In this document: in pieces, positions 1 to 64,000 of the stretch | Layout of the letters: each line of letters opens with the position of its first letter | Numbering within the stretch: the first letter of the stretch is position 1 | Virus record (IMG/VR): IMGVR_UViG_3300047558_000077 | Location: 64,001 to 128,000 of that record | Direction: 5' to 3' (one strand) | DNA length: 64,000 nucleotides | Origin: a virus | The notes under the pieces: model-generated | The model's database searches: none | What the model was told of the DNA's origin: nothing | Seen by the model: only the letters and a program-made list of their open reading frames with translations | Made by a program: the position numbers and the translations under genes

Positions 1-453
1 CCACAGTAGGCGAAATGCTTGATATCGCCCATCGTGTATTGTCGGAGAATAAATCATGAAAGAGTTGGTTTTCGCTATCATTAGCATTTGTCTAAATACA
101 GGTGAATGTGAAACCCATCAGATGAAAGTTGAGCCTCGTGTATGTCAGTTGAAGACAGTTCGTGCCCAGGTTCCAATGTCAGGTGAATGGAAAGACGCCA
201 CCGTAAAGTTCAAGTGCTAAAAGGAGAATGTTATGAGTGATAAAGCAAAGGTTACTTTTGATGCTGTTAGTGAGGCATATTGCCTTCTATCAGCATATGT
301 TCGTGAAGATGGTAAAGTCGGCACACGATACAATAAGGACCGAATACAGACTTTTGTTGTGTTTCTAGCAGAACTAATGAAACATGGTGATGTTGATTTG
401 GCAAGAGTTGAGTTTGATAATCAGTTTTCTGAATATGATGGTTCTGGTTTATC

Positions 454-663
454 ATGAAAGAGACGCACACCAGAACTCTGGTAAGAATGATTAGTTATCG
501 AATAACCGCATGGGCATTCACCATTTTATGGACTTTTCTTCTTACAGGAGATATCGGCAAATCTACCGGTTTTGCCACACTGCTACATATTTTACTAAGT
601 ATTGACTACTATATTCATGAAAGAGTATGGTTAAATATAAGATGGGGTCTAACGGAAAGGTGA
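454..663 (+). CDS. small membrane protein (DUF2061-like)
   Basis: 69 aa, two hydrophobic segments, 'RT..R.ISYR...YYIHERVW..I.WG' pattern. Confidence 0.55.
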   Translation: MKETHTRTLVRMISYRITAWAFTILWTFLLTGDIGKSTGFATLLHILLSIDYYIHERVWLNIRWGLTER

Positions 664-668
664 TTATA

Positions 669-908
669 ATGAGGAAGTTTTTGGTTCTATTCGCACTACT
701 ATTCAGCACAGCAGCACTAGCAGATGCACCATATGGCACATATTACAATCCGGTTCAGGATCCACCGTTCACAGGTGATTGGTCTGTTCCAGTTCATCGT
801 GGTATGTATTGTGTTCAGGGAACTTGGCATCGTGGATGGCTACGTCCTTGGGAAGGTTCTATCGTAATCAAGCCATCTTGTGGTACTGCGATCTATCAGA
901 TTCAGTAA
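669..908 (+). CDS. small exported protein
   Basis: signal peptide MRKFLVLFALLFSTAALA; start moved to ATG 669. Confidence 0.55.
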   Translation: MRKFLVLFALLFSTAALADAPYGTYYNPVQDPPFTGDWSVPVHRGMYCVQGTWHRGWLRPWEGSIVIKPSCGTAIYQIQ

Positions 909-912
909 CTCA

Positions 913-1500
913 ATGCTAGTCATCGATCATTTATTCTCAAAAGAAAATCAGGATTTGATTGAAACATCCGCCACAAGAATACCGTGGTTTTTTCAAGAGA
1001 ACACCTGCGACTTCTCATATATCAAAGGTTATCCTGAAACTATAGCTGGTGTAAAAGAAACACCGTTCTTTGTTAATATGATGGTCGATGACTTTAAAGT
1101 CCAATCAGATTACTATAAGTATTTTGCGCCGATTGTTGTGCATCTAGAAAAGCACACAGGTCGTTCATTTCGGAATAGATTGTTTCGTATGAAGGCCAAT
1201 ATGTATCTAAGACAACCCGACTATCCGGAAGGGTTCTTCCACACACCGCATGTGGATGTGTATGATGAAAAAACAGATACGACCGGTGAGGGTGAAATCT
1301 TTCTTTACTATGTTGATAAGAGTGACGGTCCGACATACATGTTCAATGAAAGATTTCCTACAAAAGATGTGACAAAGAGAGGAATGATATCACCGGAAAA
1401 AGGTAAAGGTGTTCTGTTCGATCTTCAAACACAACATGCTAGTTCTCCGCCTCGAATACATGAAAAACGGATCACGTTAAACTTCGTATTCACTAAATAA
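913..1500 (+). CDS. 2OG-Fe(II) oxygenase family protein
   Basis: HxD (PHVD), distal H (QHASS) and RITLNF motif; start at ATG 913. Confidence 0.75.
   Translation: MLVIDHLFSKENQDLIETSATRIPWFFQENTCDFSYIKGYPETIAGVKETPFFVNMMVDDFKVQSDYYKYFAPIVVHLEKHTGRSFRNRLFRMKANMYLRQPDYPEGFFHTPHVDVYDEKTDTTGEGEIFLYYVDKSDGPTYMFNERFPTKDVTKRGMISPEKGKGVLFDLQTQHASSPPRIHEKRITLNFVFTK
1493..1499 (+). promoter_or_regulatory. T4-type late promoter (CTAAATA variant of TATAAATA)
   Basis: upstream of holin-like gene; same (C/A)TAAATA motif at 13539, 15201, 18834, 21001, 21716, 25413, 27867, 29898, 59576, 61955, at or next to gene boundaries. Confidence 0.55.
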
Positions 1501-1534
1501 GAGTGCCTAGCTAGGCATCTTAAAGGAGATTATT

Positions 1535-1762
1535 ATGTTCAAGAATCTAACAGTCAACTGGAAGACAACTGTTGCTGCCCTTATTCCACTAGTAGCATAC
1601 GGTCTAAAGTATGCTGGAGTTTGGCCAGAGAACATGCCACTTCCACCATTTGACGAAGTATGGCCATTTGTTCTAGGTCTTATTGGTGTCGGTGTTGCCG
1701 CTAAGGATAGCAACGTTACCAATTCAACAAATACAATCGAGCCACACAAGGTCGATCTATAA
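1535..1762 (+). CDS. putative holin
   Basis: 75 aa, two TM helices, NWKTT...AAKD pattern, late promoter upstream, adjacent to spanins. Confidence 0.55.
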   Translation: MFKNLTVNWKTTVAALIPLVAYGLKYAGVWPENMPLPPFDEVWPFVLGLIGVGVAAKDSNVTNSTNTIEPHKVDL

Positions 1763-1770
1763 TATGAACT

Positions 1771-1793
1771 GGGCGGATTTACTCCGCCCTTTT
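1771..1793 (+). terminator. rho-independent terminator between convergent genes
   Basis: GGGCGGA-tttac-TCCGCCC followed by TTTT. Confidence 0.65.
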
Positions 1794-2060
1794 CACTTTC
1801 TTGTCAGCATCTTTTAGAAACTGACGAATTGACTCTATGGAACTTTTACATGTCAAATTGTTCTTATGTAGTTGAACAACCAACTTCGCAACCTGACTGT
1901 CCGTCAAAGTCTTCCAGTTCGGAAACTCTTTCACAACAGGACAATAATACATTGCCTCGTCAGGATGAACTACCATATGACGATATGACTTTATCACCTG
2001 CGACTGGTCATTACAAGAGGCCAGTAACAATACGCCTAACAATAGAATAATCTTTTTCAT
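1779..2060 (-). CDS. o-spanin (outer-membrane lipoprotein)
   Basis: lipobox LLASC, overlaps end of upstream i-spanin-like gene. Confidence 0.65.
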   Translation of the reverse strand: MKKIILLLGVLLLASCNDQSQVIKSYRHMVVHPDEAMYYCPVVKEFPNWKTLTDSQVAKLVVQLHKNNLTCKSSIESIRQFLKDADKKVKRAE

Positions 2061-2440
2061 TTCATTTCCTCTAAGGATCTGATTGTGTCTTTTAGTATCT
2101 GTGAGGATTCTCTATCACGACCAGCGCCAACATGCTTATCAATCTGTGAAACGACGGACTCTAACTTCTTTTCTAGTTGTCTATTCTTTTGGGTAAGACC
2201 ATTGATTGCTTCCGATCTTGCTCGATTGACGTTCTCGATTTCCTCGATGTAAGCATTCCGATCTTTTATTGTCTGTTCCAACTGTTTGATGTTGTATTGC
2301 TGGAGTGCCATTTGTTTTTCGTTATTGACAATCTCACGGTGTTTCATGTATAATCCGCCTGCCAGCCCTGCTACAATGACAAGAATGGAAAGCCACTTTA
2401 TGGAACCTGATGTAATGAGAGATAAAAGAATTGTAGGCAT
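2057..2440 (-). CDS. i-spanin
   Basis: single N-terminal TM followed by long coiled coil, directly upstream of lipoprotein. Confidence 0.65.
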   Translation of the reverse strand: MPTILLSLITSGSIKWLSILVIVAGLAGGLYMKHREIVNNEKQMALQQYNIKQLEQTIKDRNAYIEEIENVNRARSEAINGLTQKNRQLEKKLESVVSQIDKHVGAGRDRESSQILKDTIRSLEEMK

Positions 2441-2441
2441 C

Positions 2442-2469
2442 TTGACACCTCCGCACAGTATGCTATACT
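2442..2469 (+). promoter_or_regulatory. sigma70-type early promoter
   Basis: TTGACA-16-TATACT. Confidence 0.55.
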
Positions 2470-2495
2470 ATATATCTATGTGAGAGGAAAGGTAA

Positions 2496-2693
2496 ATGAT
2501 CTTATGTTCCTGTAACACAATCTCTTCCAATACCGTAGAGCAAATCATGAATGAGCATCCGTTTGACGATGTTCCTTCAGTTCAAGAGATAATGGAGAAA
2601 CATGGTTGCTCTGTTGTCTGTGCCACTTGTGCCCATAACATCAAGATTGAAATAAGGAGACATTATGAAAATCAAAATCGGACCGTATGTTGA
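2496..2693 (+). CDS. Bfd-like [2Fe-2S] protein (bacterioferritin-associated ferredoxin family)
   Basis: 65 aa, M-I-L-C-S-C at N-terminus and C-x2-C (CATC) about 35 aa later. Confidence 0.7.
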   Translation: MILCSCNTISSNTVEQIMNEHPFDDVPSVQEIMEKHGCSVVCATCAHNIKIEIRRHYENQNRTVC

Positions 2694-3204
2694 TTGGATC
2701 GGACCTTATCAGATTGCTGATAAGATTCCTTTTATTAGCGAAGATCGTGCTGAAAAGATTGGCGATTGGCTTGCTGATACTTGGGTAAACGATTTTTGTA
2801 ACTGGATTCAAGAAAAGAAAAAGCGTAAGATTGATATTCGTATTGATCGGTATGATACTTGGAGCATGGACCATACACTTGCTCTTATCATTGTTCCTAT
2901 GCTCAAGCAGTTGCGAGATACCAAGCACGGTTCTCCTCTTGTTGATAACGAGGATGTTCCGGAGCATATGCGATATAGCAGTCTTGGTCCTGATGATCCT
3001 GAGTGGTGGCCAGATAACTGGGTTCATTACAAGTGGGAATGGGTTCTAAACGAAATGATTTGGACCTTTGAACAACTTGCGGATGATGATGACAGAGGTG
3101 AACAACTGTTTATGCTTGACAGAGACAAGTATAATGAGTATAATGATCGTGTTAAGAACGGACTTCGCCTTTTCGGCAAGTATTATCGTGGACTATGGGA
3201 CTAA
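2665..3204 (+). CDS. conserved phage hypothetical protein
   Basis: 179 aa, 'DTWSMDHTLALII.PMLKQL...GLRLFGKYYRGLWD' pattern common in T4-like phages. Confidence 0.6.
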   Translation: MKIKIGPYVDWIGPYQIADKIPFISEDRAEKIGDWLADTWVNDFCNWIQEKKKRKIDIRIDRYDTWSMDHTLALIIVPMLKQLRDTKHGSPLVDNEDVPEHMRYSSLGPDDPEWWPDNWVHYKWEWVLNEMIWTFEQLADDDDRGEQLFMLDRDKYNEYNDRVKNGLRLFGKYYRGLWD

Positions 3205-3424
3205 GGAGAAAGACTATGATTCCATCTAGTGAAAGTGCAATGCATGTCCTTGAGACAGCATTCAAGCAGCGTGCCTTTGATGGCAAGTGGGAACGAATCG
3301 TCAAGATTATGGATCTTGATAACTCTTATTCATTCGTGAATGAGAATGGTAATCGCACTACTCTAATTCCGGAGAAGTGGGTAACGGTCGGTGTTTACGA
3401 CTATCTTATGGAGATTGCAGACTA

Positions 3425-3733
3425 ATGGCAAACAATGTAAAACTAATCAAGTTCCTCGGCGGTGAAGAGATTGTTGCTGAGGTTGTATCAGAAACAGATA
3501 ACACAATTGAAGTAAAGAATGCTGTTCGTATCGTTGTGATTCCCGACCAGCTAAATCCAAAGACACCGCAGGTCGGTCTTGCGCCGTATCTACAGTTTAG
3601 TGATACACGAGAACTAACATTCAATCGCAATCTAGTTGTCACAACTGCCGTGCCTCTTACTGACTTTCTAAATCAGTATAACAGCCTATTTGGCGGCATT
3701 CAGATTCCTAACTCAAAGATCATTACACCTTGA
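3425..3733 (+). CDS. small Sm-like beta-barrel protein of T4-like phages
   Basis: 'VKLIKFLGGEEIVAEV' N-terminus, immediately upstream of DNA polymerase. Confidence 0.5.
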   Translation: MANNVKLIKFLGGEEIVAEVVSETDNTIEVKNAVRIVVIPDQLNPKTPQVGLAPYLQFSDTRELTFNRNLVVTTAVPLTDFLNQYNSLFGGIQIPNSKIITP

Positions 3734-6285
3734 TGAATAAATTTTATACGAATGTTGAGATATGGGGCGGCAAAATCCTATATCGTGGTGTTGAAAACGG
3801 TGTCTGTGTTCGATACAAGGTAGATTACAACCCTACCTTGTTCGTACCTTCCGATAAGCCAACCAAATACACGACAATCTATGGTGAGTATGTTGGGCCT
3901 GTAAAGCCTGGCACCATCCGTGATTGTCGTAATTTTGTTAAGCAATATGATGGTGTTGACAACTTCAAGATTTATGGTAATCAACGTTATCAATATTGCT
4001 TTATTGCCGATGAGTTTGAGGGAACCGTCGATTGGGATATTTCAAAGATTAAAATTGCTAACATCGATATCGAAGTCGGTGAACCTGACGGTGGTGGATT
4101 TCCTGAGCCAGATAAGGCCGACGGTGCGATAACTGCCATTACAATCAAGATGAACGGCTATTTCACCACTTTTGGTTGTGGTGAATATGAGAACACACGT
4201 TCTGATGTGAGATATTTTAAATGTATGGATGAGTTCGATCTCATTCGTAAGTTTCTAGGTTGGTGGCAAAGTGAGTATCCTGATATCATTACTGGATGGA
4301 ATGTCGAAGTCTTCGATATTCCTTATCTTATCAATCGTATCGTAAAACTACTAGGTGAGAGTGAAGCAAAGAAGTTGTCACCATGGAATGTTATTAACAC
4401 CAAGGTTCTGGAAATTGGTGTGAATCGTCGTGGTCAAGGATATTCTATTTTAGGTGTTGCCACACTAGATTTACTTTCACTATATAGAAGATACGCTCCT
4501 GATGGAAAATCACAAGAGTCTTATAAATTGGACAACATCGCTCATGTTGAGTTGGGCGAACGCAAACTGTCCTACGAAGAATATGGTTCTCTACACAATC
4601 TTTACAAAGAGGACTATCAAAAGTTCATCGATTATAACATCAAAGACGTTGATCTAGTTGATCGTATCGATGATAAAGGTAAGTTTATTGAACTAGCACT
4701 AACTCTATCTTATGATAACAAGTGCAACTACGAGGACGTGTTCGCACAGGTCCGCATGTGGGACGTTATTTGTTTTCACCATTTGAAATCAAAGAACATA
4801 GTTGTCCCTCCTATTGAGAAACACGAGAAGGAGGCTGCCTATGTTGGCGCATACGTTAAAGATCCTATTATTGGCTTCCATGATTGCGTGGTTAGTTTCG
4901 ACGTTAATTCAGAGTATCCGTCTGTTATTATGGGGTCCAATATCTCTCCTGAGACGATTGTTGAACCTGATTCTTATAGCGATGCTATGCGGGCTATTGT
5001 TGCCTCTGGTGTCAGTGTTGATAAACTTCTCAATCGTTCCATTGATACATCATGCCTAAAGGCAGACAATGTTTGTTTGACTGCTAACGGTCAGTTCTAT
5101 CGCCGTGATAAGCAAGGCTTCATGCCTGAAATGGTCGAGAAGATGTTCGCCGATCGTAAGGTATATAAGAAGAAGATGCTTGAGGCGCAAGCAGAGTATG
5201 AGACAGAGACCGATTCCGATAAGAGAGCGGAACTAAAAAACAAGATTGCGAGATATAACAATCTACAACTCTCTAAGAAAGTATCGCTAAACTCCTTATA
5301 TGGTGCTATGGGTTCAAAGTATTTTAGATTCTTTGACCTTCGTAATGCCACTGCCGTCACGACTACGGGTCAACTTAGCATTCGTTGGATCGAAAACGAT
5401 ATCAATAAGTATCTAAACAAACTATTGAAAACGGAGAAAGATTATGTTATTGCGGTCGATACTGACTCGGTGTATCTCAATCTTGCAGAGGTGGTTAGGA
5501 AAACTTTTAGCACACAGAATGTCGATCCAATTCGTGGAATCTCATTCATGGACAAGGTCTGCGAAACTGCTATTCAGCCAGTTATTGATAAGTCTTGCAA
5601 CCTACTTGGGGATTATACTAATGTCTATCAACAAAAGATTGTCATGAAGCGAGAGGTCTTGGCAGATAAAGCAATCTGGACTGCCAAGAAGCGTTACATT
5701 CTAAACGTCCATAACTCCGAAGGCGTGCAATACGCTAAGCCTAAGAAGAAAGTTATGGGCCTTGAAATGATCAAGAGTTCCACACCTACAGCATGTAGAG
5801 ACAAACTAAGAGAGGTTGTTGATGTTATCTTTGATGAAGACGAGGCGGCTGTCCAGTCTTTTATTCAAACTTTCCGTGGTGAATTTCAAAATCTTCCTCT
5901 GGCAGATATTGCTTTTCCTCGGGGAGTTAATGGTCTTGATAAATATAGTGATTCGAAATCTATATATGCATCCGGTTGTCCTATCCATGTTCGTGGTTCT
6001 CTCGTATATAATCATCTTTTACACATTCATAATCTTACTTCTAAGTATCCACTAATCCTGTCGGGTGAAAAGATCAAGTTCATTCATCTGAAAGAACCTA
6101 ATACAGTTCAATCAAACATCATAGCTTTTCCACAAGGTAATATACCGAAAGAATTTGACTTGCATAAGTATATAGATTATAATCTACAGTTTCAAAAGGC
6201 ATTTCTAGATCCACTTATCATCATTCTTGGTGCTATTGGCTGGAAGCCAGAACGAAGCGCAAGTTTGGAGGACTTCTTCTCATGA
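3730..6285 (+). CDS. 43: family B DNA polymerase (T4 gp43-like)
   Basis: exonuclease DIE motif, SFDVNSEYPS, K..LNSLYG, DTDS, KKRY. Confidence 0.97.
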   Translation: MMNKFYTNVEIWGGKILYRGVENGVCVRYKVDYNPTLFVPSDKPTKYTTIYGEYVGPVKPGTIRDCRNFVKQYDGVDNFKIYGNQRYQYCFIADEFEGTVDWDISKIKIANIDIEVGEPDGGGFPEPDKADGAITAITIKMNGYFTTFGCGEYENTRSDVRYFKCMDEFDLIRKFLGWWQSEYPDIITGWNVEVFDIPYLINRIVKLLGESEAKKLSPWNVINTKVLEIGVNRRGQGYSILGVATLDLLSLYRRYAPDGKSQESYKLDNIAHVELGERKLSYEEYGSLHNLYKEDYQKFIDYNIKDVDLVDRIDDKGKFIELALTLSYDNKCNYEDVFAQVRMWDVICFHHLKSKNIVVPPIEKHEKEAAYVGAYVKDPIIGFHDCVVSFDVNSEYPSVIMGSNISPETIVEPDSYSDAMRAIVASGVSVDKLLNRSIDTSCLKADNVCLTANGQFYRRDKQGFMPEMVEKMFADRKVYKKKMLEAQAEYETETDSDKRAELKNKIARYNNLQLSKKVSLNSLYGAMGSKYFRFFDLRNATAVTTTGQLSIRWIENDINKYLNKLLKTEKDYVIAVDTDSVYLNLAEVVRKTFSTQNVDPIRGISFMDKVCETAIQPVIDKSCNLLGDYTNVYQQKIVMKREVLADKAIWTAKKRYILNVHNSEGVQYAKPKKKVMGLEMIKSSTPTACRDKLREVVDVIFDEDEAAVQSFIQTFRGEFQNLPLADIAFPRGVNGLDKYSDSKSIYASGCPIHVRGSLVYNHLLHIHNLTSKYPLILSGEKIKFIHLKEPNTVQSNIIAFPQGNIPKEFDLHKYIDYNLQFQKAFLDPLIIILGAIGWKPERSASLEDFFS

Positions 6286-7862
6286 GTAAACCAATTAATA
6301 AAATAGTTATCGTCGGAGGTGGTTCTGCTGGTTGGATGACAGCGGCCACGCTCATTCAAAGATTAGATAATCGTGAGATTGTTCTAATTGAAGATCCTAA
6401 TACGCCTACAGTCGGCGTCGGTGAATCCACACTTGGGTTTATCAATGAATGGATGCGTCTACTCGGCATTAAAGACACAGACTTTATGAGAGAGTGTAAT
6501 GCGACTTATAAGATGTCTATTAGCTTCACAGACTTTTATAAGAAGGGTTCAGGAACCTTTCATTATCCCTTTGGCGGTGTTGATATCACAGGAAACACAT
6601 ATGCAAAGAATGACTGGTATCTAAAGAAATTTCTGCATCCAGAAACACCAATCTCCGACTATGCGGATAATGTATATCCTATCATGTCATTGGTGAACGC
6701 TAATAGAATGACAAGTGAATCGATTTTACCTGGTTACAATTTTCACAATGATGTTGCGTTTCATTTTGATGCTGCCAAGTTTGGTGTTTGGTTGCGTGAG
6801 AAGTATGCTATTCCAAGGGGTGTTAAGTATATTCAAGGTAAAGTCAGACACATTCCAGTAAACGAAGACGGTGTAGAAAAACTAATACTTGATAGTGGTG
6901 AAGAGATCACCGCCGATTTGTATATCGATTGCACAGGTTTTAGATCAATCATTCTCGGTGAAGCGTTGCATGAACCTTTCATCTCATATCATGACATTCT
7001 ACCTAACAATTCTGCCTGGGCCGCACAAGTACCATACATTGATAAAAAGAAACAGATTGTTCCTTGGACTGATTGTCATGCAATAGAAAACGGCTGGGTA
7101 TGGAGTATTCCATTGTGGAGCCGTATGGGTATGGGCTATGTGTATTCTGACAGATACATCGATGATGCAGGTGCCTTGCAAGAGTTCAAGGATCATCTAA
7201 ACAAATATGGAATGTTAAAAGAAGATCAACATTTTCATAACATCAAATTTAGAGCCGGTATTCATAATCGTATTTGGGTGAAGAATGTTGCAGCTATTGG
7301 TTTGTCAGCGGGCTTTATCGAACCTCTAGAAAGCAATGGATTGTTTAGTGTTCATATGTTTCTTGTTAGATTGCTTCGTGCAATCGATAGAGACAAAGAT
7401 GAACATCTTGTTTCAGAATATGATCGCAATAGTTACAACTGGTCATGTCGAACAATGTTTGATGGCTTTTCACAGTTTGTTGCGTTGCATTATGCCCTAT
7501 CACACAGAACCGATACAGAGTATTGGAAAGATGTTGGTAGAAGAGACTATTGTGATGTTGATAAGTCGCTTCAAAGAGGAGTATCTAGAAACGAGTCATT
7601 CATTTCAGCTTTTGATTATAAGTATAACACTACACGATTTGGTGATGATGGCTTGAATGCTATTGCAACAGGACTAAATTACTTCTCAACAGATATGCAT
7701 TTTATCCATGCAATGAATGCATCAAATGTGAATCTTGCCGAGGAGTTTGATGTTATAACCAAACGACTAAACGCAAAGAAAGAGCTATGGGATTATATAG
7801 CTTCAAAATGTCCAACTACATACGATTTTTTAAAAGAAAGGATCTATCATGGCGAAGACTAA
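6282..7862 (+). CDS. flavin-dependent tryptophan halogenase family protein
   Basis: GGGSAG, GVGEST, ATYK (catalytic Lys position), WVWSIP, FIEPLES. Confidence 0.88.
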   Translation: MSKPINKIVIVGGGSAGWMTAATLIQRLDNREIVLIEDPNTPTVGVGESTLGFINEWMRLLGIKDTDFMRECNATYKMSISFTDFYKKGSGTFHYPFGGVDITGNTYAKNDWYLKKFLHPETPISDYADNVYPIMSLVNANRMTSESILPGYNFHNDVAFHFDAAKFGVWLREKYAIPRGVKYIQGKVRHIPVNEDGVEKLILDSGEEITADLYIDCTGFRSIILGEALHEPFISYHDILPNNSAWAAQVPYIDKKKQIVPWTDCHAIENGWVWSIPLWSRMGMGYVYSDRYIDDAGALQEFKDHLNKYGMLKEDQHFHNIKFRAGIHNRIWVKNVAAIGLSAGFIEPLESNGLFSVHMFLVRLLRAIDRDKDEHLVSEYDRNSYNWSCRTMFDGFSQFVALHYALSHRTDTEYWKDVGRRDYCDVDKSLQRGVSRNESFISAFDYKYNTTRFGDDGLNAIATGLNYFSTDMHFIHAMNASNVNLAEEFDVITKRLNAKKELWDYIASKCPTTYDFLKERIYHGED

Positions 7863-8077
7863 AAAAGACGATCACCATAAACACTCACCTGCTCGTCTTT
7901 ATGAATTTGCGCCTAAAGACGGAATAACTCCGAACAATATTGTTGAACTAGCAAAGATTGTTCGAGTAGGTGTTGGTGGTGACCTATTTGAAAAACTATC
8001 ACCAGAATTACAAAAGCACTTCAAAGAAGTTGCCTAACGAGATTGTTAGGTGACTACTGACAAAAAAGGAGATTCTT

Positions 8078-9145
8078 ATGTCAGACATTTTCAATAAACT
8101 ATTAGCAGAAACAAATAACGAATACGCAGGCATCGTGGACGATGGTGTAGCGGCAGGCGATGTGTCAGGTTTCATTGGCACAGGATCATATGCTATGAAT
8201 GCTTTGCTTTCAGGTTCAATCTATGGAGGTCTACCGCAGAACAAGGTTACAGCATTTGCCGGTGAGCCTTCTGTTGGTAAGACCTTTTATGCGTTGAATG
8301 TGGTGAAACAGTTTCTAGAAGATAATGCAGATGGCTTTGTATTTTACTTTGAGTCAGAGTCCGCTATTTCCAAGCAGTTCATTACTGATCGTGGCATTGA
8401 CGCAAGGCGTGTTGGCATTGTTCCTGTGGCTACGGTGCAGGAGTTTAGAACGCAAGCGGTAAAGATCCTAGATAGATATCTAGAAGGCAAAGATAAGCCA
8501 CCGATGTTGTTTGTTCTCGATTCTCTTGGCAATCTTTCTACAGATAAAGAAATGCAAGACATTGCCGATGGTAAAGACACAAGAGACATGACACGAGCCC
8601 AGTTGGTTCGTGGTGCCTTTCGTGTTCTTACATTGAAACTTGGTAAGGCTAAAGTTCCACTAATCGTCACCAATCACGTTTATGACGTTGTTGGTGCATA
8701 TGTTCCAATGAAGAAGATGGGTGGTGGTTCTGGTCTAGAGTATGCTGCATCAACAATCATCTTCCTATCAAAGAAGAAAGACAAGACACTAGACGACGAT
8801 AACGGTCGCACCGGTGCCGTAATCACCGCACATCTCAAGAAGTCTCGTATGACTATTGAAGATAAGAAGGTTGAGACATGGCTAAATTATACATCAGGAC
8901 TTGATAGATATTATGGTTTGCTAGATTTGGCAGAACGATATGGTATCGTCAATAAGGTATCAACTCGATATGAGTTTCCTGATGGACGTAAAGCATTTGA
9001 AAAAGAAATCAAAAAGAACCCAGAAAAGTTCTTTACAAAAGAGATTTTAGATGCTATAAATGAAGGGTGTCAATCAGACTTCATGTATGGAAAGTATAAT
9101 GAAACGGAAGAGGTTGAGGAGGTAGAAGATGGAAGCGGCGACTGA
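8078..9145 (+). CDS. uvsX: UvsX/RecA-like recombinase
   Basis: GEPSVGKT Walker A, VLDSLG, DMTRA, MGGG.G..YAAS. Confidence 0.95.
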
Positions 9146-9500
9146 TTACGTTTTTAGAGATGACTTGTTTGATGCCAAAGAAGCCGGCTCAACAGTTCCT
9201 ATTGAGCTAAAGATTGAACCGTTTGTTGGTGTCGTATATCGATATACAACAGTTACTTTCAAGGTGGGCGAGGATGATATTCCTCGCCTACAATATGATT
9301 ACGAGATTATCAAAACAAATGATTTGTCTATGGTGACTTTACGAAAGAACCAAAAGTTCAATCACACCTTAGGACTTATACTAAATGCTATGTTGCTAGA
9401 TTTGGGAGATGCTGAAACGAATGAGATTGGAACAAATAATCCTCAAGAATCTGATACAGAAGGAAGACTTCACGAGGAAGGTTCTTCCATTCCTTCGTGA
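9129..9500 (+). CDS. gp40-like protein (head vertex assembly chaperone position)
   Basis: occupies the uvsX-40-41 position of T4; size consistent. Confidence 0.5.
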
Positions 9501-10800
9501 GGATTATTTCTCTAATCAGGAAGATCGGCTGCTTTTCAAAGAAGTTGCCGACTTCATCCTCAAGTATAATCAGCAACCAACCTTTGATGCTCTTTCTATT
9601 GAGATTGATAACATTCGTGGTGGTACCGATGATACCATCAAGAGTATTCAGGAAACTCTCAAAGAACTAAAGAAAGATGAGGAGTCAACAAACGAGCAAT
9701 GGCTTGTTGATTCCACAGAAAAGTTCTGTCAAGAGAAAGCAATCTATAACGCTATCACACAATCATTGGAGATTATGAATGGACGAGGGAAACTCTCTAA
9801 GGGCGCTATACCTTCTCTGTTGTCTGATGCTTTGGCTATATCTTTTGATCCGAATGTTGGTCACGATTATCTAGAACAAACGAATGAACGATATGAGCAT
9901 TATCACCGTGTTGAAGAACGCCTTAGATTTGACCTTGATTTCTTTAACAAGATTACAAAGAATGGAGTTCCGAGAAAAACTCTTAATGTCGTTATGGGTG
10001 GTGTCGGTGGTGGTAAATCTCTTACTCTTTGTCATTTTTCTTCTAGTTATCTTACCATGGGCAAGAATGTTCTTTATATCACACTAGAACTAGCCGAAGA
10101 AGAAGTTGCCAAGCGTATTGATGCTAATCTAATGAACATTACGTTTGATGATCTAATGGCTTTGCCGAAAGATTTGTATGATAAGAAGATTGCCAATCTA
10201 AAGCAGAAGACAAATGGTAAACTTATCATCAAAGAGTATGCCACTGCAACAGCATCAACTATTCATTTTCGTTCCCTGTTAAACGAACTAAACCTCAAGA
10301 AAGGATTCGTACCAGATGTTATCATGGTCGACTATCTCAATATTTGTGCGTCATCCCGTATCAAGCCTGGTAATGGTGTTAATAGTTATACCTACGTTAA
10401 AGCGATTGCCGAAGAACTTCGAGGTCTAGCAGTCGAGTTCAATGTGCCAATCTGGTCAGCAACACAGTTGACCCGAAGTGGTTACACATCTACCGATCCA
10501 GGCATGGAAGATACATCTGAGTCCTTTGGTCTACCAGCAACGGCAGACTTCTTCGTGGCGCTTGTCGTAACGGAACAACTCTCACAGTTGAACCAGATTA
10601 TGGTAAAGCAGTTGAAGAACCGATACAACGATCCAGGAATCAACAAAAGATTTGTTATTGGTGTTGACAAAGCACGAATGAAGTTGTATGATGTTGAATC
10701 ATCGGCACAGGACTTGGCTGATTCAGGACAGGAAGAAGTTGCTCCAAAGCCAACATTCAACAAATCTAATACTAACAAGTTCAAGGGCTTAAAAGTATGA
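9421..10800 (+). CDS. 41: replicative DnaB-like helicase (gp41)
   Basis: GGVGGGKS, VDYLNI, ATQLTR, SESFGLPATAD, KQLKNRY. Confidence 0.95.
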   Translation: MRLEQIILKNLIQKEDFTRKVLPFLREDYFSNQEDRLLFKEVADFILKYNQQPTFDALSIEIDNIRGGTDDTIKSIQETLKELKKDEESTNEQWLVDSTEKFCQEKAIYNAITQSLEIMNGRGKLSKGAIPSLLSDALAISFDPNVGHDYLEQTNERYEHYHRVEERLRFDLDFFNKITKNGVPRKTLNVVMGGVGGGKSLTLCHFSSSYLTMGKNVLYITLELAEEEVAKRIDANLMNITFDDLMALPKDLYDKKIANLKQKTNGKLIIKEYATATASTIHFRSLLNELNLKKGFVPDVIMVDYLNICASSRIKPGNGVNSYTYVKAIAEELRGLAVEFNVPIWSATQLTRSGYTSTDPGMEDTSESFGLPATADFFVALVVTEQLSQLNQIMVKQLKNRYNDPGINKRFVIGVDKARMKLYDVESSAQDLADSGQEEVAPKPTFNKSNTNKFKGLKV

Positions 10801-11071
10801 AAAAACTCTATACATATTATCCTGAGTTCAATAATAACGACGAACTTCTTTGGCTTGTGTTTGAGGAATCAACCAACAGTGTAGTCGCCGAGTTTTTCTT
10901 TGAAGATGACGCACAGGAATACGCTACCTTTCTAGACAACGGTGGTGGCTTTGCAGGATTCACTCCAAGATTTATCTTGACAAAGGTACCGAAACCAGAT
11001 ATAAATGAGGCATTCTTAGCAGAGTTTGCGGAATAGTTCCGAAAAAAGATAAAAAAATTCAAAAAAAGTGC

Positions 11072-11100
11072 TTGACATTCCGTTCCGGTGCCTATATACT
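11072..11100 (+). promoter_or_regulatory. strong sigma70-type promoter of tRNA array with A-tract UP element
   Basis: TTGACA-17-TATACT preceded by phased A-tracts. Confidence 0.75.
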
Positions 11101-11118
11101 ACTTAGACAATAAAGATT

Positions 11119-11195
11119 GGTTCCATAGCTCAACAGGATAGAGCAACCGCCTTCTAAGCGGTAGGTTGAAGGTTCGAATCCTTCTGGGACCGCCA
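11119..11195 (+). tRNA. tRNA-Arg(TCT)
   Basis: cloverleaf, ACCGC-ct TCT aa-GCGGT, encoded CCA. Confidence 0.93.
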
Positions 11196-11200
11196 TTTAT

Positions 11201-11291
11201 GGGGGTGGGTGTAAGACACAAGAGGGACTTATAAACCCTTTAGCGGCCGATTACCGTTCTCGACCAGGAGCGTTACCTGGCACCCCTACCA
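11201..11291 (+). tRNA. tRNA-Ile(TAT), long variable arm, atypical
   Basis: GGGGGTG/CACCCCT acceptor, loop ct TAT aa, long V-arm, non-canonical T-loop, CCA. Confidence 0.7.
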
Positions 11292-11456
11292 ACTTTGGAG
11301 TATGACATGGAAAACTTTGAACTGCTCTATCAGTGTTATCTATCTGGTCAAATGTCTGAAATGCAGTGGCAACTACATTTGAAGTGTGACGAAGGCCTAC
11401 AAGATTGGTATAAATGTAAACAGACTGCCTACTCTATAGAAGCGATAGAATAAGGG

Positions 11457-11725
11457 TGCGTCATTCTATCGCAGTTTTTTGTGGTTGACTTCTGAATCCG
11501 TTTGGACTATATTACGTGAACGGTGGGACGAAACAGAGAGACAGGAACACGGTGCGACAACCTGACGCACTTTTTTCTGAAAAAAGTTCTTGACTTCCTG
11601 TTTTTGATGCTATATAGTATGCGAACGATGAAACGAAAGAGGGAAACAGGAAATCAGAGTGCGACGGAATGTCTCACTTTTTCCTAAAAAAAAGTTCTTG
11701 ACTTCCTGTTTGAGTCGTGTATAAT
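11457..11725 (+). promoter_or_regulatory. three tandem early promoters, each with upstream TGCG-N9-CGCA-type box
   Basis: boxes 11457-11473, 11553-11569, 11660-11676; TTGACT at 11485, 11590, 11698; -10 TATATT/TATAGT/TATAAT. Confidence 0.75.
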
Positions 11726-11754
11726 ACTCAAACGATGAAACAAGGAGACACGGA

Positions 11755-11940
11755 ATGAAAGATGAAGCCGTGAAACGAGACTATTTCTGGGTGGTAGAAG
11801 TTACCGATCATAATGGTCGTGTAAACTATCGCAAGGAATATCATAATAAAGATGGTTCGGCATTTCGTGATTATGCTCGGTTGAAAACGCAGGGTACCGT
11901 TTGTATCCAGCGTAAGTTCAAAGAGTATAAGATTGCCTAA
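11755..11940 (+). CDS. hypothetical early protein
   Basis: 61 aa with AGGAG RBS downstream of tandem promoters. Confidence 0.6.
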   Translation: MKDEAVKRDYFWVVEVTDHNGRVNYRKEYHNKDGSAFRDYARLKTQGTVCIQRKFKEYKIA

Positions 11941-11977
11941 TCAACCGCTGTTTGACAATTGAATCAGGATTGTATAA

Positions 11978-12053
11978 GGTGCCGTGCCCGGAATGGTTAC
12001 GGGGCGGTCTGCAAAACCGTTTTATGTGGGTTCAACTCCCATCGGCACCTCCA
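11978..12053 (+). tRNA. tRNA-Cys(GCA)
   Basis: cloverleaf, ct GCA aa, CCA. Confidence 0.92.
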
Positions 12054-12193
12054 ATACTCTTAGAAAGATGTAGGCTCGTGCGGGCAAGGCGCCAATAAAA
12101 CTGATGCCCAAACCTTGTGTCACAATAGGTTCTGCTCTGGATTGCAACTATCAGAATGACTGACATAGTAAACCTACATCTCTCTAAGAGTAT
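12054..12193 (+). ncRNA. putative structured spacer ncRNA
   Basis: 21-bp terminal inverted repeat (1 mismatch) filling the Cys-Asn tRNA spacer. Confidence 0.5.
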
Positions 12194-12196
12194 TAT

Positions 12197-12275
12197 TCCG
12201 GAGAATCCGAGCAAGGTGCATGGACGTGACTGTTAATCACTGGTTAGTGGGGTTCGATTCCCCAATCCGGAGCCA
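12197..12275 (+). tRNA. tRNA-Asn(GTT)
   Basis: ct GTT aa loop, T-arm, CCA. Confidence 0.9.
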
Positions 12276-12280
12276 ATTAC

Positions 12281-12355
12281 CGCCCCTTCGTCTAGTGGCT
12301 AGGATAACTGCCTTTCAAGCAGTAGAAACGGGATCGAAACCCGTAGGGGTGACCA
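12281..12355 (+). tRNA. tRNA-Glu(TTC)
   Basis: ACTGC-ct TTC aa-GCAGT, CCA. Confidence 0.9.
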
Positions 12356-12360
12356 ATAAT

Positions 12361-12436
12361 GGCCGTGTAGGTTTCTGGGGAAACCACTTGTCTGTCTAAC
12401 AAGTTTAGGTGGGTTCGATCCCCATCACGGTCGCCA
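12361..12436 (+). tRNA. tRNA-Asp(GTC)
   Basis: CTTGT-ct GTC ta-ACAAG, CCA. Confidence 0.9.
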
Positions 12437-12450
12437 TTTGTATAGTATAT

Positions 12451-12526
12451 GGACCGTTAGCTCAGTTGGTAGAGCAGCCGACTCTTAATCGGCTTGTCGC
12501 AGGTTCGAACCCTGCACGGTCTACCA
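12451..12526 (+). tRNA. tRNA-Lys(CTT)
   Basis: GCCGA-ct CTT aa-TCGGC, CCA. Confidence 0.93.
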
Positions 12527-12531
12527 TTTAT

Positions 12532-12607
12532 GGATCCGTAGCACAATAGGTGGTGCAAGGGACTTTTAATCCCAAGGCTGTCGGTTCGAGCCCGACCGGA
12601 TCCTCCA
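12532..12607 (+). tRNA. tRNA-Lys(TTT)
   Basis: ct TTT aa loop, CCA. Confidence 0.9.
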
Positions 12608-12611
12608 ATAT

Positions 12612-12685
12612 GCGGCAGAAGTGTTACGGTAGCACAATAGGCTTCCACCCTGTTAGCGTGGGTTCGACTCCCACTTGCCGCTCCA
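12612..12685 (+). tRNA. tRNA-Gly(TCC)
   Basis: GCGGCAG acceptor, ct TCC ac, TCCA end. Confidence 0.9.
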
Positions 12686-12689
12686 GTAT

Positions 12690-12781
12690 AGATACATCAT
12701 ATTCTGGACATATCGGAGCACCGAGGTCATATGTTATGTCGTCATTGACGGCGAGATTAGAGACTTCTGCATGATGTATCT
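12690..12781 (+). ncRNA. putative structured spacer ncRNA
   Basis: AGATACATCAT/ATGATGTATCT closing stem, internal hairpins, followed by T-run. Confidence 0.45.
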
Positions 12782-12788
12782 TTTTTAT

Positions 12789-12915
12789 AGATAAACTAGG
12801 TATCTCTTCGAGAGAGAAATAGGTGGGTAAAGAGTTGAAATACTCCATAGAGCCTCTAAGCAGATTGAAACGAGGTAGTCAACACTATGCAGTTTGATCC
12901 TGCACTAGTTTATCT
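12789..12915 (+). ncRNA. putative structured ncRNA with tRNA-like T-arm
   Basis: AGATAAACTAG/CTAGTTTATCT stem stacked on TGCAG-TTTGATC-CTGCA arm. Confidence 0.5.
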
Positions 12916-12922
12916 TTTTATT

Positions 12923-12996
12923 GCGGATGTAGTTTAATGGTAAAACGGTACCTTGCCAAGGTACAGTCGATGGTTCGATTCCATCCGTCCGCTCCA
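12923..12996 (+). tRNA. tRNA-Gly(GCC)
   Basis: GTACC-tt GCC aa-GGTAC, TCCA end. Confidence 0.92.
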
Positions 12997-13171
12997 TTAC
13001 TCGTCCGAGGAGTTGGATACCTTGGGCTACCATATTACACGGGTGCGCTGTGTGGTATGGGTATAGGTGGCGGCAACCTAAACGTCCGTCTTAGCGCATC
13101 GTCTTATCCAGGCAAATCTGCCACAACGAAATAGTGGCTGGGAGATGGTAGTAACTCCCTGCGAGATTTAT

Positions 13172-13252
13172 CTCCACGTATCCACCTTCGCTACGAACGA
13201 AGAGTAAGGTAACTGGATGCAAATGCAGGTTCGAATCCTGTCGTGGAGTCCA
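13172..13252 (+). tRNA. rearranged tRNA-Arg(ACG)-like RNA
   Basis: 7-bp acceptor, canonical T-arm, CCA; anticodon hairpin nested inside D-like stem. Confidence 0.65.
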
Positions 13253-13348
13253 GGTCGCTGGATTACTAATCGATGGTTCCTAGGCCTATCGAGGTGTGTA
13301 CCAGTAGTGGAAGCCCGTCACCACTATAAGAAAGCGTGGCTGCTATTC

Positions 13349-13423
13349 GCTGGTAGGTCGGCAAGATGTCGAGGCGCTCTCATAAGGCGTTTAAGGTTGG
13401 TTTAATTCCAACTATCAGCACCA
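13349..13423 (+). tRNA. tRNA-Met/Ile2(CAT)
   Basis: ct CAT aa loop, ACCA end. Confidence 0.8.
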
Positions 13424-13429
13424 GTTTAT

Positions 13430-13504
13430 TGCGGTCAGGTGGTCCGGAGACCATTCTTGTCTCATAAGCAAGAGAGCCATGTTCGACTCATGGGTCCGCA
13501 TCCA
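13430..13504 (+). tRNA. tRNA-Met(CAT)
   Basis: CTTGT-ct CAT aa-GCAAG, CCA. Confidence 0.8.
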
Positions 13505-13565
13505 ATGTTGGTAAAGTGGTTCAGAGAACCGCATTTTACTAAATAAGGGTAGGAGGTACCTACCA

Positions 13566-13883
13566 ATGGTCGCAAGAAACAAATACGGTATAAAGAAAAC
13601 TAATGAAGAGGTATTTGTAGAAAACTCTACATATCCGAGACATAGGTTAAAAGAACGGATCATAAAAGAAGAAATGATCCCGTATGTGTGCCATGAATGT
13701 GGTATGGATGACAACTGGAACGGTAAGAAAATCGTTTTACAGTTAGACCATATAAATGGTGTGAATGATGATAATAGAATGAATAACCTTCAGTTCTTGT
13801 GTCCTAATTGTCATTCACAAACTCATACATACGCAGCAAAGAATAGACATAACTCTGCGAGAAAACCAAAGAGATATGTTTGA
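13566..13883 (+). CDS. HNH homing endonuclease inserted in tRNA array
   Basis: CxxC...LQLDHINGVNDDNRMNNLQFLCPNCHS; own late promoter at 13539. Confidence 0.9.
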   Translation: MVARNKYGIKKTNEEVFVENSTYPRHRLKERIIKEEMIPYVCHECGMDDNWNGKKIVLQLDHINGVNDDNRMNNLQFLCPNCHSQTHTYAAKNRHNSARKPKRYV

Positions 13884-13884
13884 T

Positions 13885-13958
13885 GTTGGTGTAGTGTAAC
13901 GGTAGCACAACGGCCTCCAAACCCGTTAGTAGGGGTTCAAATCCTCTCACCTTCGCCA
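13885..13958 (+). tRNA. tRNA-Trp(CCA)
   Basis: ct CCA aa loop, T-arm, GCCA end; two U-U mismatches in acceptor stem. Confidence 0.8.
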
Positions 13959-13965
13959 GTTTTAT

Positions 13966-14041
13966 CTAGGTGTAGCTCAATTGGCAGAGCATCCCGTTTG
14001 GGGCGGGAAGGCTGTTGGTTCAAGTCCAGCCACCTAGACCA
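13966..14041 (+). tRNA. tRNA-Pro(TGG)
   Basis: TCCCG-tt TGG gg-CGGGA, CCA. Confidence 0.92.
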
Positions 14042-14353
14042 TTTACGAAAGTGACATAGATATGGATACAGAATATCTAAAACGCCAAGCAATCTTTAGA
14101 CTTGTCGTGTTTTTTGTTATCGCTGTTGTAATAGGATTTATAGTGAGTGATATTAACATTCTAATGAGCCAATGAGGTATAACTATGTTTAAGATTACAG
14201 AAGAGACTAAAAAAGAAGCTGTTGATAAGATGATAGAAATTCTTTTATTTGAAAGAATTGATAATAGAGAAAAGTTTGAAGAAGCATTTGATGCTGCCGT
14301 CGCTATCGTAATGAAGCAGTTTGGTATTAGTATAGATGTATAACATATAATAT

Positions 14354-14444
14354 GGAGAGTTGGCTGAGTGGTCGAAAGCGGCCGTTTGCTAAATGGTTGA
14401 ACCCTAATACGGTTCCATAGGTTCGAATCCTATACTCTCCGCCA
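14354..14444 (+). tRNA. tRNA-Ser(GCT)
   Basis: long V-arm, tt GCT aa, GCCA. Confidence 0.92.
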
Positions 14445-14448
14445 ATTC

Positions 14449-14537
14449 GGAGTAAGTAACAGGCAAGGAGTCTGCACCGCTTGGAAAGCGGATGGTTCCC
14501 GAAAGGGAATAGGTGTCGGATACCTACTACTCCGCCA
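14449..14537 (+). tRNA. tRNA-Ser(GGA)
   Basis: long V-arm, tt GGA aa, GCCA; atypical T-loop. Confidence 0.8.
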
Positions 14538-14544
14538 ATTCAAT

Positions 14545-14633
14545 GGATGGTTAAGCAGAGCGGCCTCTGTCCTCGCCTCGAAAGCGAAGGGTGCCTGTAA
14601 AGGCATGGTGATCGACACATCAGCCATCCGCCA
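14545..14633 (+). tRNA. tRNA-Ser(CGA)
   Basis: long V-arm, ct CGA aa, GCCA. Confidence 0.82.
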
Positions 14634-14719
14634 ATTGTGCCTTCCATCAACGGCGTCCCCGTTAGGACACAGCAGGTTAGCCAGTCCCCTGTTGGAAGAA
14701 ATGTCTGGCACAGTTTTAT

Positions 14720-14794
14720 GCGGGCTTAGTTCAGAGGTAGAACATCGGTGTTACATACCGAGTGTCGGTGGTTCGATTCCATCAGCCCGCACCA
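14720..14794 (+). tRNA. tRNA-Val(TAC)
   Basis: TCGGT-gt TAC at-ACCGA, CCA. Confidence 0.9.
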
Positions 14795-14799
14795 TTTAT

Positions 14800-14876
14800 G
14801 CCCCTCTAGCCCAACTGGTAGAGGTGTCTGACTTAGAATCAGAAGGTTCTCAGTTCGAATCTGAGGAGGGGCACCA
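14800..14876 (+). tRNA. tRNA-Leu(TAG), short variable loop
   Basis: TCTGA-ct TAG aa-TCAGA, CCA. Confidence 0.88.
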
Positions 14877-14880
14877 ATTT

Positions 14881-14956
14881 GCGTTCTTGGTGTAGGTGAT
14901 CCGCACGCCTGTTTGAAGCACAGAAGGACTTAGTTTGATTCTAAGAGAACGCACCA
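14881..14956 (+). tRNA. tRNA-Phe(GAA)
   Basis: tt GAA gc loop, CCA. Confidence 0.82.
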
Positions 14957-14961
14957 GTTAT

Positions 14962-15038
14962 GCCCTCGTAGCCCAATCGGCAGAGGCAGTTGGCTCAAAC
15001 CCAATACAGTGTCGGTTCGAATCCGACCGAGGGCACCA
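14962..15038 (+). tRNA. tRNA-Leu(CAA), short variable loop
   Basis: GTTGG-ct CAA ac-CCAAT, CCA. Confidence 0.88.
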
Positions 15039-15044
15039 ATATAT

Positions 15045-15118
15045 GCTGGCATAGTGTAAAGGTAGCACACGAGATTGTGGATCTTGTAGACTAGGATCGT
15101 TACCTGGTGCCAGTACCA
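15045..15118 (+). tRNA. tRNA-His(GTG), no G-1, U72/A73
   Basis: tt GTG ga loop; preceded by T; ends ...AGT-A-CCA. Confidence 0.88.
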
Positions 15119-15126
15119 GGGCGGCC

Positions 15127-15201
15127 GCTGCCGTAGCTCAGTGATAGAGCATTCCCTTGGTAAGGGAAAGGTCGAAGGTTTGATTCCTTCCGGCAGCACC
15201 A
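15127..15201 (+). tRNA. tRNA-Thr(GGT)
   Basis: TTCCC-tt GGT aa-GGGAA, CCA. Confidence 0.9.
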
Positions 15202-15450
15202 TAAATATAATGTTGAACGATCAAGTTCGCATAGGAGTCTTTTAGATGATCGTCATTTCAGACAAGGCCAATAGTAAAGTAATAATTTCAGAAGAAGTCA
15301 ATAGAGAACTTAGTCAGCTTGTGATGACCACACTAAAGACAAAGTTTCCGAATATTGATGAAACAACTCTAACAGATATCATGACAACGCAGAGAGATAT
15401 TTACATCGACTTTCTAAATGAAAGATATAATACGGTAGAACAATGGAACA

Positions 15451-16029
15451 ATGAGAAGACAATACTCTGGTAACATATTAAACTTATGTGATCGACTAAA
15501 AGTAAGAATATATGATTTAGTAGGTTATGATAGCAAAAACAATCCAGAAGGTTGTTTGACAGGATACACCACAGCACACTTCAATAATCCTGTAGGCCGT
15601 AGATTGGATAAGTTGCCGGAGTTTAAAGAACCTTTAGATTTTGTTTTGAATACAGCAAAAGATTATGCCGTTGAAAACGGCTTAGACAAAGATCATCTAA
15701 CGACTGTCATGTGTTGGGTAAATGTCTATCCTCCTGGAACATTCATTAGTGCCCATAAACATATAACATTCGATAATCTGTTTACGTCCGTATTTTACTT
15801 ACAGAGTAAAGAAGACTCTGGGCAATTATATGTTGCCGACGATCCTAATCCAAAGAATATAAAGCAAGGTGAAGTGTATATTTTTCCTTCCAATATAGAT
15901 CATTGGACAACACCAAATGAAAGTGTTCAGGATAGAATAGTTTTCGGATGTGACTTTGTTTACTATCATATAGACGACCAAACAGTGGATAGAATCCTAT
16001 CTAACTGGCTTGACCGAAAAAAGACTTGA
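15451..16029 (+). CDS. 2OG-Fe(II) oxygenase-like protein (TIGR02466-like)
   Basis: WVNVYPPG...HKH...SVFYL...IFPS..DH.T.PN....RI. Confidence 0.75.
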   Translation: MRRQYSGNILNLCDRLKVRIYDLVGYDSKNNPEGCLTGYTTAHFNNPVGRRLDKLPEFKEPLDFVLNTAKDYAVENGLDKDHLTTVMCWVNVYPPGTFISAHKHITFDNLFTSVFYLQSKEDSGQLYVADDPNPKNIKQGEVYIFPSNIDHWTTPNESVQDRIVFGCDFVYYHIDDQTVDRILSNWLDRKKT

Positions 16030-16054
16030 CATTCCGTTTCGGGTGTGCTATTAT
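16026..16054 (+). promoter_or_regulatory. sigma70-type promoter
   Basis: TTGACA-17-TATTAT. Confidence 0.65.
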
Positions 16055-16080
16055 TAGACATAATGAGAAAGGAAAACGGA

Positions 16081-16557
16081 ATGAATAAGGTTTGGATTTT
16101 TGATATTGACGGAACGCTTGCTAACGTCCATCATCGTTGGCATCATATCAACGGTGGTGGTAAAAAGAACTGGGACGCATTCTTTGCCGATCAAATCAAG
16201 GACGAACCTTATCAGCCAGTGATGGATATCCTTCATGCTCTTGTGTCACATTATGTAGACGGAAGAAATAAGGTAATCTTTGTTACTGCTCGGGATGAAC
16301 GATTTCGGGAAGTCAGTTTACAGTGGCTAAATCGTCATATCAAGTATAAGGTTAGTGACGAAGACCTGTATATGCGTCCTGCTGGTAATCGTGAAAACGA
16401 TGACCTTATCAAGGTGCGTATTATCAAGAATTGGTTACAGCGGCATCCTGCTTATGAAGTCGGTGCGATCTTCGAAGATCGGCATCGGATTATCGATGCG
16501 TTTCGTGCCGAAGGCTGGTATACTTTTGAGTGTAACCAGCAGCGTTTAGAGTTTTAG
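16081..16557 (+). CDS. HAD phosphatase (T4 PseT/PNK 3'-phosphatase-domain-like)
   Basis: FDIDGTLA, VTAR, LYMR, FEDR. Confidence 0.85.
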   Translation: MNKVWIFDIDGTLANVHHRWHHINGGGKKNWDAFFADQIKDEPYQPVMDILHALVSHYVDGRNKVIFVTARDERFREVSLQWLNRHIKYKVSDEDLYMRPAGNRENDDLIKVRIIKNWLQRHPAYEVGAIFEDRHRIIDAFRAEGWYTFECNQQRLEF

Positions 16558-16563
16558 AGTTAT

Positions 16564-16637
16564 TGTCCCTTAGCTCAAAGGTAGAGCAATGTGCTGATAA
16601 CACATAGACACTGGATCGTTACCAGTAGGGACAACCA
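16564..16637 (+). tRNA. tRNA-Ile(GAT)
   Basis: ATGTG-ct GAT aa-CACAT, CCA. Confidence 0.9.
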
Positions 16638-16641
16638 ATAT

Positions 16642-16727
16642 GGGGGACTATTTGGCTAAGGACGCCAAGGGGTCTGTAAAACTCAAGCCTATGTGCTGGC
16701 CCGGATCGTTACCGGGGTCCCCTACCA
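16642..16727 (+). tRNA. tRNA-Tyr(GTA)
   Basis: ct GTA aa, long V-arm, ACCA. Confidence 0.85.
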
Positions 16728-16733
16728 AATTAC

Positions 16734-16790
16734 GGGCGAGAGCAAGGATGCATCCTAGGTTATAGGGGTTCGATTCCCCCTCGTCCACCA
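16734..16790 (+). ncRNA. 57-nt mini tRNA-like RNA with Ala identity (G3-U70, A73, CCA)
   Basis: GGGCGAG/CTCGTCC acceptor, TTCGATT T-loop, no D-arm or anticodon loop. Confidence 0.6.
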
Positions 16791-16796
16791 GTTTAT

Positions 16797-16870
16797 TCGG
16801 GGTTAGTTTAATGGTAGAACGTCGGTCTTTGGAACCGACTGTCTGGGTTCGAGTCCTAGACCCCGATCCA
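16797..16870 (+). tRNA. tRNA-Gln(TTG)
   Basis: TCGGT-ct TTG ga-ACCGA, CCA. Confidence 0.9.
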
Positions 16871-16876
16871 AATACC

Positions 16877-16980
16877 GGTTTCGGTCGCCCGGTCTGTTGC
16901 TGGCAACATAAGCAAGGCACGATTAAGTTGCGTATGCTGCTTATGCCAAGGGCAAGATACAGATAAAACCGAGCCTTTTT
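16877..16980 (+). ncRNA. putative rod-shaped ncRNA
   Basis: nested stems TCGGT/ACCGA, TCTGT/ACAGA, CATAAGCA/TGCTTATG, ends in T-run. Confidence 0.45.
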
Positions 16981-17123
16981 GTTGTAAGGAATACACTATG
17001 AACAAGGTGAAAGTTTCTCTTAGAGAAATCATGGAAGATGATAATCATCCACTTATGCTGAAATGGGTAGATGAGTTTCACTCAACACTTAGGGAAAAAA
17101 TCCAAAGTTATATAATGAAATTT

Positions 17124-17198
17124 TCAGGGATAGTTTAACAGGTAAAACCACGGACTCTGACTCCGTATTTCTTGGTTCGAATCCAGGTCCCTGATCCA
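17124..17198 (+). tRNA. tRNA-Gln(CTG)
   Basis: ACGGA-ct CTG ac-TCCGT, CCA. Confidence 0.9.
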
Positions 17199-17215
17199 AC
17201 ACTAAAGGATATATT

Positions 17216-17710
17216 ATGAATAAGTTCTTGACAACCGCAGTCGTTTTTGCTACACTTACAACTTCGGCAATGGCCGACCCTGTTACCGATTTTTTCGGTG
17301 GTATCTTTGGCGATCAATCGCCTCCACAAGCAAGAATGAGAAAGAGTAAACATGCAAGACACACAGTTCCACAGAATGCTAACGACGGTGGTAATGATGA
17401 TTGGACTGCTTCTTGGGGCCATTCTAATCATGGAAGCAGTCATATGGTCGCTTCATTTTATGGGCATGGAGAACACCTTTCAAGACACACCGCCTCGGGC
17501 GCACTTTTCAATCCTCATGGATACACAGCCGCACATCGCAGTTATCCATTCGGCACTCATTTGAGAGTATGTCATCATGGATGTGTTACAGTTGTGGTCA
17601 ACGATAGAGGACCATTTGTCAGGGGTCGTTCTCTTGATCTTTCTTATGGTGCTGCAAGGGCTATTGGCATGGGTAGCACTTCAAATATCTCCGTTGAAAG
17701 ACTAAACTAG
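17216..17710 (+). CDS. RlpA-like (DPBB) lytic transglycosylase family, exported
   Basis: signal peptide; ASFYG, TAAHRSYPFGT, VVNDRGPF, LDLS.GAA. Confidence 0.9.
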   Translation: MNKFLTTAVVFATLTTSAMADPVTDFFGGIFGDQSPPQARMRKSKHARHTVPQNANDGGNDDWTASWGHSNHGSSHMVASFYGHGEHLSRHTASGALFNPHGYTAAHRSYPFGTHLRVCHHGCVTVVVNDRGPFVRGRSLDLSYGAARAIGMGSTSNISVERLN

Positions 17711-17720
17711 ATAGTTATAC

Positions 17721-17795
17721 GGGCCTGTAGTTCAGGGGGAGAACGTCTGCTTTGCAAGCAGAATGTCGGCGGTTCGATTCCGTCCAGGTCCACCA
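17721..17795 (+). tRNA. tRNA-Ala(TGC)
   Basis: G3-U70, tt TGC aa, CCA. Confidence 0.92.
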
Positions 17796-17799
17796 ATAT

Positions 17800-17874
17800 G
17801 CTTCATTCGTCTACTGGCTAGGACACCCGCCTCTCAAGCGGGAAAAAGGAGATCGATACTCCTATGAAGCACCA
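17800..17874 (+). tRNA. tRNA-Glu(CTC)
   Basis: CCCGC-ct CTC aa-GCGGG, CCA. Confidence 0.88.
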
Positions 17875-17893
17875 AACACTAGAGAGTTATATC

Positions 17894-18502
17894 ATGGAAA
17901 TTATTAAAGACCTTCTCTCAAAAGAAAAGCAAAATGAAATTGAACATACTATGTTAAAAACTTCATTTCCGTGGTACTTCAATAGTGAAGCAACATATGA
18001 TATGTTCAATGATAATCGAACACTAAACACATCTTTCTTTGGTCATATGTTTTTCTATGGCGGTAAGATTGATTCGGAGTATTATTATCCGTTGATTTGT
18101 CAGCCGATCATCGAGGCTCTTGAACGTCACCAAGGTAGACGTTTTCAAAATCGTGTTTGGCGTATCAAAGCCAATCTCTACACGAAAGACGGATCATATC
18201 CAGAAGACTTTCATCATCCTCCACACATAGACAATTCAGAAGATAACTTCCGGGGAGAAACTTTTCTCTACTTTGTCAATGATGCTGATGGTGATACTTT
18301 TATGTTTAATGAGCATTACGACTATGTTCATAAGCGTTATGGTCCCGAAGGATTTAAAGGAAACTTTACAAATCAGCTAAGGATTCCGCCAGAAAAAGGT
18401 AAGTCAGTATTATTCCCACTGACACAATGTCATACATCATCTATCCCTAGAAAAGGTGGTCCACGCATCACATTAAACTTTGTGTTCGGTGAATATTTCT
18501 GA
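17894..18502 (+). CDS. 2OG-Fe(II) oxygenase, paralog of 913..1500
   Basis: PHID, CHTSS, RITLNF; long shared motifs with 913..1500. Confidence 0.75.
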   Translation: MEIIKDLLSKEKQNEIEHTMLKTSFPWYFNSEATYDMFNDNRTLNTSFFGHMFFYGGKIDSEYYYPLICQPIIEALERHQGRRFQNRVWRIKANLYTKDGSYPEDFHHPPHIDNSEDNFRGETFLYFVNDADGDTFMFNEHYDYVHKRYGPEGFKGNFTNQLRIPPEKGKSVLFPLTQCHTSSIPRKGGPRITLNFVFGEYF

Positions 18503-18895
18503 TTGACAAATCTAGAAAATGCTATATACTAATGATTGTGCATTGCACAATTGAAACGGATGCTTCGCCTAATGGGAAGCGCAACTGAAAAGGAAAAGGA
18601 ATGAATAAGATTATTCCACTACTAACAGTTTTAGTATTGACATCCTCTGCTAATGCTGTAGAATATAACACTGATAGTTTTGAAAAGTATGGATACGGTA
18701 GTGCTGCGTCTGTGATTCCTGATACCAATCTAAAGAGCGGTCTTCGTGGATTACATGTAGCTTGTAATCATCCTACCACTAACGCATACTATCCAGGCTA
18801 TCTAGCAGTACCAGAGGCTGGTAAACAGACACACTAAATAATGAACATTGGTCCCACGGAATTTCCGTGGGGCTCCTACCTGAAGGTGAGAAAAC

Positions 18896-19225
18896 ATGAG
18901 AAAGTTGTCTATTGCTCTTGTCGCAGTTCTTGGTCTTTCCCTAGCCGCAGCTACACCAGCTAAAGCCCAGTTTTGGGGCGGTTACTATCCTGGTTTCTAC
19001 GGAGGTTGGGGTTACGGCGGCTATGGTTACGGTGCAGCCGCTCTTGCTGCAGGACTAGCAGTAGGTGCTATTGCTGGTGCTATCGCTGCTAGTAATCAGC
19101 CATACTACGGTCCATATTATGGTGGCTATTATGAACCGGCTCCACGAGTATATCAGCGTAAGCAGATTATCATTCGCAATAGTCCTGGTGCCCGTGTAAT
19201 CGAACAGGACGTATTTGATTGGTGA
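18896..19225 (+). CDS. exported Gly/Tyr-rich protein (BA14K-like architecture)
   Basis: signal peptide, GYGG repeats, GLAVGAIAGAIAA segment. Confidence 0.55.
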   Translation: MRKLSIALVAVLGLSLAAATPAKAQFWGGYYPGFYGGWGYGGYGYGAAALAAGLAVGAIAGAIAASNQPYYGPYYGGYYEPAPRVYQRKQIIIRNSPGARVIEQDVFDW

Positions 19226-19703
19226 TCGTCTAATGTGCTACTACACCTTGACACTAGAAAAGAATATCCCTAACGAAGGTCATAAACGTGCGATTATGAT
19301 CCTCGATGCTAGGGATAAGAAAGAAGCAACCGCTAAGTTTCTAAATACTTTCGGTGCTCAATACTATAATGATATCGATCTGGTGGAGGGAATACATATT
19401 CCTGATGGCTTTGATCGGTTGTTAACAGATCAGGCTAGAAAGTATATCTTGAAAGCCAAGACAAAGGCAGATGATGCTCCGCCTTTGGTATCATATCAAA
19501 ACATGATCCATCTAAGCTATTGAGGAGAGCATGGAATATATTCTAGTGAATGAGTGGTACGTTTATTGGTATGCGACAGTTATGTTGTCGTTACTAACTT
19601 GGCTTAGTATCATGATTCTTTCAGGAACTGTGTTTATCGTTTCTGTAGTTTATGATATCGTCAAGCAGATATCTAATAAGTGGTCAACTAAAAACTAATC
19701 AAT

Positions 19704-19779
19704 GCCGGTATAGCTCAGTAGGTAGAGCAGTTGATTCGTAATCATCAGGTCGTGGGTTCGATTCCTGCTACCGGCACCA
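19704..19779 (+). tRNA. tRNA-Thr(CGT)
   Basis: tt CGT aa loop, CCA. Confidence 0.9.
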
Positions 19780-19792
19780 TTTGGAGAATGAA

Positions 19793-20161
19793 ATGAAAAA
19801 GTTTATTATTAGCGGTCTTACACTCGGTCTACTTGCTCTTCCTTTTACATGGTCTGCCTCTCTAGGTGCTCCTACCAAGAAAGATGAACCTGTTACAGGA
19901 GAAAAGATTGTCTGTGAAAAGACCGAGAGTGCTGTAAAGATGATGAGTGAAAAAGGCTTCTATCATCTACTGAATATGACAAACAAGGATAATGTTGTCG
20001 AGAACATCTGGATTTCGGGTCAGGATATTGTTATCACCGCACAGACAGAAGATAATACCTGTATGCTCGCATTTATGAAAGATGTTACATACAATCCTGA
20101 TACACTACAGGGTCTAGTAAAGGCCTACGAAATGCAAAAGGGAAAGCAGAAGGATATCTAA
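19793..20161 (+). CDS. exported hypothetical protein
   Basis: N-terminal signal/TM, two Cys. Confidence 0.5.
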   Translation: MKKFIISGLTLGLLALPFTWSASLGAPTKKDEPVTGEKIVCEKTESAVKMMSEKGFYHLLNMTNKDNVVENIWISGQDIVITAQTEDNTCMLAFMKDVTYNPDTLQGLVKAYEMQKGKQKDI

Positions 20162-20509
20162 ATGGCGTGGGGTTATCATCTTATTCTAGATTGTTATGAT
20201 GCGGACAAAGAACTAATCACCGATGCAAAGAACATCACCGCTTTTGCCAAAACATTAGTAAATCGTATTGATATGAAGGCATATGGTGAACCGCAAGTCA
20301 TTCACTTTGGTGAAGATGATAAGCAAGGCTACACACTGGTGCAGCTAATCGAAACATCCAACATCGTCGCACATTTCTGTGATGATAGTGGAAACTTTTA
20401 TATGGATGTTTTCTCGTGTAAACCCTTTGAAACCGTGAAGGTGCTAGAAACTGTAAATCAGTTTTTCGCTCCAAAGAAGATTAGGGAGCGATATGTAGAA
20501 AGAGACTAA
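20162..20509 (+). CDS. speD: pyruvoyl-dependent S-adenosylmethionine decarboxylase family
   Basis: GYHLILDC, GYT.VQLIETSNI..H, DVFSCKPF. Confidence 0.8.
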   Translation: MAWGYHLILDCYDADKELITDAKNITAFAKTLVNRIDMKAYGEPQVIHFGEDDKQGYTLVQLIETSNIVAHFCDDSGNFYMDVFSCKPFETVKVLETVNQFFAPKKIRERYVERD

Positions 20510-20511
20510 TC

Positions 20512-20982
20512 ATGCGTAAGAAACTGGATCTAGACGAAGTAAGAGAGTTCATTGCAGAGTCCTCGGAGTCTACCAAGATTTATATTGGTTCTGACTCGGA
20601 ACGCCATCGTCGTGGTGGTGTTTGGTTTGCTGACTATGCGGTGGTTGTAGTAGTTCATAAGGACGGTAAGCACGGTGCTAAAGTCTTTGGTGAGATTACA
20701 ACCGAGCGTGATTACGATCAGAAGAAGGATAAGCCACGAGTTCGCTTGATGACCGAGGTTATGAAGGCTGCTCAACTTTATCTGGATCTAGAGGAAGTTA
20801 TCGGTGACCGAGAGTGCCAGGTTCACATCGATATCAATCCAAATCTAAAGCATGGTTCGTCCTGTGTTATTAGTGAAGCAGTTGGCTATATCAAAGGCAT
20901 GACAGGAGTTACGCCTAGAGTAAAGCCAGAAGCATGGGCAGCATCTATTTGTGCTGACAAGTTTCCAGAGTTGCGTTCATAA
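20512..20982 (+). CDS. YkuK-like (DUF458) RNase H-fold protein
   Basis: IYIGSDS, RLM.EV, VHIDIN, KP.AWAAS..AD. Confidence 0.8.
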   Translation: MRKKLDLDEVREFIAESSESTKIYIGSDSERHRRGGVWFADYAVVVVVHKDGKHGAKVFGEITTERDYDQKKDKPRVRLMTEVMKAAQLYLDLEEVIGDRECQVHIDINPNLKHGSSCVISEAVGYIKGMTGVTPRVKPEAWAASICADKFPELRS

Positions 20983-21188
20983 TGTGAACACATTTATATG
21001 CTAAATACTTATTCGCTAGGCAGTCATATTGCCTAGCGTTTATAGCCGTTGACTGCGAATGTACCAGCAACGGCATTTCACTCCTATACGACCTCGTCAG
21101 GTTCTTTTTCCTAAAACAATCTCACATTTCCTTCATCTTTCGTTATCGTGATATTGTGCGTGGTCGTATCTAACAGAAAGGTACTATT

Positions 21189-21680
21189 ATGAAAAAGATT
21201 TTATTTGCTTTCATTACGGTACTTGCTCTTGCGGTACCCGCAGAAGCAAGAAATCTGGCTCAGACAGAGGTCCAGGAACATAATCTTCTAGATAATATTC
21301 TTGGTACTCAGGACGGTTCATGGGGCGTTTCGCCTCGTATTCGTGCTCCTATTCGTCATGCTAACCGTTATCACACATATAAGCGTCACTATGTAGGTAA
21401 TGTTTCTAATTCTATCGCTTCATACGGTAGAATGCTCCAGGCTTCTGGACTAAGAGTATCAGAACATCCTGCATTTGGAGGCGTTCATCATGTCCATCAT
21501 GGTTGGGCACATTATGCTGGAAGAGCAATTGATGTGAACATCGGGCGTGGTGTTAATGAAGCGTCAAGTAGAGCAACCAGAGCTAGATTTGATGCTGTTG
21601 CCGCACGAGCCAGGGCAGCAGGATACACCGTGCTGTGGCGAGTAGCTGGCCACTTTAATCACATACATATTCAACGTTAA
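21189..21680 (+). CDS. exported protein with peptidase M15-like (H-x6-D, HxH) Zn site
   Basis: signal peptide; HYAGRAID and HFNHIH. Confidence 0.6.
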   Translation: MKKILFAFITVLALAVPAEARNLAQTEVQEHNLLDNILGTQDGSWGVSPRIRAPIRHANRYHTYKRHYVGNVSNSIASYGRMLQASGLRVSEHPAFGGVHHVHHGWAHYAGRAIDVNIGRGVNEASSRATRARFDAVAARARAAGYTVLWRVAGHFNHIHIQR

Positions 21681-21682
21681 CG

Positions 21683-21712
21683 GAGAGGGGAGCAGAAATG
21701 CTCCTCTTTTTC
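21683..21712 (+). terminator. rho-independent terminator
   Basis: GGAGCA-gaaa-TGCTCC plus T-rich tail. Confidence 0.65.
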
Positions 21713-21925
21713 TTGCTAAATACTCGTATGCTAAAGATCGAAACATCATTTGCAAAAAACCGAGAAATTGCGGAACAAAGACTAAGCATATGTAAAGAAT
21801 GCCCTAGATATGTTGAAGCAATAAGCCGCTGTAGAGAATGCGGTTGTTTCATGAAAGCAAAAGCATTATGGCCCAGTGCTGCTTGTCCTCTAGGAAAATG
21901 GGGGCCACATAAAGGAGAAAAGTGA
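21698..21925 (+). CDS. small Cys-rich protein (DUF6171-like)
   Basis: RL.ICKEC...CRECGCF...K......CPLGKW. Confidence 0.65.
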   Translation: MLLFFLLNTRMLKIETSFAKNREIAEQRLSICKECPRYVEAISRCRECGCFMKAKALWPSAACPLGKWGPHKGEK

Positions 21926-22554
21926 TGGCTTTTCTATTCAGAGATTACTGGCCTAGACCAATTGCGGGCAATCTATCAATACACAATTTTGGCAATGGCG
22001 CTGACGGCAAACCCTATTCATTCATGGTATGGAACGCAGGTGATAATCGTCACTACTATCAAGAAGACTATCACGATAACAAGTGGACCGCTACATGGGT
22101 CATGGACTATCTTGGCGAAAAAGGTGTAACCGAGACGGCGGATATCTATCCACGTTATCCATATCAGTTCTGGACAAAGTATAGAACTACAGCGTTTGTT
22201 AAAGGTAAGGAAATACTTTGGGGCGGTATTCAAAACATTGGTGATGAATTTACCGTTGATCTCATGATTGATCCTGTTAACTCAACAAAGTTCGAACTAC
22301 CAACTCCAGGAAAACAAAGAGTAAAGTTTTGTAATCAGTATAATCTATTCAACGGTTACACCGACGTTATCGAAATTGAATACGATCAGACATTTGGTAA
22401 CAAGACGGCTGGCTGGAGAGCATGGCACGCCCGTGGTGTAGGAATTGTTCAAATCAAGTGGAGATGGAAAGGAAACGATATCGGCGATCCTATTCCTGCA
22501 ACAGTTTCCGTTGTTAAAGGAAAGATTGTCAATAAGTATCCCGTATTGACATAA
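21922..22554 (+). CDS. hypothetical protein
   Basis: 210 aa ORF with GGAG RBS; 'W.ARGVGIV' beta-rich end. Confidence 0.55.
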   Translation: MMAFLFRDYWPRPIAGNLSIHNFGNGADGKPYSFMVWNAGDNRHYYQEDYHDNKWTATWVMDYLGEKGVTETADIYPRYPYQFWTKYRTTAFVKGKEILWGGIQNIGDEFTVDLMIDPVNSTKFELPTPGKQRVKFCNQYNLFNGYTDVIEIEYDQTFGNKTAGWRAWHARGVGIVQIKWRWKGNDIGDPIPATVSVVKGKIVNKYPVLT

Positions 22555-22574
22555 CGACCTTTCTTTGCTATAAT
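22546..22574 (+). promoter_or_regulatory. consensus sigma70 promoter
   Basis: TTGACA-17-TATAAT; ATG only 6 nt downstream of -10 (probably leaderless mRNA). Confidence 0.7.
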
Positions 22575-22580
22575 GACAGA

Positions 22581-22994
22581 ATGAAAAATGTGAATAAGGA
22601 AATCCTCAAAACCCTGACAAAGGTGGCCGCTGCTAATCCGCATCCTGCGGAAAAGTTTGCGGCCGCTATTGTTTTTCGTAATCGTATTGTTTCCATCGGA
22701 ATGAATAGTATGAAGTCTCATCCGATGGCAGCGAAATATTCCAAAAATCAACACGCCATTTTCCTTCATAGTGAGGTAGCAGCAATCAAGAATGCTCTCC
22801 GTGAGGTTGAGGTTGATCATCTCACCAAATGCGAACTGTATATTGTGCGAGTAAAGAAAGAGCAACCGTTTGCCCGAAATGTTGTTTGGGGTCTGGCTAA
22901 ACCTTGTATCGGTTGTCAAAGAGCAATCGCCGAGTTTGGTCTGAAACGAGTAATCTATACCTGTGATGGTGGAGACTATGAGGTGATGGAATGA
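22581..22994 (+). CDS. zinc-dependent cytidine/deoxycytidylate deaminase-fold protein
   Basis: HSE...PCIGC. Confidence 0.8.
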   Translation: MKNVNKEILKTLTKVAAANPHPAEKFAAAIVFRNRIVSIGMNSMKSHPMAAKYSKNQHAIFLHSEVAAIKNALREVEVDHLTKCELYIVRVKKEQPFARNVVWGLAKPCIGCQRAIAEFGLKRVIYTCDGGDYEVME

Positions 22995-23675
22995 GCATTG
23001 ATCAACTAAATCATGATATCTATGTTTCAAAACAAGAAAAAGAAATCAACCGACTTCAAAAGTATGAGAAGTTGGTTCAGTTTATTGCCAATGACTATCA
23101 TGAACTATCACACGATAAAGCCATGTGGCAGCGTGACGATTGGAAAAACCGTTGCCGCAAACTGATTGAGGAAGATAATGACTGACGAAAACAAAATGAC
23201 TTGGTGGGAAGCAAGTCAAGAACTGGATAAGATGATGCTAGACTCCCATAATGATCTTGATGAAATGGCAGATAAATGTCCATCTAAATTGAAACTTGCC
23301 GTCACTCGATGGGTAATGAAACATATTGTGGATCATGCCCGTGAAGGTGGTTCTTACAGATATCTAATCTATAATCGTCTTGGTTTCGGACCAGAAGCAT
23401 ATGCCCCTCTATGTGATGATGGTATGACTATCTCTAATGAGTTTGATATTGATAACATGGATGCTATCAAAGCAAAGGTCAGAGAAGAAAAGATTGAATC
23501 GCTAAAGCCTCTTCTTAATATGTGTGATGAACCAGGTTGTTTCAAGAATGCAGGATGCGGATGGCCAAGCGAAAATGGATATCGTCGGACATGTGGTGAA
23601 CACTATAGAGAACATAAGAAGTGACATATATAATCCTGAACCCTCGCTTTTGATGCGAGTAACAGGAGTATATTC

Positions 23676-24341
23676 ATGGCTAAAACATTCAAAGAGGCAT
23701 TTGGTGCCGCAAGAAAAGCAGGTAAAGAAACATTCGTTTTCGACGGCAAACTATACACCACAGAAGTGGCAGTAAAAGATGCCGACGAAACAAAATTCGT
23801 TGACGTTACCAATACAGTTGCTGACGCTAAGGTTGCTACTGTAGGTAAACTAAAGAAGAACGTATGGCCATTACAGTCAGAGTTGCGTAAGAAGTTCGGC
23901 ACACCTGATTATGGTGGAGCATTCAGAAAGAATATGGTTCAGGTAAATCTACCATATACAATGTGGATGGACGATATTAAGATTACTAAAACATGGATGA
24001 ATAGAAGTTGCGCCGACTCTCTTGTTCGTGTTCTTACATATGTGTGGGACGAGAATGGTCGTGACTATGACAAAATCAAGGCACAGCAACTACATATCTT
24101 TTCTGGTTCATGGAACATTCGTAACATGCGTGGCGGTTCTTCGCTATCTACCCATGCTTTTGGTGTTGCCATCGATATCGCTGCCCCTTATAATGCTCTT
24201 GGTAGAAAGCCAGGATATAATAAGCATTCTTTCACTGATAACTCTCTAATCGTCAAGGCCTTCAAAGAAGAAGGATGGATTTGGGGCGGTGATTGGCAGC
24301 GTCGCCCTGACGGTATGCATTTCCAGGCTGCCCGTATCTAA
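23676..24341 (+). CDS. endolysin, peptidase M15 family
   Basis: R..R...SLSTHAFGVAIDI, WGGDW, DGMHFQ. Confidence 0.85.
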   Translation: MAKTFKEAFGAARKAGKETFVFDGKLYTTEVAVKDADETKFVDVTNTVADAKVATVGKLKKNVWPLQSELRKKFGTPDYGGAFRKNMVQVNLPYTMWMDDIKITKTWMNRSCADSLVRVLTYVWDENGRDYDKIKAQQLHIFSGSWNIRNMRGGSSLSTHAFGVAIDIAAPYNALGRKPGYNKHSFTDNSLIVKAFKEEGWIWGGDWQRRPDGMHFQAARI

Positions 24342-24359
24342 CACAACGAGGTTTATATT

Positions 24360-24650
24360 ATGAAAATGATATACAAGTATCCACTTGGTACAGAAATATA
24401 TCACAATATGGTGACCGAGGTCGAGATGCCCAGAAACGCAGAGATATTATCCTTACAAATGCAAGGTGGTATTCCTGTAATCTGGGCTATCGTCAATCCC
24501 AAGAAACAAAAGCGCAAGTATGTGTTTCATGTCTTTGGTACAGGATATGAAATGCTTGACTATGAAAGAAAGCATTATGTTTATGTCGGCACAGTTCAAC
24601 AGAGCGGTCTAATGACTCTTGTTTGGCATATTTTTGAGGTGATAGAATAA
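24360..24650 (+). CDS. conserved phage hypothetical protein
   Basis: IYKYPL...GTG...YVGTVQ...VWHIFE pattern. Confidence 0.55.
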   Translation: MKMIYKYPLGTEIYHNMVTEVEMPRNAEILSLQMQGGIPVIWAIVNPKKQKRKYVFHVFGTGYEMLDYERKHYVYVGTVQQSGLMTLVWHIFEVIE

Positions 24651-25447
24651 TGGGCAGTTCACGAGACCTTTGGGACGAAGCAGTAGAAGACGCTAATGCT
24701 ACGGTCACTGGTAATATAACAAGGCCACCAGGATCATATATTACTTCTATACCATATCCTCACGGCGCTGTCGGAGCGTCTGGTTCTATTGTTGGTGCTC
24801 CTTCGACTACGGCTAGTGAACTAACGGTTATGACTTCTCACGGTCAAGTAAAGATAAATCTTGATACAGGTGTTCTTACTATTCCACATGGCATTGGTCG
24901 TGAAGAGGCTATTCGTGACTTTTGGTTGGGATTTCAAGAGAACTTCCGAGGTGCTGAAAGGGCAAAGTATGAGGATGAGGTTGCTTCTCTAAAAAAACAT
25001 ATATCCTATATCACTCAAAAAGCAGAAGAATATAAAAATGAGGTCCTTAATACAGCGAAGAAGTCTGTTGTCAAAAAGATTGCTGAAAAGTATGGCAATG
25101 AAAAGTTTATCATGGTGAAGCCTACTGATTTAATCAAGTTTATTGAGGAAGCATGAGAGACAAACACGAAGAACTAATCCAACAACTACATGAACTGGCG
25201 GACTGGGTTGAGAAACATAACTCAGTCCATTGTCATTCTGTTACAAGGAAAGCAGCATACACGATTGCCAGATTTGAAGAAGAAAACCATCGCTTGCGTC
25301 TGCAACTAAACAAAAGATATGTGACTATTGGCGATCTATATCATAGAGTCGTTGGTGCTGTTAGATTGTGGATTTACATAATCAAAAAGAAACTTAGTCA
25401 GTAAGAAGAAACATAAATACTCTTAGTATTATACTAGGAGAATAATT

Positions 25448-26533
25448 TTGGCAGTCAAAAAGCCCGACTCAAAGACAGTTATTAGCGAAGCCGCCGATTT
25501 ACTGAACTCACTGGCCAAGAAGCATAACTTCCAGGTTGCTCCTACACAAAAGCTAGGTAAGCCTTCTAAGTCAAACTCTACAGTGAGAGAGTTTAGATTA
25601 CAGTTGATTATTACTAACAAAGACACATCAGAGGCTTTTAAAGCAGCCGTCTTAAAAGAGTTGAAACTTGTTAATGGTGTCACTAAGATCACATATAACT
25701 CAATCTCTCCTAATAGTAGCAAATATCCCTCAGTATCGTTCACATATCAAGGGATGAAGTTTGATGCTGTTATCGCCAAAGGCGCTAACAAAGGCGAAAA
25801 CTTTGAAAAGAAAACTATCACCGATCTATCAAATTTTTTTAAGAGAAAAGGTGTCAATAAGACATATAAGGATCTGGTAGAAAAACTCACGGCGGCGAAT
25901 CCTGCTTTCGGTAAGAATGAAATCATATCGGTCACGCAAAGAACAGGATCTACAAAAAAAGAAGGCGTAGCAACAGCCGATCTAGGTGCGATCATCGGCG
26001 ACATTGTTATTAAAGATTCAGGCAAAAACACCTGGTTCATTTCACTAAAAGATGTTAATGGTTCTACCTTTAGCTCCTATTCTGGAGCGGCTTCTCTATT
26101 CAATGCAGAGGGCACACTTCAACCCGACTCTGCCGGAGCAAAATTTCTCAATTCATTCGGTGTCGATCTAAATAAAGTTCAAGCGGGTTTTGATGAAAGA
26201 AACAAGATTAAGAAAAGACGACCCAAGATTCCTGTTGCCGCAGCTAACAAAAAAGAAATTAAAGCTATATTTGAACGTGCTTGGGGCATGAATTACTTTT
26301 ATGTAAGAAAGGTCGGAACGTCTGATTGGAAAGTTTTCTGGATGAGCAAAAGTAAGTTAGATTCTCTATCTGATAATATGACAGTTACTAAAGTTAACTA
26401 TCCTAATCCTGGTTCGAAGCAGATTACCATCTTTTGTTCTACACCAAATGCTGAATACTCAATTGAACTAAGAAATAGTAAGGCGCAAGAATATCCTAAT
26501 GATACCAAGTTTAAGATCATTCGATTTAAGTAA
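25448..26533 (+). CDS. putative PD-(D/E)XK nuclease-like protein
   Basis: GENFE...GDIVI...ISLK spacing; late promoter at 25413; TTG start. Confidence 0.45.
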   Translation: MAVKKPDSKTVISEAADLLNSLAKKHNFQVAPTQKLGKPSKSNSTVREFRLQLIITNKDTSEAFKAAVLKELKLVNGVTKITYNSISPNSSKYPSVSFTYQGMKFDAVIAKGANKGENFEKKTITDLSNFFKRKGVNKTYKDLVEKLTAANPAFGKNEIISVTQRTGSTKKEGVATADLGAIIGDIVIKDSGKNTWFISLKDVNGSTFSSYSGAASLFNAEGTLQPDSAGAKFLNSFGVDLNKVQAGFDERNKIKKRRPKIPVAAANKKEIKAIFERAWGMNYFYVRKVGTSDWKVFWMSKSKLDSLSDNMTVTKVNYPNPGSKQITIFCSTPNAEYSIELRNSKAQEYPNDTKFKIIRFK

Positions 26534-26544
26534 GGAACTCAACA

Positions 26545-27786
26545 GTGATTAGACTATCAGACTTTTTAACAGAAGCAGCGGCCGAAAAAGATCGTCATCT
26601 TACACACATCGAAGATGCTGTGTTAGAAGGTGGTGTTGCTGGTACCAGAAATGCCATTCAGTTCCTAATTTCCCTCAGAGATATGTTTGCGGATGATGGA
26701 CAGACACTATCAGAGGCTCGTGGTTCTCTTATTCTTAGAACCAAGTTTGATGGTGCTCCAGCCATCTATGCTGGTATCAATCCTGAAAACGGCAAGTTCT
26801 TTGTCGGCTCTAAGTCTATCTTTGCCAAGAATGCTAAACTAAACTATACAGAAGCCGATGTTCGTGCTAATCACCAGGGTGGTCTGGCAGACAAGTTATC
26901 GGATGCTCTAAGATATCTACCAGAACTTGGTATCAAGGGTATCGTCCATGGTGACTTTATGTTCTCCAAATCCGATCTAAAGTCGGAAACCATCGATGGT
27001 AAAAAGTATATTACATTTCGTCCTAATACCATTACATATGCTGTTCCTGCTGATTCAAATCTTGCTAGACAGGTTCAGTCTGCCAAGATTGGTATTGTCT
27101 TCCATACCACATATCACGGTAAGACCATGCAAACCCTACAGACTCACTTTGATATCAATGTAAATAACTTTAGACCATCCAAGAATGTGTGGTATCGGTC
27201 TAATAAGTTCGTTGATGTTACTGGTCGTGCTACACTAACAAAAGCAGAAAACGCAAAACTAACAAGCATTTTGTCACAAGCTGGTTCCGTATTCAGAACT
27301 ATACCTGCTGGTCTAATGAATCAGATTGCTACCAGCGAAACATATAAAGTCCATATGATGACATTTTATAATCAAAAAGTTCGTGCTGGTGAACGTATGG
27401 GTGCTGGATATGTTCAGCAACTTATAAAATGGGTGGCAGATAAATATCAAAAGAACATTGATGATGCCAAGATGCCTGCAACTAAAGCAAAGCGTCAGGC
27501 TGAAAGAGATATGGTTCTTAGATGGTATCGCCAAAATGCTTCTGAGTTGAAAAAGATATTTCAACTACAGAACCTGTTCATTGATGCCAAGATGATACTA
27601 ATAAACAAGTTCAATCAAGTAAACGATCTAGGCACATTTCTACATACTGCCGATGGCGGATATAAAGTTACAACTCCAGAAGGATATGTGGCTGCTTGGT
27701 CATCTGGTGGAGATGCTGTCAAACTAGTCGACCGCATGGAGTTTAGCAGAGCAAACTTCCTAGCCGTCAAGAATTGGGGCAAATAA
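26545..27786 (+). CDS. RNA-ligase-like nucleotidyltransferase (DUF6267-like), probable virion-internal
   Basis: HLTHIED, KFDG (motif I), HGDF, EGYV, VKLVDR; N-terminus MIRLSDFLTE resembles T4 capsid-targeting sequence. Confidence 0.6.
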   Translation: MIRLSDFLTEAAAEKDRHLTHIEDAVLEGGVAGTRNAIQFLISLRDMFADDGQTLSEARGSLILRTKFDGAPAIYAGINPENGKFFVGSKSIFAKNAKLNYTEADVRANHQGGLADKLSDALRYLPELGIKGIVHGDFMFSKSDLKSETIDGKKYITFRPNTITYAVPADSNLARQVQSAKIGIVFHTTYHGKTMQTLQTHFDINVNNFRPSKNVWYRSNKFVDVTGRATLTKAENAKLTSILSQAGSVFRTIPAGLMNQIATSETYKVHMMTFYNQKVRAGERMGAGYVQQLIKWVADKYQKNIDDAKMPATKAKRQAERDMVLRWYRQNASELKKIFQLQNLFIDAKMILINKFNQVNDLGTFLHTADGGYKVTTPEGYVAAWSSGGDAVKLVDRMEFSRANFLAVKNWGK

Positions 27787-27898
27787 TGTCTGACGAAAAG
27801 AAAAAGCCGGTGCCTGTCATTAGCACGATCAAGAAGATTGTCAAACAGGTCAGAGAAAAGAAAAAGTATAAATAACCAATAATACCGCAGAGGTAAGA

Positions 27899-29905
27899 AT
27901 GAAGAAAATCGTATTTACATTTGGGCGATATAATCCGCCTACTACAGGTCACGCAGAACTAATCCTATACACAGCAAATCTTGCTAAAAGAACTGGTGCG
28001 GACCATCGCATCTACACCTCACAATCTCACGATCCTTCCAAGAATCCACTATCACCAAAACAAAAGATGGCATTTCTTCGTCAGATATTCCCTGGCGTAA
28101 ACTTTGTGGATGATCCATCTATGAAGACGGCATTTGCTATTGCCAAGAAATTGTCCGATGAAGGTTACGAAGATGTAACATTTGTGGTCGGTTCCGATCG
28201 TGTAAATGAGTTTTCAACACAACTTAGCAAGTATGTGAAGCCTAGAACAGCAAAAGACTTTGATCCCAAGAAGCATTATCCATTCAAGAAGTTTCAGGTA
28301 GTGTCATCTGGTGCCCGCAAGAAAGGCATTTCTGGCACCGATCTTAGAAATGCTGTCCGTAAAGGCGACTTTGCTACATTCGCCAAGGCATCGGCAGCGA
28401 GAGACAAGACATTGGCAAGAAAGATATATTCTGCTACCAAGTCACAACTAAATGAAGAAATGACTCGTAAAGAGTTTGACTCACATCTAAAGCGTTTCAT
28501 TGATTTCACCTGTCAGAAACTTGATATCAAGGAAGTTCCTTCACTCAAGTATAAAGAACCAACCGATCAAGGCGAGCAGCCATCTTTTGCTGCCTATTCT
28601 CCTGGTTCAAAAGAAGTTATCATTATGACCAAGAACCGTCATCCAATGGATGTGTTTAGATCGGTCGCACATGAGTTGGTTCATCATAAACAGAACGAAG
28701 ATGGCAAACTCGGTAAAGATGTTGCTAAAGAAGGTGCTACAGGTTCTCCAATAGAAGACGAAGCAAACTATATGGCAGGTCGTGTCATGCGTTGGTTTGG
28801 CAAGGCAAATCCAGATATGTTTGGTAAGTCATATGTTATTGAGAGCAAGGCTATTATTCTATCAGGTGTTCCTGGTAGCGGAAAAGACAAGATACTAAAA
28901 GAGACTATTCTTCCTCACGGCTACATTGAACTATCATCAGAGACATATAACACACCGACAGATAGATTGGTTGTTGTCAATGGCACAGCTAACTATGAAC
29001 GCATTCGTTTCATCAAAGAGGACCTAGAAAAAGCTGGTTACGAGACTATCATGGTCTTTGTTAATACTAGCAACGATGTTTCCAGACAGCGCAATGAAGC
29101 TAGGGCTGAAAAGGGTGGTCGTGTCATCAATGAAGCGGTTCGCTTTACTAAGTGGAAGAATGCACAAGATACGCTAGATCGTTATGATGATCTATTCGAA
29201 AGAGTGATTGTGGTTCAAAATGATCTAGACTTGAACCAGCCGCTAGAAGTCATTCAGGAGACACACAACAAACTGGTTGAAATGGTCTCCGAAGATATCC
29301 GTCAGTTCTCTCTAGCACCAGTTGATAGAAAATTTGAGAGTATGCTAGAAGGCTATTCCGACTTCTCACCTATACCAAAGAACAATCCTGTTGGTGGCGC
29401 TGGTAACTGGGGCACAAGCAAACTTACAGATCGTTATAAGAAAGACACACCAGGCCAGTTTCCTGGTAAGACAATTCAAATGGGCTATTTTCAGCCTAGA
29501 AAAGAAAAGACAAAAGTTAAGGTGTTTGGCAATCTACCCAAGTTTGGTGATAGACTTGGACCAACATACACATCCGCTAAGAATCCCTCATTTGTCGGCG
29601 ATATCACAAGCGATCAAAATGTATTCATGCCTGGCGAACCCATGCAAAAGTGGTCTGCAATTGATCGTTGGATGATGAAAGAAGAGACCCGCAAGAGATT
29701 TAAAGAGAAGTATGGAAAACTGGCCGAGCAAAAGATGAAAGAAACGGTCAATAAACTTAGAAAAGAAAGTCTAGTAGACCCATATATGGGTTCTCTAGGC
29801 ATGACTCCAAACGCATCTAATATTGACGATGTTAGACCTGACATTAATGCCGAGTTTGAGAAGATGACATTGTTTGGTAAAAGAAAATCAAAGAAAACTA
29901 AATAA
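27899..29905 (+). CDS. multidomain protein: cytidylyltransferase-like + HExxH peptidase-like + P-loop kinase
   Basis: FGRYNPPTTGH/VVGSDR/ISGT; AHELVH...EDEAN; GVPGSGKD; late promoter TATAAATA 27867. Confidence 0.75.
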   Translation: MKKIVFTFGRYNPPTTGHAELILYTANLAKRTGADHRIYTSQSHDPSKNPLSPKQKMAFLRQIFPGVNFVDDPSMKTAFAIAKKLSDEGYEDVTFVVGSDRVNEFSTQLSKYVKPRTAKDFDPKKHYPFKKFQVVSSGARKKGISGTDLRNAVRKGDFATFAKASAARDKTLARKIYSATKSQLNEEMTRKEFDSHLKRFIDFTCQKLDIKEVPSLKYKEPTDQGEQPSFAAYSPGSKEVIIMTKNRHPMDVFRSVAHELVHHKQNEDGKLGKDVAKEGATGSPIEDEANYMAGRVMRWFGKANPDMFGKSYVIESKAIILSGVPGSGKDKILKETILPHGYIELSSETYNTPTDRLVVVNGTANYERIRFIKEDLEKAGYETIMVFVNTSNDVSRQRNEARAEKGGRVINEAVRFTKWKNAQDTLDRYDDLFERVIVVQNDLDLNQPLEVIQETHNKLVEMVSEDIRQFSLAPVDRKFESMLEGYSDFSPIPKNNPVGGAGNWGTSKLTDRYKKDTPGQFPGKTIQMGYFQPRKEKTKVKVFGNLPKFGDRLGPTYTSAKNPSFVGDITSDQNVFMPGEPMQKWSAIDRWMMKEETRKRFKEKYGKLAEQKMKETVNKLRKESLVDPYMGSLGMTPNASNIDDVRPDINAEFEKMTLFGKRKSKKTK

Positions 29906-29947
29906 GTATATACCATATTATAGTCTCAGAAACAAAAGGAACCAAAA

Positions 29948-31072
29948 ATGAATAACCCATTTCTAACAAAGAAGGATTCGCTAGTAGAAGCAGTCCAGTC
30001 CGCCATGCAGGATGGTGAACTTCGTCGTCAGGCCGAGGCTCTTGTAAATGAAGAGTTCGGTGTTTATTCACGTAAGGCAGTTGTAAGAGAGCAACTAGCA
30101 GCATATGATGCTCGCCTTGAGGAAGCATACAAGTGTATGAAAGAGGCTCCAGATACCGGAGAATCTGATGCTCGTAAAACAGTAACATCAAGTAAAGAAG
30201 CAAAAGAAAAAGTTTTTGCTAAACATAAAGAAAGAGTGAAGAAACTTGCCGACAAGGACTATGACAAGGACGGCAAGATTGAGTCACCAAAGGACGAAGT
30301 TTGGGGTTCTCGTTTCCGTGCTGCTAAGATGGCAGGCAAGATGGAAGAAGAACAGATTGATGAAATCTCCAAAAAAACTTTAATGAGTTATCGTTCGAAA
30401 AGATTGAATCAGATTGACAAAATGTCAAAAGACATGAAGAGTTCATCTAAGTCAAAAGATGTTGAACCAGATAAGATTCGTAAAAGTCTAGTTGGAATAA
30501 AAACGGCTCACAAAAAACTTGCCAAAGAAGAAACGCAGATTGAAGAAGTATCAAAGCGTGCCGCTATCTCTGCCTATAGAGGTAAAGAGGGAGAGGAGCG
30601 TGATACATCAAAACTTCGTGGTCTAATCAAGAGAAAATGGGGCGAAAAGACTGCCAAGCACGCCGATCGTGCCGGTGCTAGAGACACTGGTAATCTAGTT
30701 CGTAGGGGTGAATCAAGCGGTACCGACCGTCTAGCAAGAGCAACATCATCTTCCGAAATGCGTAAGACCAAATCGGGTAAGGTTCATAAGCAAGATGTTG
30801 AGTCAAAGAAAAGTGAAATGAAATTCCGCAAGTCAATGAGCAAGTTTGATAAACCAAGAGGTCATCTACCAGAAGAAACAATGGATGAAGCAGCATATTC
30901 AGCAAAGGCTGCCCGTGCTGGCAAGGATATCGGAAAGCCAGGCAAGATGTTCTCTAAGATTGCTGCTAAGGCTGGCGAGAAGTATGGATCGGAAGAGCGT
31001 GGCAAGAAAGTTGCTGGTGCTATTCTAAAGCGTATTCGTGCCAAGCACATGAAGGAAGACCAGGATTTTTAG
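29948..31072 (+). CDS. charged internal head protein with repeated protease-site-like motifs
   Basis: EEQIDE, ETQIEE, ETMDE repeats; late promoter 29898. Confidence 0.55.
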   Translation: MNNPFLTKKDSLVEAVQSAMQDGELRRQAEALVNEEFGVYSRKAVVREQLAAYDARLEEAYKCMKEAPDTGESDARKTVTSSKEAKEKVFAKHKERVKKLADKDYDKDGKIESPKDEVWGSRFRAAKMAGKMEEEQIDEISKKTLMSYRSKRLNQIDKMSKDMKSSSKSKDVEPDKIRKSLVGIKTAHKKLAKEETQIEEVSKRAAISAYRGKEGEERDTSKLRGLIKRKWGEKTAKHADRAGARDTGNLVRRGESSGTDRLARATSSSEMRKTKSGKVHKQDVESKKSEMKFRKSMSKFDKPRGHLPEETMDEAAYSAKAARAGKDIGKPGKMFSKIAAKAGEKYGSEERGKKVAGAILKRIRAKHMKEDQDF

Positions 31073-31113
31073 ACGCACTGGAAACAGGTAAGTCGGTCAA
31101 TGAAGTTGTTTCT

Positions 31114-31524
31114 ATGTCACAACTAAATGCTTTCAGAAGCAAAGTTGGAAATAAAAATGCAACACTCGGACAATATATGAATGCCCAGAAAGGTCTAACC
31201 GCCCGTAAAGGTGGTGCTAATGACCCATCTATTATTCAGAGTAAATTAGGTGCTGGTAAAACTGCATATAATCCAAGTGCATCTAAACCTGATACCATAT
31301 CATCTGCTCAATATGATAAAGAAAGACAAATGGCTAAGCAGAATATGGCATCTAAACCTGTTGATACATCCGCTGCGGCACCAACACCAAAAGCAGGTGG
31401 ATTTTCATCAGCACCTGTGGTTCAGACTGATAAGTTCCAAAGAGATGACAAAAAGAAAACAGACGCACAACCTATGCAGGAAAGCTATGTTTTCGTAGGT
31501 GACAGTAAATATAGGATCGTATAA
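31114..31524 (+). CDS. hypothetical protein / probable -1 frameshift extension of upstream gene
   Basis: frame open from 31069, no evident RBS. Confidence 0.5.
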   Translation: MSQLNAFRSKVGNKNATLGQYMNAQKGLTARKGGANDPSIIQSKLGAGKTAYNPSASKPDTISSAQYDKERQMAKQNMASKPVDTSAAAPTPKAGGFSSAPVVQTDKFQRDDKKKTDAQPMQESYVFVGDSKYRIV

Positions 31525-31795
31525 TGGTATATAGACCAAAAAGAAGTTCGGTATTTGGAGTTAGAAAGTTGGGTGATCTAACTGATAGAGAAGCGTCACG
31601 CAAGGCTATTGGTAATCAAAATCTAACTCCAGGTAGATATGATGTTAATGAAGAAGCAAAGAAAGGGACACAGAAGTCCCTTTCAAAAATCAAAGCTGGC
31701 AAGGCTGAAACTGGTGGCACAGAGACACCAGTTGTTATAAATCCCGAAAAGCCTGACGCCATCGGCAAAACTTATAACTAAGAAGGAAAACTAAA

Positions 31796-32446
31796 ATGCC
31801 ACTATGGGGTAATTACGATAACGCAGCCAATTCAGACATTGGTGTGCTACCACAGGTAAATCATTCTGCTGCTAACACAACAGGTCGTGATCTACTATTT
31901 AATAACGTAACTGCTAACACAGTTGTAAAGAGTGCTAAGGGTGCTGGTAACGTAGTAGTTGGTCAGTTCCTTGCTAACACCGCAGAAATTCGTGCAGCTA
32001 ATGCAGGCGGTAAAGGTCATCCTCCACATGCTGGTTGGGTTCTACGTCACGAAGGTCGTGGTCTAAAAGCTGGTCGTGTATGGTACGAAACAATCGTCGC
32101 CATGGGTTCAGCTAAGAGCGATGCATCTGACGATACATACTTCCCGGATACATTTATTCAGATCACATCTAATCCATCTAGCAGCACATCAAACGTTGCA
32201 TCTAACGTAACATTTACTGTTGCTGCCACGTCAACACCATCTGCTACACTATCTTATCAGTGGCAGGTAAATAACAACGGTTGGCAGAATATCTCTTATG
32301 CTGCTGGTCAGTATTTCAATCCAACCACTGCTACACTTACAGCAAATAACGAGACAGCAAATGGCAATGTGTTCCGTGTTCTAGTAAGTTCAACTGGCGC
32401 AAACACAGTCAACTCCGCAAACGCTACCGTTCTTTACGTAGTATAA
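31796..32446 (+). CDS. virion structural protein with C-terminal Ig-like domain
   Basis: MPLWG start, HAGWV, ITSNP...VTFTVAA...LSYQWQ...FRVLV...SANATV. Confidence 0.7.
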   Translation: MPLWGNYDNAANSDIGVLPQVNHSAANTTGRDLLFNNVTANTVVKSAKGAGNVVVGQFLANTAEIRAANAGGKGHPPHAGWVLRHEGRGLKAGRVWYETIVAMGSAKSDASDDTYFPDTFIQITSNPSSSTSNVASNVTFTVAATSTPSATLSYQWQVNNNGWQNISYAAGQYFNPTTATLTANNETANGNVFRVLVSSTGANTVNSANATVLYVV

Positions 32447-32458
32447 GGAGTGATATAA

Positions 32459-33643
32459 ATGAAATCATTCCGCAATTTTATCAGTGAAGAAGTGCTTCCA
32501 TCAGTCCAAGTGGCTGATGGTAGCCTTGACATTAGCAAGCCAGCCGTTCGTGCTGCTATCAATGCTGCCATCGCTGGCGTTGTATCACAGCCTGCGGTCA
32601 CACCTTACGTTGTGTTCAATCGTTTATCAAAGCTATTAGCACAGTATCACATTGTTCTACCTAAGAGATTTCTTGAAGGTGATAAAGGTGTAGAAGTATT
32701 TGAGCTAAAGCAGTTTGGTCATCGTATGGGTATGACTGACTCCGGCGAGTTTATCAATGAAGTTCCAACAACTCATTATCTATTCTTGCAGTATGGTATT
32801 CTTACACCAATGGGTGTGACATATGCTAAGCCACTCGTTGGCGGTATGTTTCGTGTTACTGCTAGATTAGTTGATAAGGCAGAACTTGATAAGCTACTTG
32901 ACATGGCTGAAATCACAATGAGTGAAGAAGCCGAAGTTCGTCAGAAGGCAGCTAAGGCTATGGCTCCTAAAGAAGATCCACATACCGCTCTAGGTGACTG
33001 TGACTGTAGCCAAGGCGACTCACCAAGCACCAAGAAAGCAGTCAAGGTTTCTATGAAGAAGATTGACGAAGACAAAGATCCTTGTTGGAAGGGTTATGAG
33101 ATGGTTGGCATGAAGAAGAAGGGTGGCCGCAAGGTACCTAACTGTGTGCCAGTCGAGGAAGAAAAGTCTTTTAATGAAATGACTCCTTCTGAAAAGATGC
33201 AATGGATGAAGGATCAGGTTCAGAAGGGTAAAGAAGAAAAGAAGCGTCTAAGAAAATCTTTGAGAGAAAAGCCAAAGAAAAACATCAAAGAAGAACAGAT
33301 TGATGAGGTTTCTGCTGGTCTTGCTCGCCGTGCAGCACATCATGCCTTTGTAAAGTCAGACAAAATGAAGGCTGACGCCAAAAAAGAACCTGATATGCAT
33401 TCTTATGTTCAGGCAGTTCACAAAGGTGAAAAGAAGAGTAAGCAGGGTATCAAGTTCGCTAAGTATGCTGCCAAGAAGATGGAAGAAGCACAGATTGATG
33501 AAAAGGCTCCTCCAGGTGCCAAGTTTGAGCGTATGGTCAAACACATCAAGAAGGGCTATTCTAAGGACGGTCTAACTGCCAAGGAAAAGTCTATCGCTTA
33601 CGCTACAGCATGGAAAGCAAAGAAGCGTGAAGAAAATAAGTGA
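32459..33643 (+). CDS. internal head protein with repeated protease-site-like motifs
   Basis: MKSFRNFISEE start, DPCWKGY...VPNCVP module, EEQIDE/EAQIDE repeats. Confidence 0.55.
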   Translation: MKSFRNFISEEVLPSVQVADGSLDISKPAVRAAINAAIAGVVSQPAVTPYVVFNRLSKLLAQYHIVLPKRFLEGDKGVEVFELKQFGHRMGMTDSGEFINEVPTTHYLFLQYGILTPMGVTYAKPLVGGMFRVTARLVDKAELDKLLDMAEITMSEEAEVRQKAAKAMAPKEDPHTALGDCDCSQGDSPSTKKAVKVSMKKIDEDKDPCWKGYEMVGMKKKGGRKVPNCVPVEEEKSFNEMTPSEKMQWMKDQVQKGKEEKKRLRKSLREKPKKNIKEEQIDEVSAGLARRAAHHAFVKSDKMKADAKKEPDMHSYVQAVHKGEKKSKQGIKFAKYAAKKMEEAQIDEKAPPGAKFERMVKHIKKGYSKDGLTAKEKSIAYATAWKAKKREENK

Positions 33644-33881
33644 GCATCTAAAGAAAAGTAATACAACATACATGGCTCATTTGATTTGGGCCGTGTATGC
33701 TGGCTTTGTTCTAATAGGCACAGGTATTGCTTCTATTATACATGGTCTTGTACCGTCATTGTTTGAAGGCACAACCGCCAAGACAGTGATTGAAATGTTT
33801 TACAGAAGATTGTATAATCATCCAAGTAAAGAATATCAATACAAGATCATGAAGGAAATGAAAAGAGCCAAGAACTAAGTT

Positions 33882-34268
33882 ATGTTTGATTTGAACGATG
33901 GCAACTTTTTGATATATGCAGCAAAGCACTATGATCGTCCTCATATAATACAATCGGAGTTCGAGGATGATCTAAACCGTATCAAGTATGTCAAGAGGTT
34001 GCTTCGTAAGTATAGACAAACTGCCGAGTTCAAAGAACGTCTTGTTTTAAATCATGTAATCATTCTAGCAAATGTGTTTGGTGTAGAAGCCACAACTAAC
34101 ATGCTATTCTACAGAGTAGATAAAGAAGATTATCCGCTACTCAAAACTATTTTAATATATTTAAACTATATGCCGATACATCTAAACGTCACGTTTGATA
34201 AATACTACGTTAGACAAGAAGAGATTCCTGTAGACTTGTCTATAGCAGATAAATTGAGGAAGATATGA
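33882..34268 (+). CDS. conserved T4-like hypothetical protein
   Basis: NFLIYAAKHY...EFEDDL.RIKYVKRL...ERLVLNH.IIL.NVFG. Confidence 0.65.
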   Translation: MFDLNDGNFLIYAAKHYDRPHIIQSEFEDDLNRIKYVKRLLRKYRQTAEFKERLVLNHVIILANVFGVEATTNMLFYRVDKEDYPLLKTILIYLNYMPIHLNVTFDKYYVRQEEIPVDLSIADKLRKI

Positions 34269-34678
34269 TAGAAGAAGATGCACCTACAGTAAACGCTGGC
34301 TCTGGCAATATTGCTGGTCTTGGTGTAGGACCTCAAGGCGAGCCTGGTGTTTCTAGAAAAGCGCAAAGAAAGAAACAACGTAATGTGTCAACTCCAACAT
34401 CTGTCATTATAAATATGTTGAAACGTAAGGCACCTAATCCAATCGTAGAAGATTTTGGATCATTTGCCGGATCAGTAGTCTTTGAAGTATCTTCTAAAGT
34501 TTTTCACATGGCTAGAAATGAAAAGCGTAAAGGCAAGCATTGGCGAACATACTTAGACGAAGATGATTGTTTCGCCGATATTAGAGAATATGCCAAGAAG
34601 AACCCTGGGAAAGGAATTGTTCTACGAAATGAAAACACTGGTGAGATGTGTTATGCCCGCTATCCCAAGAAAAGATAG
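34265..34678 (+). CDS. conserved hypothetical protein
   Basis: EEDAPTVNAG.G.IAGLG. Confidence 0.55.
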   Translation: MIEEDAPTVNAGSGNIAGLGVGPQGEPGVSRKAQRKKQRNVSTPTSVIINMLKRKAPNPIVEDFGSFAGSVVFEVSSKVFHMARNEKRKGKHWRTYLDEDDCFADIREYAKKNPGKGIVLRNENTGEMCYARYPKKR

Positions 34679-34695
34679 ACAGGAAAGCAAAAGGA

Positions 34696-35043
34696 ATGGA
34701 AGCAACAATGGTTAATAACAACACCAACGATGATGATAATGCAGTTGGTGGTATTGTAGAAAAAGTTCCACACTTTATCACCGCTATTATTGCGGTAGGT
34801 GGTCTAATCGCTGCCTACTTTATGACCATTGGCGACTTCAAAATGAAGGACTTGGAACTTCAACAAAAAGTCACATATCTTGAATCAAAGGTAAATCGCA
34901 TAGAGGAAACAGTAGACTCCATCAAGTCAAAGTTGGACTCTCGTATTCCTGTTGTAGATAATGAGCGTCAGGATCTTCGTAAGGAAATAGATAACCTTAG
35001 AGAAGTCCTACAGCAAATGAAGCCTTACCTACAGAAAAAATAA
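34696..35043 (+). CDS. single-TM coiled-coil protein
   Basis: one TM then heptad repeats. Confidence 0.5.
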   Translation: MEATMVNNNTNDDDNAVGGIVEKVPHFITAIIAVGGLIAAYFMTIGDFKMKDLELQQKVTYLESKVNRIEETVDSIKSKLDSRIPVVDNERQDLRKEIDNLREVLQQMKPYLQKK

Positions 35044-35044
35044 C

Positions 35045-35073
35045 TTGACATTGTGATTAGGATGGTATATCAT
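35045..35073 (+). promoter_or_regulatory. sigma70-type promoter
   Basis: TTGACA-17-TATCAT upstream of primase. Confidence 0.6.
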
Positions 35074-35099
35074 GCTCTTTCATAATGCTCAGGTGACAA

Positions 35100-36113
35100 A
35101 TGACGGTATATGTAGATAAGAAATATGTTTCTCTCCTCGCTCCTAAACTCAAGCAGTTCAAGCAGCGGGGAGAATTTTTATGGAACTTTCGTTGTCCTGT
35201 ATGTGGAGACTCACACAAGGACAAACTGAAAGCCCGTGGATACATCTACAAGCGCAAAGAAAACTTTGGCTTTATGTGTCATAACTGCGGCAGTTCAATG
35301 TCGTTACAGAAGTTTATCAAGTATGTTGATCCGCACCTGTATAACGAATATCAGTTGGAATCATTTGTTCAGTCTAATACAACTAACACAAAGGTTGATG
35401 TGAATGATTTTGTTAGCAAGCCTAAGTTTGTTAGCAAACCAAAGTCTATTCTACAAACCGATGCTGTAAGATTAAATAGTCTAAATCCATACAATCCTGC
35501 TAGACAATATATGGAGAATAGAAAGGTTCCTATTGATGAACTATTCTATACGGAAGACTTTGCTAAGTTTGTTAGAGATATGTTTCCAGAGAATGACAAA
35601 ACACTATATAAAGAGTCACGCATCATCATTCCATTCTACGACAAGGAAGGCAATCTTCTAGGTGTCCAGGGTCGAGCAATCGGTCCTTCCAAAATCAAGT
35701 ATATAACGATCAAAGGCGATGAAACATATCCTAAGATATTTGGTTGGAATAGAGTTGATACTAGCAAAACTATGTATGTGGTTGAGGGACCCATCGATTC
35801 TCTTTTTCTTAACAATTGCGTGGCTACTATGGATGCAAGTCTGTATATTGCGCCTTCTATAGTAGGTCTTGACTTTGACTATGTTTTCTGCTACGATAAT
35901 GAATCTCGCAACAAGCAAATCGTAAGCAACATGCGGAAAACAATAGACATGGGTCGTAAGATTTGTGTATGGCCCGATACTATTGAGCAGAAAGATATCA
36001 ATGAGATGGTTTTGGCAGGAATGCATCCAAGTCAAATTCAACATATCATAGATAGTAACACGTATGAAGGACTGATAGCAACAATGAAAATGAACCAGTG
36101 GAGCCGAGTATGA
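35100..36113 (+). CDS. 61: DNA primase (gp61)
   Basis: CPVCGDS...CHNC zinc ribbon, QGR, VEGPIDS TOPRIM, KDINEM. Confidence 0.95.
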   Translation: MTVYVDKKYVSLLAPKLKQFKQRGEFLWNFRCPVCGDSHKDKLKARGYIYKRKENFGFMCHNCGSSMSLQKFIKYVDPHLYNEYQLESFVQSNTTNTKVDVNDFVSKPKFVSKPKSILQTDAVRLNSLNPYNPARQYMENRKVPIDELFYTEDFAKFVRDMFPENDKTLYKESRIIIPFYDKEGNLLGVQGRAIGPSKIKYITIKGDETYPKIFGWNRVDTSKTMYVVEGPIDSLFLNNCVATMDASLYIAPSIVGLDFDYVFCYDNESRNKQIVSNMRKTIDMGRKICVWPDTIEQKDINEMVLAGMHPSQIQHIIDSNTYEGLIATMKMNQWSRV

Positions 36114-36946
36114 ACACAGCGAAGATTATTGCGATAACACAGCCATTCGTAAAGACTGAGAACTATGATGAATACCTTTCTCTCTTAGAGAAGGGTGATA
36201 TATCTCCTGCGGAACGTCCGAACAAATATCTTACTGCCGAAGAGTTTATCGCATACACCGCCCGAGTATCAAATCCATCTAATCAGCATAACACACTAAC
36301 CGCACCAAAACTCCTAAAGTATCTAATCTCACATAAGCACTGGTCTCCTTTTGAGATGGTGTCTGTGACTATGGACATTGAAACAACTCGTGACATTGCT
36401 CACCAGATTGTTCGTCATCGTTCATTCTCATTTCAGGAGTTTAGTCAGCGTTATGCTGATCCCACAAAGGACATGGGTTTCGTAACAAGAGAAGCAAGGT
36501 TCCAAGATCACAAGAACCGTCAGAATAGTATTGATGTAGAAGAGATTGCCGATTTCCATACTGCATATACTATTAGAGACGATTTTACAGCACTACAATA
36601 CACAGTTATTGAACAGGCAAAAGTTGCTTATGATATAGCAATCAAGAATGGTATCGCCAAAGAACAAGCAAGAGCAGTTCTACCAGAAGGTCTAACCAAG
36701 ACTCGTCTATATATGTCAGGGACGCTTCGTTCTTGGATTCATTACATTGATGTTCGTGCCGAAGAAGGCACGCAGAAGGAACATCGTGAGATTGCTTTGG
36801 CGGCACAGAAAGAAATCTTGAAGCATTTCCCATCATTGGAAGAGTATTGGTTTCCAACTATGAGTTATTCTATTGAAAAAGTGGAACTCAATACAAAGAC
36901 AAGACCGTTTGGCGAAACTAAACCTTGGTGGAGATTTTGGTCATGA
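36110..36946 (+). CDS. thyX: flavin-dependent thymidylate synthase
   Basis: HWSPFE, RHRSFSFQEFSQRY. Confidence 0.95.
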   Translation: MNTAKIIAITQPFVKTENYDEYLSLLEKGDISPAERPNKYLTAEEFIAYTARVSNPSNQHNTLTAPKLLKYLISHKHWSPFEMVSVTMDIETTRDIAHQIVRHRSFSFQEFSQRYADPTKDMGFVTREARFQDHKNRQNSIDVEEIADFHTAYTIRDDFTALQYTVIEQAKVAYDIAIKNGIAKEQARAVLPEGLTKTRLYMSGTLRSWIHYIDVRAEEGTQKEHREIALAAQKEILKHFPSLEEYWFPTMSYSIEKVELNTKTRPFGETKPWWRFWS

Positions 36947-37470
36947 GTAAGCAACTTCTAAATCTAAGTTCAGAAGACTTTCATCAAAGATTTGGTGAAG
37001 TATATCGCCGAAATCTAGTAGACAAAAACATAAAGAGACCTTGCACTTTAGCACAATGGCAATCCCAGATAATCATTATTGGAGAACTGCCTACAAGTGG
37101 TTTGTCAATCTTTTGTGATATTAAAGATGTCCCATGGTGTTAGAATTGAAAGACTACATAAAGAACAACTATGGTAAATGTAAAGTCTATGATCCTAAGA
37201 TAAAAAACTCATGTTCATGTATGAAAGATGGATGGTTAGGTCTTGCGTGTCCTAACTGGCAACCTGTGGAATGGAATAGTTTTGAAGAACGAATTGAAGA
37301 ATTGAAAAGAAACAAAGAGGAAGAATAAAATGATTGAAGATATTGAACACTTCAAAAAGAAGTTAGAAGAAACTACAGACCCTATAGAAAGAAACAAATT
37401 AGTTAAGCAGATTGAACTATTGGAAGATGCTGTTGCGATCTATAGGCTTACACGACCAGAGGAAGAATAA

Positions 37471-39363
37471 ATGGAATCACTATATCAAGAGTTTATCTAT
37501 AAAAGCAGATACAGCCGCTATCTGCCAGAGAAGAATCGCCGTGAGAACTGGGACGAAACTGTAAATCGTTACCTGGATTTCATGGAGAACCATCTACAGA
37601 AGAACTTCAACTATAATATGCAGGACATTCGTCCTCGTCTCTATAACGCCATCTATGATCTCAAAGTTATGCCATCTATGCGTGCTTTGATGACCGCAGG
37701 TGTAGCATTGACTCGTGATAATACATGTGGTTATAACTGTTCGTTTCTTCCTATTGATGATCCTAAGGCATTTGACGAAGCCATGTTCATTCTACTATGT
37801 GGAACAGGTGTTGGATTTTCTGTTGAGCGCCAGTTCATCAATCAGTTGCCAGAGATTCCAGAAAAGTTGTTTGATTCTGAAACTGTAATCTCTGTTAGAG
37901 ACAGCAAAGAAGGATGGGCAAAGGCACTTCGTATGCTTATCTCACTTCTATATGCTGGTGAAGTTCCAAAGTGGGATCTAACAAAGGTTCGTCCTGCCGG
38001 TGCTCCACTAAAGACATTTGGTGGTCGTTCCTCTGGACCTGGTCCTCTTTCGGAACTATTCAAGTTTGTTGTAAAGATTTTTAGGAATGCTCACGGTCGT
38101 CGCTTGACTTCCTTGGAGTGTCATGATATTATGTGCAAGATTGGTGAGGTAGTGGTTGTCGGAGGCGTTCGTCGTTCGGCAATGATTTCACTTTCTAATC
38201 TTTCCGATGACCGTATGAGACATGCCAAGGCAGGTGCTTGGTGGGAAGCAAATCCACAGCGAGCATTGTCTAACAACTCTGCGGTGTATAACGAGAAGCC
38301 TGAAATCGGTTCATTCATGTCCGAGTGGCTGGCACTATACGAATCAAAATCAGGAGAAAGAGGACTATTCAGCCGTGAAGCATGTCAAAAGATCGCCAAG
38401 CGAAATGGACGCCGAGACCATGATCAGTTATTCGGCACAAACCCGTGTTCTGAAATTATCCTTAGACCATATGGATTTTGCAATCTTACCGAAGTGGTTA
38501 TCAGAGCCACAGACACCATTGAACAGATTAAGGAGAAGATTGAGATTGCTACTATTCTCGGTACTTTCCAGTCTACTCTCACTGACTTCCCGTATCTAAG
38601 AAAGATTTGGCAGAAGAATGCCGAAGAAGAAAGACTGCTTGGTGTTTCTCTAACAGGCATCTATGACTCTAAACTATTCAACAATCCAGATGACAAGGGC
38701 ATCAAGGAGCGCCTTGCGTCTCTTCGTGACTTTGCTGTTGAGGTAAATAATGGACTTGCTAACACTCTCGGTATTAATCCTGCTGCCGCTATCACTTGTG
38801 TTAAGCCTTCAGGCACTGTATCACAACTCTGCGACTCTGCTTCTGGGATCCATCCCCGTCATGCTAGTTACTATATTCGCCGTGTGCGTGCTGATAATAA
38901 GGACCCACTCACCAAGTTTATGAAGGACAATGGTGTGCCATGGGAGCCAGATGTTATGAAGCCAGACTCAACAACAGTATTCTCCTTCCCAATGAAGGCA
39001 CCAAAGGGTGCTGTTGTTAGGGACGACATTGACGCAATCAAGCATCTTGAACTATGGGCAGTGTATCAAGAGGCGTGGTGTGAACACAAGCCATCCGTTA
39101 CAATCAATGTAAGAGAACATGAATGGATGGATGTTGGTGCGTGGGTATATCGTCACTTTGATGAAATGTCTGGCGTATCATTCTTGCCTCATGATGGCGG
39201 TTCATATCGTCAGGCACCATACGAGGAGATTAGTGAAGACCTTTACAGGGCAATGTTACCATCTATTCCAAAGTCTCTTGATTGGGACAGTCTGGTTGAA
39301 ATGGAAGATAATGTTGAAGGTGTCCAGACATTGGCTTGCACTTCAGGAAGTTGTGAAATATGA
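37471..39363 (+). CDS. nrdJ: class II (adenosylcobalamin-dependent) ribonucleotide reductase
   Basis: PSMR, GYNC, GGVRRSA, NPCSEI, CVKPSGT, C-terminal CTSGSC; no beta subunit nearby. Confidence 0.92.
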   Translation: MESLYQEFIYKSRYSRYLPEKNRRENWDETVNRYLDFMENHLQKNFNYNMQDIRPRLYNAIYDLKVMPSMRALMTAGVALTRDNTCGYNCSFLPIDDPKAFDEAMFILLCGTGVGFSVERQFINQLPEIPEKLFDSETVISVRDSKEGWAKALRMLISLLYAGEVPKWDLTKVRPAGAPLKTFGGRSSGPGPLSELFKFVVKIFRNAHGRRLTSLECHDIMCKIGEVVVVGGVRRSAMISLSNLSDDRMRHAKAGAWWEANPQRALSNNSAVYNEKPEIGSFMSEWLALYESKSGERGLFSREACQKIAKRNGRRDHDQLFGTNPCSEIILRPYGFCNLTEVVIRATDTIEQIKEKIEIATILGTFQSTLTDFPYLRKIWQKNAEEERLLGVSLTGIYDSKLFNNPDDKGIKERLASLRDFAVEVNNGLANTLGINPAAAITCVKPSGTVSQLCDSASGIHPRHASYYIRRVRADNKDPLTKFMKDNGVPWEPDVMKPDSTTVFSFPMKAPKGAVVRDDIDAIKHLELWAVYQEAWCEHKPSVTINVREHEWMDVGAWVYRHFDEMSGVSFLPHDGGSYRQAPYEEISEDLYRAMLPSIPKSLDWDSLVEMEDNVEGVQTLACTSGSCEI

Positions 39364-39607
39364 GTGAGTTCAAGGAAATCATAATCAAGGCAAGAGTCCT
39401 CAATACAAAAGAGGAACTTGCCAATATGATGAAACGAGACAAACATAGAAACTATACAGAAGATGATCTATTGCTTGTTTCAAGGTTCGTAGATACAAAT
39501 ACATTTACCCCATGGGCGGTCTTTGCTATAAAAGAAGAAAACACACCGTTCTCGGAATGGTTGAAGTTTGCTGCGCCTATGGAACTAACTGCGAAAGAGA
39601 TGGTATA

Positions 39608-40009
39608 ATGAAAAATCTAATCGTTGCTATGATGCTACTATCTACACCAGCACTTGCTGAAACAAATATCACCGTCAGCAAGTCGCATCAGATGATGCAG
39701 GTTGATAGTGACTATGGTTCTTATCAGTGGCCTGTTTCTACCGCTCGTAGGGGTTTCTATACCCCTACGGGCACCTTCCATGTTCAATCAATGGAGAAAA
39801 TGCATTATAGTCGCCTTTATGATTGGTCGCCTATGCCAAGCAGTATCTTCTTCAATGGAAATATCGCCATTCATGGAACACCGCATACAGGTAACCTAGG
39901 CAGACCCGCCAGTCACGGTTGTATCCGAATTTCTCCAACCAATGCAAAAACACTTTATGACATTGTATCCAAGGATAGAAACGGAACGACCATTAGAGTT
40001 ATTGATTGA
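39608..40009 (+). CDS. L,D-transpeptidase (YkuD) family, exported
   Basis: signal peptide, PVST, TPTG, AIHG...ASHGCIR. Confidence 0.88.
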   Translation: MKNLIVAMMLLSTPALAETNITVSKSHQMMQVDSDYGSYQWPVSTARRGFYTPTGTFHVQSMEKMHYSRLYDWSPMPSSIFFNGNIAIHGTPHTGNLGRPASHGCIRISPTNAKTLYDIVSKDRNGTTIRVID

Positions 40010-40119
40010 TGGTTGATGGTAAGGTGATTCGTCCTGAAACAAATCCTACTGGACATTCTGTTTTCATAACATTCACCTTACCATTATTTAGTAATCTTGT
40101 GATTTAGACGGAGTTATTT

Positions 40120-40497
40120 ATGGATAAAAAATCAAATCTATTCCAACTGGGAGATTTTACATCCCACGCCGGAAACATTCTTCCCTGGAAAATAGAGGCA
40201 GATGCCCTAACTGACGAAGACTGGGAATGTCTCGCCAAGATGATTGCCGATAGATGTTCTTTTGGTTCTGTGTATGGCATTCCTCGTGGTGGTGTAAAAC
40301 TACAAAAAGCATTGGAAAAGTATGCTGAACCTAACAATCCATTTCGTCTTGTGGTAGATGATGTGTATACTACAGGTAAATCCATGAGAGAAGAAATGAA
40401 ACAAGGTGATATCGGTTTCGTTGTCTTTGCTCGTAATAAAGTTGACTTTGATCCAGAAAGATATGTTCGGGCACTATTTACAATGGATGCGACATGA
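40120..40497 (+). CDS. type I phosphoribosyltransferase (orotate PRT-like)
   Basis: F.SHAG, GIPRGG, LVVDDVYTTGKS. Confidence 0.8.
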   Translation: MDKKSNLFQLGDFTSHAGNILPWKIEADALTDEDWECLAKMIADRCSFGSVYGIPRGGVKLQKALEKYAEPNNPFRLVVDDVYTTGKSMREEMKQGDIGFVVFARNKVDFDPERYVRALFTMDAT

Positions 40498-41493
40498 CAG
40501 AAGACAATTTCAAAGACGGATATCGTCAAGGTTTTACTGATGGGTTCAAACTAGCAAAAGAAATCTATGACAAAGAGAAAGAACCATATAAACCTGTAGA
40601 TTTGTTTCATAAGAAATACAAAAATGATATGGATCATATTGGAGCACCTCCAGTGCCTTCAAATGCTTGTAAAGTTTGTGGTATGAGTTTTGTTGATGAA
40701 ATGGGTAGACCAAAAGTCATGGGTTATGTCTGTGTGCATGATAAGTGCCCATCAAGGATTACATGCTAACATGACCGACGAACGATTTAGATCCATAATG
40801 GCACTAATAATCAACATAACTCTTTTCATGCTGTTAGCAGAGGCCACTAATCTGTCCTTTGCTATCGGCGCTGTGTTAGGTATATGTGCTGCTTTTGTGT
40901 GGCTAGTGTAAGAGAACTATGTATGGATGAACTGGACGAAATACTATTAGAACAACTACATGCTGCCAAAAGAAGTAAGAAACTGGTAAAGCGTATCAGA
41001 AAACTATTCAAGAATGATCCGGCCATTGATAAAGGCGAAGTCTATATAGATGGTAGAATACAGTTTTTTGAGAACATGATCCAAGATAAGTCATTGCTTC
41101 TCAAGAAGGTCAAAAAGAAGAAAGCAAAACAATCAGACTTGCTGTCAAGGAATCCTGTTTATGAATGGTACAGAAATACTATGCTCATTACCAATCTCGG
41201 TTATAAGATGTTTACGGATTCATTATCGCAGTATATGTCTTATTTCAGAAAGGATAAAACGTAATGGCAGGAGAAAGAGCAGCCATATTTGGACAGTTTA
41301 TTGAAACGTATTCAGAGAGTGATGTTGGTGTTCTAGAACGAGAAGAAACCTATAGAGTATTGCTTGAGGTTCTAGAAGAGTTTGAAATAAAAGGTATGGA
41401 GACATATCTAAACATTGACCCCGCATTTGATGAAGTTTGGAATGAAAAGTATCCACCTGAGATAGAAGACTACGAAGAATAACTATATAGTCC

Positions 41494-41910
41494 ATGATGA
41501 CATGGACATACAACAACGAACCACTTACAGAAATACCACAAGGATACGAGGCTTTCGTATATCTGATTACGAACACGGTCACTGGTAGAAAGTATGTTGG
41601 GAAGAAACTATTCAAGTTTACTCGCACATCCAAGAAAAAGGGCAAGCGAGTAAAGAAACAAGTTGATTCTGATTGGATTGATTACTATGGATCAAACAAA
41701 GAACTCCTATCGCACGTTGATCTATTCGGTAAAGAAAAGTTCAAACGAGAAATCTTGTATCTATGTAAGAGCAAAGGCGAGGCTTCGTATATGGAAGCGA
41801 AAGAACAGTTCAATAGGGATGCTTTGATTTCCGAAGAATACTATAACGAATGGATTATGGTAAGAGTAAGGAAATCTCACATCAAAAAATCACTTGACAT
41901 TCCGAAATGA
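41494..41910 (+). CDS. GIY-YIG endonuclease
   Basis: FVYLITN...KYVGKK...YYGS...E...YYN. Confidence 0.8.
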   Translation: MMTWTYNNEPLTEIPQGYEAFVYLITNTVTGRKYVGKKLFKFTRTSKKKGKRVKKQVDSDWIDYYGSNKELLSHVDLFGKEKFKREILYLCKSKGEASYMEAKEQFNRDALISEEYYNEWIMVRVRKSHIKKSLDIPK

Positions 41911-41929
41911 CTATGCTATAAATGAGGTT

Positions 41930-42166
41930 ATGATGGCAATTGTAATGTATTCCAAACAAGACTGTCCCTTCTGCGACAAGGCAAGGGAACTCCTGCGTTC
42001 ACAAGGAAAGTTTTTCATCGAATATAAACTTGACAGAGACTTTTCCAGAGAGACTTTAAAGGCACTATTTCCTACCGCAAAAACTTATCCCGTAATAACA
42101 CTTGACAGCCGCTATATTGGCGGCTATAATGAGTTATCAAAACTGCATGAGGAAGGGAAATTGTAA
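41930..42166 (+). CDS. glutaredoxin
   Basis: CPFC, TYP, IGGY; promoter TTGACA-17-TATAAA at 41894. Confidence 0.9.
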   Translation: MMAIVMYSKQDCPFCDKARELLRSQGKFFIEYKLDRDFSRETLKALFPTAKTYPVITLDSRYIGGYNELSKLHEEGKL

Positions 42167-42400
42167 TGTGGATCTCAGAATTAGATTCCGCACAATTAGG
42201 AACTGTAAAAATCGGATCGTTTCATTCCAAGGATGAGGCCATAGAGGCGACCAACAAATGGTTAAATGAAACGAAAATTTCTGATGGCGAAGAAGAAGTT
42301 ACCATGGGTGAATGGATCAACGATAGTTGGACAGATGAAATTTTCATCTTCGAGGAAAATGATTATGAATGGGAATATGAAGATGAAGATGGAGAGGAAG

Positions 42401-42661
42401 ATGATTGACAAGTATGCTCTCAAGGAAGACCTAAAGAACGGTGTTGTTACCGTTGTCTTTGAAAAGAAGGACGGAACAGAACGCACCATGCGGGCTACTC
42501 TTTCCGATAACTATGTTCCACAGGTATTGTCAGAGTATGATGGACAGGTTGCTAAGCCTGCTCGCCAGCTAAATGATGATGTTCAGGCAGTATGGGATAT
42601 TGACGCTAATGGTTGGCGTTCATTCCGTATTGATTCTGTCAAACAACTATTGAAGGAGTGA
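42401..42661 (+). CDS. SH3/WYL-like beta-barrel protein (DUF2693-like)
   Basis: V.FEKKDGTER.MRATL...WD....WRSFR. Confidence 0.75.
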   Translation: MIDKYALKEDLKNGVVTVVFEKKDGTERTMRATLSDNYVPQVLSEYDGQVAKPARQLNDDVQAVWDIDANGWRSFRIDSVKQLLKE

Positions 42662-42663
42662 TA

Positions 42664-42762
42664 ATGGCGCATCCGCATAAGAATAGACCTCGCAAGGGTC
42701 GTCGTAAGATTGGTTCTACAAAACGCAAGGCTCGTCGTCTCAAAGGAAGAAAGAAGAAGTAA
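42664..42762 (+). CDS. 32-aa highly basic peptide
   Basis: MAHPHKNRPRKGRRKIGSTKRKARRLKGRKKK; AAGGAG RBS, TAATG coupling to next gene. Confidence 0.65.
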   Translation: MAHPHKNRPRKGRRKIGSTKRKARRLKGRKKK

Positions 42763-43322
42763 TGCCTATCAATCTACCAGAAGGAATCCACAAAATGAAG
42801 GGTCTAGACAAGGCCAAGATTATCAATGTGTCTGCTACGTCCGAAGGCATCAACTTTTATGATGGTCTGGCACTATTGCTTATTGGTCTAAAACTAACCG
42901 ATCATCTTCCAACTTGGACATGGATCGAGATCCTCGCTCCTCTTTGGGTGCCTTTCATGTTGTCTTGGTTTGTTCGCCTAGTAAAGGGAACTTTCTTTAC
43001 CGATGATGAGGATGAAGAATAATGTCTGCTGATAACGGCATCTATGTTTTGCTAACAGAAACAGAAAAAGGTCCAGAGTATCGTGTAGCCTATGCCCAGG
43101 CGATTGACAACATTTACGGAAAGTTCAACGAGGAACTATGCCGTTATGAAGGAGACATTCAACAGATCCGTTCCGTATTTGAGGACTCTCAAGTATTTCA
43201 TACACTTAACGAGGCACTTGACTTTGCTGAAGGTATGGAGTATGATTATGAATATCTTGAAGACGGAATATGTGTGATAAATGAGTTCAAAGACTACAGT
43301 CATATCTTTACCTGAGAAAAAT

Positions 43323-43778
43323 ATGGCAAAGATTGTATTACACGGACATCCTAAAAAGATTACCAGACAAGAGTTAATACAATCTGCTGCCTTCTTTAGC
43401 GACCATCTGCTGAAAAAACTTAGCAAGAATGTTACGGTGGTCATCAAACTCAAAAACAATCTATATAAGACGACCAAATGTTTCGGTCTATGCACCTATA
43501 CAGACGACGACATTAGAACTTCTAATCATCGTGAGTTTGAGATAGAAATGGACTCGGACTTTGGTCGTCCTTTTATGTTGAGAACACTAGCACATGAACT
43601 TGTCCATGTTAAACAATACGCCCGAGGTCAACTCATTGAAATGTCCGGACCATATCAGAAATGGAACGGTGTAATGTTTAGTGAGAATAAGGTGCCTTAT
43701 AAGAAACTGCCTTGGGAGGTAGAAGCATTACAGTTAGAAAAAGAACTGTATGAGTTATGGAAGCAACATCGTGGCTAA
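43323..43778 (+). CDS. HExxH metallopeptidase-like protein
   Basis: TLAHELVHVKQ...PWEVEA. Confidence 0.75.
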   Translation: MAKIVLHGHPKKITRQELIQSAAFFSDHLLKKLSKNVTVVIKLKNNLYKTTKCFGLCTYTDDDIRTSNHREFEIEMDSDFGRPFMLRTLAHELVHVKQYARGQLIEMSGPYQKWNGVMFSENKVPYKKLPWEVEALQLEKELYELWKQHRG

Positions 43779-43791
43779 TAAGGAGAAGAAA

Positions 43792-44889
43792 GTGAAAACG
43801 GCAACCGTTCGTCGTCCCAAGTTTGCTGATGAAAAGTATCTCGGTTCTGAGCCGACTGTGGATGAAAATGCCACAGAAATTGATATGGCCAAGGCATACA
43901 CCTGGTTCAACTATTTCTATAACTCGGAAGATGCCAAGACCTTCACAATCTCCTATCTCAAGCATATTAAATACAACAAAGACACTATCAAGAAACTCTC
44001 CAAAGTTAATGCTATCAATCTTCACAACATCGGTTGGAACTGCCGTTTGCTCTATAATGGCAGCACTCTACCTGATGGTGTGTGGGAGCGTTGCGACTCC
44101 AGAATTAAACAATTGGCTGATGCTATTACAATCGTCGATGACGAAGAAGTGGCAGCACCAGTCAAGGTCGTATCAATTCAGGATCGTATCAACAATAAGG
44201 CTGCCGAACTGATTGGCGAACTTGAAGAACAATTGGATGTGTTCTTTCAAGAAGGAGTTATTCAGTTTGACGTTAAGAAGTGGTCCCTTGAGAAGGGAAT
44301 TAAACCGCAAATTGCGAAGAGGATTGCGGACAAATTCCGTCCTCAATTTGCAGAAATCACCGAAGCCCTCGAAGGCAAAGACGCTGACTTGGTGGAAGCG
44401 TATAAGGGTTGGCGCAAGCCAGTTCTTAAAATCATGGCTCTATTCATCAAGCGTATAATCGACCATATGGTTGAACTGGACTCCGCTGGGCAGACAGTTC
44501 GCAAGCCACGCAAGAAGAAGGTAAAGCCTGCTTCGGTTCTGGTCGCCAAGATGAACTATTGTAAATCCGCAGATACTCTAACGAGTGTTGATCCGAAGGA
44601 GATTATCGGTGCTTCGCAACTTTGGGCATACAATCATAAAACTCGCAATCTTTCTGTGTATAATGCCGTGGGTCATTCTGGCCTTTCGGTCAGAGGGTCT
44701 ACGATTACAGGATTTGACGAGACAACTTCGGTTACAAAGAAACTCCGTAAACCAGAAGCAGTAATCAAGCCGCTGATGGAAGGTAGTAAGGTTTATCTTC
44801 GCAAGGTTATGGACAATCTCACAACGACCGAACAGAAAGCAACTGGTCGCATCAATGTGGACACAATACTACTGAGAGTGGTAAAATGA
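43792..44889 (+). CDS. conserved T4-like hypothetical protein
   Basis: 'IIGA..LW.YN.K.R...KKLRKP...GRIN...ILL' C-terminus; GTG start after AAGGAG. Confidence 0.6.
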   Translation: MKTATVRRPKFADEKYLGSEPTVDENATEIDMAKAYTWFNYFYNSEDAKTFTISYLKHIKYNKDTIKKLSKVNAINLHNIGWNCRLLYNGSTLPDGVWERCDSRIKQLADAITIVDDEEVAAPVKVVSIQDRINNKAAELIGELEEQLDVFFQEGVIQFDVKKWSLEKGIKPQIAKRIADKFRPQFAEITEALEGKDADLVEAYKGWRKPVLKIMALFIKRIIDHMVELDSAGQTVRKPRKKKVKPASVLVAKMNYCKSADTLTSVDPKEIIGASQLWAYNHKTRNLSVYNAVGHSGLSVRGSTITGFDETTSVTKKLRKPEAVIKPLMEGSKVYLRKVMDNLTTTEQKATGRINVDTILLRVVK

Positions 44890-45423
44890 CCGTAGAAGCA
44901 TTCATGTGGGCGTGGATATACATGGGTTATGTAGTGGCAGCACTCTCGGTGTTGACACTACTACTCATTACAATTTATAAGGACTAACAATGGCTAATAA
45001 AGTAATCGAGTTCCCCAAGAGTAAGGTTGTTCGTGAAATTCCAGAAGAAGTTCATATAGAACGACAAGCCAAAGCAGACATGAAACAAGCCGATGTTATC
45101 GTGGACGAAGTTGCTGGTCTAATGATCACCGAACTTGATAACTACTTTGTCGATGTTACATCCAAACAGTTTAGTAAAGATATTATTCTGGTTGTGGATG
45201 CTCTAAAGGCTGCCGTGTATAGATCATACGGAATCGACCATCATCTTCATCCGTTCATTGACGATAATGTGAAACTGATTGAAGGCGATATCAACGGAAT
45301 GTCAAAAGAAGAAATCAAGGAAAAGATCGAAAAGATCATGCTGGAACTTTCCGAAGCGAAAGAAAAGATTGACAGCGAAGAAGAAGAGTGATATACTTTC
45401 TATTCACTCAATAAGGAAATATT

Positions 45424-46284
45424 ATGTCTTACATGCTGATTGACCTCAACCAGGTTCTAATCTCTAATCTGATGCAACACCTAAAGTTTGTATCAAAGCA
45501 GCACGAAATGAGTGAAGACCTTATTCGTCATATGTGCATCAATACAATCCGATCTAACGTAAAGCAGTTTCGTTCCAAATATCAGAACGTTATTCTTTGC
45601 TGCGACTCGAAGCATTATTGGCGGCGTGATTACTTTGCGTTTTACAAGTCGCATCGTAAGCATGATCGTGAGGCATCTGGTCTTGATTGGGATATGATCT
45701 TCACTGTCCTAAATGGTCTTCGTGATGAGTTGCGTGATAACTTTCCGTATAAGACACTAAATGTGGAAGGCGCAGAAGCCGACGATGTTATTGCTGTGCT
45801 AACTGCTAGACTGGCTCCACATGCTCCTGTTCTTATTCTATCGTCAGATAAAGACTTTGGTCAGTTGCAGAAGTATCCAAACGTTACACAGTATTCACCT
45901 ATTCTAAAGCGGTTTATCAAGATTGATGATCCGAAGACTTTCGTTCGGGAGCATATCATCAAGGGTGATCGTGGCGATGGCATTCCAAACTTTCTTACAA
46001 ATGACAATGCTCTTGCTGTTGGCGAACGACAGAAGCCTATCAGTAGCAAGAAACTGACCGAATGGGTTCACAAAGATGCCTCCGAGTTTTGCACTACGGA
46101 TTGGATGCTTCGTTGTTATAAGCGCAATCAGACTCTTATTGATTTTGACTATATACCTAACGAGATCCAGTCTAAAATCGTTGATGCATTTGAAGAGACA
46201 AAACCCGCAGACAAACAGAAAATGCTGAACTACTTTATCAACAAAGGACTCAAGGCGATGATTGAGTCTATTCATGATTTTTGA
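45424..46284 (+). CDS. rnh: T4 RNase H (5'-3' exonuclease)
   Basis: LID.NQ, YWRR...YK..R, EADD, SSDKDF, GDRGDGIP. Confidence 0.93.
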   Translation: MSYMLIDLNQVLISNLMQHLKFVSKQHEMSEDLIRHMCINTIRSNVKQFRSKYQNVILCCDSKHYWRRDYFAFYKSHRKHDREASGLDWDMIFTVLNGLRDELRDNFPYKTLNVEGAEADDVIAVLTARLAPHAPVLILSSDKDFGQLQKYPNVTQYSPILKRFIKIDDPKTFVREHIIKGDRGDGIPNFLTNDNALAVGERQKPISSKKLTEWVHKDASEFCTTDWMLRCYKRNQTLIDFDYIPNEIQSKIVDAFEETKPADKQKMLNYFINKGLKAMIESIHDF

Positions 46285-46291
46285 GGATAAC

Positions 46292-46729
46292 ATGACAAAT
46301 AAAAACATATATGAAGTTTTCAATGAGTTTAAAAATGCCAAGACAAAACAAGATCGCTTAGAGGTTCTAAGACGTAACAACAACTACGCTTTAAAAAATG
46401 TTTTGTTAGGTGCATTCAATAACAATATCAAATTCACTGTTAATAAAGTTCCTGACTACAAAAAGATAGATGTGCCGCCAGGCATGTCATACTCACACAT
46501 GACCGAGGCATTATCAAAGGTATACCTTTTTGTGGAGGGTAATGCAAAACGACCACAAGGTCTGACAGAAAAAAGAGCAACAGAACTTCTGATACAGTTG
46601 TTGGAATCTCTTGAACCAAATGAAGCAGAAGTTTTTGCCAACATGATTCAAAAAGATTTAAAAATACCATATCTAACAGTCAATCTAATCAATGAAGCAT
46701 TCCCTGGCCTGTTGCCGGATAAGGAGTAA
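46292..46729 (+). CDS. conserved T4-like hypothetical protein
   Basis: IQLLESL...EAE......KDL...EAFP motif following rnh. Confidence 0.6.
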   Translation: MTNKNIYEVFNEFKNAKTKQDRLEVLRRNNNYALKNVLLGAFNNNIKFTVNKVPDYKKIDVPPGMSYSHMTEALSKVYLFVEGNAKRPQGLTEKRATELLIQLLESLEPNEAEVFANMIQKDLKIPYLTVNLINEAFPGLLPDKE

Positions 46730-47048
46730 TCAAGGCTTAATACCATGAAGAACAAATCACCAAGTTTGAAACACGATCCTTTATATGCCGAATTATTCGA
46801 AGAAGATAGAAAGTATGGTGGCAAACGTTTGGAACTTCCTCAAACCGACTTAAAAAAGAAACGTCCCATCCAAAATCTAAGGAAAGCATGGATGGAGCAC
46901 GAGGAAGACTTCGACGAGGTTGATGACTTTTACGAACATTGATTGTAAACAGGATAGTGCTTGACATTCCTTAAATTTCGAGTAGGATAGGTACCATGCT
47001 GATCAATAGTGACAGCAGGTATCTATCCTTAACAGAAGGAATTATAGA

Positions 47049-48419
47049 ATGTCTAATTGGAAATATGTCACCCGCACAGTTCAGGAATTTGTCAACGAGG
47101 CTCAACGTGATAACTGGAATGTTGATCCTGAGTGGCAGCGCCTTGACACAAATTTAAACCTTAATGCTAAAGGCTCGAAGCCCTCTAAGGCACAGAGCAT
47201 CATTGCTTCCATGTTTAATGGCCAAGATATTGGTGAAATTAAACTTTGTGACTATGAAGGTGTTAAGTCCTCAATTGATGGTGGTAATCGTAAGAGAGCC
47301 ATTCTAAATTTTTATAATAACAAGTTTGCCCTTCCCAAGGGTAGCAAGTATGCAGGCCTAAAGTATAAAGACCTTAGCGAAGATGCGAAAGAACTCTTCC
47401 TTAGCTATGTGATCCGTTTCATCGAATACGGTGAAATCACTACACAAGAAATTGGTGAAACTTTCCGTAACACCAACAATACAACTCCCGTCAATAAGCA
47501 GGAAATGCGTAACAGCGAAGGACAGAATCCAGTTGCGGTTCTCGTTCGTCGTACCACACGCAAGATTGATGAGGTTGGTAATATCCCTCACATCCTCTTT
47601 GATTGGAGAATTAACGCAAAGGGTGATGCGGAATATACTTATCTTACCTTCAATAACAAAGGCCTGCATCTGGATGAACAGACGGCTCGTTTGCTTTGCC
47701 GTGTTTTACAGGGTGAAAAGTCCATTGCCGTGAGCGATGACGACCTTGATAAAATGTATGCAGATTATGAGGCGTTTTTGACCGATGAGGAAAACCTCAA
47801 GAAGGCTAAGAAGAAGTTGTATGAAGTATTGGACTTTATTGTCAATATTGCCGATACAGCTAGAAAGTATAAGAATGGTCGTGGTCTTGCCCATAAGCAG
47901 TATGAAATGCTGGTTCGCCTGTATTTCTACCTTAAAGAACACCACAAGTCCTTTAAGGTTACCGATGCTAGTGAATTTTGGGTTGCGTTCACTACCGCTA
48001 TGGACTCGGTTCTTTCGTGTGACGATATCACATTTAAGGAGCGTAGCGGTAAGACTCGTGTCGTTGCAGAAGCCTTCGGTCAGTATCTTAAAAGCGACTT
48101 GAACGACCAGTGGAAGTATGATAAGTCCCTCGAACTCTTCCTGAATGAGTTTAATCTTGATAACTGCGGTCTAAAGTTGCTTGATCCTAAGCGTTGCTTT
48201 AGCCGTGATGAAATCGAGAGTGCCTTGATCAAGCAAGGTTACAAGGACTTTATTGATGGTAAGAAACTGACCATGAAAGATGCGGTTGGTGCCCATGTTA
48301 TTGCACATTCTAATGGTGGTAAGACGGAGACCGACAATCTAGTGGTCGTTTCTAAGGCTCATAACACGGCGATGGGTACCATGCCCGTTGATGTTTACAA
48401 AGCCTCTCTCGGGTATTGA
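47049..48419 (+). CDS. DUF262/GmrSD-like protein with C-terminal HNH-like domain
   Basis: PEWQR, IDGGNR, F...N...P, H.IAHS.GG.T...NL......HN; own promoter at 46961. Confidence 0.7.
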   Translation: MSNWKYVTRTVQEFVNEAQRDNWNVDPEWQRLDTNLNLNAKGSKPSKAQSIIASMFNGQDIGEIKLCDYEGVKSSIDGGNRKRAILNFYNNKFALPKGSKYAGLKYKDLSEDAKELFLSYVIRFIEYGEITTQEIGETFRNTNNTTPVNKQEMRNSEGQNPVAVLVRRTTRKIDEVGNIPHILFDWRINAKGDAEYTYLTFNNKGLHLDEQTARLLCRVLQGEKSIAVSDDDLDKMYADYEAFLTDEENLKKAKKKLYEVLDFIVNIADTARKYKNGRGLAHKQYEMLVRLYFYLKEHHKSFKVTDASEFWVAFTTAMDSVLSCDDITFKERSGKTRVVAEAFGQYLKSDLNDQWKYDKSLELFLNEFNLDNCGLKLLDPKRCFSRDEIESALIKQGYKDFIDGKKLTMKDAVGAHVIAHSNGGKTETDNLVVVSKAHNTAMGTMPVDVYKASLGY

Positions 48420-48438
48420 TCTAAGTCAAAGGTAACTT

Positions 48439-48543
48439 AGGTATGTCAACAGTCTACCTAAAACGTAGACTTAGGGTGCGTCACCCTGTCGCACCTGTTG
48501 ACATACCTTTTTTATTGACTCTTCCGTTCCGCCGTGCTATATT
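48439..48543 (+). promoter_or_regulatory. boxed early promoter with branched inverted-repeat element
   Basis: 14-bp outer IR, inner hairpins, box 48477-48493, TTGACT 48515, TATATT 48538. Confidence 0.75.
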
Positions 48544-48549
48544 AAGTCC

Positions 48550-48870
48550 ATGATCACGAAACGCAAGAAGCGGTCCGACCGCAATCACATAATCTACAGC
48601 TTGACTGTAAAGGGTCAGGAATATATCGGTGTTACCCATGTCGAAAACGGCAAGGTTAACAAGTCTTTGGACCGTCGCTGGCGCAAGCATGTCGGTCGTG
48701 CGATGACCGAAGGTAAACTGTGGAAATTGTGCGTGGCTATTCGTAAGCATGGACCTGACAATTTCACTGTCGGCGTTCTGGAAATTGTGCGTGGTAAGTC
48801 TGCGGCTCATATACGTGAGCGGGAACTTATCCGTGAACGTAAGCCTAAACTTAACTCGGATGTGCGCTAA
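48550..48870 (+). CDS. GIY-YIG-like protein
   Basis: IIY...YIGVT...RW..H...E. Confidence 0.65.
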   Translation: MITKRKKRSDRNHIIYSLTVKGQEYIGVTHVENGKVNKSLDRRWRKHVGRAMTEGKLWKLCVAIRKHGPDNFTVGVLEIVRGKSAAHIRERELIRERKPKLNSDVR

Positions 48871-49109
48871 TGTCTACAACCTTCAATGATCTTATTGGTA
48901 TGCATGACCTTGACCAGAAGGTGATTGTAAAAAAGGCCTTAGAGAGCCTTACGCCCAGAATGCAATTTGTCGTCATTCGTCGGTTTTTTCAGAACCAGAC
49001 CTTGTCGTCAATCGCTGAGGAAATTGGTCTATCTGAGGCTAGACTATATCAAATTGAACGCAAAGCCCTATGCAGCCTAAAGCGTGGCTTTAGGCGAAAC
49101 AAAATCTGA
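48870..49109 (+). CDS. sigma70 region 4-like HTH protein
   Basis: LESLTPR...V...RF....TL..IA..IGLS..R.YQIE.KAL. Confidence 0.75.
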   Translation: MSTTFNDLIGMHDLDQKVIVKKALESLTPRMQFVVIRRFFQNQTLSSIAEEIGLSEARLYQIERKALCSLKRGFRRNKI

Positions 49110-49111
49110 GG

Positions 49112-49168
49112 TGCGACAACCTGTCGCATATGTTTACAGTTGACTCTTCCATTCCGCTGTGCTAATAT
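49112..49168 (+). promoter_or_regulatory. boxed early promoter
   Basis: TGCGACAACCTGTCGCA, 11 nt, TTGACT-17-TAATAT. Confidence 0.75.
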
Positions 49169-49626
49169 ATTCCCATAATGATGAAAGGAACAAATATGTC
49201 TAACGCTCGCTTCGCTCCCAAGAACCCCAACGGCAAAGATACTGCTAACATTTTTGCGCTTATTCGCTGGCACGAAAATGGTGGTAAAATCACCAAAGTG
49301 AAATCGTCCAAGCGTCCGAAGCGTGGTTATACTGTCGGTAAATCTGTCAAAACGGGAGATAAGTGATGGAAGTTTTCGTCCTGATGAGCCATATCCTCTA
49401 TGAATGCGACGAGTTGCTGGGCGTCTACCACAATGAATCGGACGCCGAGTTTGCCCGTGATGAATATAAACGAGAAAACGAAGATCATATGTTCGATCAA
49501 TTTAGCATTGAACGCCGTGTAATCGGTGCTGCGGCTCGGGCAGATTGGGAGACAGATAATGTCTGATATCGTTCTGTTTATTGTGCTATTCGGTATGCCT
49601 ATATCCCTGGGCCTTATTGCTATTCT

Positions 49627-49763
49627 CTCGGAGGACTAATATGACAGAACAGGAAATCACCAAGCACAATAACCGCAATTCTGAACATCAGCTTATTTGG
49701 CATGGTGTTTGCGTTTGGATCTATTCTGAATATCTGAATGGATAACTCGGAGGACTAATATGA
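49627..49763 (+). repeat. 18-nt direct repeat (RBS+start) flanking a 34-codon ORF
   Basis: CTCGGAGGACTAATATGA at 49627 and 49746. Confidence 0.7.
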
Positions 49764-50405
49764 TTGATCGTGATGCCTTAATAGCCGCAATATATGATCG
49801 TTATCTTGTTATAGGTAACTATTGGTGGTGTATTGATGATGTGCCCGACTTTTTAGATGATGTTATGTCCGATGGTCACTATGATAATATATCTTTTGAT
49901 CAGATAGTTGTCATGGTTTCCGATTATATGTATGATTGCGACTAAGGAGAATGAAATGATCGATAATTCTAAAACGGTTCAGTTTGTGGCACTAACGGTA
50001 ATGTCACTAGCATTGGTGTTCGGTGTTTATCTGATTTATCTTCTGGATGGAGGCATCTAATGGAGTTTACTCTCTTCAAGGCTCTAATGATTATTATGTT
50101 TATTCTCACGGCTGTTGGCATGGCATATAATGCTAAAATCATGAATGATTGTATTGATAGTGGCAGTCCAAAAAGCCAGGCGTGTTTCAAGTATAATGTA
50201 ATCAATAACAACATGCATAATCTCAACCTGAACGTAGATAATGGAGAATGAAAATGGCTAATGTGAAGACCTATAACCTTTCTATTCATCTGAAAGGTAA
50301 TCGCACTCTCACTTTTCGTGGCATTTCTCGTGTAGCGGTTGAACGATATCGCAAGCACTATGAAATCCAAATGGACTATATTTCCGCATCGGTGGAGAAT
50401 CGTTA

Positions 50406-51629
50406 ATGTCTTATCAGTTCGTGCAAGGTCGTGGTGCGCCGCTCAAGATGTGGTGCGAAGGTGTTGAGGTCGAGGACGATGCTCGTACCCAGTTAGAGAA
50501 CATAGCGTCCTTGCCGTTCGTGTATAAGCATGTGGCGGTGATGCCGGATGTTCACTTGGGTAAGGGTGCTACGGTTGGTTCGGTTATCGCTACCAAGGGT
50601 GCGGTAGTTCCGGCGGCTGTTGGTGTTGATATCGGTTGCGGTATGATGGCAGTTCGGTTGTCTCTAAAGGCAAACGACTTGCCGGACAATCTTGCTTCGC
50701 TTCGTTCTCATATCGAGTCCGTAGTGCCGCATGGTCGCACGGACAACGGCGGTAAGAACGACAAGGGAACGTGGCTTGACCGCATTCCGAACTCGGCTTC
50801 AAATGCTTGGTTGTCTTTGTGTAGCCGTTATGATGCTATAGTGGCAAAGCACCCGAAGATTGCGTCTCATAAGACTTTTGAGTTTATGGGCACTCTCGGC
50901 ACGGGCAACCACTTTATCGAGTTGTGTCTGGACGAGGACGATTATGTGTGGGTAATGCTACACTCTGGTTCTCGTGGTGTAGGTAACAAGATCGGTCAGT
51001 ATTTCATCGAGGCTGCTCGCAAGGAGATGGAGCGATATCATATCCTGCCGTATCTGCCGGATAAGGACTTGTCCTATTTGGTAGAGCATACCACGCTATT
51101 CGATGATTATGTTGAAGCAGTATCCTGGGCACAGGAGTTTGCTGCTCTCAACCGTCAGGTGATGATGGATGCGGTGCTTGATGTTCTGCGTCAGCGTTTG
51201 CCGTCGTTTGTCGTGTCTGATGAAAAGGCTGTGAACTGCCACCACAACTATATCTCCAAGGAAAACCACTTTGGAGAAAATGTGTTTGTGACCCGTAAGG
51301 GTGCGGTTCGTGCCCGTGAAGGCGATCTTGGTATCATACCGGGTTCTATGGGCACGGGTTCGTTTATCGTTCGTGGTCTTGGTAATCAGGAGTCGTTTTG
51401 TTCGTGTTCTCATGGTGCTGGTCGTCGTATGTCCCGCAATGCGGCTCGTAAGGCTATCACGCTAGATGATCATATCAAGGCGACCGAGGGTATTGAGTGC
51501 CGTAAGGACGTAGATGTGATTGACGAATCGCCGGCTGCTTACAAGGATATCGGTGCGGTCATGGCTGCACAGGATGACCTTGTTGAGATTGTCCACCGAT
51601 TGCGTCAGGTTCTAAACGTAAAGGGATAA
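50406..51629 (+). CDS. rtcB: RtcB RNA ligase
   Basis: MPDVH, VGVDIGCG, GTLGTGNHF, LHSGSRG, HHN, PGSMG, SHGAGR, DE.P.AYK. Confidence 0.96.
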   Translation: MSYQFVQGRGAPLKMWCEGVEVEDDARTQLENIASLPFVYKHVAVMPDVHLGKGATVGSVIATKGAVVPAAVGVDIGCGMMAVRLSLKANDLPDNLASLRSHIESVVPHGRTDNGGKNDKGTWLDRIPNSASNAWLSLCSRYDAIVAKHPKIASHKTFEFMGTLGTGNHFIELCLDEDDYVWVMLHSGSRGVGNKIGQYFIEAARKEMERYHILPYLPDKDLSYLVEHTTLFDDYVEAVSWAQEFAALNRQVMMDAVLDVLRQRLPSFVVSDEKAVNCHHNYISKENHFGENVFVTRKGAVRAREGDLGIIPGSMGTGSFIVRGLGNQESFCSCSHGAGRRMSRNAARKAITLDDHIKATEGIECRKDVDVIDESPAAYKDIGAVMAAQDDLVEIVHRLRQVLNVKG

Positions 51630-51907
51630 AAATGAAACGCAAGAATGTAAACCCAGTGGCTAAGGCGTTACGTCTTGGTGTATGTAAACCTAAGGTGATT
51701 GTAGACAGGAAAACTGTATACAATCGCAAAAGGCTACCAAAACTATAGACTATAGTGACTTGGTGTTCTAATATCTCAAAAATACCCCTTCAAGGGCAAC
51801 CATGCCCTGTCCGAAAAATCGATAGGAAGCACCAGGAGACTTTTCACGGTCTTCTGGTGCTATAGTCTCTTCCAGACCTCAAAACTCTCCTGGCGTCTCC
51901 TGGAGAT

Positions 51908-52007
51908 TGTAAACAGTCTACCAACTCTATAGACTTTAGGTGCGACATCCTGTCGCACCTGTTGACATACGATTTCTCTTGCTTCTTCCGTTCCGTTGTG
52001 CTACTAT
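51908..52007 (+). promoter_or_regulatory. boxed early promoter with branched inverted-repeat element
   Basis: box 51941-51957, TTGCTT 51979, TACTAT 52002. Confidence 0.7.
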
Positions 52008-52033
52008 ATCCGCATAATGTTGAAAGGAACAAA

Positions 52034-52675
52034 ATGATCAATCTCTCCAAGGCCTCTAAAATGCCTGCTAAGTCCTGGTCGCTTCAAGCGGGTTCGACCT
52101 GTCCGGGTTCTATCGATCCCGTTACCAAGCAGCCGCTTCCTGTTTGTGCGGGTTGTTATGCAAAAGATGGCATGTATAATATGCCAAACGTCAAGTCGGT
52201 TCGTGACGCTAATCGAGAAGATTGGAAGCGTGCCGAATGGGTCGATGAAATGGTTGCTTTGCTTAAAAAGCAAAAGTATTTCCGTTGGTTCGACTCGGGA
52301 GACGTTTATCATCCGGCTCTTGCTTTCAAAATCTTTCTGGTTATGCAAAAGACTCCGCATGTGAAGCATTGGCTTCCTACCAAGTCTTATAACATTCCGA
52401 AGATCCGTGCTATTCTTGATCAGATGAAAATGCTTCCGAATGCATCTGTTCGATATTCGTCTCCGTCTATTACGGGTGAATTTAATAGCGAACATGGCTC
52501 CACTGTTATCGCATATGCCGATGATGAAACGACCGCTACGGTCTGTGGTGCTTATTCTCGGAATGGCAAGTGTGGCGATTGCCGTGCTTGCTGGGATACG
52601 AATGTTAAGGTTGTCGCTTATCCCGCACATGGTCGTCGTATGATGTCCAAAGTCCGTAAAATGAAAGCAGCCTAA
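52034..52675 (+). CDS. GP88-family Cys-rich protein
   Basis: SKMP..SW...CPG...C..CYA, FRWFDSGD, WLPT, CGDCRACW. Confidence 0.75.
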   Translation: MINLSKASKMPAKSWSLQAGSTCPGSIDPVTKQPLPVCAGCYAKDGMYNMPNVKSVRDANREDWKRAEWVDEMVALLKKQKYFRWFDSGDVYHPALAFKIFLVMQKTPHVKHWLPTKSYNIPKIRAILDQMKMLPNASVRYSSPSITGEFNSEHGSTVIAYADDETTATVCGAYSRNGKCGDCRACWDTNVKVVAYPAHGRRMMSKVRKMKAA

Positions 52676-53331
52676 GGAGGATTAATATGTCACGCATATC
52701 TGATCTGATTATTCAAGCAGAGAACCTCGTTATTGAGGCTATGGGCGTTTCGGGTATTATGACCGACCGTGATGTTCTCGAATATGTAAATGACCGTATG
52801 CCTATTTACGTCGATATGCATTTTGTCGAGAGTGTCCTTGACAAGTATTTCGGCGATGACTGGTATGGCGGCGATATTCGCTCTTATAATTGAGGTGATG
52901 AAATGTCGTGTAGATGGCATTCATTCTATGAAAATGGACGCCTAAGGATTTATCTTTCCCATGAATCGCTCGAAGACCTGGAAAATAGTCTTTGTCAAGG
53001 TTTCTTTGTAGCATACGGCACTTCGCCGAATGGCGGTCCGTCAGATTGTATCTGGTATGTGCCTAACACCATAATGCAACAGGAAGGAATTTTCGCTTAT
53101 GAAAACCCGAGAATATACCAACAAGATTATCGAAATGGTCGATGAAGGTCTAATCGATCGGGATATTCTTATTCGTGATCTTCTAAACTATATGTCCGAG
53201 TCCGATGTTGAAAACTTTTATGACCAGTATTATGGTTATGAGGACGAGGACGATGAATTGGATGATGGTCAGCCGTCGGAAATGGACGAATGGCACGACT
53301 ATGACCCAGGATGCTGACTGTAAACGAGAGA

Positions 53332-53432
53332 ATGTCAACAGTCTACCGACTTTATAGAATATGGATGCGTCACCCTGTCGCACCTGTTGACATACCTTTT
53401 CGCTTGCAATCTGTCCTTACTTGTGTTATCCT
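53332..53432 (+). promoter_or_regulatory. boxed early promoter with branched inverted-repeat element
   Basis: box 53366-53382, TTGCAA 53404, TATCCT 53427. Confidence 0.7.
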
Positions 53433-53462
53433 TAGTCATCAAATCGAAACAGGAGTTTTAAT

Positions 53463-54005
53463 ATGCCCCGTACCGCTCAATCTAATGGTATCAAACCCTA
53501 CCTGCGTGCCCTTGCCGTTATCAAGCTCGGTGTTCCTGTGACCCCGACCGAGATTAACGAGCATGTTGGCACCGGTGACTATGCTGCAAAGTATATCTCT
53601 TTTCTTCGCAATCGCAACGGCTTCGAGTTTACCATTCAGAAAGATGGTCGCAAGGTCGTTTCTTATACCTTGATCAAGGAACCGGCTGATGCCGAGGCCT
53701 TGCGTAATCTAATGCCAAAGGCCGCTAAGTCTAAGGCGCCTAAGGTTGCTAAGACTTCTGCTCCCAAGGTCGTGGTTGCTCCTGCTCCTAAGGCTGCTAA
53801 GACTAAAGCGCCTAAGAAGGTTGCGGCTAAGAAGTCTGTTGCCGATATCAAGGCAGCTAATCTTGCTAAACTCAAGGCAGTTGGTCAGCGTTTCAAGGCT
53901 GATCAGGTTCAGGTTCTGACCGAAGCGCCTGCGTCCACTTCGTTTAGCATTGACAACGACTGGGACTCGGTCGAAGGTCTTGACCTCAAGAACCTCATTG
54001 GATAA
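53463..54005 (+). CDS. putative DNA-binding protein: winged-helix-like domain + K/A/P-rich tail
   Basis: helical N-domain with YISFLR..G, then APKAAK repeats. Confidence 0.5.
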   Translation: MPRTAQSNGIKPYLRALAVIKLGVPVTPTEINEHVGTGDYAAKYISFLRNRNGFEFTIQKDGRKVVSYTLIKEPADAEALRNLMPKAAKSKAPKVAKTSAPKVVVAPAPKAAKTKAPKKVAAKKSVADIKAANLAKLKAVGQRFKADQVQVLTEAPASTSFSIDNDWDSVEGLDLKNLIG

Positions 54006-54281
54006 GGAGTGCTAATATGGCATATGTTCGTATTGATATGGACGACATTGAAACAGAGGATTTGGTCGAGGAACTGGAGGATCGTGGTTATACTATGATT
54101 GAGCCTGGTGGTGAACATGAAAATGTAGAAACAATCAAGCGCATGGAAGATGATATCTATAATCTCTATCGTGATTATGTTCAATGGGCAGGTAATAAGT
54201 CGTCTTGTAGTTCCTTCGAGAGTGCCATAAAACGCTTCTTTGAGAAGCATACTAATAAGATTGTATCCTAAGGAGAAACAA

Positions 54282-54644
54282 ATGGCCCGTCTCAAAATCA
54301 AATATAAAAATACTCTGGTTTTGCGTGGGTCAAATGTTTATGTGCCTGATCATAGCGTATATGTCGGTCGTGTCGTAAAGCCACGGCCGTCTTGGCTTTC
54401 CAAAGACGAATTTCTTTTCACCACTGGTGATATTGACTCGCCTGTCCGTATTCTTGATAAGAAAAACATTATTGAGGCGTGGGTGTCACATAAGAATGTT
54501 GATGATGGTGTGACACTTGTTCCTGGTGAAAAGCGACCGTATGTTGTGACTCGTGGTCCATTCGGTCGTTATTCGTGTAACTGTACCGCATATGGCTATC
54601 GGCAGCGGTGTTCTCATATTGATGGAGTGAAACATGGGTCTTGA
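54282..54644 (+). CDS. SWIM zinc-finger protein
   Basis: CNC.A...RQRCSH. Confidence 0.65.
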   Translation: MARLKIKYKNTLVLRGSNVYVPDHSVYVGRVVKPRPSWLSKDEFLFTTGDIDSPVRILDKKNIIEAWVSHKNVDDGVTLVPGEKRPYVVTRGPFGRYSCNCTAYGYRQRCSHIDGVKHGS

Positions 54645-55065
54645 TATGAATCTTTATGGTGAAAAGATTATTTGTGGTTCGGAGGCGGCCCCGGAGGCAG
54701 CCCTCGAAGATGGATTTCCTCTTTCATCTAAAATTCTTGACTTGGGATATTGGCGTAAACATCCCAATCTTCATGGTTACATCGTTGATACTTTCGCTGA
54801 TGGTAAAGACGAATGCCAGCGTATTTATTTGGACGAGAATGAACTCCAAAAGATCATAGAAGCATTAGAAAACGATGCTATCTATGATGAACCTGTTACG
54901 GGTTTCTTCTTCGGCAAATCTTACTTTCCTGGTGAGAAAGATGAATATAGTTCTTATGAAGAACAGAAGTCCCGTGATATAGATATCTTCACAAAGGCAC
55001 TCAATTGGATTCAGAATAATCCTTCTAAAGAGTGGCGAAATCTGTATTATCAGGCATCGTGGTGA
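54634..55065 (+). CDS. conserved phage hypothetical protein
   Basis: MGLDM, YWRK..LH, GFFFG, YYQASW. Confidence 0.65.
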   Translation: MGLDMNLYGEKIICGSEAAPEAALEDGFPLSSKILDLGYWRKHPNLHGYIVDTFADGKDECQRIYLDENELQKIIEALENDAIYDEPVTGFFFGKSYFPGEKDEYSSYEEQKSRDIDIFTKALNWIQNNPSKEWRNLYYQASW

Positions 55066-56046
55066 TAATATGTGGGACATTCACTGGATATGGAACCCTC
55101 GACATTGGGCGGTTCATAAAGTAACAAGATTCAATGGCGGCCGCCCCTATGAAAGTTATAGATTCGGTCCACTGTTTATCAGGAGATTTTGGAAATGAAA
55201 ATACACAATGAAAGTTCCTGGCTAAACTGTGATGGCATCGCCATGGCAGAAAAGATGTATAATGCCAAGTATGTGTTCGAGTCCTGCTTAAAGACGAAAG
55301 ATGGTGGTTGGTGTAATATGCCAGTCGCTATCTTCTATACTGAAAAGGCCCACCCAGAAGGTTCAAACTATTTTGGATTGTATCGCACAGACTATGGTGA
55401 TCTAATGATCACAGACGGTATCTCTGCTACCGAACCATTTGATGCTTTACAGGTAGGTGAAGATATTATCTATTCTCGTTATCGTCACGATTGTCGTGAG
55501 TTTAATGGTGCGATGGTTGATGGTGGTCGAGATTACTTCAAGACCAATATGAAGGGCACTCCTGTCAAACTACAGGTTGTTGGTGATCATTTGGAGGTGG
55601 TGAAATGAAGATTAAACATTCAGTTGAATTAGACTTCGATTCTGTTAGTGAATTGATTCGTAAAAGTCTAATGTATGATTATGAAATCAATAGCAAACCT
55701 GATAAATTTGATTGTTCAGATGATGTTATTGAACCGGATCATGAGTTTCTAAGATGTTTAGAAGTTGTGATTCAGTATTATTGTAGTTGTTCTCAGTTCG
55801 AAGAATGGAAAAAGAATAGATAACCGATTATCATGGAGCTCCTGAATCATCGCTAATTATTTGGCTTCATGATGCCCATGATAGAAACCCTTTAAGGAGA
55901 AAGTAAATGAAACTGGCATGGCTTTGCTATCATCTAATAGAGAACACTGGAAAACTGGAATACGATAAACCTGAAATTCTGTTCTATGAACCAGACCGTT
56001 ATCTTTATGATAAGGTTGTTCCAATCGTATATGCGGAGATTGTAGA

Positions 56047-57177
56047 ATGAAAACCACCCAGAAACTTTACAAGATTGACTCCAACGGTAATGCTCGTGTC
56101 TGGTGGATGGAGTATGACAATACCAAGTATCGCACTCATTCAGGTATCGATGGTGGCAAGATTGTAGTTTCTGGTTGGAAGTATCCAGAGGCCAAGAATG
56201 TCGGTCGTGCTAATGAAACATCTGTGAAGGAGCAGGTTGAGTTAGAGGTTATTTCTCAACTCACTAAAAAGTCCGCACAAGGCAAGTATCACGCCAGCAA
56301 GAATACTGCCGCTAAGGGTGCCAAGTTCTATGAATGTATGCTGGCATCAAAGTATGATCCCAAGAAGCATAAGAACTTTCCCTATTACTCGCAGCCTAAA
56401 CTAGATGGCATTCGCTGTCTGGTTTCAAAGGACGGTATGCAGTCTCGCAATGGCAAGCCTATTCTTTCTTGCCCGCATATTCTTGAGGCGCTTGAACCGT
56501 TCTTTGACAAGTATCCTGATGTTGTGCTTGACGGTGAACTGTATAATCACGACCTGAAAAACGACTTTGAAAAGATTGTGTCTCTTGTTCGCAAGACTAA
56601 GCCAACCACCCACGATTATATCGAGGCATCTAAACTGGTTCAGTATCATATCTATGACTGTATGACAGACTATGATTTTGCTGGTCGTAATCAGATGATA
56701 GCGGATATATTCGAGACATTTGATTCAAAGTATAGAAAAGAGAACGATCCTATTGGTAGAGTGAATACTACTGTAGTTGAAAATGAACACGACATTGAAA
56801 CAATGCTTGGTCATTATCTTGAACAAGGTTACGAAGGTCAAATGCTTCGTGTTCCTAACTCTCTGTATGAAGGCAAGCGTTCAAAAGGACTTATCAAGCA
56901 TAAAGAGTTTGAGGATGACGAGTTTGAAATCGTCTCTATTGAAGAAGGCAAAGGTAACTGGGCAGGTGCTGCCAAGCGTGTTGAAATCCGTTTGAAAGAC
57001 GGAACGACACAGTTTTCGGGAGTGCGTGGCTCGTTTGACTTTCTGAAAGAACTGCTGTATAATGCTAATGATTATATCGGTACGGATGTTACCGTGAGAT
57101 ATCAGAACAAAACGGACGATAACAAACTCCGTTTCCCTGTGATCGTTACATTCTGGAAAGGTAAGCGTGATGTCTAA
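56047..57177 (+). CDS. ATP-dependent DNA ligase
   Basis: KLDGIR, DGELY, EGQM, KHK, RFP. Confidence 0.93.
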   Translation: MKTTQKLYKIDSNGNARVWWMEYDNTKYRTHSGIDGGKIVVSGWKYPEAKNVGRANETSVKEQVELEVISQLTKKSAQGKYHASKNTAAKGAKFYECMLASKYDPKKHKNFPYYSQPKLDGIRCLVSKDGMQSRNGKPILSCPHILEALEPFFDKYPDVVLDGELYNHDLKNDFEKIVSLVRKTKPTTHDYIEASKLVQYHIYDCMTDYDFAGRNQMIADIFETFDSKYRKENDPIGRVNTTVVENEHDIETMLGHYLEQGYEGQMLRVPNSLYEGKRSKGLIKHKEFEDDEFEIVSIEEGKGNWAGAAKRVEIRLKDGTTQFSGVRGSFDFLKELLYNANDYIGTDVTVRYQNKTDDNKLRFPVIVTFWKGKRDV

Positions 57178-57748
57178 GGACATTGTTTACTACAAACTGG
57201 TAAAAGAAACCATTCCTCATAATCCTAATGCTTTTGTAACTGCTGCTGTTTGGTCGTGTGTCCTTTGTGACGAAACTATTAGCGGTCACAGTGGACCTGG
57301 TTCTGGTGAGATTTGTGTGCAATGTGCCGTTGATATTCGCTCAAATAAACTAAAATATAAGCGTGACCTATGACCGAGATTAGAAAGATTGACATTGAAC
57401 TGGATGAACGTGTGGAGACTGGTCCTCTCCAGTTTGGTGATGACTGGCCCGGCTTATTTATTCGTGGTGATAATGCCGCTTACTATGCCATGGTGCTTCG
57501 TTACCATCTTGATGGTGGTCGTGATGATATCTTTGGTAAAATGGCACTAGAAAGACTCTATAAAGACCTATCAGGGTGTATAGTGAAATGATTACCGACT
57601 ATATGAGACAGATAGCATATAACGAAGGATATAAAGCATACATCGATAACTTTGATTGTAGGGATAATCCATATGAAGGTAATAGTGATGAGTTATATTA
57701 TATGTGGGATGATGGTTGGTGGGATGCTTTTTACGAGGATGAAGCACG

Positions 57749-58291
57749 ATGAACATTTTCTATATCCATACTGACCCTAAAATGTGTGCCGAGTGGGCAG
57801 TGGATAGCCATTGTGTAAAAATGATTTTAGAGGCGAGCCAGTTGCTGTCTACCGCACATCGTTTGCTCGACGGTGTAGAGTATACCGATAAGACTAAGAC
57901 TGGTCGCAATGTAAAGCGTTGGCGTTTGCCTGATTCCAGAGAAACTGTATTATACTCCGCAACTCATGTGTCGCACCCATCGGCTGTGTGGGCTCGGGAG
58001 AATGCCCGCAACTATGGATGGCTATGGTGTTATCTAGATGAACATTGTAAAGAATACACCTATCGTTATGGTAAGATTCACAAGGTTGAAGAAAGTGGTC
58101 TAAAAGGCACACTTGCTCTTACACCGAATAACATTCCTAATAAAGACTTTACACAACCTCCAAGTGCGATGGATACTAAATACATCATATCAGAAGATGC
58201 GGTAAAGAACTATCGCAACTACTACAAGGTTGGCAAAGCGCATCTTCACAAGTGGCGCAATCGACAGCCACCAGCATGGATTATGGAGTGA
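57749..58291 (+). CDS. pyrimidine-dimer DNA glycosylase/endonuclease V-like protein
   Basis: MNIF...D.H.VKMILE..QLLST, HPS..W, EYTYRYGK.H. Confidence 0.75.
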   Translation: MNIFYIHTDPKMCAEWAVDSHCVKMILEASQLLSTAHRLLDGVEYTDKTKTGRNVKRWRLPDSRETVLYSATHVSHPSAVWARENARNYGWLWCYLDEHCKEYTYRYGKIHKVEESGLKGTLALTPNNIPNKDFTQPPSAMDTKYIISEDAVKNYRNYYKVGKAHLHKWRNRQPPAWIME

Positions 58292-58293
58292 CA

Positions 58294-58485
58294 ATGCCAA
58301 CATATAGTTTTCACAACAAAGAAACAGGAGAAGAGTTTGACATTTTCATGTCAATCTCCGAATTAGACAAGTATCTAGAAGACCATCCTGAGCTTGAAAA
58401 GCTATTGTCTGCACCTCATTTTTTAGGCGCTCAAATGAATGGCGGTTTGCTAAATAACAGAACATATGATCCAAAGGGTAAGTGA
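58294..58485 (+). CDS. FmdB-like small protein (Cys-less)
   Basis: MPTYSF.NKETGE. Confidence 0.6.
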   Translation: MPTYSFHNKETGEEFDIFMSISELDKYLEDHPELEKLLSAPHFLGAQMNGGLLNNRTYDPKGK

Positions 58486-58749
58486 ATGCCATATTATACG
58501 TTTCGCAATAAAAAGACTAATGAAGAAATGACTGTCCAGATGACTATGGCAGAACATGATACATATCTAAATGACAAGCCTGATTGGGAACAGGTTATTC
58601 GTGCTGTCAACTTTGCTGATCCTGTGACCATAGGCGTCACCAAACCTCCGTCCGATTTTCAGAAGTATGTGCTTGGTCGTGTCAAAGAAAAGATGCCAGG
58701 CGCTACTGCTATTGCTAACAAGCGTTGGGACATTCCCAAGGAGATTTAG
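58486..58749 (+). CDS. FmdB-like small protein (Cys-less), tandem paralog
   Basis: MPYYTF.NKKTNE. Confidence 0.6.
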   Translation: MPYYTFRNKKTNEEMTVQMTMAEHDTYLNDKPDWEQVIRAVNFADPVTIGVTKPPSDFQKYVLGRVKEKMPGATAIANKRWDIPKEI

Positions 58750-58780
58750 CCTGTCAGAAGATCAACCTTCCAGAAAGTTT

Positions 58781-58817
58781 AGAGGTCGTGCCCGTAAAAA
58801 GGCATCGACCTCTTTTT
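58781..58817 (+). terminator. rho-independent terminator
   Basis: AGAGGTCG...CGACCTCT plus T-run. Confidence 0.65.
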
Positions 58818-58858
58818 GTTATGATGATGTGACTAACAATAACAAAAAAGGTCAATAT

Positions 58859-59575
58859 ATGTCACGTAAGAATAGAAGAAATAGCAAGCAACAAAATCAA
58901 AATCAAAACTTTGAGGAGAACAATCATTTTGCTTTGCGTCATATCAATCCACTAACAGTAAACCAGCAAAGAGTGTGGGACGCATACAATAATGAATCTA
59001 ATCTCATGTTGCATGGCTATGCCGGTACCGGTAAAACCTTTCTATCAATGTATCTTGCACTAAAGGAGGTCCTAACCAGCGACATATATAAGAGGGTCGT
59101 TATCATCCGCTCAGTTGTTCCATCCAGAGACATGGGTTTTCTACCAGGAACAGAGAAACAAAAAGCGGAAGTATATGAACAACCCTATCAAGAAATCTGT
59201 GACAATCTATTTGGTCGTGGAGATGGATGGCGCATATTGAAACTAAAGAGACTTGTTGAGTTTACGACAACATCGTTTCTACGTGGCACTACGTTCAACG
59301 ATTCTATTATCATTGTTGATGAGTGCAACAATATGAACTTTCAAGAGATTGATACAGTTATGACTCGTATTGGTAATAACTCTCGTATCATTTTCTGTGG
59401 AGACTATCGCCAGGCAGATTTACATAAACCACATGATAAAACAGGTATCAAAGAGTTGATGGCAGTTACTCGCCGTATGCCATCATTTGAGCATATTGAA
59501 TTTGGTATTGAGGACATTGTCCGCTCTGGTGTGGTAAAAGAGTATATCATCCAGAAAACTGAAATGGGACTGTGA
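58859..59575 (+). CDS. phoH: PhoH-like ATPase
   Basis: GYAGTGKT, MGFLPG, FLRGTT, VDE, TRIG, GD..Q.D, DIVRS. Confidence 0.93.
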   Translation: MSRKNRRNSKQQNQNQNFEENNHFALRHINPLTVNQQRVWDAYNNESNLMLHGYAGTGKTFLSMYLALKEVLTSDIYKRVVIIRSVVPSRDMGFLPGTEKQKAEVYEQPYQEICDNLFGRGDGWRILKLKRLVEFTTTSFLRGTTFNDSIIIVDECNNMNFQEIDTVMTRIGNNSRIIFCGDYRQADLHKPHDKTGIKELMAVTRRMPSFEHIEFGIEDIVRSGVVKEYIIQKTEMGL

Positions 59576-59615
59576 CTAAATAGCAGGTGGGAGTGCAATG
59601 CTCCCACCTATTCAC

Positions 59616-59644
59616 TTGACAATTCAGTAAAGGTGATATATAAT
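59616..59644 (+). promoter_or_regulatory. consensus sigma70 promoter
   Basis: TTGACA-17-TATAAT, just after hairpin AGGTGGGAG/CTCCCACCT. Confidence 0.7.
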
Positions 59645-59655
59645 GAACACATACC

Positions 59656-60333
59656 ATGAAAACTTTTAGACATTTATACAACGATCCGATTCTATGTGAA
59701 CTGAAAAGGGAAGAATATAATGGCAAGCGATACTACATATCTCCAACAGGCAAGAGACTTCCCTCCGTTACTACCTTCTTATCCCATTTTAAAGGGGACG
59801 CCATCCTCAAGTGGCGGCAAAAAGTGGGGGAAGAAGAAGCGAATAAAATATCAGCAAGAGCAAGCCGAAGAGGTACAAAATTTCATTCTCTTATGGAATC
59901 TTATCTCGGAAATCAGGAAGGATTCCTAACTCACAAAGATGTTATGCCAGATATGCGACATTCTTTCAGATTGATGCAGCCTCTGGTTGACAGAATAGAC
60001 AATATACATTATATTGAGACTATGCTTTATAGCGATGCATTAGGACTCGCTGGACAGGTAGATTGTATAGCAGAGTTCGATGGTGTTCCTTCCATTATAG
60101 ATTTCAAAACATCTCTAAAACTGAAAAAAGAGGAATGGATTCTAAACTACTTTGAACAATGCACCTGCTATTCTTTGATGTATGAGGAAATGACAGGAGT
60201 GAAGTGCAAGCAGATTGTTGTATTGATAGCAGTTGATGGCGAAGACCCGCAATGTTTTGTCAAGCAACGTAAGGACTACATTCCAGAACTAGCCAATAAG
60301 ATCAAAACATTTAGACAGGAGTTTGTGTTATGA
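59656..60333 (+). CDS. PD-(D/E)XK exonuclease (Cas4/RecB-like)
   Basis: PSVTT, RGT.FH, AG.VD, IIDFKTS, Q...Y. Confidence 0.88.
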   Translation: MKTFRHLYNDPILCELKREEYNGKRYYISPTGKRLPSVTTFLSHFKGDAILKWRQKVGEEEANKISARASRRGTKFHSLMESYLGNQEGFLTHKDVMPDMRHSFRLMQPLVDRIDNIHYIETMLYSDALGLAGQVDCIAEFDGVPSIIDFKTSLKLKKEEWILNYFEQCTCYSLMYEEMTGVKCKQIVVLIAVDGEDPQCFVKQRKDYIPELANKIKTFRQEFVL

Positions 60334-60488
60334 GAAAAGCATATCTAGCAATAGCATTGGTGTTTCTTAGTTTGGGTTTGTCTGGTTGTGTTTTGGCGAC
60401 CGTCGGTAAGTGCGTTGTATGGGATGCAACTAGCCGTCCCTGTAACTGAACCAATTATAGAAGATTTTGAAAATCAGATACCAGAAGA

Positions 60489-61955
60489 ATGATTATCACT
60501 CGTAACTGGATACGTGACGACATACTCATATACACCGAGAAAGCCACTGGCGGTCTTCGTGTGTATGGTAAGAAAGACATATGCGAGTTTATCAATTATT
60601 GGAAACTGAAACTACTATCACATAATGCAAAGCCTGGTGATAAATTAGGATTTACGTTTGAGAACACCGAGATTCATTCTTATGCTCTTATGTTTGCAGC
60701 ATTTGAACTTGGGTTACGTGTTGTGGTTTTACATCGACCAAGCACAGAGAAGGAATGTTTGGCACCAAAAAGCAATGCTCATTTACCTCTAGACTTCTAT
60801 GTCTATCTCACATCATACCTAAATCGTTCAACTACTGTCACGGGTGTCAATCATTATCGAAAGCATTCTAAAGTTTGCATTAGCTATGGTCCTATGGAAT
60901 GGACCGAGTTTAGTGAAGACTTTAGATCAAATGAAGAAACACCTATAACAGTCAAACCCGACGATGTTGCTTTTTGTTGTAACAGTAGCGGTACAACCGG
61001 AGATCCTAAACTCATATCATACACACACGAGTTTCTTTACAACCTATGCACACATAACTGGCAAGACTTAGGTTATAAAGACGATGATACCATTGTGCAT
61101 CTGTCTTCCCTAAATCACGGTGGAGTCATAACTTTACTATTACCGGCACTAAGAACTTGCAAGACACACTTCTTTTATAACTACATCTTTGCAGCATCAT
61201 ATGATCGTCTTCTATCATTCATAGATGTTTGTCTAGATTATAATGTGTCAAAAATATTCTTTGCAAACGGTGGGGAGCTGAATACGCTCATTGATCACTT
61301 AATAGAAACCGATAATAAACTATCCAATGTTAGTGCCTACATTCTTTCGTTTATCAGTCCTAGATGGTCAGATACTATTCGTGATCAAAGACTAAAGGAG
61401 ATTGTTAGCGTTTTTGGTTGTAGTGAGATATGTGGTCCTGTCTTTATGCCTAGACTAGACAATAGCAATGTTGATGGCTTTGATCCAAAGTTACTAGGCA
61501 AGCCAATGACAGGCTTCTATGAAACAAAGATCATTAATAACAGAATACACACGAAACTAAAAGACGGAGGAGAGTTTGTCTTTGATGATGTTGTAGAAGA
61601 TAGAGTAGAAGGCGCTTATTTCATATCAAAGAATAGACTACAGAAGATCAATGATGTGGATATCAATCCACTGGACATTATAGAGATAGTAGAAAGATAT
61701 GTATCACGGTATGAGTTTGAGTTATATGTGGACGAAATCTATAACGAGATATACATCATAACTTCCAATGCCAATCTTGATAGAGGGAAGATAAGACAAG
61801 ACATATCTGCATTCTATCTGGACAAGATAACTCTAACCGATATCATATACGAAAAGGAACTATATGATACTCGGATCACTCACAAAGCGGAAAGAGATAA
61901 ACTATCACACATAGTTGAAAGATTCCGCTTGACATTTCAGAATAACTCTGTATAA
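60489..61955 (+). CDS. AMP-binding (adenylate-forming, ANL superfamily) enzyme
   Basis: SSGTTGDPK P-loop, L.H.G, FGCSE. Confidence 0.75.
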   Translation: MIITRNWIRDDILIYTEKATGGLRVYGKKDICEFINYWKLKLLSHNAKPGDKLGFTFENTEIHSYALMFAAFELGLRVVVLHRPSTEKECLAPKSNAHLPLDFYVYLTSYLNRSTTVTGVNHYRKHSKVCISYGPMEWTEFSEDFRSNEETPITVKPDDVAFCCNSSGTTGDPKLISYTHEFLYNLCTHNWQDLGYKDDDTIVHLSSLNHGGVITLLLPALRTCKTHFFYNYIFAASYDRLLSFIDVCLDYNVSKIFFANGGELNTLIDHLIETDNKLSNVSAYILSFISPRWSDTIRDQRLKEIVSVFGCSEICGPVFMPRLDNSNVDGFDPKLLGKPMTGFYETKIINNRIHTKLKDGGEFVFDDVVEDRVEGAYFISKNRLQKINDVDINPLDIIEIVERYVSRYEFELYVDEIYNEIYIITSNANLDRGKIRQDISAFYLDKITLTDIIYEKELYDTRITHKAERDKLSHIVERFRLTFQNNSV

Positions 61956-61965
61956 TAAATACTAT

Positions 61966-62254
61966 GCCGAGGTCGTTGAGAGGAACGGCATAGACGTTTC
62001 GGACGGGAGTTCGACTCTCCCCACCTCCACCATAGGTACACATTTTGAGGTCTTGGTCGTTACCAGCATGGCAAAAACGGCGACAATGTGTATCTTTGAT
62101 GGGGGTGTAACGGGTATCGACGGGCGTAGTAAGGGTTCAAGGAGACCAAAGGCAAATTGCAGGTGCAGCAAACGACAATGTACCATTTGATTACGCTCTA
62201 GCAGCATAATCATTGGGGTGGCGACTTCCCTAGAAACAGAAAAGTCGCATTTTC
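61966..62254 (+). ncRNA. ssrA: circularly permuted two-piece tmRNA gene
   Basis: acceptor piece with T-arm ending CTCCACCA (62032) precedes GGGGGTG...ATCGAC 5' piece (62101); G3-U70; tag (A)ANDNVPFDYALAA* at 62165-62209; outer ends approximate. Confidence 0.9.
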
Positions 62255-62267
62255 AAAAAGGATCTAT

Positions 62268-62495
62268 GTGATGACACCGGATGATATTCAAAAGTTTAGT
62301 ATGGAGATCGAGGAACTGGTCTATATGAAGGACATTCCTTATATTGATGCTGTTGTGGAATACTGTGAGATGACCGGGTTTGAAATAGAAACTGCGGCCA
62401 AATTAGTCTCCGGCGTTCTCAAATCTAAAATCAAACTCGAAGCAGAAAACCTCCACTACCTCAAAAAGTCAAACACCTCACAACTTCCTCTCTAA
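62268..62495 (+). CDS. 33: late-transcription coactivator (gp33)
   Basis: F...IE......YIDAV..YCE...EIE...KL....LK.KI..EA..L..L. Confidence 0.85.
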   Translation: MMTPDDIQKFSMEIEELVYMKDIPYIDAVVEYCEMTGFEIETAAKLVSGVLKSKIKLEAENLHYLKKSNTSQLPL

Positions 62496-62511
62496 AAGGA
62501 GAACCTATATT

Positions 62512-63360
62512 ATGTCTGAACCGCATACGATTACTAAATCGGTTTTTGACCGTGAAGAAACAACACACATCGCTAATGTCAAAGCAAAGTTGGAATCAGC
62601 ACTATCTGGTGCTGGTGTATTTGACTGTATGCAACTCAAAGTCAGCGATGATGGAGATCGTGAAGCGATAACGCATAAACTTCAACCCGATCAGCGACAC
62701 AATATTGTGATTGCCGGCGGTGTAATGGCTTCTCTTATCAGCAATGAGCATGTCAATGATATTGATGTGTTTATACTCAATTCCAAAGAATCTTTGTTCA
62801 ATTCTCTTATTCGCTTTAAAAGAGGTAAATGGAATGTTCGTTACCAACTGAATGAGGATGAAAACTATTACAATCCTCATATCATCGCTACAGCAACAAA
62901 CAAAGAATCAAAAGTTCAGTATATTCTAACGGACTTCACTAATCGACAAGATATACTAAAGGACTTTGACTTTCTACATTGTACCTGTTCGTATCACAAC
63001 GATCAGTTGTTTATCAGTCGGGAGACATATGATGCTATCGTCAAAAAGCATTTGATTTGTCAGAACAAAAAGAAGAAGCCTAAAAAATGGCGTATAGATA
63101 AGTTTCTCGGTCGTGGTTGGTCGGATCACACTAATCCAGACTATAAACTTATCACCATTTTTGACAAAGCAATTGAAAGGTCAATGGCCCAAAAGAGTGC
63201 GGCAATGCTTGAAAAATATGAGTGGCCAACCACCAGCATGGGCGCTGAATACAATGAAAAGGCATGGAAAGAACTATTCGAGAAAGATAAAGAAAAGTGG
63301 AGAGTGAAGGAAGAATCTAGTCTTCCTGACTATTGGAAAAACATTGTAAGAGAATTATGA
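62512..63360 (+). CDS. nucleotidyltransferase-like protein (Pol beta/CCA-adding head-like)
   Basis: IAGG...NDIDVF, VQ.I, FDF..C. Confidence 0.6.
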   Translation: MSEPHTITKSVFDREETTHIANVKAKLESALSGAGVFDCMQLKVSDDGDREAITHKLQPDQRHNIVIAGGVMASLISNEHVNDIDVFILNSKESLFNSLIRFKRGKWNVRYQLNEDENYYNPHIIATATNKESKVQYILTDFTNRQDILKDFDFLHCTCSYHNDQLFISRETYDAIVKKHLICQNKKKKPKKWRIDKFLGRGWSDHTNPDYKLITIFDKAIERSMAQKSAAMLEKYEWPTTSMGAEYNEKAWKELFEKDKEKWRVKEESSLPDYWKNIVREL

Positions 63361-63995
63361 AACACTTTTCTGGATATGGAGCATATCTGTTATTCTTGGC
63401 CTTGAGGACACATTTCACCAAGGCCAAGTATGACTTCTTTGAAATGAACGGCAAACTCCGTGCTAACAAAGAGTCATATGAAAAACGCAGAGATAAAATG
63501 TTCTTTGTGAAGTTGGCTAAGACATACAATACAGAAGAACTAAAATACTTCTTTGTAGCCAACTTCCTAGACGACAGACATTACATAACCGACATGTTAT
63601 CGGAGGAAGCACACGGAGCCTATTATGAATTTGAGAAACGAAGACAATCGCTATCCTATGTCTTCAAGAATGATATTGAAAAGTTATTTGAGAATGGGTG
63701 CCATTCTGCTTTCAAGTCTGATGATGGTGATTATCCTTTGCTTGTCGGCATGGTTCTCAGCCGAGATGTCTCTTTGGATTCTGCGGTTATTCTGAATGAG
63801 TTTGTTCCTTATGTGTCAAAATTTGATAAATATATGGACGACGATTGTATATGGCAAAAAGTATCAAGTAAGATCAAAAAGTATAGACCATTTCTAAAGT
63901 ATGAAAAAGATAAGATGAAGATCATACTGAAAGGTGTAATACATGAACAAAGAGAAAAGACAGAAGCGTTTTCAGCAAAAACAGCGACACATTGA
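63357..63995 (+). CDS. 59: helicase loader (gp59)
   Basis: AY...LAL..HF....YDFF...GK......Y.KRRD...F.KLA; follows gp33. Confidence 0.85.
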   Translation: MKHFSGYGAYLLFLALRTHFTKAKYDFFEMNGKLRANKESYEKRRDKMFFVKLAKTYNTEELKYFFVANFLDDRHYITDMLSEEAHGAYYEFEKRRQSLSYVFKNDIEKLFENGCHSAFKSDDGDYPLLVGMVLSRDVSLDSAVILNEFVPYVSKFDKYMDDDCIWQKVSSKIKKYRPFLKYEKDKMKIILKGVIHEQREKTEAFSAKTATH

Positions 63996-64000
63996 ACGCC

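Follow-up and report, generated by a model that had tools for sequence, protein, structure and literature searches.

The palindromic boxes that precede early promoters in the window (the whole 64,000-nt stretch analysed, positions 64,001 to 128,000 of IMG/VR record IMGVR_UViG_3300047558_000077) are best explained as the near-invariant core of a portable, intergenic terminator/promoter cassette of the PeSL type, which is probably also bound by a protein and may act as a point of recombination. The probability given to this reading is about 0.5. The sequence-only reading, which had placed the boxes under a redox regulator of the host, is supported for the dyad, its phasing, the sigma70 promoters and the likely host, but neither for the wiring of the tRNA array nor for the phage-encoded factors named as an alternative.

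The boxes and their cassettes

The genome is that of a complete 172-kb T4-like phage from a lake. Its encoded PmoC shows 88-93% identity to that of Methylocystis, an indication that the host is probably an alphaproteobacterium, and its tmRNA is of the alpha type. A methane-oxidising host of the Methylocystis type is thus probable, in agreement with the alphaproteobacterial host proposed from the sequence.

All seven palindromes reported earlier (11457, 11553, 11660, 48477, 49112, 51941 and 53366) were recovered by pattern search. The dyad is real and non-random, with 17 strand-hits at ≤2 mismatches vs 4.4 ± 2.6 in shuffles, and 17 hits were reached in 0/100 shuffles. Four sites match the original consensus TGCGWC-N5-GTCGCA exactly, and those at 11457, 11553 and 11660 have one mismatch each. 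In the N5 the first base is nearly always A and the last one T, which gives the 17-bp dyad the fuller 7-3-7 form TGCGWCA-N3-TGTCGCA. An eighth box lies just beyond the window edge (genome position 62718, window -1282), with the pmoC stop 40 nt before it and a consensus promoter (TTGACA-17-TATAAT) 10 nt after it.

The boxes are embedded in repeats of 70-140 bp and hence are not stand-alone sites. Each cassette spans 60-110 bp, is intergenic and starts directly behind the preceding gene's stop codon. It opens with one or two stem-loops, which in some copies are enclosed by an outer stem (TGTMAACnG / CnGTTKACA). Next come an A/T tract and a sigma70 promoter, and the ribosome-binding site and start codon of an early gene complete it. 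The features in the window are as follows.

11457..11473, + strand: box 1, TGCGTCATTCTATCGCA, then GTTTTTTG; gap of 11 to the -35
11485..11513, + strand: promoter P1, TTGACT-17-TATATT
11553..11569, + strand: box 2, TGCGACAACCTGACGCA, then CTTTTTTCTG, then AAAAAAGTTC
11590..11618, + strand: promoter P2, TTGACT-17-TATAGT
11660..11676, + strand: box 3, TGCGACGGAATGTCTCA, with a T-run and then an A-run
11698..11725, + strand: promoter P3, TTGACT-16-TATAAT, upstream of a 61-aa ORF (11755-11940, MKDEAVKRDYFW...)
48440..48507, + strand: Y-shaped module with box 4 (48477-48493), outer stem GGTATGTCAACAG / CTGTTGACATACC, TTTTTTATT after it
48515..48543, + strand: promoter after box 4, TTGACT-17-(TGc)TATATT, for a GIY-YIG gene (48550-48870) and a gene with sigma70 region 4 only (48870-49109)
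49112..49128, + strand: box 5, perfect TGCGACAACCTGTCGCA, then TATGTTTACAG; gap of 11 to the -35
49140..49168, + strand: promoter after box 5, TTGACT-17-(TGc)TAATAT, for the small 'MSNARF' ORF (49196-49366) and small ORFs up to rtcB
51908..51970, + strand: module with box 6 (51941-51957), TGTAAACAG, hairpin 1, box 6, CTGTTGACA; dG -23.2, z -4.1
51979..52007, + strand: promoter after box 6, TTGCTT-17-(TGc)TACTAT, upstream of a GP88-family gene (52034-52675)
53332..53395, + strand: module with box 7 (53366-53382), TGTCAACAG, degenerate hairpin 1, box 7, CTGTTGACA
53404..53432, + strand: promoter after box 7, TTGCAA-17-(TGt)TATCCT, upstream of a 180-aa winged-helix protein (53463-54005)

The 61-aa ORF is headed by the three boxes at 11.4-11.7 kb, and the claim that much of the tRNA array is wired to boxes is not supported. 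Among these three, boxes 2 and 3 belong to a ~107-bp tandem repeat (75% identity over 137 nt), and a P1 transcript would cover only ~55 nt before meeting box 2 and its T-run. Five T are found among the 8 nt following box 1, where the strongest hairpin uses another left arm (GCGATAGAAT/ATTCTATCGC, ~11442-11472; 10-bp stem, dG -13). The AAAAAAGTTC after box 2 is a T-tract/A-tract resembling an UP element. In the Y-shaped module, the outer stem encloses both hairpin 1 (GTCTAC..GTAGAC) and box 4, and the fold of 48440-48525 has a dG of -35.7 and a z of -6.96 (0/200 shuffles). Other hairpin/promoter composites with unrelated stems are also found in this genome.

Helical phasing and conservation

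Every box is located upstream of a sigma70-type promoter, at gaps of 11, 20, 21, 21, 11, 21 and 21 nt from the -35, exactly as had been claimed. The centre of the dyad falls near -44, -54/-55 or -65. Among the 21 boxes listed for four genomes, 20 lie 0, 10-11 or 20-21 bp from the -35, and the proposed phasing by one or two helical turns is thus borne out, even though the gap sequences of orthologous cassettes are non-homologous (T-run, A-run, TGTTKACA or nothing). Since the phasing is kept while the gap sequence is replaced, it is real and suggests that a protein may be bound at the box.

The cassette was found in dozens of IMG/VR contigs, and the box keeps a fixed offset in 45 of 47 promoter-anchored cassettes. 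Orthologues of the 180-aa gene, gathered by protein similarity alone and therefore free of box ascertainment, gave 60 unique upstream regions, of which 38 have the box. A box-less subclade has a different hairpin at that place, with the -35 in its loop.

Four related near-complete genomes (~60% protein identity) carry the box ahead of the same six or so genes. For instance, the orthologues of the GIY-YIG gene and of the 180-aa gene are boxed in 4/4 genomes, that of the 61-aa ORF in G001 and G003 (with an A-run in place of the T-run), and that of the 'MSNARF' ORF in G001 (gap 21) and G003 (gap 0). With only 4-8 boxes per ~170-kb genome, always before the same genes, the distribution resembles that of a small regulon more than that of a general terminator. 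The core is unchanged at this divergence, whereas the sequences of the -35, the spacer and the gap are replaced; even an unrelated podovirus-like clade has the core in almost invariant form. In GP88 homologues of an unrelated phage clade, the box lies 130-155 nt upstream.

Proposed termination and protein binding, and candidate factors

In the sense-strand RNA the box would fold into a GC-rich hairpin of 7-9 bp, which may end the preceding transcription unit or insulate it, completely at copies followed by a U-run and in part at the others. A T-run follows four of the eight boxes of this genome (the eighth copy, 11457, 11553 and 11660), and gap-10 contexts are mostly T-runs. The other four copies lack a U-run, and orthologous cassettes have an A-run instead or a gap of 0. 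Termination is thus not the universally conserved function.

It is unlikely that the box is a mere intrinsic-terminator or mRNA-stabilising hairpin, its identity maintained by gene conversion and cassette spread, with the 0/10/20 spacing as a by-product of ~10-nt blocks (T-run, A-tract) and no protein contact. A GC-rich stem, a short loop and a T-run are indeed combined at the four copies above and in many gap-10 relatives, at 48440-48513 a complete Y-structure is followed by U6, and box-less relatives have another hairpin at the equivalent place. In addition, PeSL stem-loops are described as effective terminators, the PeSL stems of nt-1 are also highly conserved, and recombination in T4-type phages is very active. 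However, the T-run is dispensable in orthologues (G001, G003), the gap is 0 in two independent cases, the position of the box is locked to the downstream promoter, and boxes are confined to the same few genes. The core also stays constant while its surroundings turn over, and it is the stem sequence that is conserved, not pairing alone: unlike in ordinary terminators, pairing-preserving stem changes are almost absent among 47 cassettes. G.U-compatible variants and one compensated pair do occur and are in favour of a hairpin. At stem pair 5, an uncompensated T.T is frequent (11/47) and T-A never occurs in these phages, a better fit to a protein half-site TGCGWC than to a selected helix.

Being phased, and under far stricter conservation than a terminator alone would require, the dyad is probably protein-bound as well. 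The cassette keeps it on one helix face relative to the -35, where a sequence-specific dimeric protein probably binds and modulates the adjacent promoter. A host origin of this putative protein is probable: the promoters are of the early sigma70 type, and the three phage genes that were tested one by one all fail to track the box.

The link to the host regulator RegR fits in several respects. The proposal is that a response regulator of the RegR/ActR/PrrA type binds at -44, -55 or -65 and activates a few early promoters in response to redox state or oxygen; this reading is quite improbable. The resemblance to the published consensus was confirmed, as the box matches the PrrA motif YSCGGC(5)GWCRMA at 11 of 12 positions, W included, and also fits the RegR motif GNGRCRTTNNGNCGC (both quoted in PMC5506826). 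Like the known sites, it is an imperfect GC-rich dyad whose half-sites are 5 bp apart, and its distances to sigma70 promoters are those of an activator site. The recognition helices of RegA, PrrA and RegR are 100% identical (PMC5506826), which could account for an invariant box among phages of Alphaproteobacteria. Moreover, the likely Methylocystis-type host (from PmoC and tmRNA) is of a fitting lineage, the phasing is compatible with class I/II activator geometry, and pair 5 changes without compensation. The RegR-dependent upstream activating sequence of fixR-nifA lies near -68. Methylocystis species have two conserved TGCGTC-N5-GACGCA sites in the promoter regions of paralogous 211-aa genes, which adjoin pmoCAB and sodB, and these suggest that the host has some factor for this dyad family.

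On the contrary, the boxed promoters look self-sufficient, with a 5/6 -35 in most and a TGn extended -10 in five of the eight, and do not look dependent on an activator. The rule that boxed promoters have a non-consensus -35 and unboxed ones TTGACA fails, since TTGACA promoters with a box are found at the eighth copy and in several relatives. The exact box was not enriched in five alphaproteobacterial methanotroph genomes (four of Methylocystis), occurring 1-4 times per genome as does the reversed-pattern control. Published RegA-family motifs are degenerate and mutually dissimilar (PMC5506826), so a post-hoc match has limited weight, and the phage box differs from them in being almost invariant and extending to 7-3-7. 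Features of a folded strand also argue against this reading, namely T-runs, a loop poor in G on the sense strand (7 G in 204 loop positions, a by-eye hand count over the 68 cassettes listed) and covarying flanks. In relatives, changes in one arm of the outer stem are matched in the other (CAG/CTG, CGG/CCG, CGA/TCG; A<->C with T<->G), and in a second phage clade five covarying flank pairs lengthen the stem. Finally, a mobile element from the human gut carries 14 copies of a box-like dyad, T.T variant and GG/CC flanks included; the host of this element is probably without RegA, judging by Oscillospiraceae genome hits.

Lytic phage promoters with sites for host factors include the NtcA and PhoB boxes of cyanophages and the CtrA boxes of phages of Alphaproteobacteria. 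The present box would similarly place a subset of promoters under a global regulator of the host; the NtcA, PhoB and CtrA boxes correspond to well-defined host regulons, whereas here the factor is putative and the box folds too.

The least probable reading, and a very doubtful one, is that the dyad is the operator of a phage regulator which, at a later stage of infection, turns a small early regulon on or off, or alternatively nicks the hairpin to drive cassette exchange. The candidates are the 180-aa winged-helix protein, the 79-aa sigma-region-4 protein, the small GIY-YIG protein and GP88. The first has a predicted winged-helix N-domain in a confident model (pLDDT 80-89) with ArsR/PadR/MarR regulators as top structural matches, though with weak Foldseek E-values (0.02); its gene is itself frequently boxed, but it also occurs in G004 and G005, both without boxes, and in 22 upstream contexts that lack the box, and its earlier nomination (53463..54005) is therefore not upheld. 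The sigma-region-4 gene, nominated as well (48870..49109), lies between two boxes but is missing from G001 and G002, which carry 4-5 boxes. The GIY-YIG gene is found in all box-bearing complete genomes and is missing from box-less ones, a co-occurrence confounded by phylogeny since 75 ORFs have that profile. GP88 is box-linked in two phage families but missing from G002 and G003. Furthermore, early sigma70 promoters are active before any phage protein exists.

Relation to known systems and gene turnover

A hairpin promoter of the N4 type was also considered. The promoters of the N4 virion RNA polymerase have a 5-7-bp stem and a 3-nt loop, and resemble the box in their short stem, 3-nt loop, sequence-specific stem positions and early genes. 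This reading was set aside because a complete sigma70 promoter follows every box; a virion RNA polymerase is not expected in a T4-like phage.

The cassette matches, as this phage clade's version, the PeSL cassettes of the T4-type phages RB49/phi1, PST/T4 and nt-1/KVP40 (Arbiol et al. 2010, PMC2839356; Comeau et al. 2014, PMC4122927). A PeSL is defined as a stem-loop immediately before an early sigma70 promoter, located beside indels and with stems whose conserved sequence is specific to the clade (PMC4122927). In both, the stem-loop directly precedes an early promoter of the sigma70-like type, with a ribosome-binding site and a start codon after it. Each genome has several near-identical copies with a clade-specific stem consensus, tandem or degraded copies occur, and the cassettes are located in hyperplastic regions beside ORF gains, losses and replacements. 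The differences are that the U-run is not always present here, that only about six orthologous genes are boxed per genome, and that many copies have a second hairpin and an outer stem (Y-shape). The fixed 7-3-7 core, common to the unrelated podovirus-like clade, and the helically phased distances go beyond the PeSL description.

Being near-identical, the cassettes may serve as recombination points, which would explain why genes are gained and lost between them and how a gene moves with its cassette from one phage family to another. The 456-aa gene, the sigma-region-4 gene, rtcB and GP88 were all gained or lost between boxes.

The repeated motif and its cassette

All seven motif copies that the sequence-only reading had placed in the window (11457, 11553, 11660, 48477, 49112, 51941 and 53366) were recovered by pattern search, and an eighth lies 1.3 kb ahead of the window start. 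At no more than two mismatches, 17 strand-hits were counted against 4.4 expected, a number attained in 0 of 100 shuffles. Of the five spacer bases, the first is nearly always A and the last nearly always T in 93 unique copies from public viral contigs, so the motif is written here as TGCGWCA-N3-TGTCGCA (the box). The genome studied (172,364 bp, of which the window covers bases 64001-128000) has eight boxes and its three box-bearing near-complete relatives, G001-G003, have four to five each. Searched for across 185,579 bacterial and archaeal genomes, the box gave scattered single matches at about chance level; as no genome full of copies was found, a host repeat of the REP or uptake-sequence type was rejected.

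The boxes are not isolated sites. Self-BLAST placed 48477, 51941, 53366 and partly 49112 within a repeat of ~100 bp, and 11553 and 11660 within a tandem repeat of ~107 bp. The unit of the large cluster consists, in order, of a stop codon, TGTMAACAG, hairpin 1 (GTCTAyC..TAGAC), GG, the box, NN-GTTKACA, WACSWTTT, the -35, a 17-nt spacer, TGn-TATAAT, a ribosome-binding site and ATG. No Rfam family matches the cassettes. TGTTKACA was rejected as a separate -35 because no -10 stands at 16-18 nt from it, and what had looked like an antisense cassette (genome positions 39559 and 56045) lacks the box and is another element. If TGTMAACnG/CnGTTKACA were terminal inverted repeats, the unit could be read as MITE-like, but a target-site duplication was not seen and this reading has a low probability.

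All eight copies place a stem-loop just 5' of an early promoter of sigma70-like type; a Shine-Dalgarno sequence and a start codon come next. This is the definition of the promoter-early stem-loops (PeSLs) of T4-type phages (PMC4122927). PeSLs are composite terminator/promoter elements with clade-specific stem conservation; they sit in hyperplastic regions beside indels, and slippage accounts for their degraded or tandem copies (PMC4122927; in part PMC2839356). Similarly, each genome has several conserved copies of the cassettes described here, the stem consensus is specific to the clade, and the cassettes lie in hyperplastic regions with adjoining indels or ORF replacements between related phages. 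In detail, the synteny of 16 related contigs places the hyperplastic stretch between the orthologues of 46262-46729 and 54240-54644, and a 456-aa gene, a gene for sigma70 region 4 only (sigma-r4), rtcB and GP88 are present or absent between the boxes. All of these architectural features are found here; the terminator activity and mini-circles of PeSLs may be shared as well. The element is classed as a PeSL-like cassette, and its stem-loop core probably doubles as a protein-binding site. If the cassette reading holds, PeSL-type units would reach from the T4-type phages of enterobacteria, Vibrio and Aeromonas to uncultured freshwater phages of Alphaproteobacteria.

At window 11485-11745, three tandem promoters (P1-P3) are found with boxes between them, and G003 has a single copy. 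The P1 and P2 RNAs would be only ~55 nt long and their 5' parts resemble the P3 leader. The triple arrangement is probably a slippage duplication of the cassette. Some cassettes of related contigs (e.g., L051, L062, L013 and L082) end in GAAAGG-T-ATG-TAA-AC, i.e., a ribosome-binding site, a start and an immediate stop, after which GGTATGTAAAC pairs with GTTTACATACC of the following cassette. By their sequence, they look like "empty" cassettes remaining after ORF loss.

Helical phasing and probable folding of the box

The seven promoters and the distances of 11, 20, 21, 21, 11, 21 and 21 nt from box to -35 were confirmed by sequence reading. The earlier claim of helical phasing is correct and stronger than it was put, since the classes 0, 10-11 and 20-21 are kept while the gap sequence is replaced. 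Among the boxes listed from four genomes, 20 of 21 belong to these classes, with about nine non-homologous gap sequences. Among orthologues the gap may hold a T-run, an A-run or TGTTKACA with ACGATTT, or be absent, and one boxed gene shows gaps of 11, 21 and 0 across its orthologues. When all contigs are considered (unique contexts with a good promoter), the gaps peak at 10 and 20-21. The dyad centre is located near -44, -54/-55 or -65, on the same helical face relative to the -35, which is the class I/II geometry of an activator-type operator. Poor core elements, as expected of activator-dependent promoters, were not seen at the boxed promoters: most -35 hexamers match at 5/6, a TGn extended -10 is found in five of the eight, and boxed TTGACA-17-TATAAT promoters exist.

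The box also seems to fold, with evidence from T-runs, compensation in the outer stem, a G-poor loop and covariation in a second phage clade. Copies 11457, 11553, 11660 and the eighth form GC-rich hairpins with a U-tract (4-6 T) within 1-2 nt, as intrinsic terminators do. At the four boxes of 48-53 kb, no more than 3-4 T occur among the next eight bases; the terminator form is missing at 49112, 51941 and 53366, and at 48477 it is reached only through the outer stem. There, flanking 13-mers pair into a Y-shaped fold (48440-48507; -35.7 kcal/mol, z = -7) with U6 directly after. A T-run follows many of the copies collected, among them four of the eight in this genome, and orthologues have an A-run or a gap of 0. 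The T-run is dispensable and therefore termination cannot be the only conserved function. Compensatory variants of the outer stem include CAG/CTG, CGG/CCG, CGA/TCG and A to C (or the reverse) paired with T to G. On the sense strand, G is strongly under-represented among the three central bases (7 of 204 positions in 68 cassettes, a tally by eye and not scripted).

Searching by the promoter part alone gave 47 unique cassettes, of which 45 had the box at the same offset. Variants among these promoter-anchored cassettes are TGCGTC, which gives a T.T mismatch (11 cases), TGTGAC and GTCGCG, which are G.U-compatible on the sense strand (four cases), one compensated C-G to T-A pair and one GACGCA.

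The second clade (L032, L072, L099, L108, L109 and others in IMG/VR) is unrelated and podovirus-like, with a GC content of 34-38%, and it is not T4-like because its portal and terminase are of the SU10 type. The same core tops a 12-bp stem whose five lower pairs covary; at pairs 6-7, pairing is down to background. Another conserved hairpin of this clade, GTGGGCGGGTCCCAC, is often located 10-15 nt from the box.

Hairpins of unrelated sequence are also fused to promoters, at genome positions 36968, 106102 and 128515 and at window 59584-59644. One holds the -35 within its loop (GGAAGGGG..CCCCTTCC), two sit in the 17-nt spacer (GCCGC..GCGGC and GGAGC-TTCG-GCTCC), and one lies just 5' of the -35 of the promoter at window 59616. 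These nestings are putative compact terminator/promoter fusions. N4-type hairpin promoters and a resemblance to T7/SP6-type promoters were considered and found to be without support.

Boxed genes and phage-encoded candidate factors

Exact-pattern scans of IMG/VR showed dozens of contigs with the same cassette. The genome studied (G000) and G001-G003 are near-complete, with a median protein identity of ~60-64%, and their boxes precede a small set of orthologous genes.

Genes with a box upstream in G000-G003 (number of genomes out of four)
GIY-YIG: 4/4
180-aa winged-helix protein: 4/4
"MSNARF" small ORF: 3/4
Small ORF heading the tRNA region: 3/4
GP88: 2/4
Gene after pmoC: 2/4

The products that bear on a phage-encoded factor are the following:

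48550-48870, plus strand: 106-aa GIY-YIG-only protein
48870-49109, plus strand: 79-aa stand-alone sigma70 region 4 (Pfam PF04545, E = 9.8e-12)
53463-54005, plus strand: 180-aa protein whose N-terminal domain is a winged helix (pLDDT 80-89; ArsR/PadR/MarR as top structural matches), followed by a linker rich in Lys and Ala and by an acidic C-terminal tail that is invariant (..DDVTEQFG..DWDS.EGLDL..LL)

For the 180-aa protein, which is conserved in 100+ viral contigs, orthologues were gathered by protein similarity and the sample is thus free of box ascertainment. The box is found in 38 of 60 unique upstream regions; the other 22 form one subclade in which a different hairpin bears the -35 in its loop. 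Its acidic tail resembles, in sequence, a clamp- or partner-binding peptide.

The sequence-only reading had proposed the last two proteins as alternative binding factors, and neither follows the box. The sigma-r4 gene, which lies between two boxed cassettes directly 3' of the GIY-YIG gene, is present in some relatives (G003, L040, L105 and L142) and absent from G001 and G002 despite their 4-5 boxes. Genomes without a box also encode the 180-aa protein. In both phage clades GP88 is linked to the box, in the second with the box 130-155 nt 5' of its homologues in five of nine loci, and it is absent from G002 and G003. On this presence and absence, all three were rejected as obligatory partners of the box. 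The sigma-r4 protein may act as a decoy that binds the -35 or as a sigma appropriator. For GP88, the simplest reading of the loci is that gene and cassette moved together; on the cassette reading, such gene-plus-cassette units would cross phage families.

The GIY-YIG protein is found in all box-bearing relatives (64-96% identity), always directly behind a box. A sporadic homing endonuclease was rejected, and the protein may be an analogue of T4 endonuclease II. Its gene is one of 75 ORFs that co-occur with the box: these were the candidates from phyletic profiling of the whole G000 ORF set against genomes with and without boxes, which was non-discriminating, and one genome, G012, proved unrelated.

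What distinguishes these cassettes from PeSLs, and is new here, is a fixed 7-3-7 core that recurs across phage families, together with its helical phasing and its confinement to a few orthologous genes. The phasing and the near-invariant core are unexplained by the PeSL concept. They point to a putative sequence-specific factor that would act on a few conserved early genes of phages which carry a methane monooxygenase subunit, and the identity of this factor would show how methanotroph phages time or condition early expression in methanotrophs.

Possible host-regulator sites and boxes in a human faecal element

Megablast of the 47-55 kb region against isolate phages gave no match. The DNA polymerase is of T4 type and at most ~50% identical to gp43 of cyanomyoviruses. 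The window has 24 tRNA genes and a permuted tmRNA scoring as alphaproteobacterial type. Two features lie ahead of it:

Genome 61952-62677 (window -2048 to -1323): AmoC/PmoC gene, its product sharing 88-93% identity with PmoC from genomes of Methylocystis and Beijerinckiaceae
Window -1282: eighth box, ~40 nt past the pmoC stop, followed by TTTTCT and a consensus promoter

An orthologous pmoC in G002 is followed by a box with a gap of 0 to TTGACT. The PmoC and the alpha-type tmRNA suggest that the host is most likely an alphaproteobacterial methanotroph, and this makes the host side of the RegR idea plausible.

The published motifs are YSCGGC(5)GWCRMA for PrrA, GNGRCRTTNNGNCGC for RegR and SSGNVRDNHYSNCSS for RegA; they are called degenerate and dissimilar though the recognition helices are identical (PMC5506826). 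The likeness to a RegR-family consensus, noted from sequence alone, stands: TGCGAC-N5-GTCGCA fits the PrrA motif at 11/12, and the box also fits the RegR pattern GNGRC-R-..-GNCGC. This match is of limited weight because the motifs are degenerate. Against a RegR/PrrA site stand the good cores of the boxed promoters, some with a perfect TTGACA, and the exact box counts in five alphaproteobacterial methanotroph genomes (four Methylocystis and one Methylocapsa), which at 1-4 per genome equal the reversed control. The assignment names a reasonable candidate regulator but is unlikely.

Some host factor is favoured by two of the four box matches of Methylocystis parvus, which are kept in other species, in front of paralogous 211-aa genes. 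These sites (L520:3522-3538 and 13792-13808; also L455, L453 and L459) are TGCGTC-N5-GACGCA palindromes in the promoter regions of the two paralogues, which are secreted or membrane proteins with 29% identity (E = 3e-28). One gene is placed between pmoB of pmoCAB and copC/copD and the other adjoins sodB. The palindromes look like operators of a host regulator; Pfam annotation around the two conserved sites showed no adjoining regulator gene. A sigma54-like GG-N10-GC motif follows the first palindrome.

A wider scenario can be drawn, at a probability of roughly one in eight. A lytic, T4-like phage of methanotrophs carrying pmoC would set an optimal site of a host regulator (the RegSR/ActSR-type redox regulator or another conserved one) on one helical face upstream of about six early promoters, including the one after pmoC, so that part of the early programme follows the oxygen or redox state of the host. 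The site would double as the terminator hairpin of a portable cassette, and gene-plus-switch units would move between phage families.

A further element also bears on the RegR assignment. L521 (MT835532.1), a 40-kb element from human faeces, has 14 copies of (A/G)GG-TGCGWCAC-N-RTGTCGCA-CC, i.e., the dyad complete with its T.T variant and GG/CC flanks, which counts against RegR. This likeness may be a coincidence, as >50,000 records were searched and a shared 7-mer half-site is not very improbable. The copies occupy nearly all intergenic gaps, ~25-30 nt ahead of the start codons, and the element encodes a ParB-like (ParB-N) protein and a giant SNF2/methylase protein of 2358 aa. Among Oscillospiraceae, several genome contigs likewise have multiple copies.

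What the first reader, a model, noticed from the sequence alone, without database searches (positions are those of the whole stretch)
13172..13252. Topologically rearranged tRNA-Arg(ACG): anticodon arm nested inside the D-stem
Seen: acceptor CTCCACG/CGTGGAG, T-arm GCAGG-TTCGAAT-CCTGT and CCA are normal. The interior reads TATCCA - [CTTCG-CT ACG AA-CGAAG] - AGTAAGGTAAC (D-loop-like, with GG) - TGGATG, so the anticodon hairpin comes before the D-loop and is enclosed by the D-like stem. Every element is intact, which argues against decay. No other CGN-reading tRNA is in the window although CGT is a common Arg codon here. Inference: alternative tRNA architecture or decoy for anticodon nucleases/TadA/ArgRS.
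Basis: seen in the sequence. Interest (0 to 1): 0.8.

Follow-up and report, generated by a model that had tools for sequence, protein, structure and literature searches.

The report
Rewired, non-cloverleaf phage arginine tRNA
This 81-base phage gene is very probably a working arginine tRNA (anticodon ACG) with every standard tRNA part, but its D-arm is threaded in a different order around the anticodon arm; hundreds of phages share this layout, gene finders miss it, and I found no paper describing it.

Summary
It is not a one-off. Partial scans of IMG/VR gave 197 distinct relatives, all in phage tRNA arrays. Cultured phages also carry it unannotated (Rhizobium RHph_I1_18, Xanthomonas XacN1, Microbacterium Zooman, Streptomyces Mildred21). 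The acceptor, anticodon and T stems covary strongly.

The strand after U8-A9 (UCCA) pairs with the first G-run 3' of the anticodon arm. Canonical tertiary pairs covary: 15-48 (A-U 177, G-C 14) and 19-56 (A-U only where the T-loop has U56). In effect nucleotides 10-44 are circularly permuted inside the tRNA.

Anticodons cover all Arg isoacceptors plus Ile, so it is not an ACG/TadA decoy. A20, the main ArgRS determinant, is present in 182/183 Arg members and 3/14 Ile members. A canonical tRNA with the same anticodon accompanies only 6% of members. This phage has only tRNA-Arg(UCU) besides it, and CGU and AGA are its main Arg codons.

Expression and charging are untested. Earlier agents of this scan reached the same reading on other genomes.

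The parts
13172..13178 (+). Acceptor stem, 5' strand (nt 1-7, CTCCACG)
   Evidence: Pairs with 13242-13248. All 7 pairs show changes on both sides in relatives, with 99.8-100% of cells paired.
13179..13180 (+). U8 A9 connector
   Evidence: TA in 71 of 71 members found by a parse that did not require it. U8 with A14: UA in 63 of 63.
13181..13184 (+). TCCA: 'down' strand of the D-like stem, topological equivalent of canonical nt 22-25
   Evidence: Pairs with the G-run at 13208-13210. The family shows C-G in 90 type A/B members against G-C in 71 type C members at the 25-10 position. Variants are also compensatory: TGCC with AAGCTAA, TCTC with AAGAGTAA, TCCC with AAGGGTAA. In this subgroup A13184 pairs with T13205 (A-T in 11 of 12).
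13185..13185 (+). C26
   Evidence: Pairs with G13204. Family counts: C-G 68, G-C 8, U.G 3, A-U 1, other 9. All 8 members with G26 have C at the partner.
13186..13202 (+). Anticodon arm: stem CTTCG/CGAAG and loop CTACGAA, anticodon ACG at 13193-13195
   Evidence: Five pairs, all with changes on both sides. The close relative L253 is identical over the rest of the tRNA but has two compensatory stem changes and a loop change at position 32 (C to A). From my own knowledge, the loop matches that of E. coli tRNA-Arg(ICG).
13203..13207 (+). AGTAA: A bulge, G44 (pairs with C26), T (pairs with A13184), AA bulge
13208..13210 (+). GGT: 'up' strand of the D-like stem, equivalent of canonical nt 10-12
   Evidence: The exact register in this subgroup is inferred.
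13211..13217 (+). AACTGGA: D-loop, A14 A15 C16 U17 G18 G19 A20
   Evidence: A14 is present in 197 of 197 members. The 15-48 pair is A-U 177, G-C 14, G.G 5, G.U 1. G19-C56 occurs in 193; A19-U56 occurs in exactly the 3 members with U56; the one A18 member has G55. A20 is present in 182 of 183 Arg members and 3 of 14 Ile members.
13218..13224 (+). TGCAAAT: connector to the T arm (variable-region equivalent), U48 at 13224
   Evidence: The last nucleotide covaries with nt 15. Some relatives carry an extra hairpin here.
13225..13241 (+). T arm: GCAGG, TTCGAAT, CCTGT
   Evidence: Four of five pairs change on both sides, with 99.6-100% of cells paired.
13242..13252 (+). Acceptor 3' strand CGTGGAG, discriminator U73, encoded CCA
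   Evidence: CCA is encoded in 150 of 197 members.

Best explanation
It is a functional elongator tRNA-Arg(ACG) with a non-cloverleaf secondary structure. The acceptor stem, T arm, anticodon arm and D-loop are standard. The difference is that the D hairpin is opened between nt 21 and 22, and the break between nt 44 and nt 10 is sealed. The chain therefore runs 8-9, then the 22-25 strand, 26, the anticodon arm, 44, the 10-12 strand, the D-loop (14-20), a short connector, and the T arm. The D stem and anticodon stem form one continuous hairpin of about 10 layers, the same length as in a normal tRNA. The D-loop still docks on the T-loop, so the L shape can be kept with three backbone connections re-routed. 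This is an internal circular permutation of nt 10-44. Shown: family conservation, helix and tertiary covariation, identity nucleotides, and complementary anticodon distribution. Inferred: it is transcribed with the tRNA array and processed by RNase P and 3' trimming. A34 is deaminated to inosine by the host TadA, which needs only the anticodon arm. The host ArgRS charges it through A20, C35 and G36, since the phage has no ArgRS. It then reads CGU/CGC/CGA, CGU being one of the phage's two main Arg codons.
For: Distribution: 197 distinct members in phage tRNA arrays; unannotated copies in cultured phages of Rhizobium, Xanthomonas, Stenotrophomonas, Microbacterium and Streptomyces. Stems: mutual information is highest for acceptor, anticodon and T-stem pairs; 457 cells changed on both sides against 108 in shuffles, 0 of 500 shuffles as high; in the D-like stem, 25-10 is C-G in types A/B and G-C in type C, and the next pair in type C is AU 18, GC 14, UA 5, UG 2, CG 1. 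Tertiary pairs: 15-48 is A-U 177 and G-C 14; A19 occurs only with U56. Identity: A20 in 182/183 Arg against 3/14 Ile members, Fisher p about 1e-14; A20 is the main E. coli ArgRS determinant (PMC9976931); discriminator A in 14/14 Ile members. Anticodon slots: only 15 of 242 members share a locus with a canonical tRNA of the same anticodon, while duplication among canonical tRNAs is 14-17%; RHph_I1_18 has no canonical Arg tRNA but has rewired ACG and UCU; Mildred21 has canonical CCU plus rewired ACG, UCG and UCU; in this genome the only canonical Arg tRNA is UCU, CGT is 16.4 and AGA 16.9 per 1000 codons, and the other Arg codons are 4.5 or less. Plausibility: E. coli's translation machinery accepts even a D-arm-less tRNA (PMC11551756).
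Against: There is no RNA evidence: no RNA run holds this DNA, so expression, end processing, I34 and charging are all untested. The three-dimensional argument is reasoning from known tRNA geometry, not a model or a structure. The register of the D-like stem differs between subtypes, and most members have one or two mismatches in it. This member has U73, whereas Arg identity usually involves A/G73. Zooman and a few loci carry a canonical tRNA of the same anticodon as well. Scan patterns were seeded from Arg members, so the Arg/Ile restriction may be partly sampling bias.
Confidence: 0.75

Rival explanations
1. It is a functional tRNA, but folded. UCCA pairs with UGGA and encloses both the anticodon hairpin and an AGUAAGGUAAC loop whose GG contacts the T-loop.
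For: In the window's sequence ATCCA/TGGAT is a perfect 5-bp helix. Constrained folding favours it by 1.2 kcal/mol (-21.5 against -20.3). In type C the equivalent helix is 92% pairable.
Against: No pair of this helix changes on both sides. UGGA stays invariant while the 5' strand changes to UGCC, UCUC or RCCG, and the first G-run changes with it, to GC, GAG or CG. The second G of UGGA becomes A only in the three members whose T-loop has U56. The nucleotide two places before this GG motif pairs with nt 48 in Levitt fashion. The A after GG tracks Arg identity.
Confidence: 0.1
2. It is a decoy or sponge rather than a decoder: a stable tRNA-shaped scaffold that presents an Arg anticodon loop to titrate a host anticodon nuclease, TadA or ArgRS.
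For: The unusual architecture could keep it off the ribosome. Phage tRNAs are known to counter tRNA-targeting defences (PMC10264068, PMC11555353, listed). A PNKP-type phosphatase gene lies inside this tRNA array.
Against: Nine different anticodons occur on the same scaffold, and up to three different ones in a single phage. Members fill anticodon slots left empty by canonical tRNAs. The full set of elbow contacts and the A20/A73 charging determinants are maintained; a loop-presenting decoy would not need them. RHph_I1_18 would otherwise have no Arg tRNA among 24 tRNAs.
Confidence: 0.08
3. It is charged with arginine but used outside ribosomal decoding, for example as an aminoacyl donor for a phage transferase.
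For: Charging determinants are conserved, and the topology is unlike that of any known ribosomal substrate.
Against: The anticodon would not need to diversify over all Arg codon families and Ile, nor to complement the canonical set. No conserved partner gene was looked for or seen. The arm length of about 10 layers matches the ribosomal geometry.
Confidence: 0.04
4. It is a decaying tRNA pseudogene or a chance arrangement.
For: ARAGORN and a routine Rfam search do not call it.
Against: There are 197 distinct sequences with compensatory changes in every helix. The model scores 92.5 bits here, against 35 or less for real canonical tRNAs in this genome. L253 is identical across the tRNA except for two compensatory stem changes and one loop change in the anticodon arm, in otherwise unrelated flanks.
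Confidence: 0.01

Closest known systems
Canonical bacterial and phage tRNA-Arg(ACG/ICG), class I cloverleaf (Rfam RF00005)
   Same: 7-bp acceptor stem. 5-bp T stem with TTCGAAT loop. 5-bp anticodon stem with loop CUACGAA. U8, A14, R15-Y48, G18, G19, A20, and encoded CCA. Position inside a phage tRNA array.
   Different: There is no D hairpin between nt 9 and nt 26. One D-stem strand lies 5' of the anticodon arm, and the other strand plus the D-loop lie 3' of it. The 26-44 pair is Watson-Crick. The variable loop is replaced by a connector from the D-loop to the T stem.
D-arm-less tRNAs: metazoan mitochondrial tRNA-Ser(AGY), and the synthetic mini HisT used by evolved E. coli (PMC11551756)
   Same: No D hairpin at the usual place. 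Shows that translation can use non-cloverleaf adaptors.
   Different: Those lack the D-loop and the D/T-loop elbow and adopt a Y or boomerang shape. This family keeps a D stem, a full D-loop and the elbow contacts, as covariation of 15-48 and 19-56 shows. The parts are re-ordered, not lost.
Circularly permuted tRNA genes of Cyanidioschyzon merolae and some algae and archaea (PMC3978253)
   Same: The order of tRNA segments in the gene differs from the textbook order. A duplication-and-deletion origin is plausible.
   Different: There the whole gene is permuted (3' half before 5' half), and processing through a circular intermediate restores a normal cloverleaf. Here the acceptor ends are in normal order, only nt 10-44 are permuted, and no known bacterial processing route that I know of would restore the canonical order. 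The mature RNA itself would be permuted.
tRNA-Sec and allo-tRNAs with 8/4 or 9/3 acceptor/T branches (PMC5389517, PMC7609411)
   Same: Naturally occurring non-standard tRNAs found by metagenome mining, some of them in phages.
   Different: Those change helix lengths within the cloverleaf topology. This family changes the connectivity.
Phage tRNAs that evade tRNA-targeting defences (T5 tRNAs, PMC10264068; retron and PARIS escape, PMC11555353)
   Same: Phage-encoded tRNAs in large arrays. A possible reason for an unusual tRNA.
   Different: Those are cloverleaf tRNAs with anticodon-loop substitutions. No link between the rewired core and any defence system has been tested.

Membership tests
tRNA (elongator, L-shaped) | 7-bp acceptor stem closed by the 5' and 3' ends, with discriminator and CCA | tested here: met
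   All 7 pairs covary. CCA is encoded.
tRNA (elongator, L-shaped) | T arm: 5-bp stem and 7-nt loop T54 T55 C56 R57 A58 | tested here: met
   GCAGG-TTCGAAT-CCTGT, with covariation.
tRNA (elongator, L-shaped) | Anticodon arm: 5-bp stem and 7-nt loop with U33 and purine 37 | tested here: met
   CTTCG-CTACGAA-CGAAG. All 5 pairs covary.
tRNA (elongator, L-shaped) | D hairpin (stem plus loop) located between nt 9 and nt 26: the cloverleaf topology | tested here: not met
   Only 5 nt lie between A9 and the anticodon stem. The Rfam alignment deletes the D arm.
tRNA (elongator, L-shaped) | Core tertiary pairs U8-A14, R15-Y48, G18-psi55 and G19-C56 | tested here: met
   By sequence and covariation only. 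U8/A14 are invariant; 15-48 is A-U 177 and G-C 14; A19 occurs only with U56. No structural experiment.
tRNA (elongator, L-shaped) | Reaches the Rfam RF00005 gathering score | tested here: inconclusive
   30.5 bits against 29 in a 126-base search. No hit in the 10-kb search. ARAGORN finds 7 of 197 members, 2 with the right anticodon.
tRNA (elongator, L-shaped) | Expressed, end-processed, aminoacylated and used by the ribosome | not testable with these tools
   No RNA run holds the stretch.
Bacterial arginine identity (ArgRS substrate) | A20 in the D-loop | tested here: met
   A13217 follows G18 G19. A20 is present in 182 of 183 Arg members and 3 of 14 Ile members. Its role is taken from PMC9976931.
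Bacterial arginine identity (ArgRS substrate) | C35 and G36 or U36 | tested here: met
   The anticodon is ACG.
Bacterial arginine identity (ArgRS substrate) | Discriminator A73 or G73 (minor element) | tested here: not met
   The window has U73. Among Arg members G is 80, U 60 and A 43.
D-arm-less (mitochondrial-type) tRNA | Loss of the D stem and D-loop and of the D/T-loop interaction | tested here: not met
   The D-loop motif is present and covaries with the T-loop and nt 48.
Circularly permuted tRNA gene (Cyanidioschyzon type) | The 3' half is encoded upstream of the 5' half, so the acceptor ends are internal to the gene | tested here: not met
   The acceptor 5' strand is first and the 3' strand plus CCA is last.
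Anticodon-loop decoy specific for tRNA-Arg(ACG) enzymes such as TadA | The architecture is tied to the ACG loop | tested here: not met
   The same scaffold carries UCG, GCG, CCG, UCU, CCU, GAU, UAU and CAU.

The most novel reading that the evidence does not exclude
The rewired core is an anti-defence adaptation. Re-threading the D arm leaves ArgRS/IleRS, EF-Tu and the ribosome satisfied, but makes these Arg and Ile tRNAs invisible or resistant to host tRNA-targeting immune nucleases, or to tRNA quality control, that read the normal D-arm/anticodon-arm connectivity. On this reading phages carry a structurally orthogonal tRNA class inside bacterial cells.
Probability: 0.25. Interest if true: 0.95.

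Novelty: new variant of a known kind. Interest (0 to 1): 0.85.

Why it matters
A 2024 paper states that all known bacterial tRNAs are cloverleaves and that arm size is the only structural diversity in cytosolic tRNAs (PMC11551756). If these genes work, several things follow.
- Bacterial translation naturally uses an adaptor whose D/anticodon domain is circularly permuted.
- The L shape would then be specified by tertiary contacts rather than by chain connectivity.
- Phage tRNA inventories and codon-usage studies would be systematically missing Arg and some Ile tRNAs. RHph_I1_18 appears to have no Arg tRNA at all unless these are counted.
- The scaffold could explain how phages keep Arg decoding under tRNA-directed defence.
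- It offers a ready-made, possibly orthogonal, tRNA framework for genetic-code engineering.
- It is directly testable, because cultured phages with laboratory hosts carry it.

Tried and rejected
- Megablast of 3 kb against the phage collection found only a canonical tRNA-Lys match.
- Rfam at permissive thresholds returned nothing but the borderline tRNA hit.
- An unconstrained MFE fold mixes the two candidate helices and breaks the anticodon stem, so it is uninformative.
- The first anticodon-agnostic pattern returned mostly chance hits, about 10 true members in 120 rows.
Only 4 of 120 rows were true members (in Hoeflea, Rhizobium rosettiformans and Bacteroidetes assemblies and one locus, L493, whose record title I did not read), all in short stretches also carrying 2 to 20 other tRNA genes, phage-like for the three large ones. 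I cannot say whether free-living cells use this tRNA.
- No RNA holder was listed for the stretch. The A34-to-I and end-mapping tests could not be done, and read laying was not used.
- Deaminase at 22581: Pfam places it in the dCMP/cytidine deaminase family and NCBIfam gives no match. It cannot be called TadA-like.
- The phage has no ArgRS.
- I considered pairing nt 11 with W of AAGGTWA, which correlate perfectly. It is better explained by a one-nucleotide register difference between subtypes A and B once the D-loops are aligned.
- Five literature searches found no description of this architecture. The library lacks most subscription journals.
- No RNA 3D modelling tool was available.

Full report
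**What is there.** The window is part of a 172,364-bp virus record, about 41% G+C. It has a tRNA array at 11.1-19.8 kb and a two-piece tmRNA. There is a 7-bp acceptor stem, a textbook T arm, discriminator U and CCA. The interior reads UA-UCCA-C-[CUUCG-CUACGAA-CGAAG]-AGUAAGGUAAC-UGGA-UGCAAAU. ARAGORN does not report it. The Rfam tRNA model misses it in a 10-kb search. In a 126-base search it reaches 30.5 bits against a threshold of 29, by deleting the D arm and inserting 19 nt into the variable region.

**It is a large family.** A sensitive BLAST search found unannotated relatives inside the tRNA arrays of several cultured phages:
- Rhizobium phage RHph_I1_18
- Xanthomonas phages XacN1 and Xoo-sp13
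- Stenotrophomonas phages CM1 and RAS14
- Microbacterium phage Zooman
- Streptomyces phage Mildred21

After structural parsing they gave 197 distinct members. A covariance model separates members (64-95 bits) from canonical tRNAs (about 53 bits or less). It finds a single member in this genome, at 92.5 bits. ARAGORN recognises 7 of the 197, and only 2 with the right anticodon. In a truncated scan of bacterial and archaeal assemblies, 4 of 120 rows were true members. All four lay in short stretches that also carried other tRNA genes: 10 to 20 in three of them, phage-like arrays, and only 2 on the short 3.1-kb Bacteroidetes contig.

**Which helices are real.** Mutual information is highest for the acceptor, anticodon and T-stem pairs. 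On 89 sequences, 457 cells changed on both sides against 108 expected, and 0 of 500 shuffles were as high.

The family has three core subtypes:
- A: UCCC...GGU|AACUGGA (the window belongs here)
- B: UACC...GGUU|AAYUGGA
- C: RCCGNN...NCGU|ARNUGGAG

Whenever the 5' strand changes, the first G-run after the anticodon arm changes with it:
- UGCC goes with AAGCUAA (three loci).
- UCUC goes with AAGAGUAA.
- UCCC goes with AAGGGUAA.
- CCG goes with CG in type C.

At the position equivalent to 25-10 the pair is C-G in 90 type A/B members and G-C in 71 type C members. In a MAFFT alignment of 63 type C sequences the adjacent pair reads AU 18, GC 14, UA 5, UG 2, CG 1. The nucleotide between this strand and the anticodon stem pairs with the second nucleotide after the stem: C-G 68, G-C 8, U.G 3, A-U 1. 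All 8 members with G there have C at the partner.

**UGGA is the D-loop.** With the D-loops of the three subtypes aligned, every member reads A14 R15 (Y16) N17 G18 G19 N20.
- The Levitt pair 15-48 is A-U in 177 members, G-C in 14, G.G in 5 and G.U in 1. The tool count on type C is AU 49, GC 9.
- G19-C56 is G-C in 193 members.
- The only three members with A19 are the only three with U56 in the T-loop. This represents two independent lineages.
- The one member with A18 has G55.
- U8 and A14 are invariant.

So the elbow and core contacts of a normal tRNA are maintained.

**The resulting architecture.** The chain order is 8-9 | 22-25 | 26 | 27-43 | 44 | 10-12(13) | 14-20 | connector ending in 48 | T arm. 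Compared with a cloverleaf, the D hairpin is opened between 21 and 22. The discontinuity between 44 and 10, which in a normal tRNA lies within the coaxial D/anticodon stack, is sealed. The D stem and anticodon stem become one hairpin of about 10 layers (3-4 + 1 + 5), the same as 4 + 1 + 5 in a canonical tRNA. In other words, nt 10-44 are circularly permuted inside the molecule.

From established tRNA geometry, nt 9 lies next to 22-23, nt 44-45 next to nt 10, and nt 21 next to 46-48. All three re-routed connections are therefore short. This step is inference; no 3D tool was available. A partial tandem duplication followed by deletions would produce such a permutation, which is also inference.

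Nearest-neighbour energies do not decide between the two helices. The case therefore rests on covariation.

**It behaves like a decoder, not a decoy.** Anticodons on this scaffold:

| Amino acid | Anticodon | Members |
|---|---|---|
| Arg | ACG | 104 |
| Arg | UCU | 54 |
| Arg | UCG | 16 |
| Arg | CCU | 6 |
| Arg | GCG | 2 |
| Arg | CCG | 1 |
| Ile | GAU | 8 |
| Ile | UAU | 4 |
| Ile or Met | CAU | 1 |

The nucleotide after G19 is A in 182 of 183 Arg members but U in 10 of 14 Ile members, with A in 3 (Fisher p about 1e-14). A20 is the main determinant for E. coli ArgRS (PMC9976931). Ile members occur in several core subtypes, and all 14 have discriminator A.

In 200 distinct loci, only 15 of 242 members (6%) coexist with a canonical tRNA of the same anticodon. 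Among canonical tRNAs in the same loci, 14-17% have a same-anticodon duplicate. Five loci carry three rewired tRNAs; in four of them all three anticodons differ (L393 has GAU twice plus ACG).

Whole-genome checks gave these Arg tRNA sets:

| Phage | Canonical tRNAs (all) | Canonical Arg | Rewired Arg |
|---|---|---|---|
| RHph_I1_18 | 24 | none | ACG, UCU |
| Mildred21 | 40 | CCU | ACG, UCG, UCU |
| Zooman | 41 | ACG, CCG, CCU | ACG, UCU |
| This phage | 24 | UCU | ACG |

Mildred21 also carries a rewired Ile GAU. In this phage, CGU (16.4 per 1000) and AGA (16.9 per 1000) are the two dominant Arg codons. The phage encodes no ArgRS, so the host enzyme would have to charge it.

**What is not shown.** No RNA run holds this DNA. 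Expression, processing, inosine formation and charging are unverified. The register of the D-like stem varies between subtypes and includes mismatches. This member has U73. The Arg/Ile restriction may partly reflect how the scans were seeded. The reason for the rewiring is unknown. Escape from tRNA-directed host defences is attractive, given phage tRNA counter-defence (PMC10264068, PMC11555353) and a PNKP-type phosphatase gene inside this array, but it is untested.

**Comparison and novelty.** It works like a canonical tRNA-Arg(ICG) but fails the defining cloverleaf topology.
- It is not a D-arm-less tRNA, because the D stem, D-loop and elbow are present.
- It is not a permuted tRNA gene of the algal type, because the ends are in normal order and nothing known to me would restore the canonical order.
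- It is not a helix-length variant such as tRNA-Sec or the allo-tRNAs.

Five full-text searches found no description. A 2024 paper states that all known bacterial tRNAs are cloverleaves. Earlier agents of this scan reported the same family on other genomes. I reached the same fold from my own covariation analysis. As far as their short summaries show, this report adds:
- the Ile members
- the A20 and discriminator identity coupling
- the 15-48 and 19-56 tertiary covariation
- the three subtypes
- the description as an internal circular permutation

**Verdict.** This is a new variant of a known kind, of high interest.

Noticed in passing
window 13349-13423 (+): A tRNA with anticodon CAU that ARAGORN misses; Rfam gives only a 20.5-bit tRNA-Sec hit. 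The acceptor is GCTGGTA/TATCAGC, nt 8-9 are GG, the D-loop is CAAGATG and the T-loop is TTTAATT. It therefore has U56 with an A at the G19 position, the same compensatory swap seen in the rewired family. In relatives (L114, L008, L022 and others) it directly follows the rewired tRNA-Arg.
   Followed up: partly
window 13253-13344 (+): A 92-nt insertion directly after the CCA of the rewired tRNA. It is absent from the otherwise near-identical relative L114, where the CAU tRNA follows after 4 nt. No Rfam match. Another first-stage note (e1-5728692) flagged GC-rich structured stretches on both sides of the tRNA.
   Followed up: partly
window 12361-12433 (+): A tRNA-Asp(GUC) found by Rfam (45.5 bits) but not by ARAGORN. 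Conversely, ARAGORN's tRNA-Met (13430-13504) and tRNA-Tyr (16642-16727) are absent from the Rfam list. The array holds at least 27 tRNA genes, not 24.
   Followed up: partly
window 16045-16557 (+), also 13566-13883, 15451-16029, 17864-18502: Protein genes interleaved with the tRNA array: a PNKP-type HAD phosphatase domain protein (a possible RNA-end healing enzyme), an HNH endonuclease and two 2OG-Fe(II) oxygenases.
   Followed up: no
window 61940-62300 (+): A two-piece (permuted) tmRNA with tag AANDNVPFDYALAA. From my own knowledge this resembles alphaproteobacterial tags. Together with the closest cultured relative being a Rhizobium phage, it hints at an alphaproteobacterial host.
   Followed up: no
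L253:3028-3108 (-) compared with window 13172-13252: The tRNA is identical to the window's except for two compensatory base-pair changes in the anticodon stem and C32 to A. The flanks are unrelated. This suggests either exchange of the gene between phages or very strong constraint.
   Followed up: no
AP018399.1 (XacN1) 47790-47869 and 366585-366664: The rewired tRNA-Arg(ACG) lies in both long terminal repeats of XacN1. It is not among the 56 tRNA genes reported for that phage (PMC5852040 abstract).
   Followed up: no
window 22581-22994 (+): A 137-aa zinc deaminase of the dCMP/cytidine deaminase family with no NCBIfam match. Whether it acts on nucleotides or on tRNA A34 is open.
   Followed up: partly
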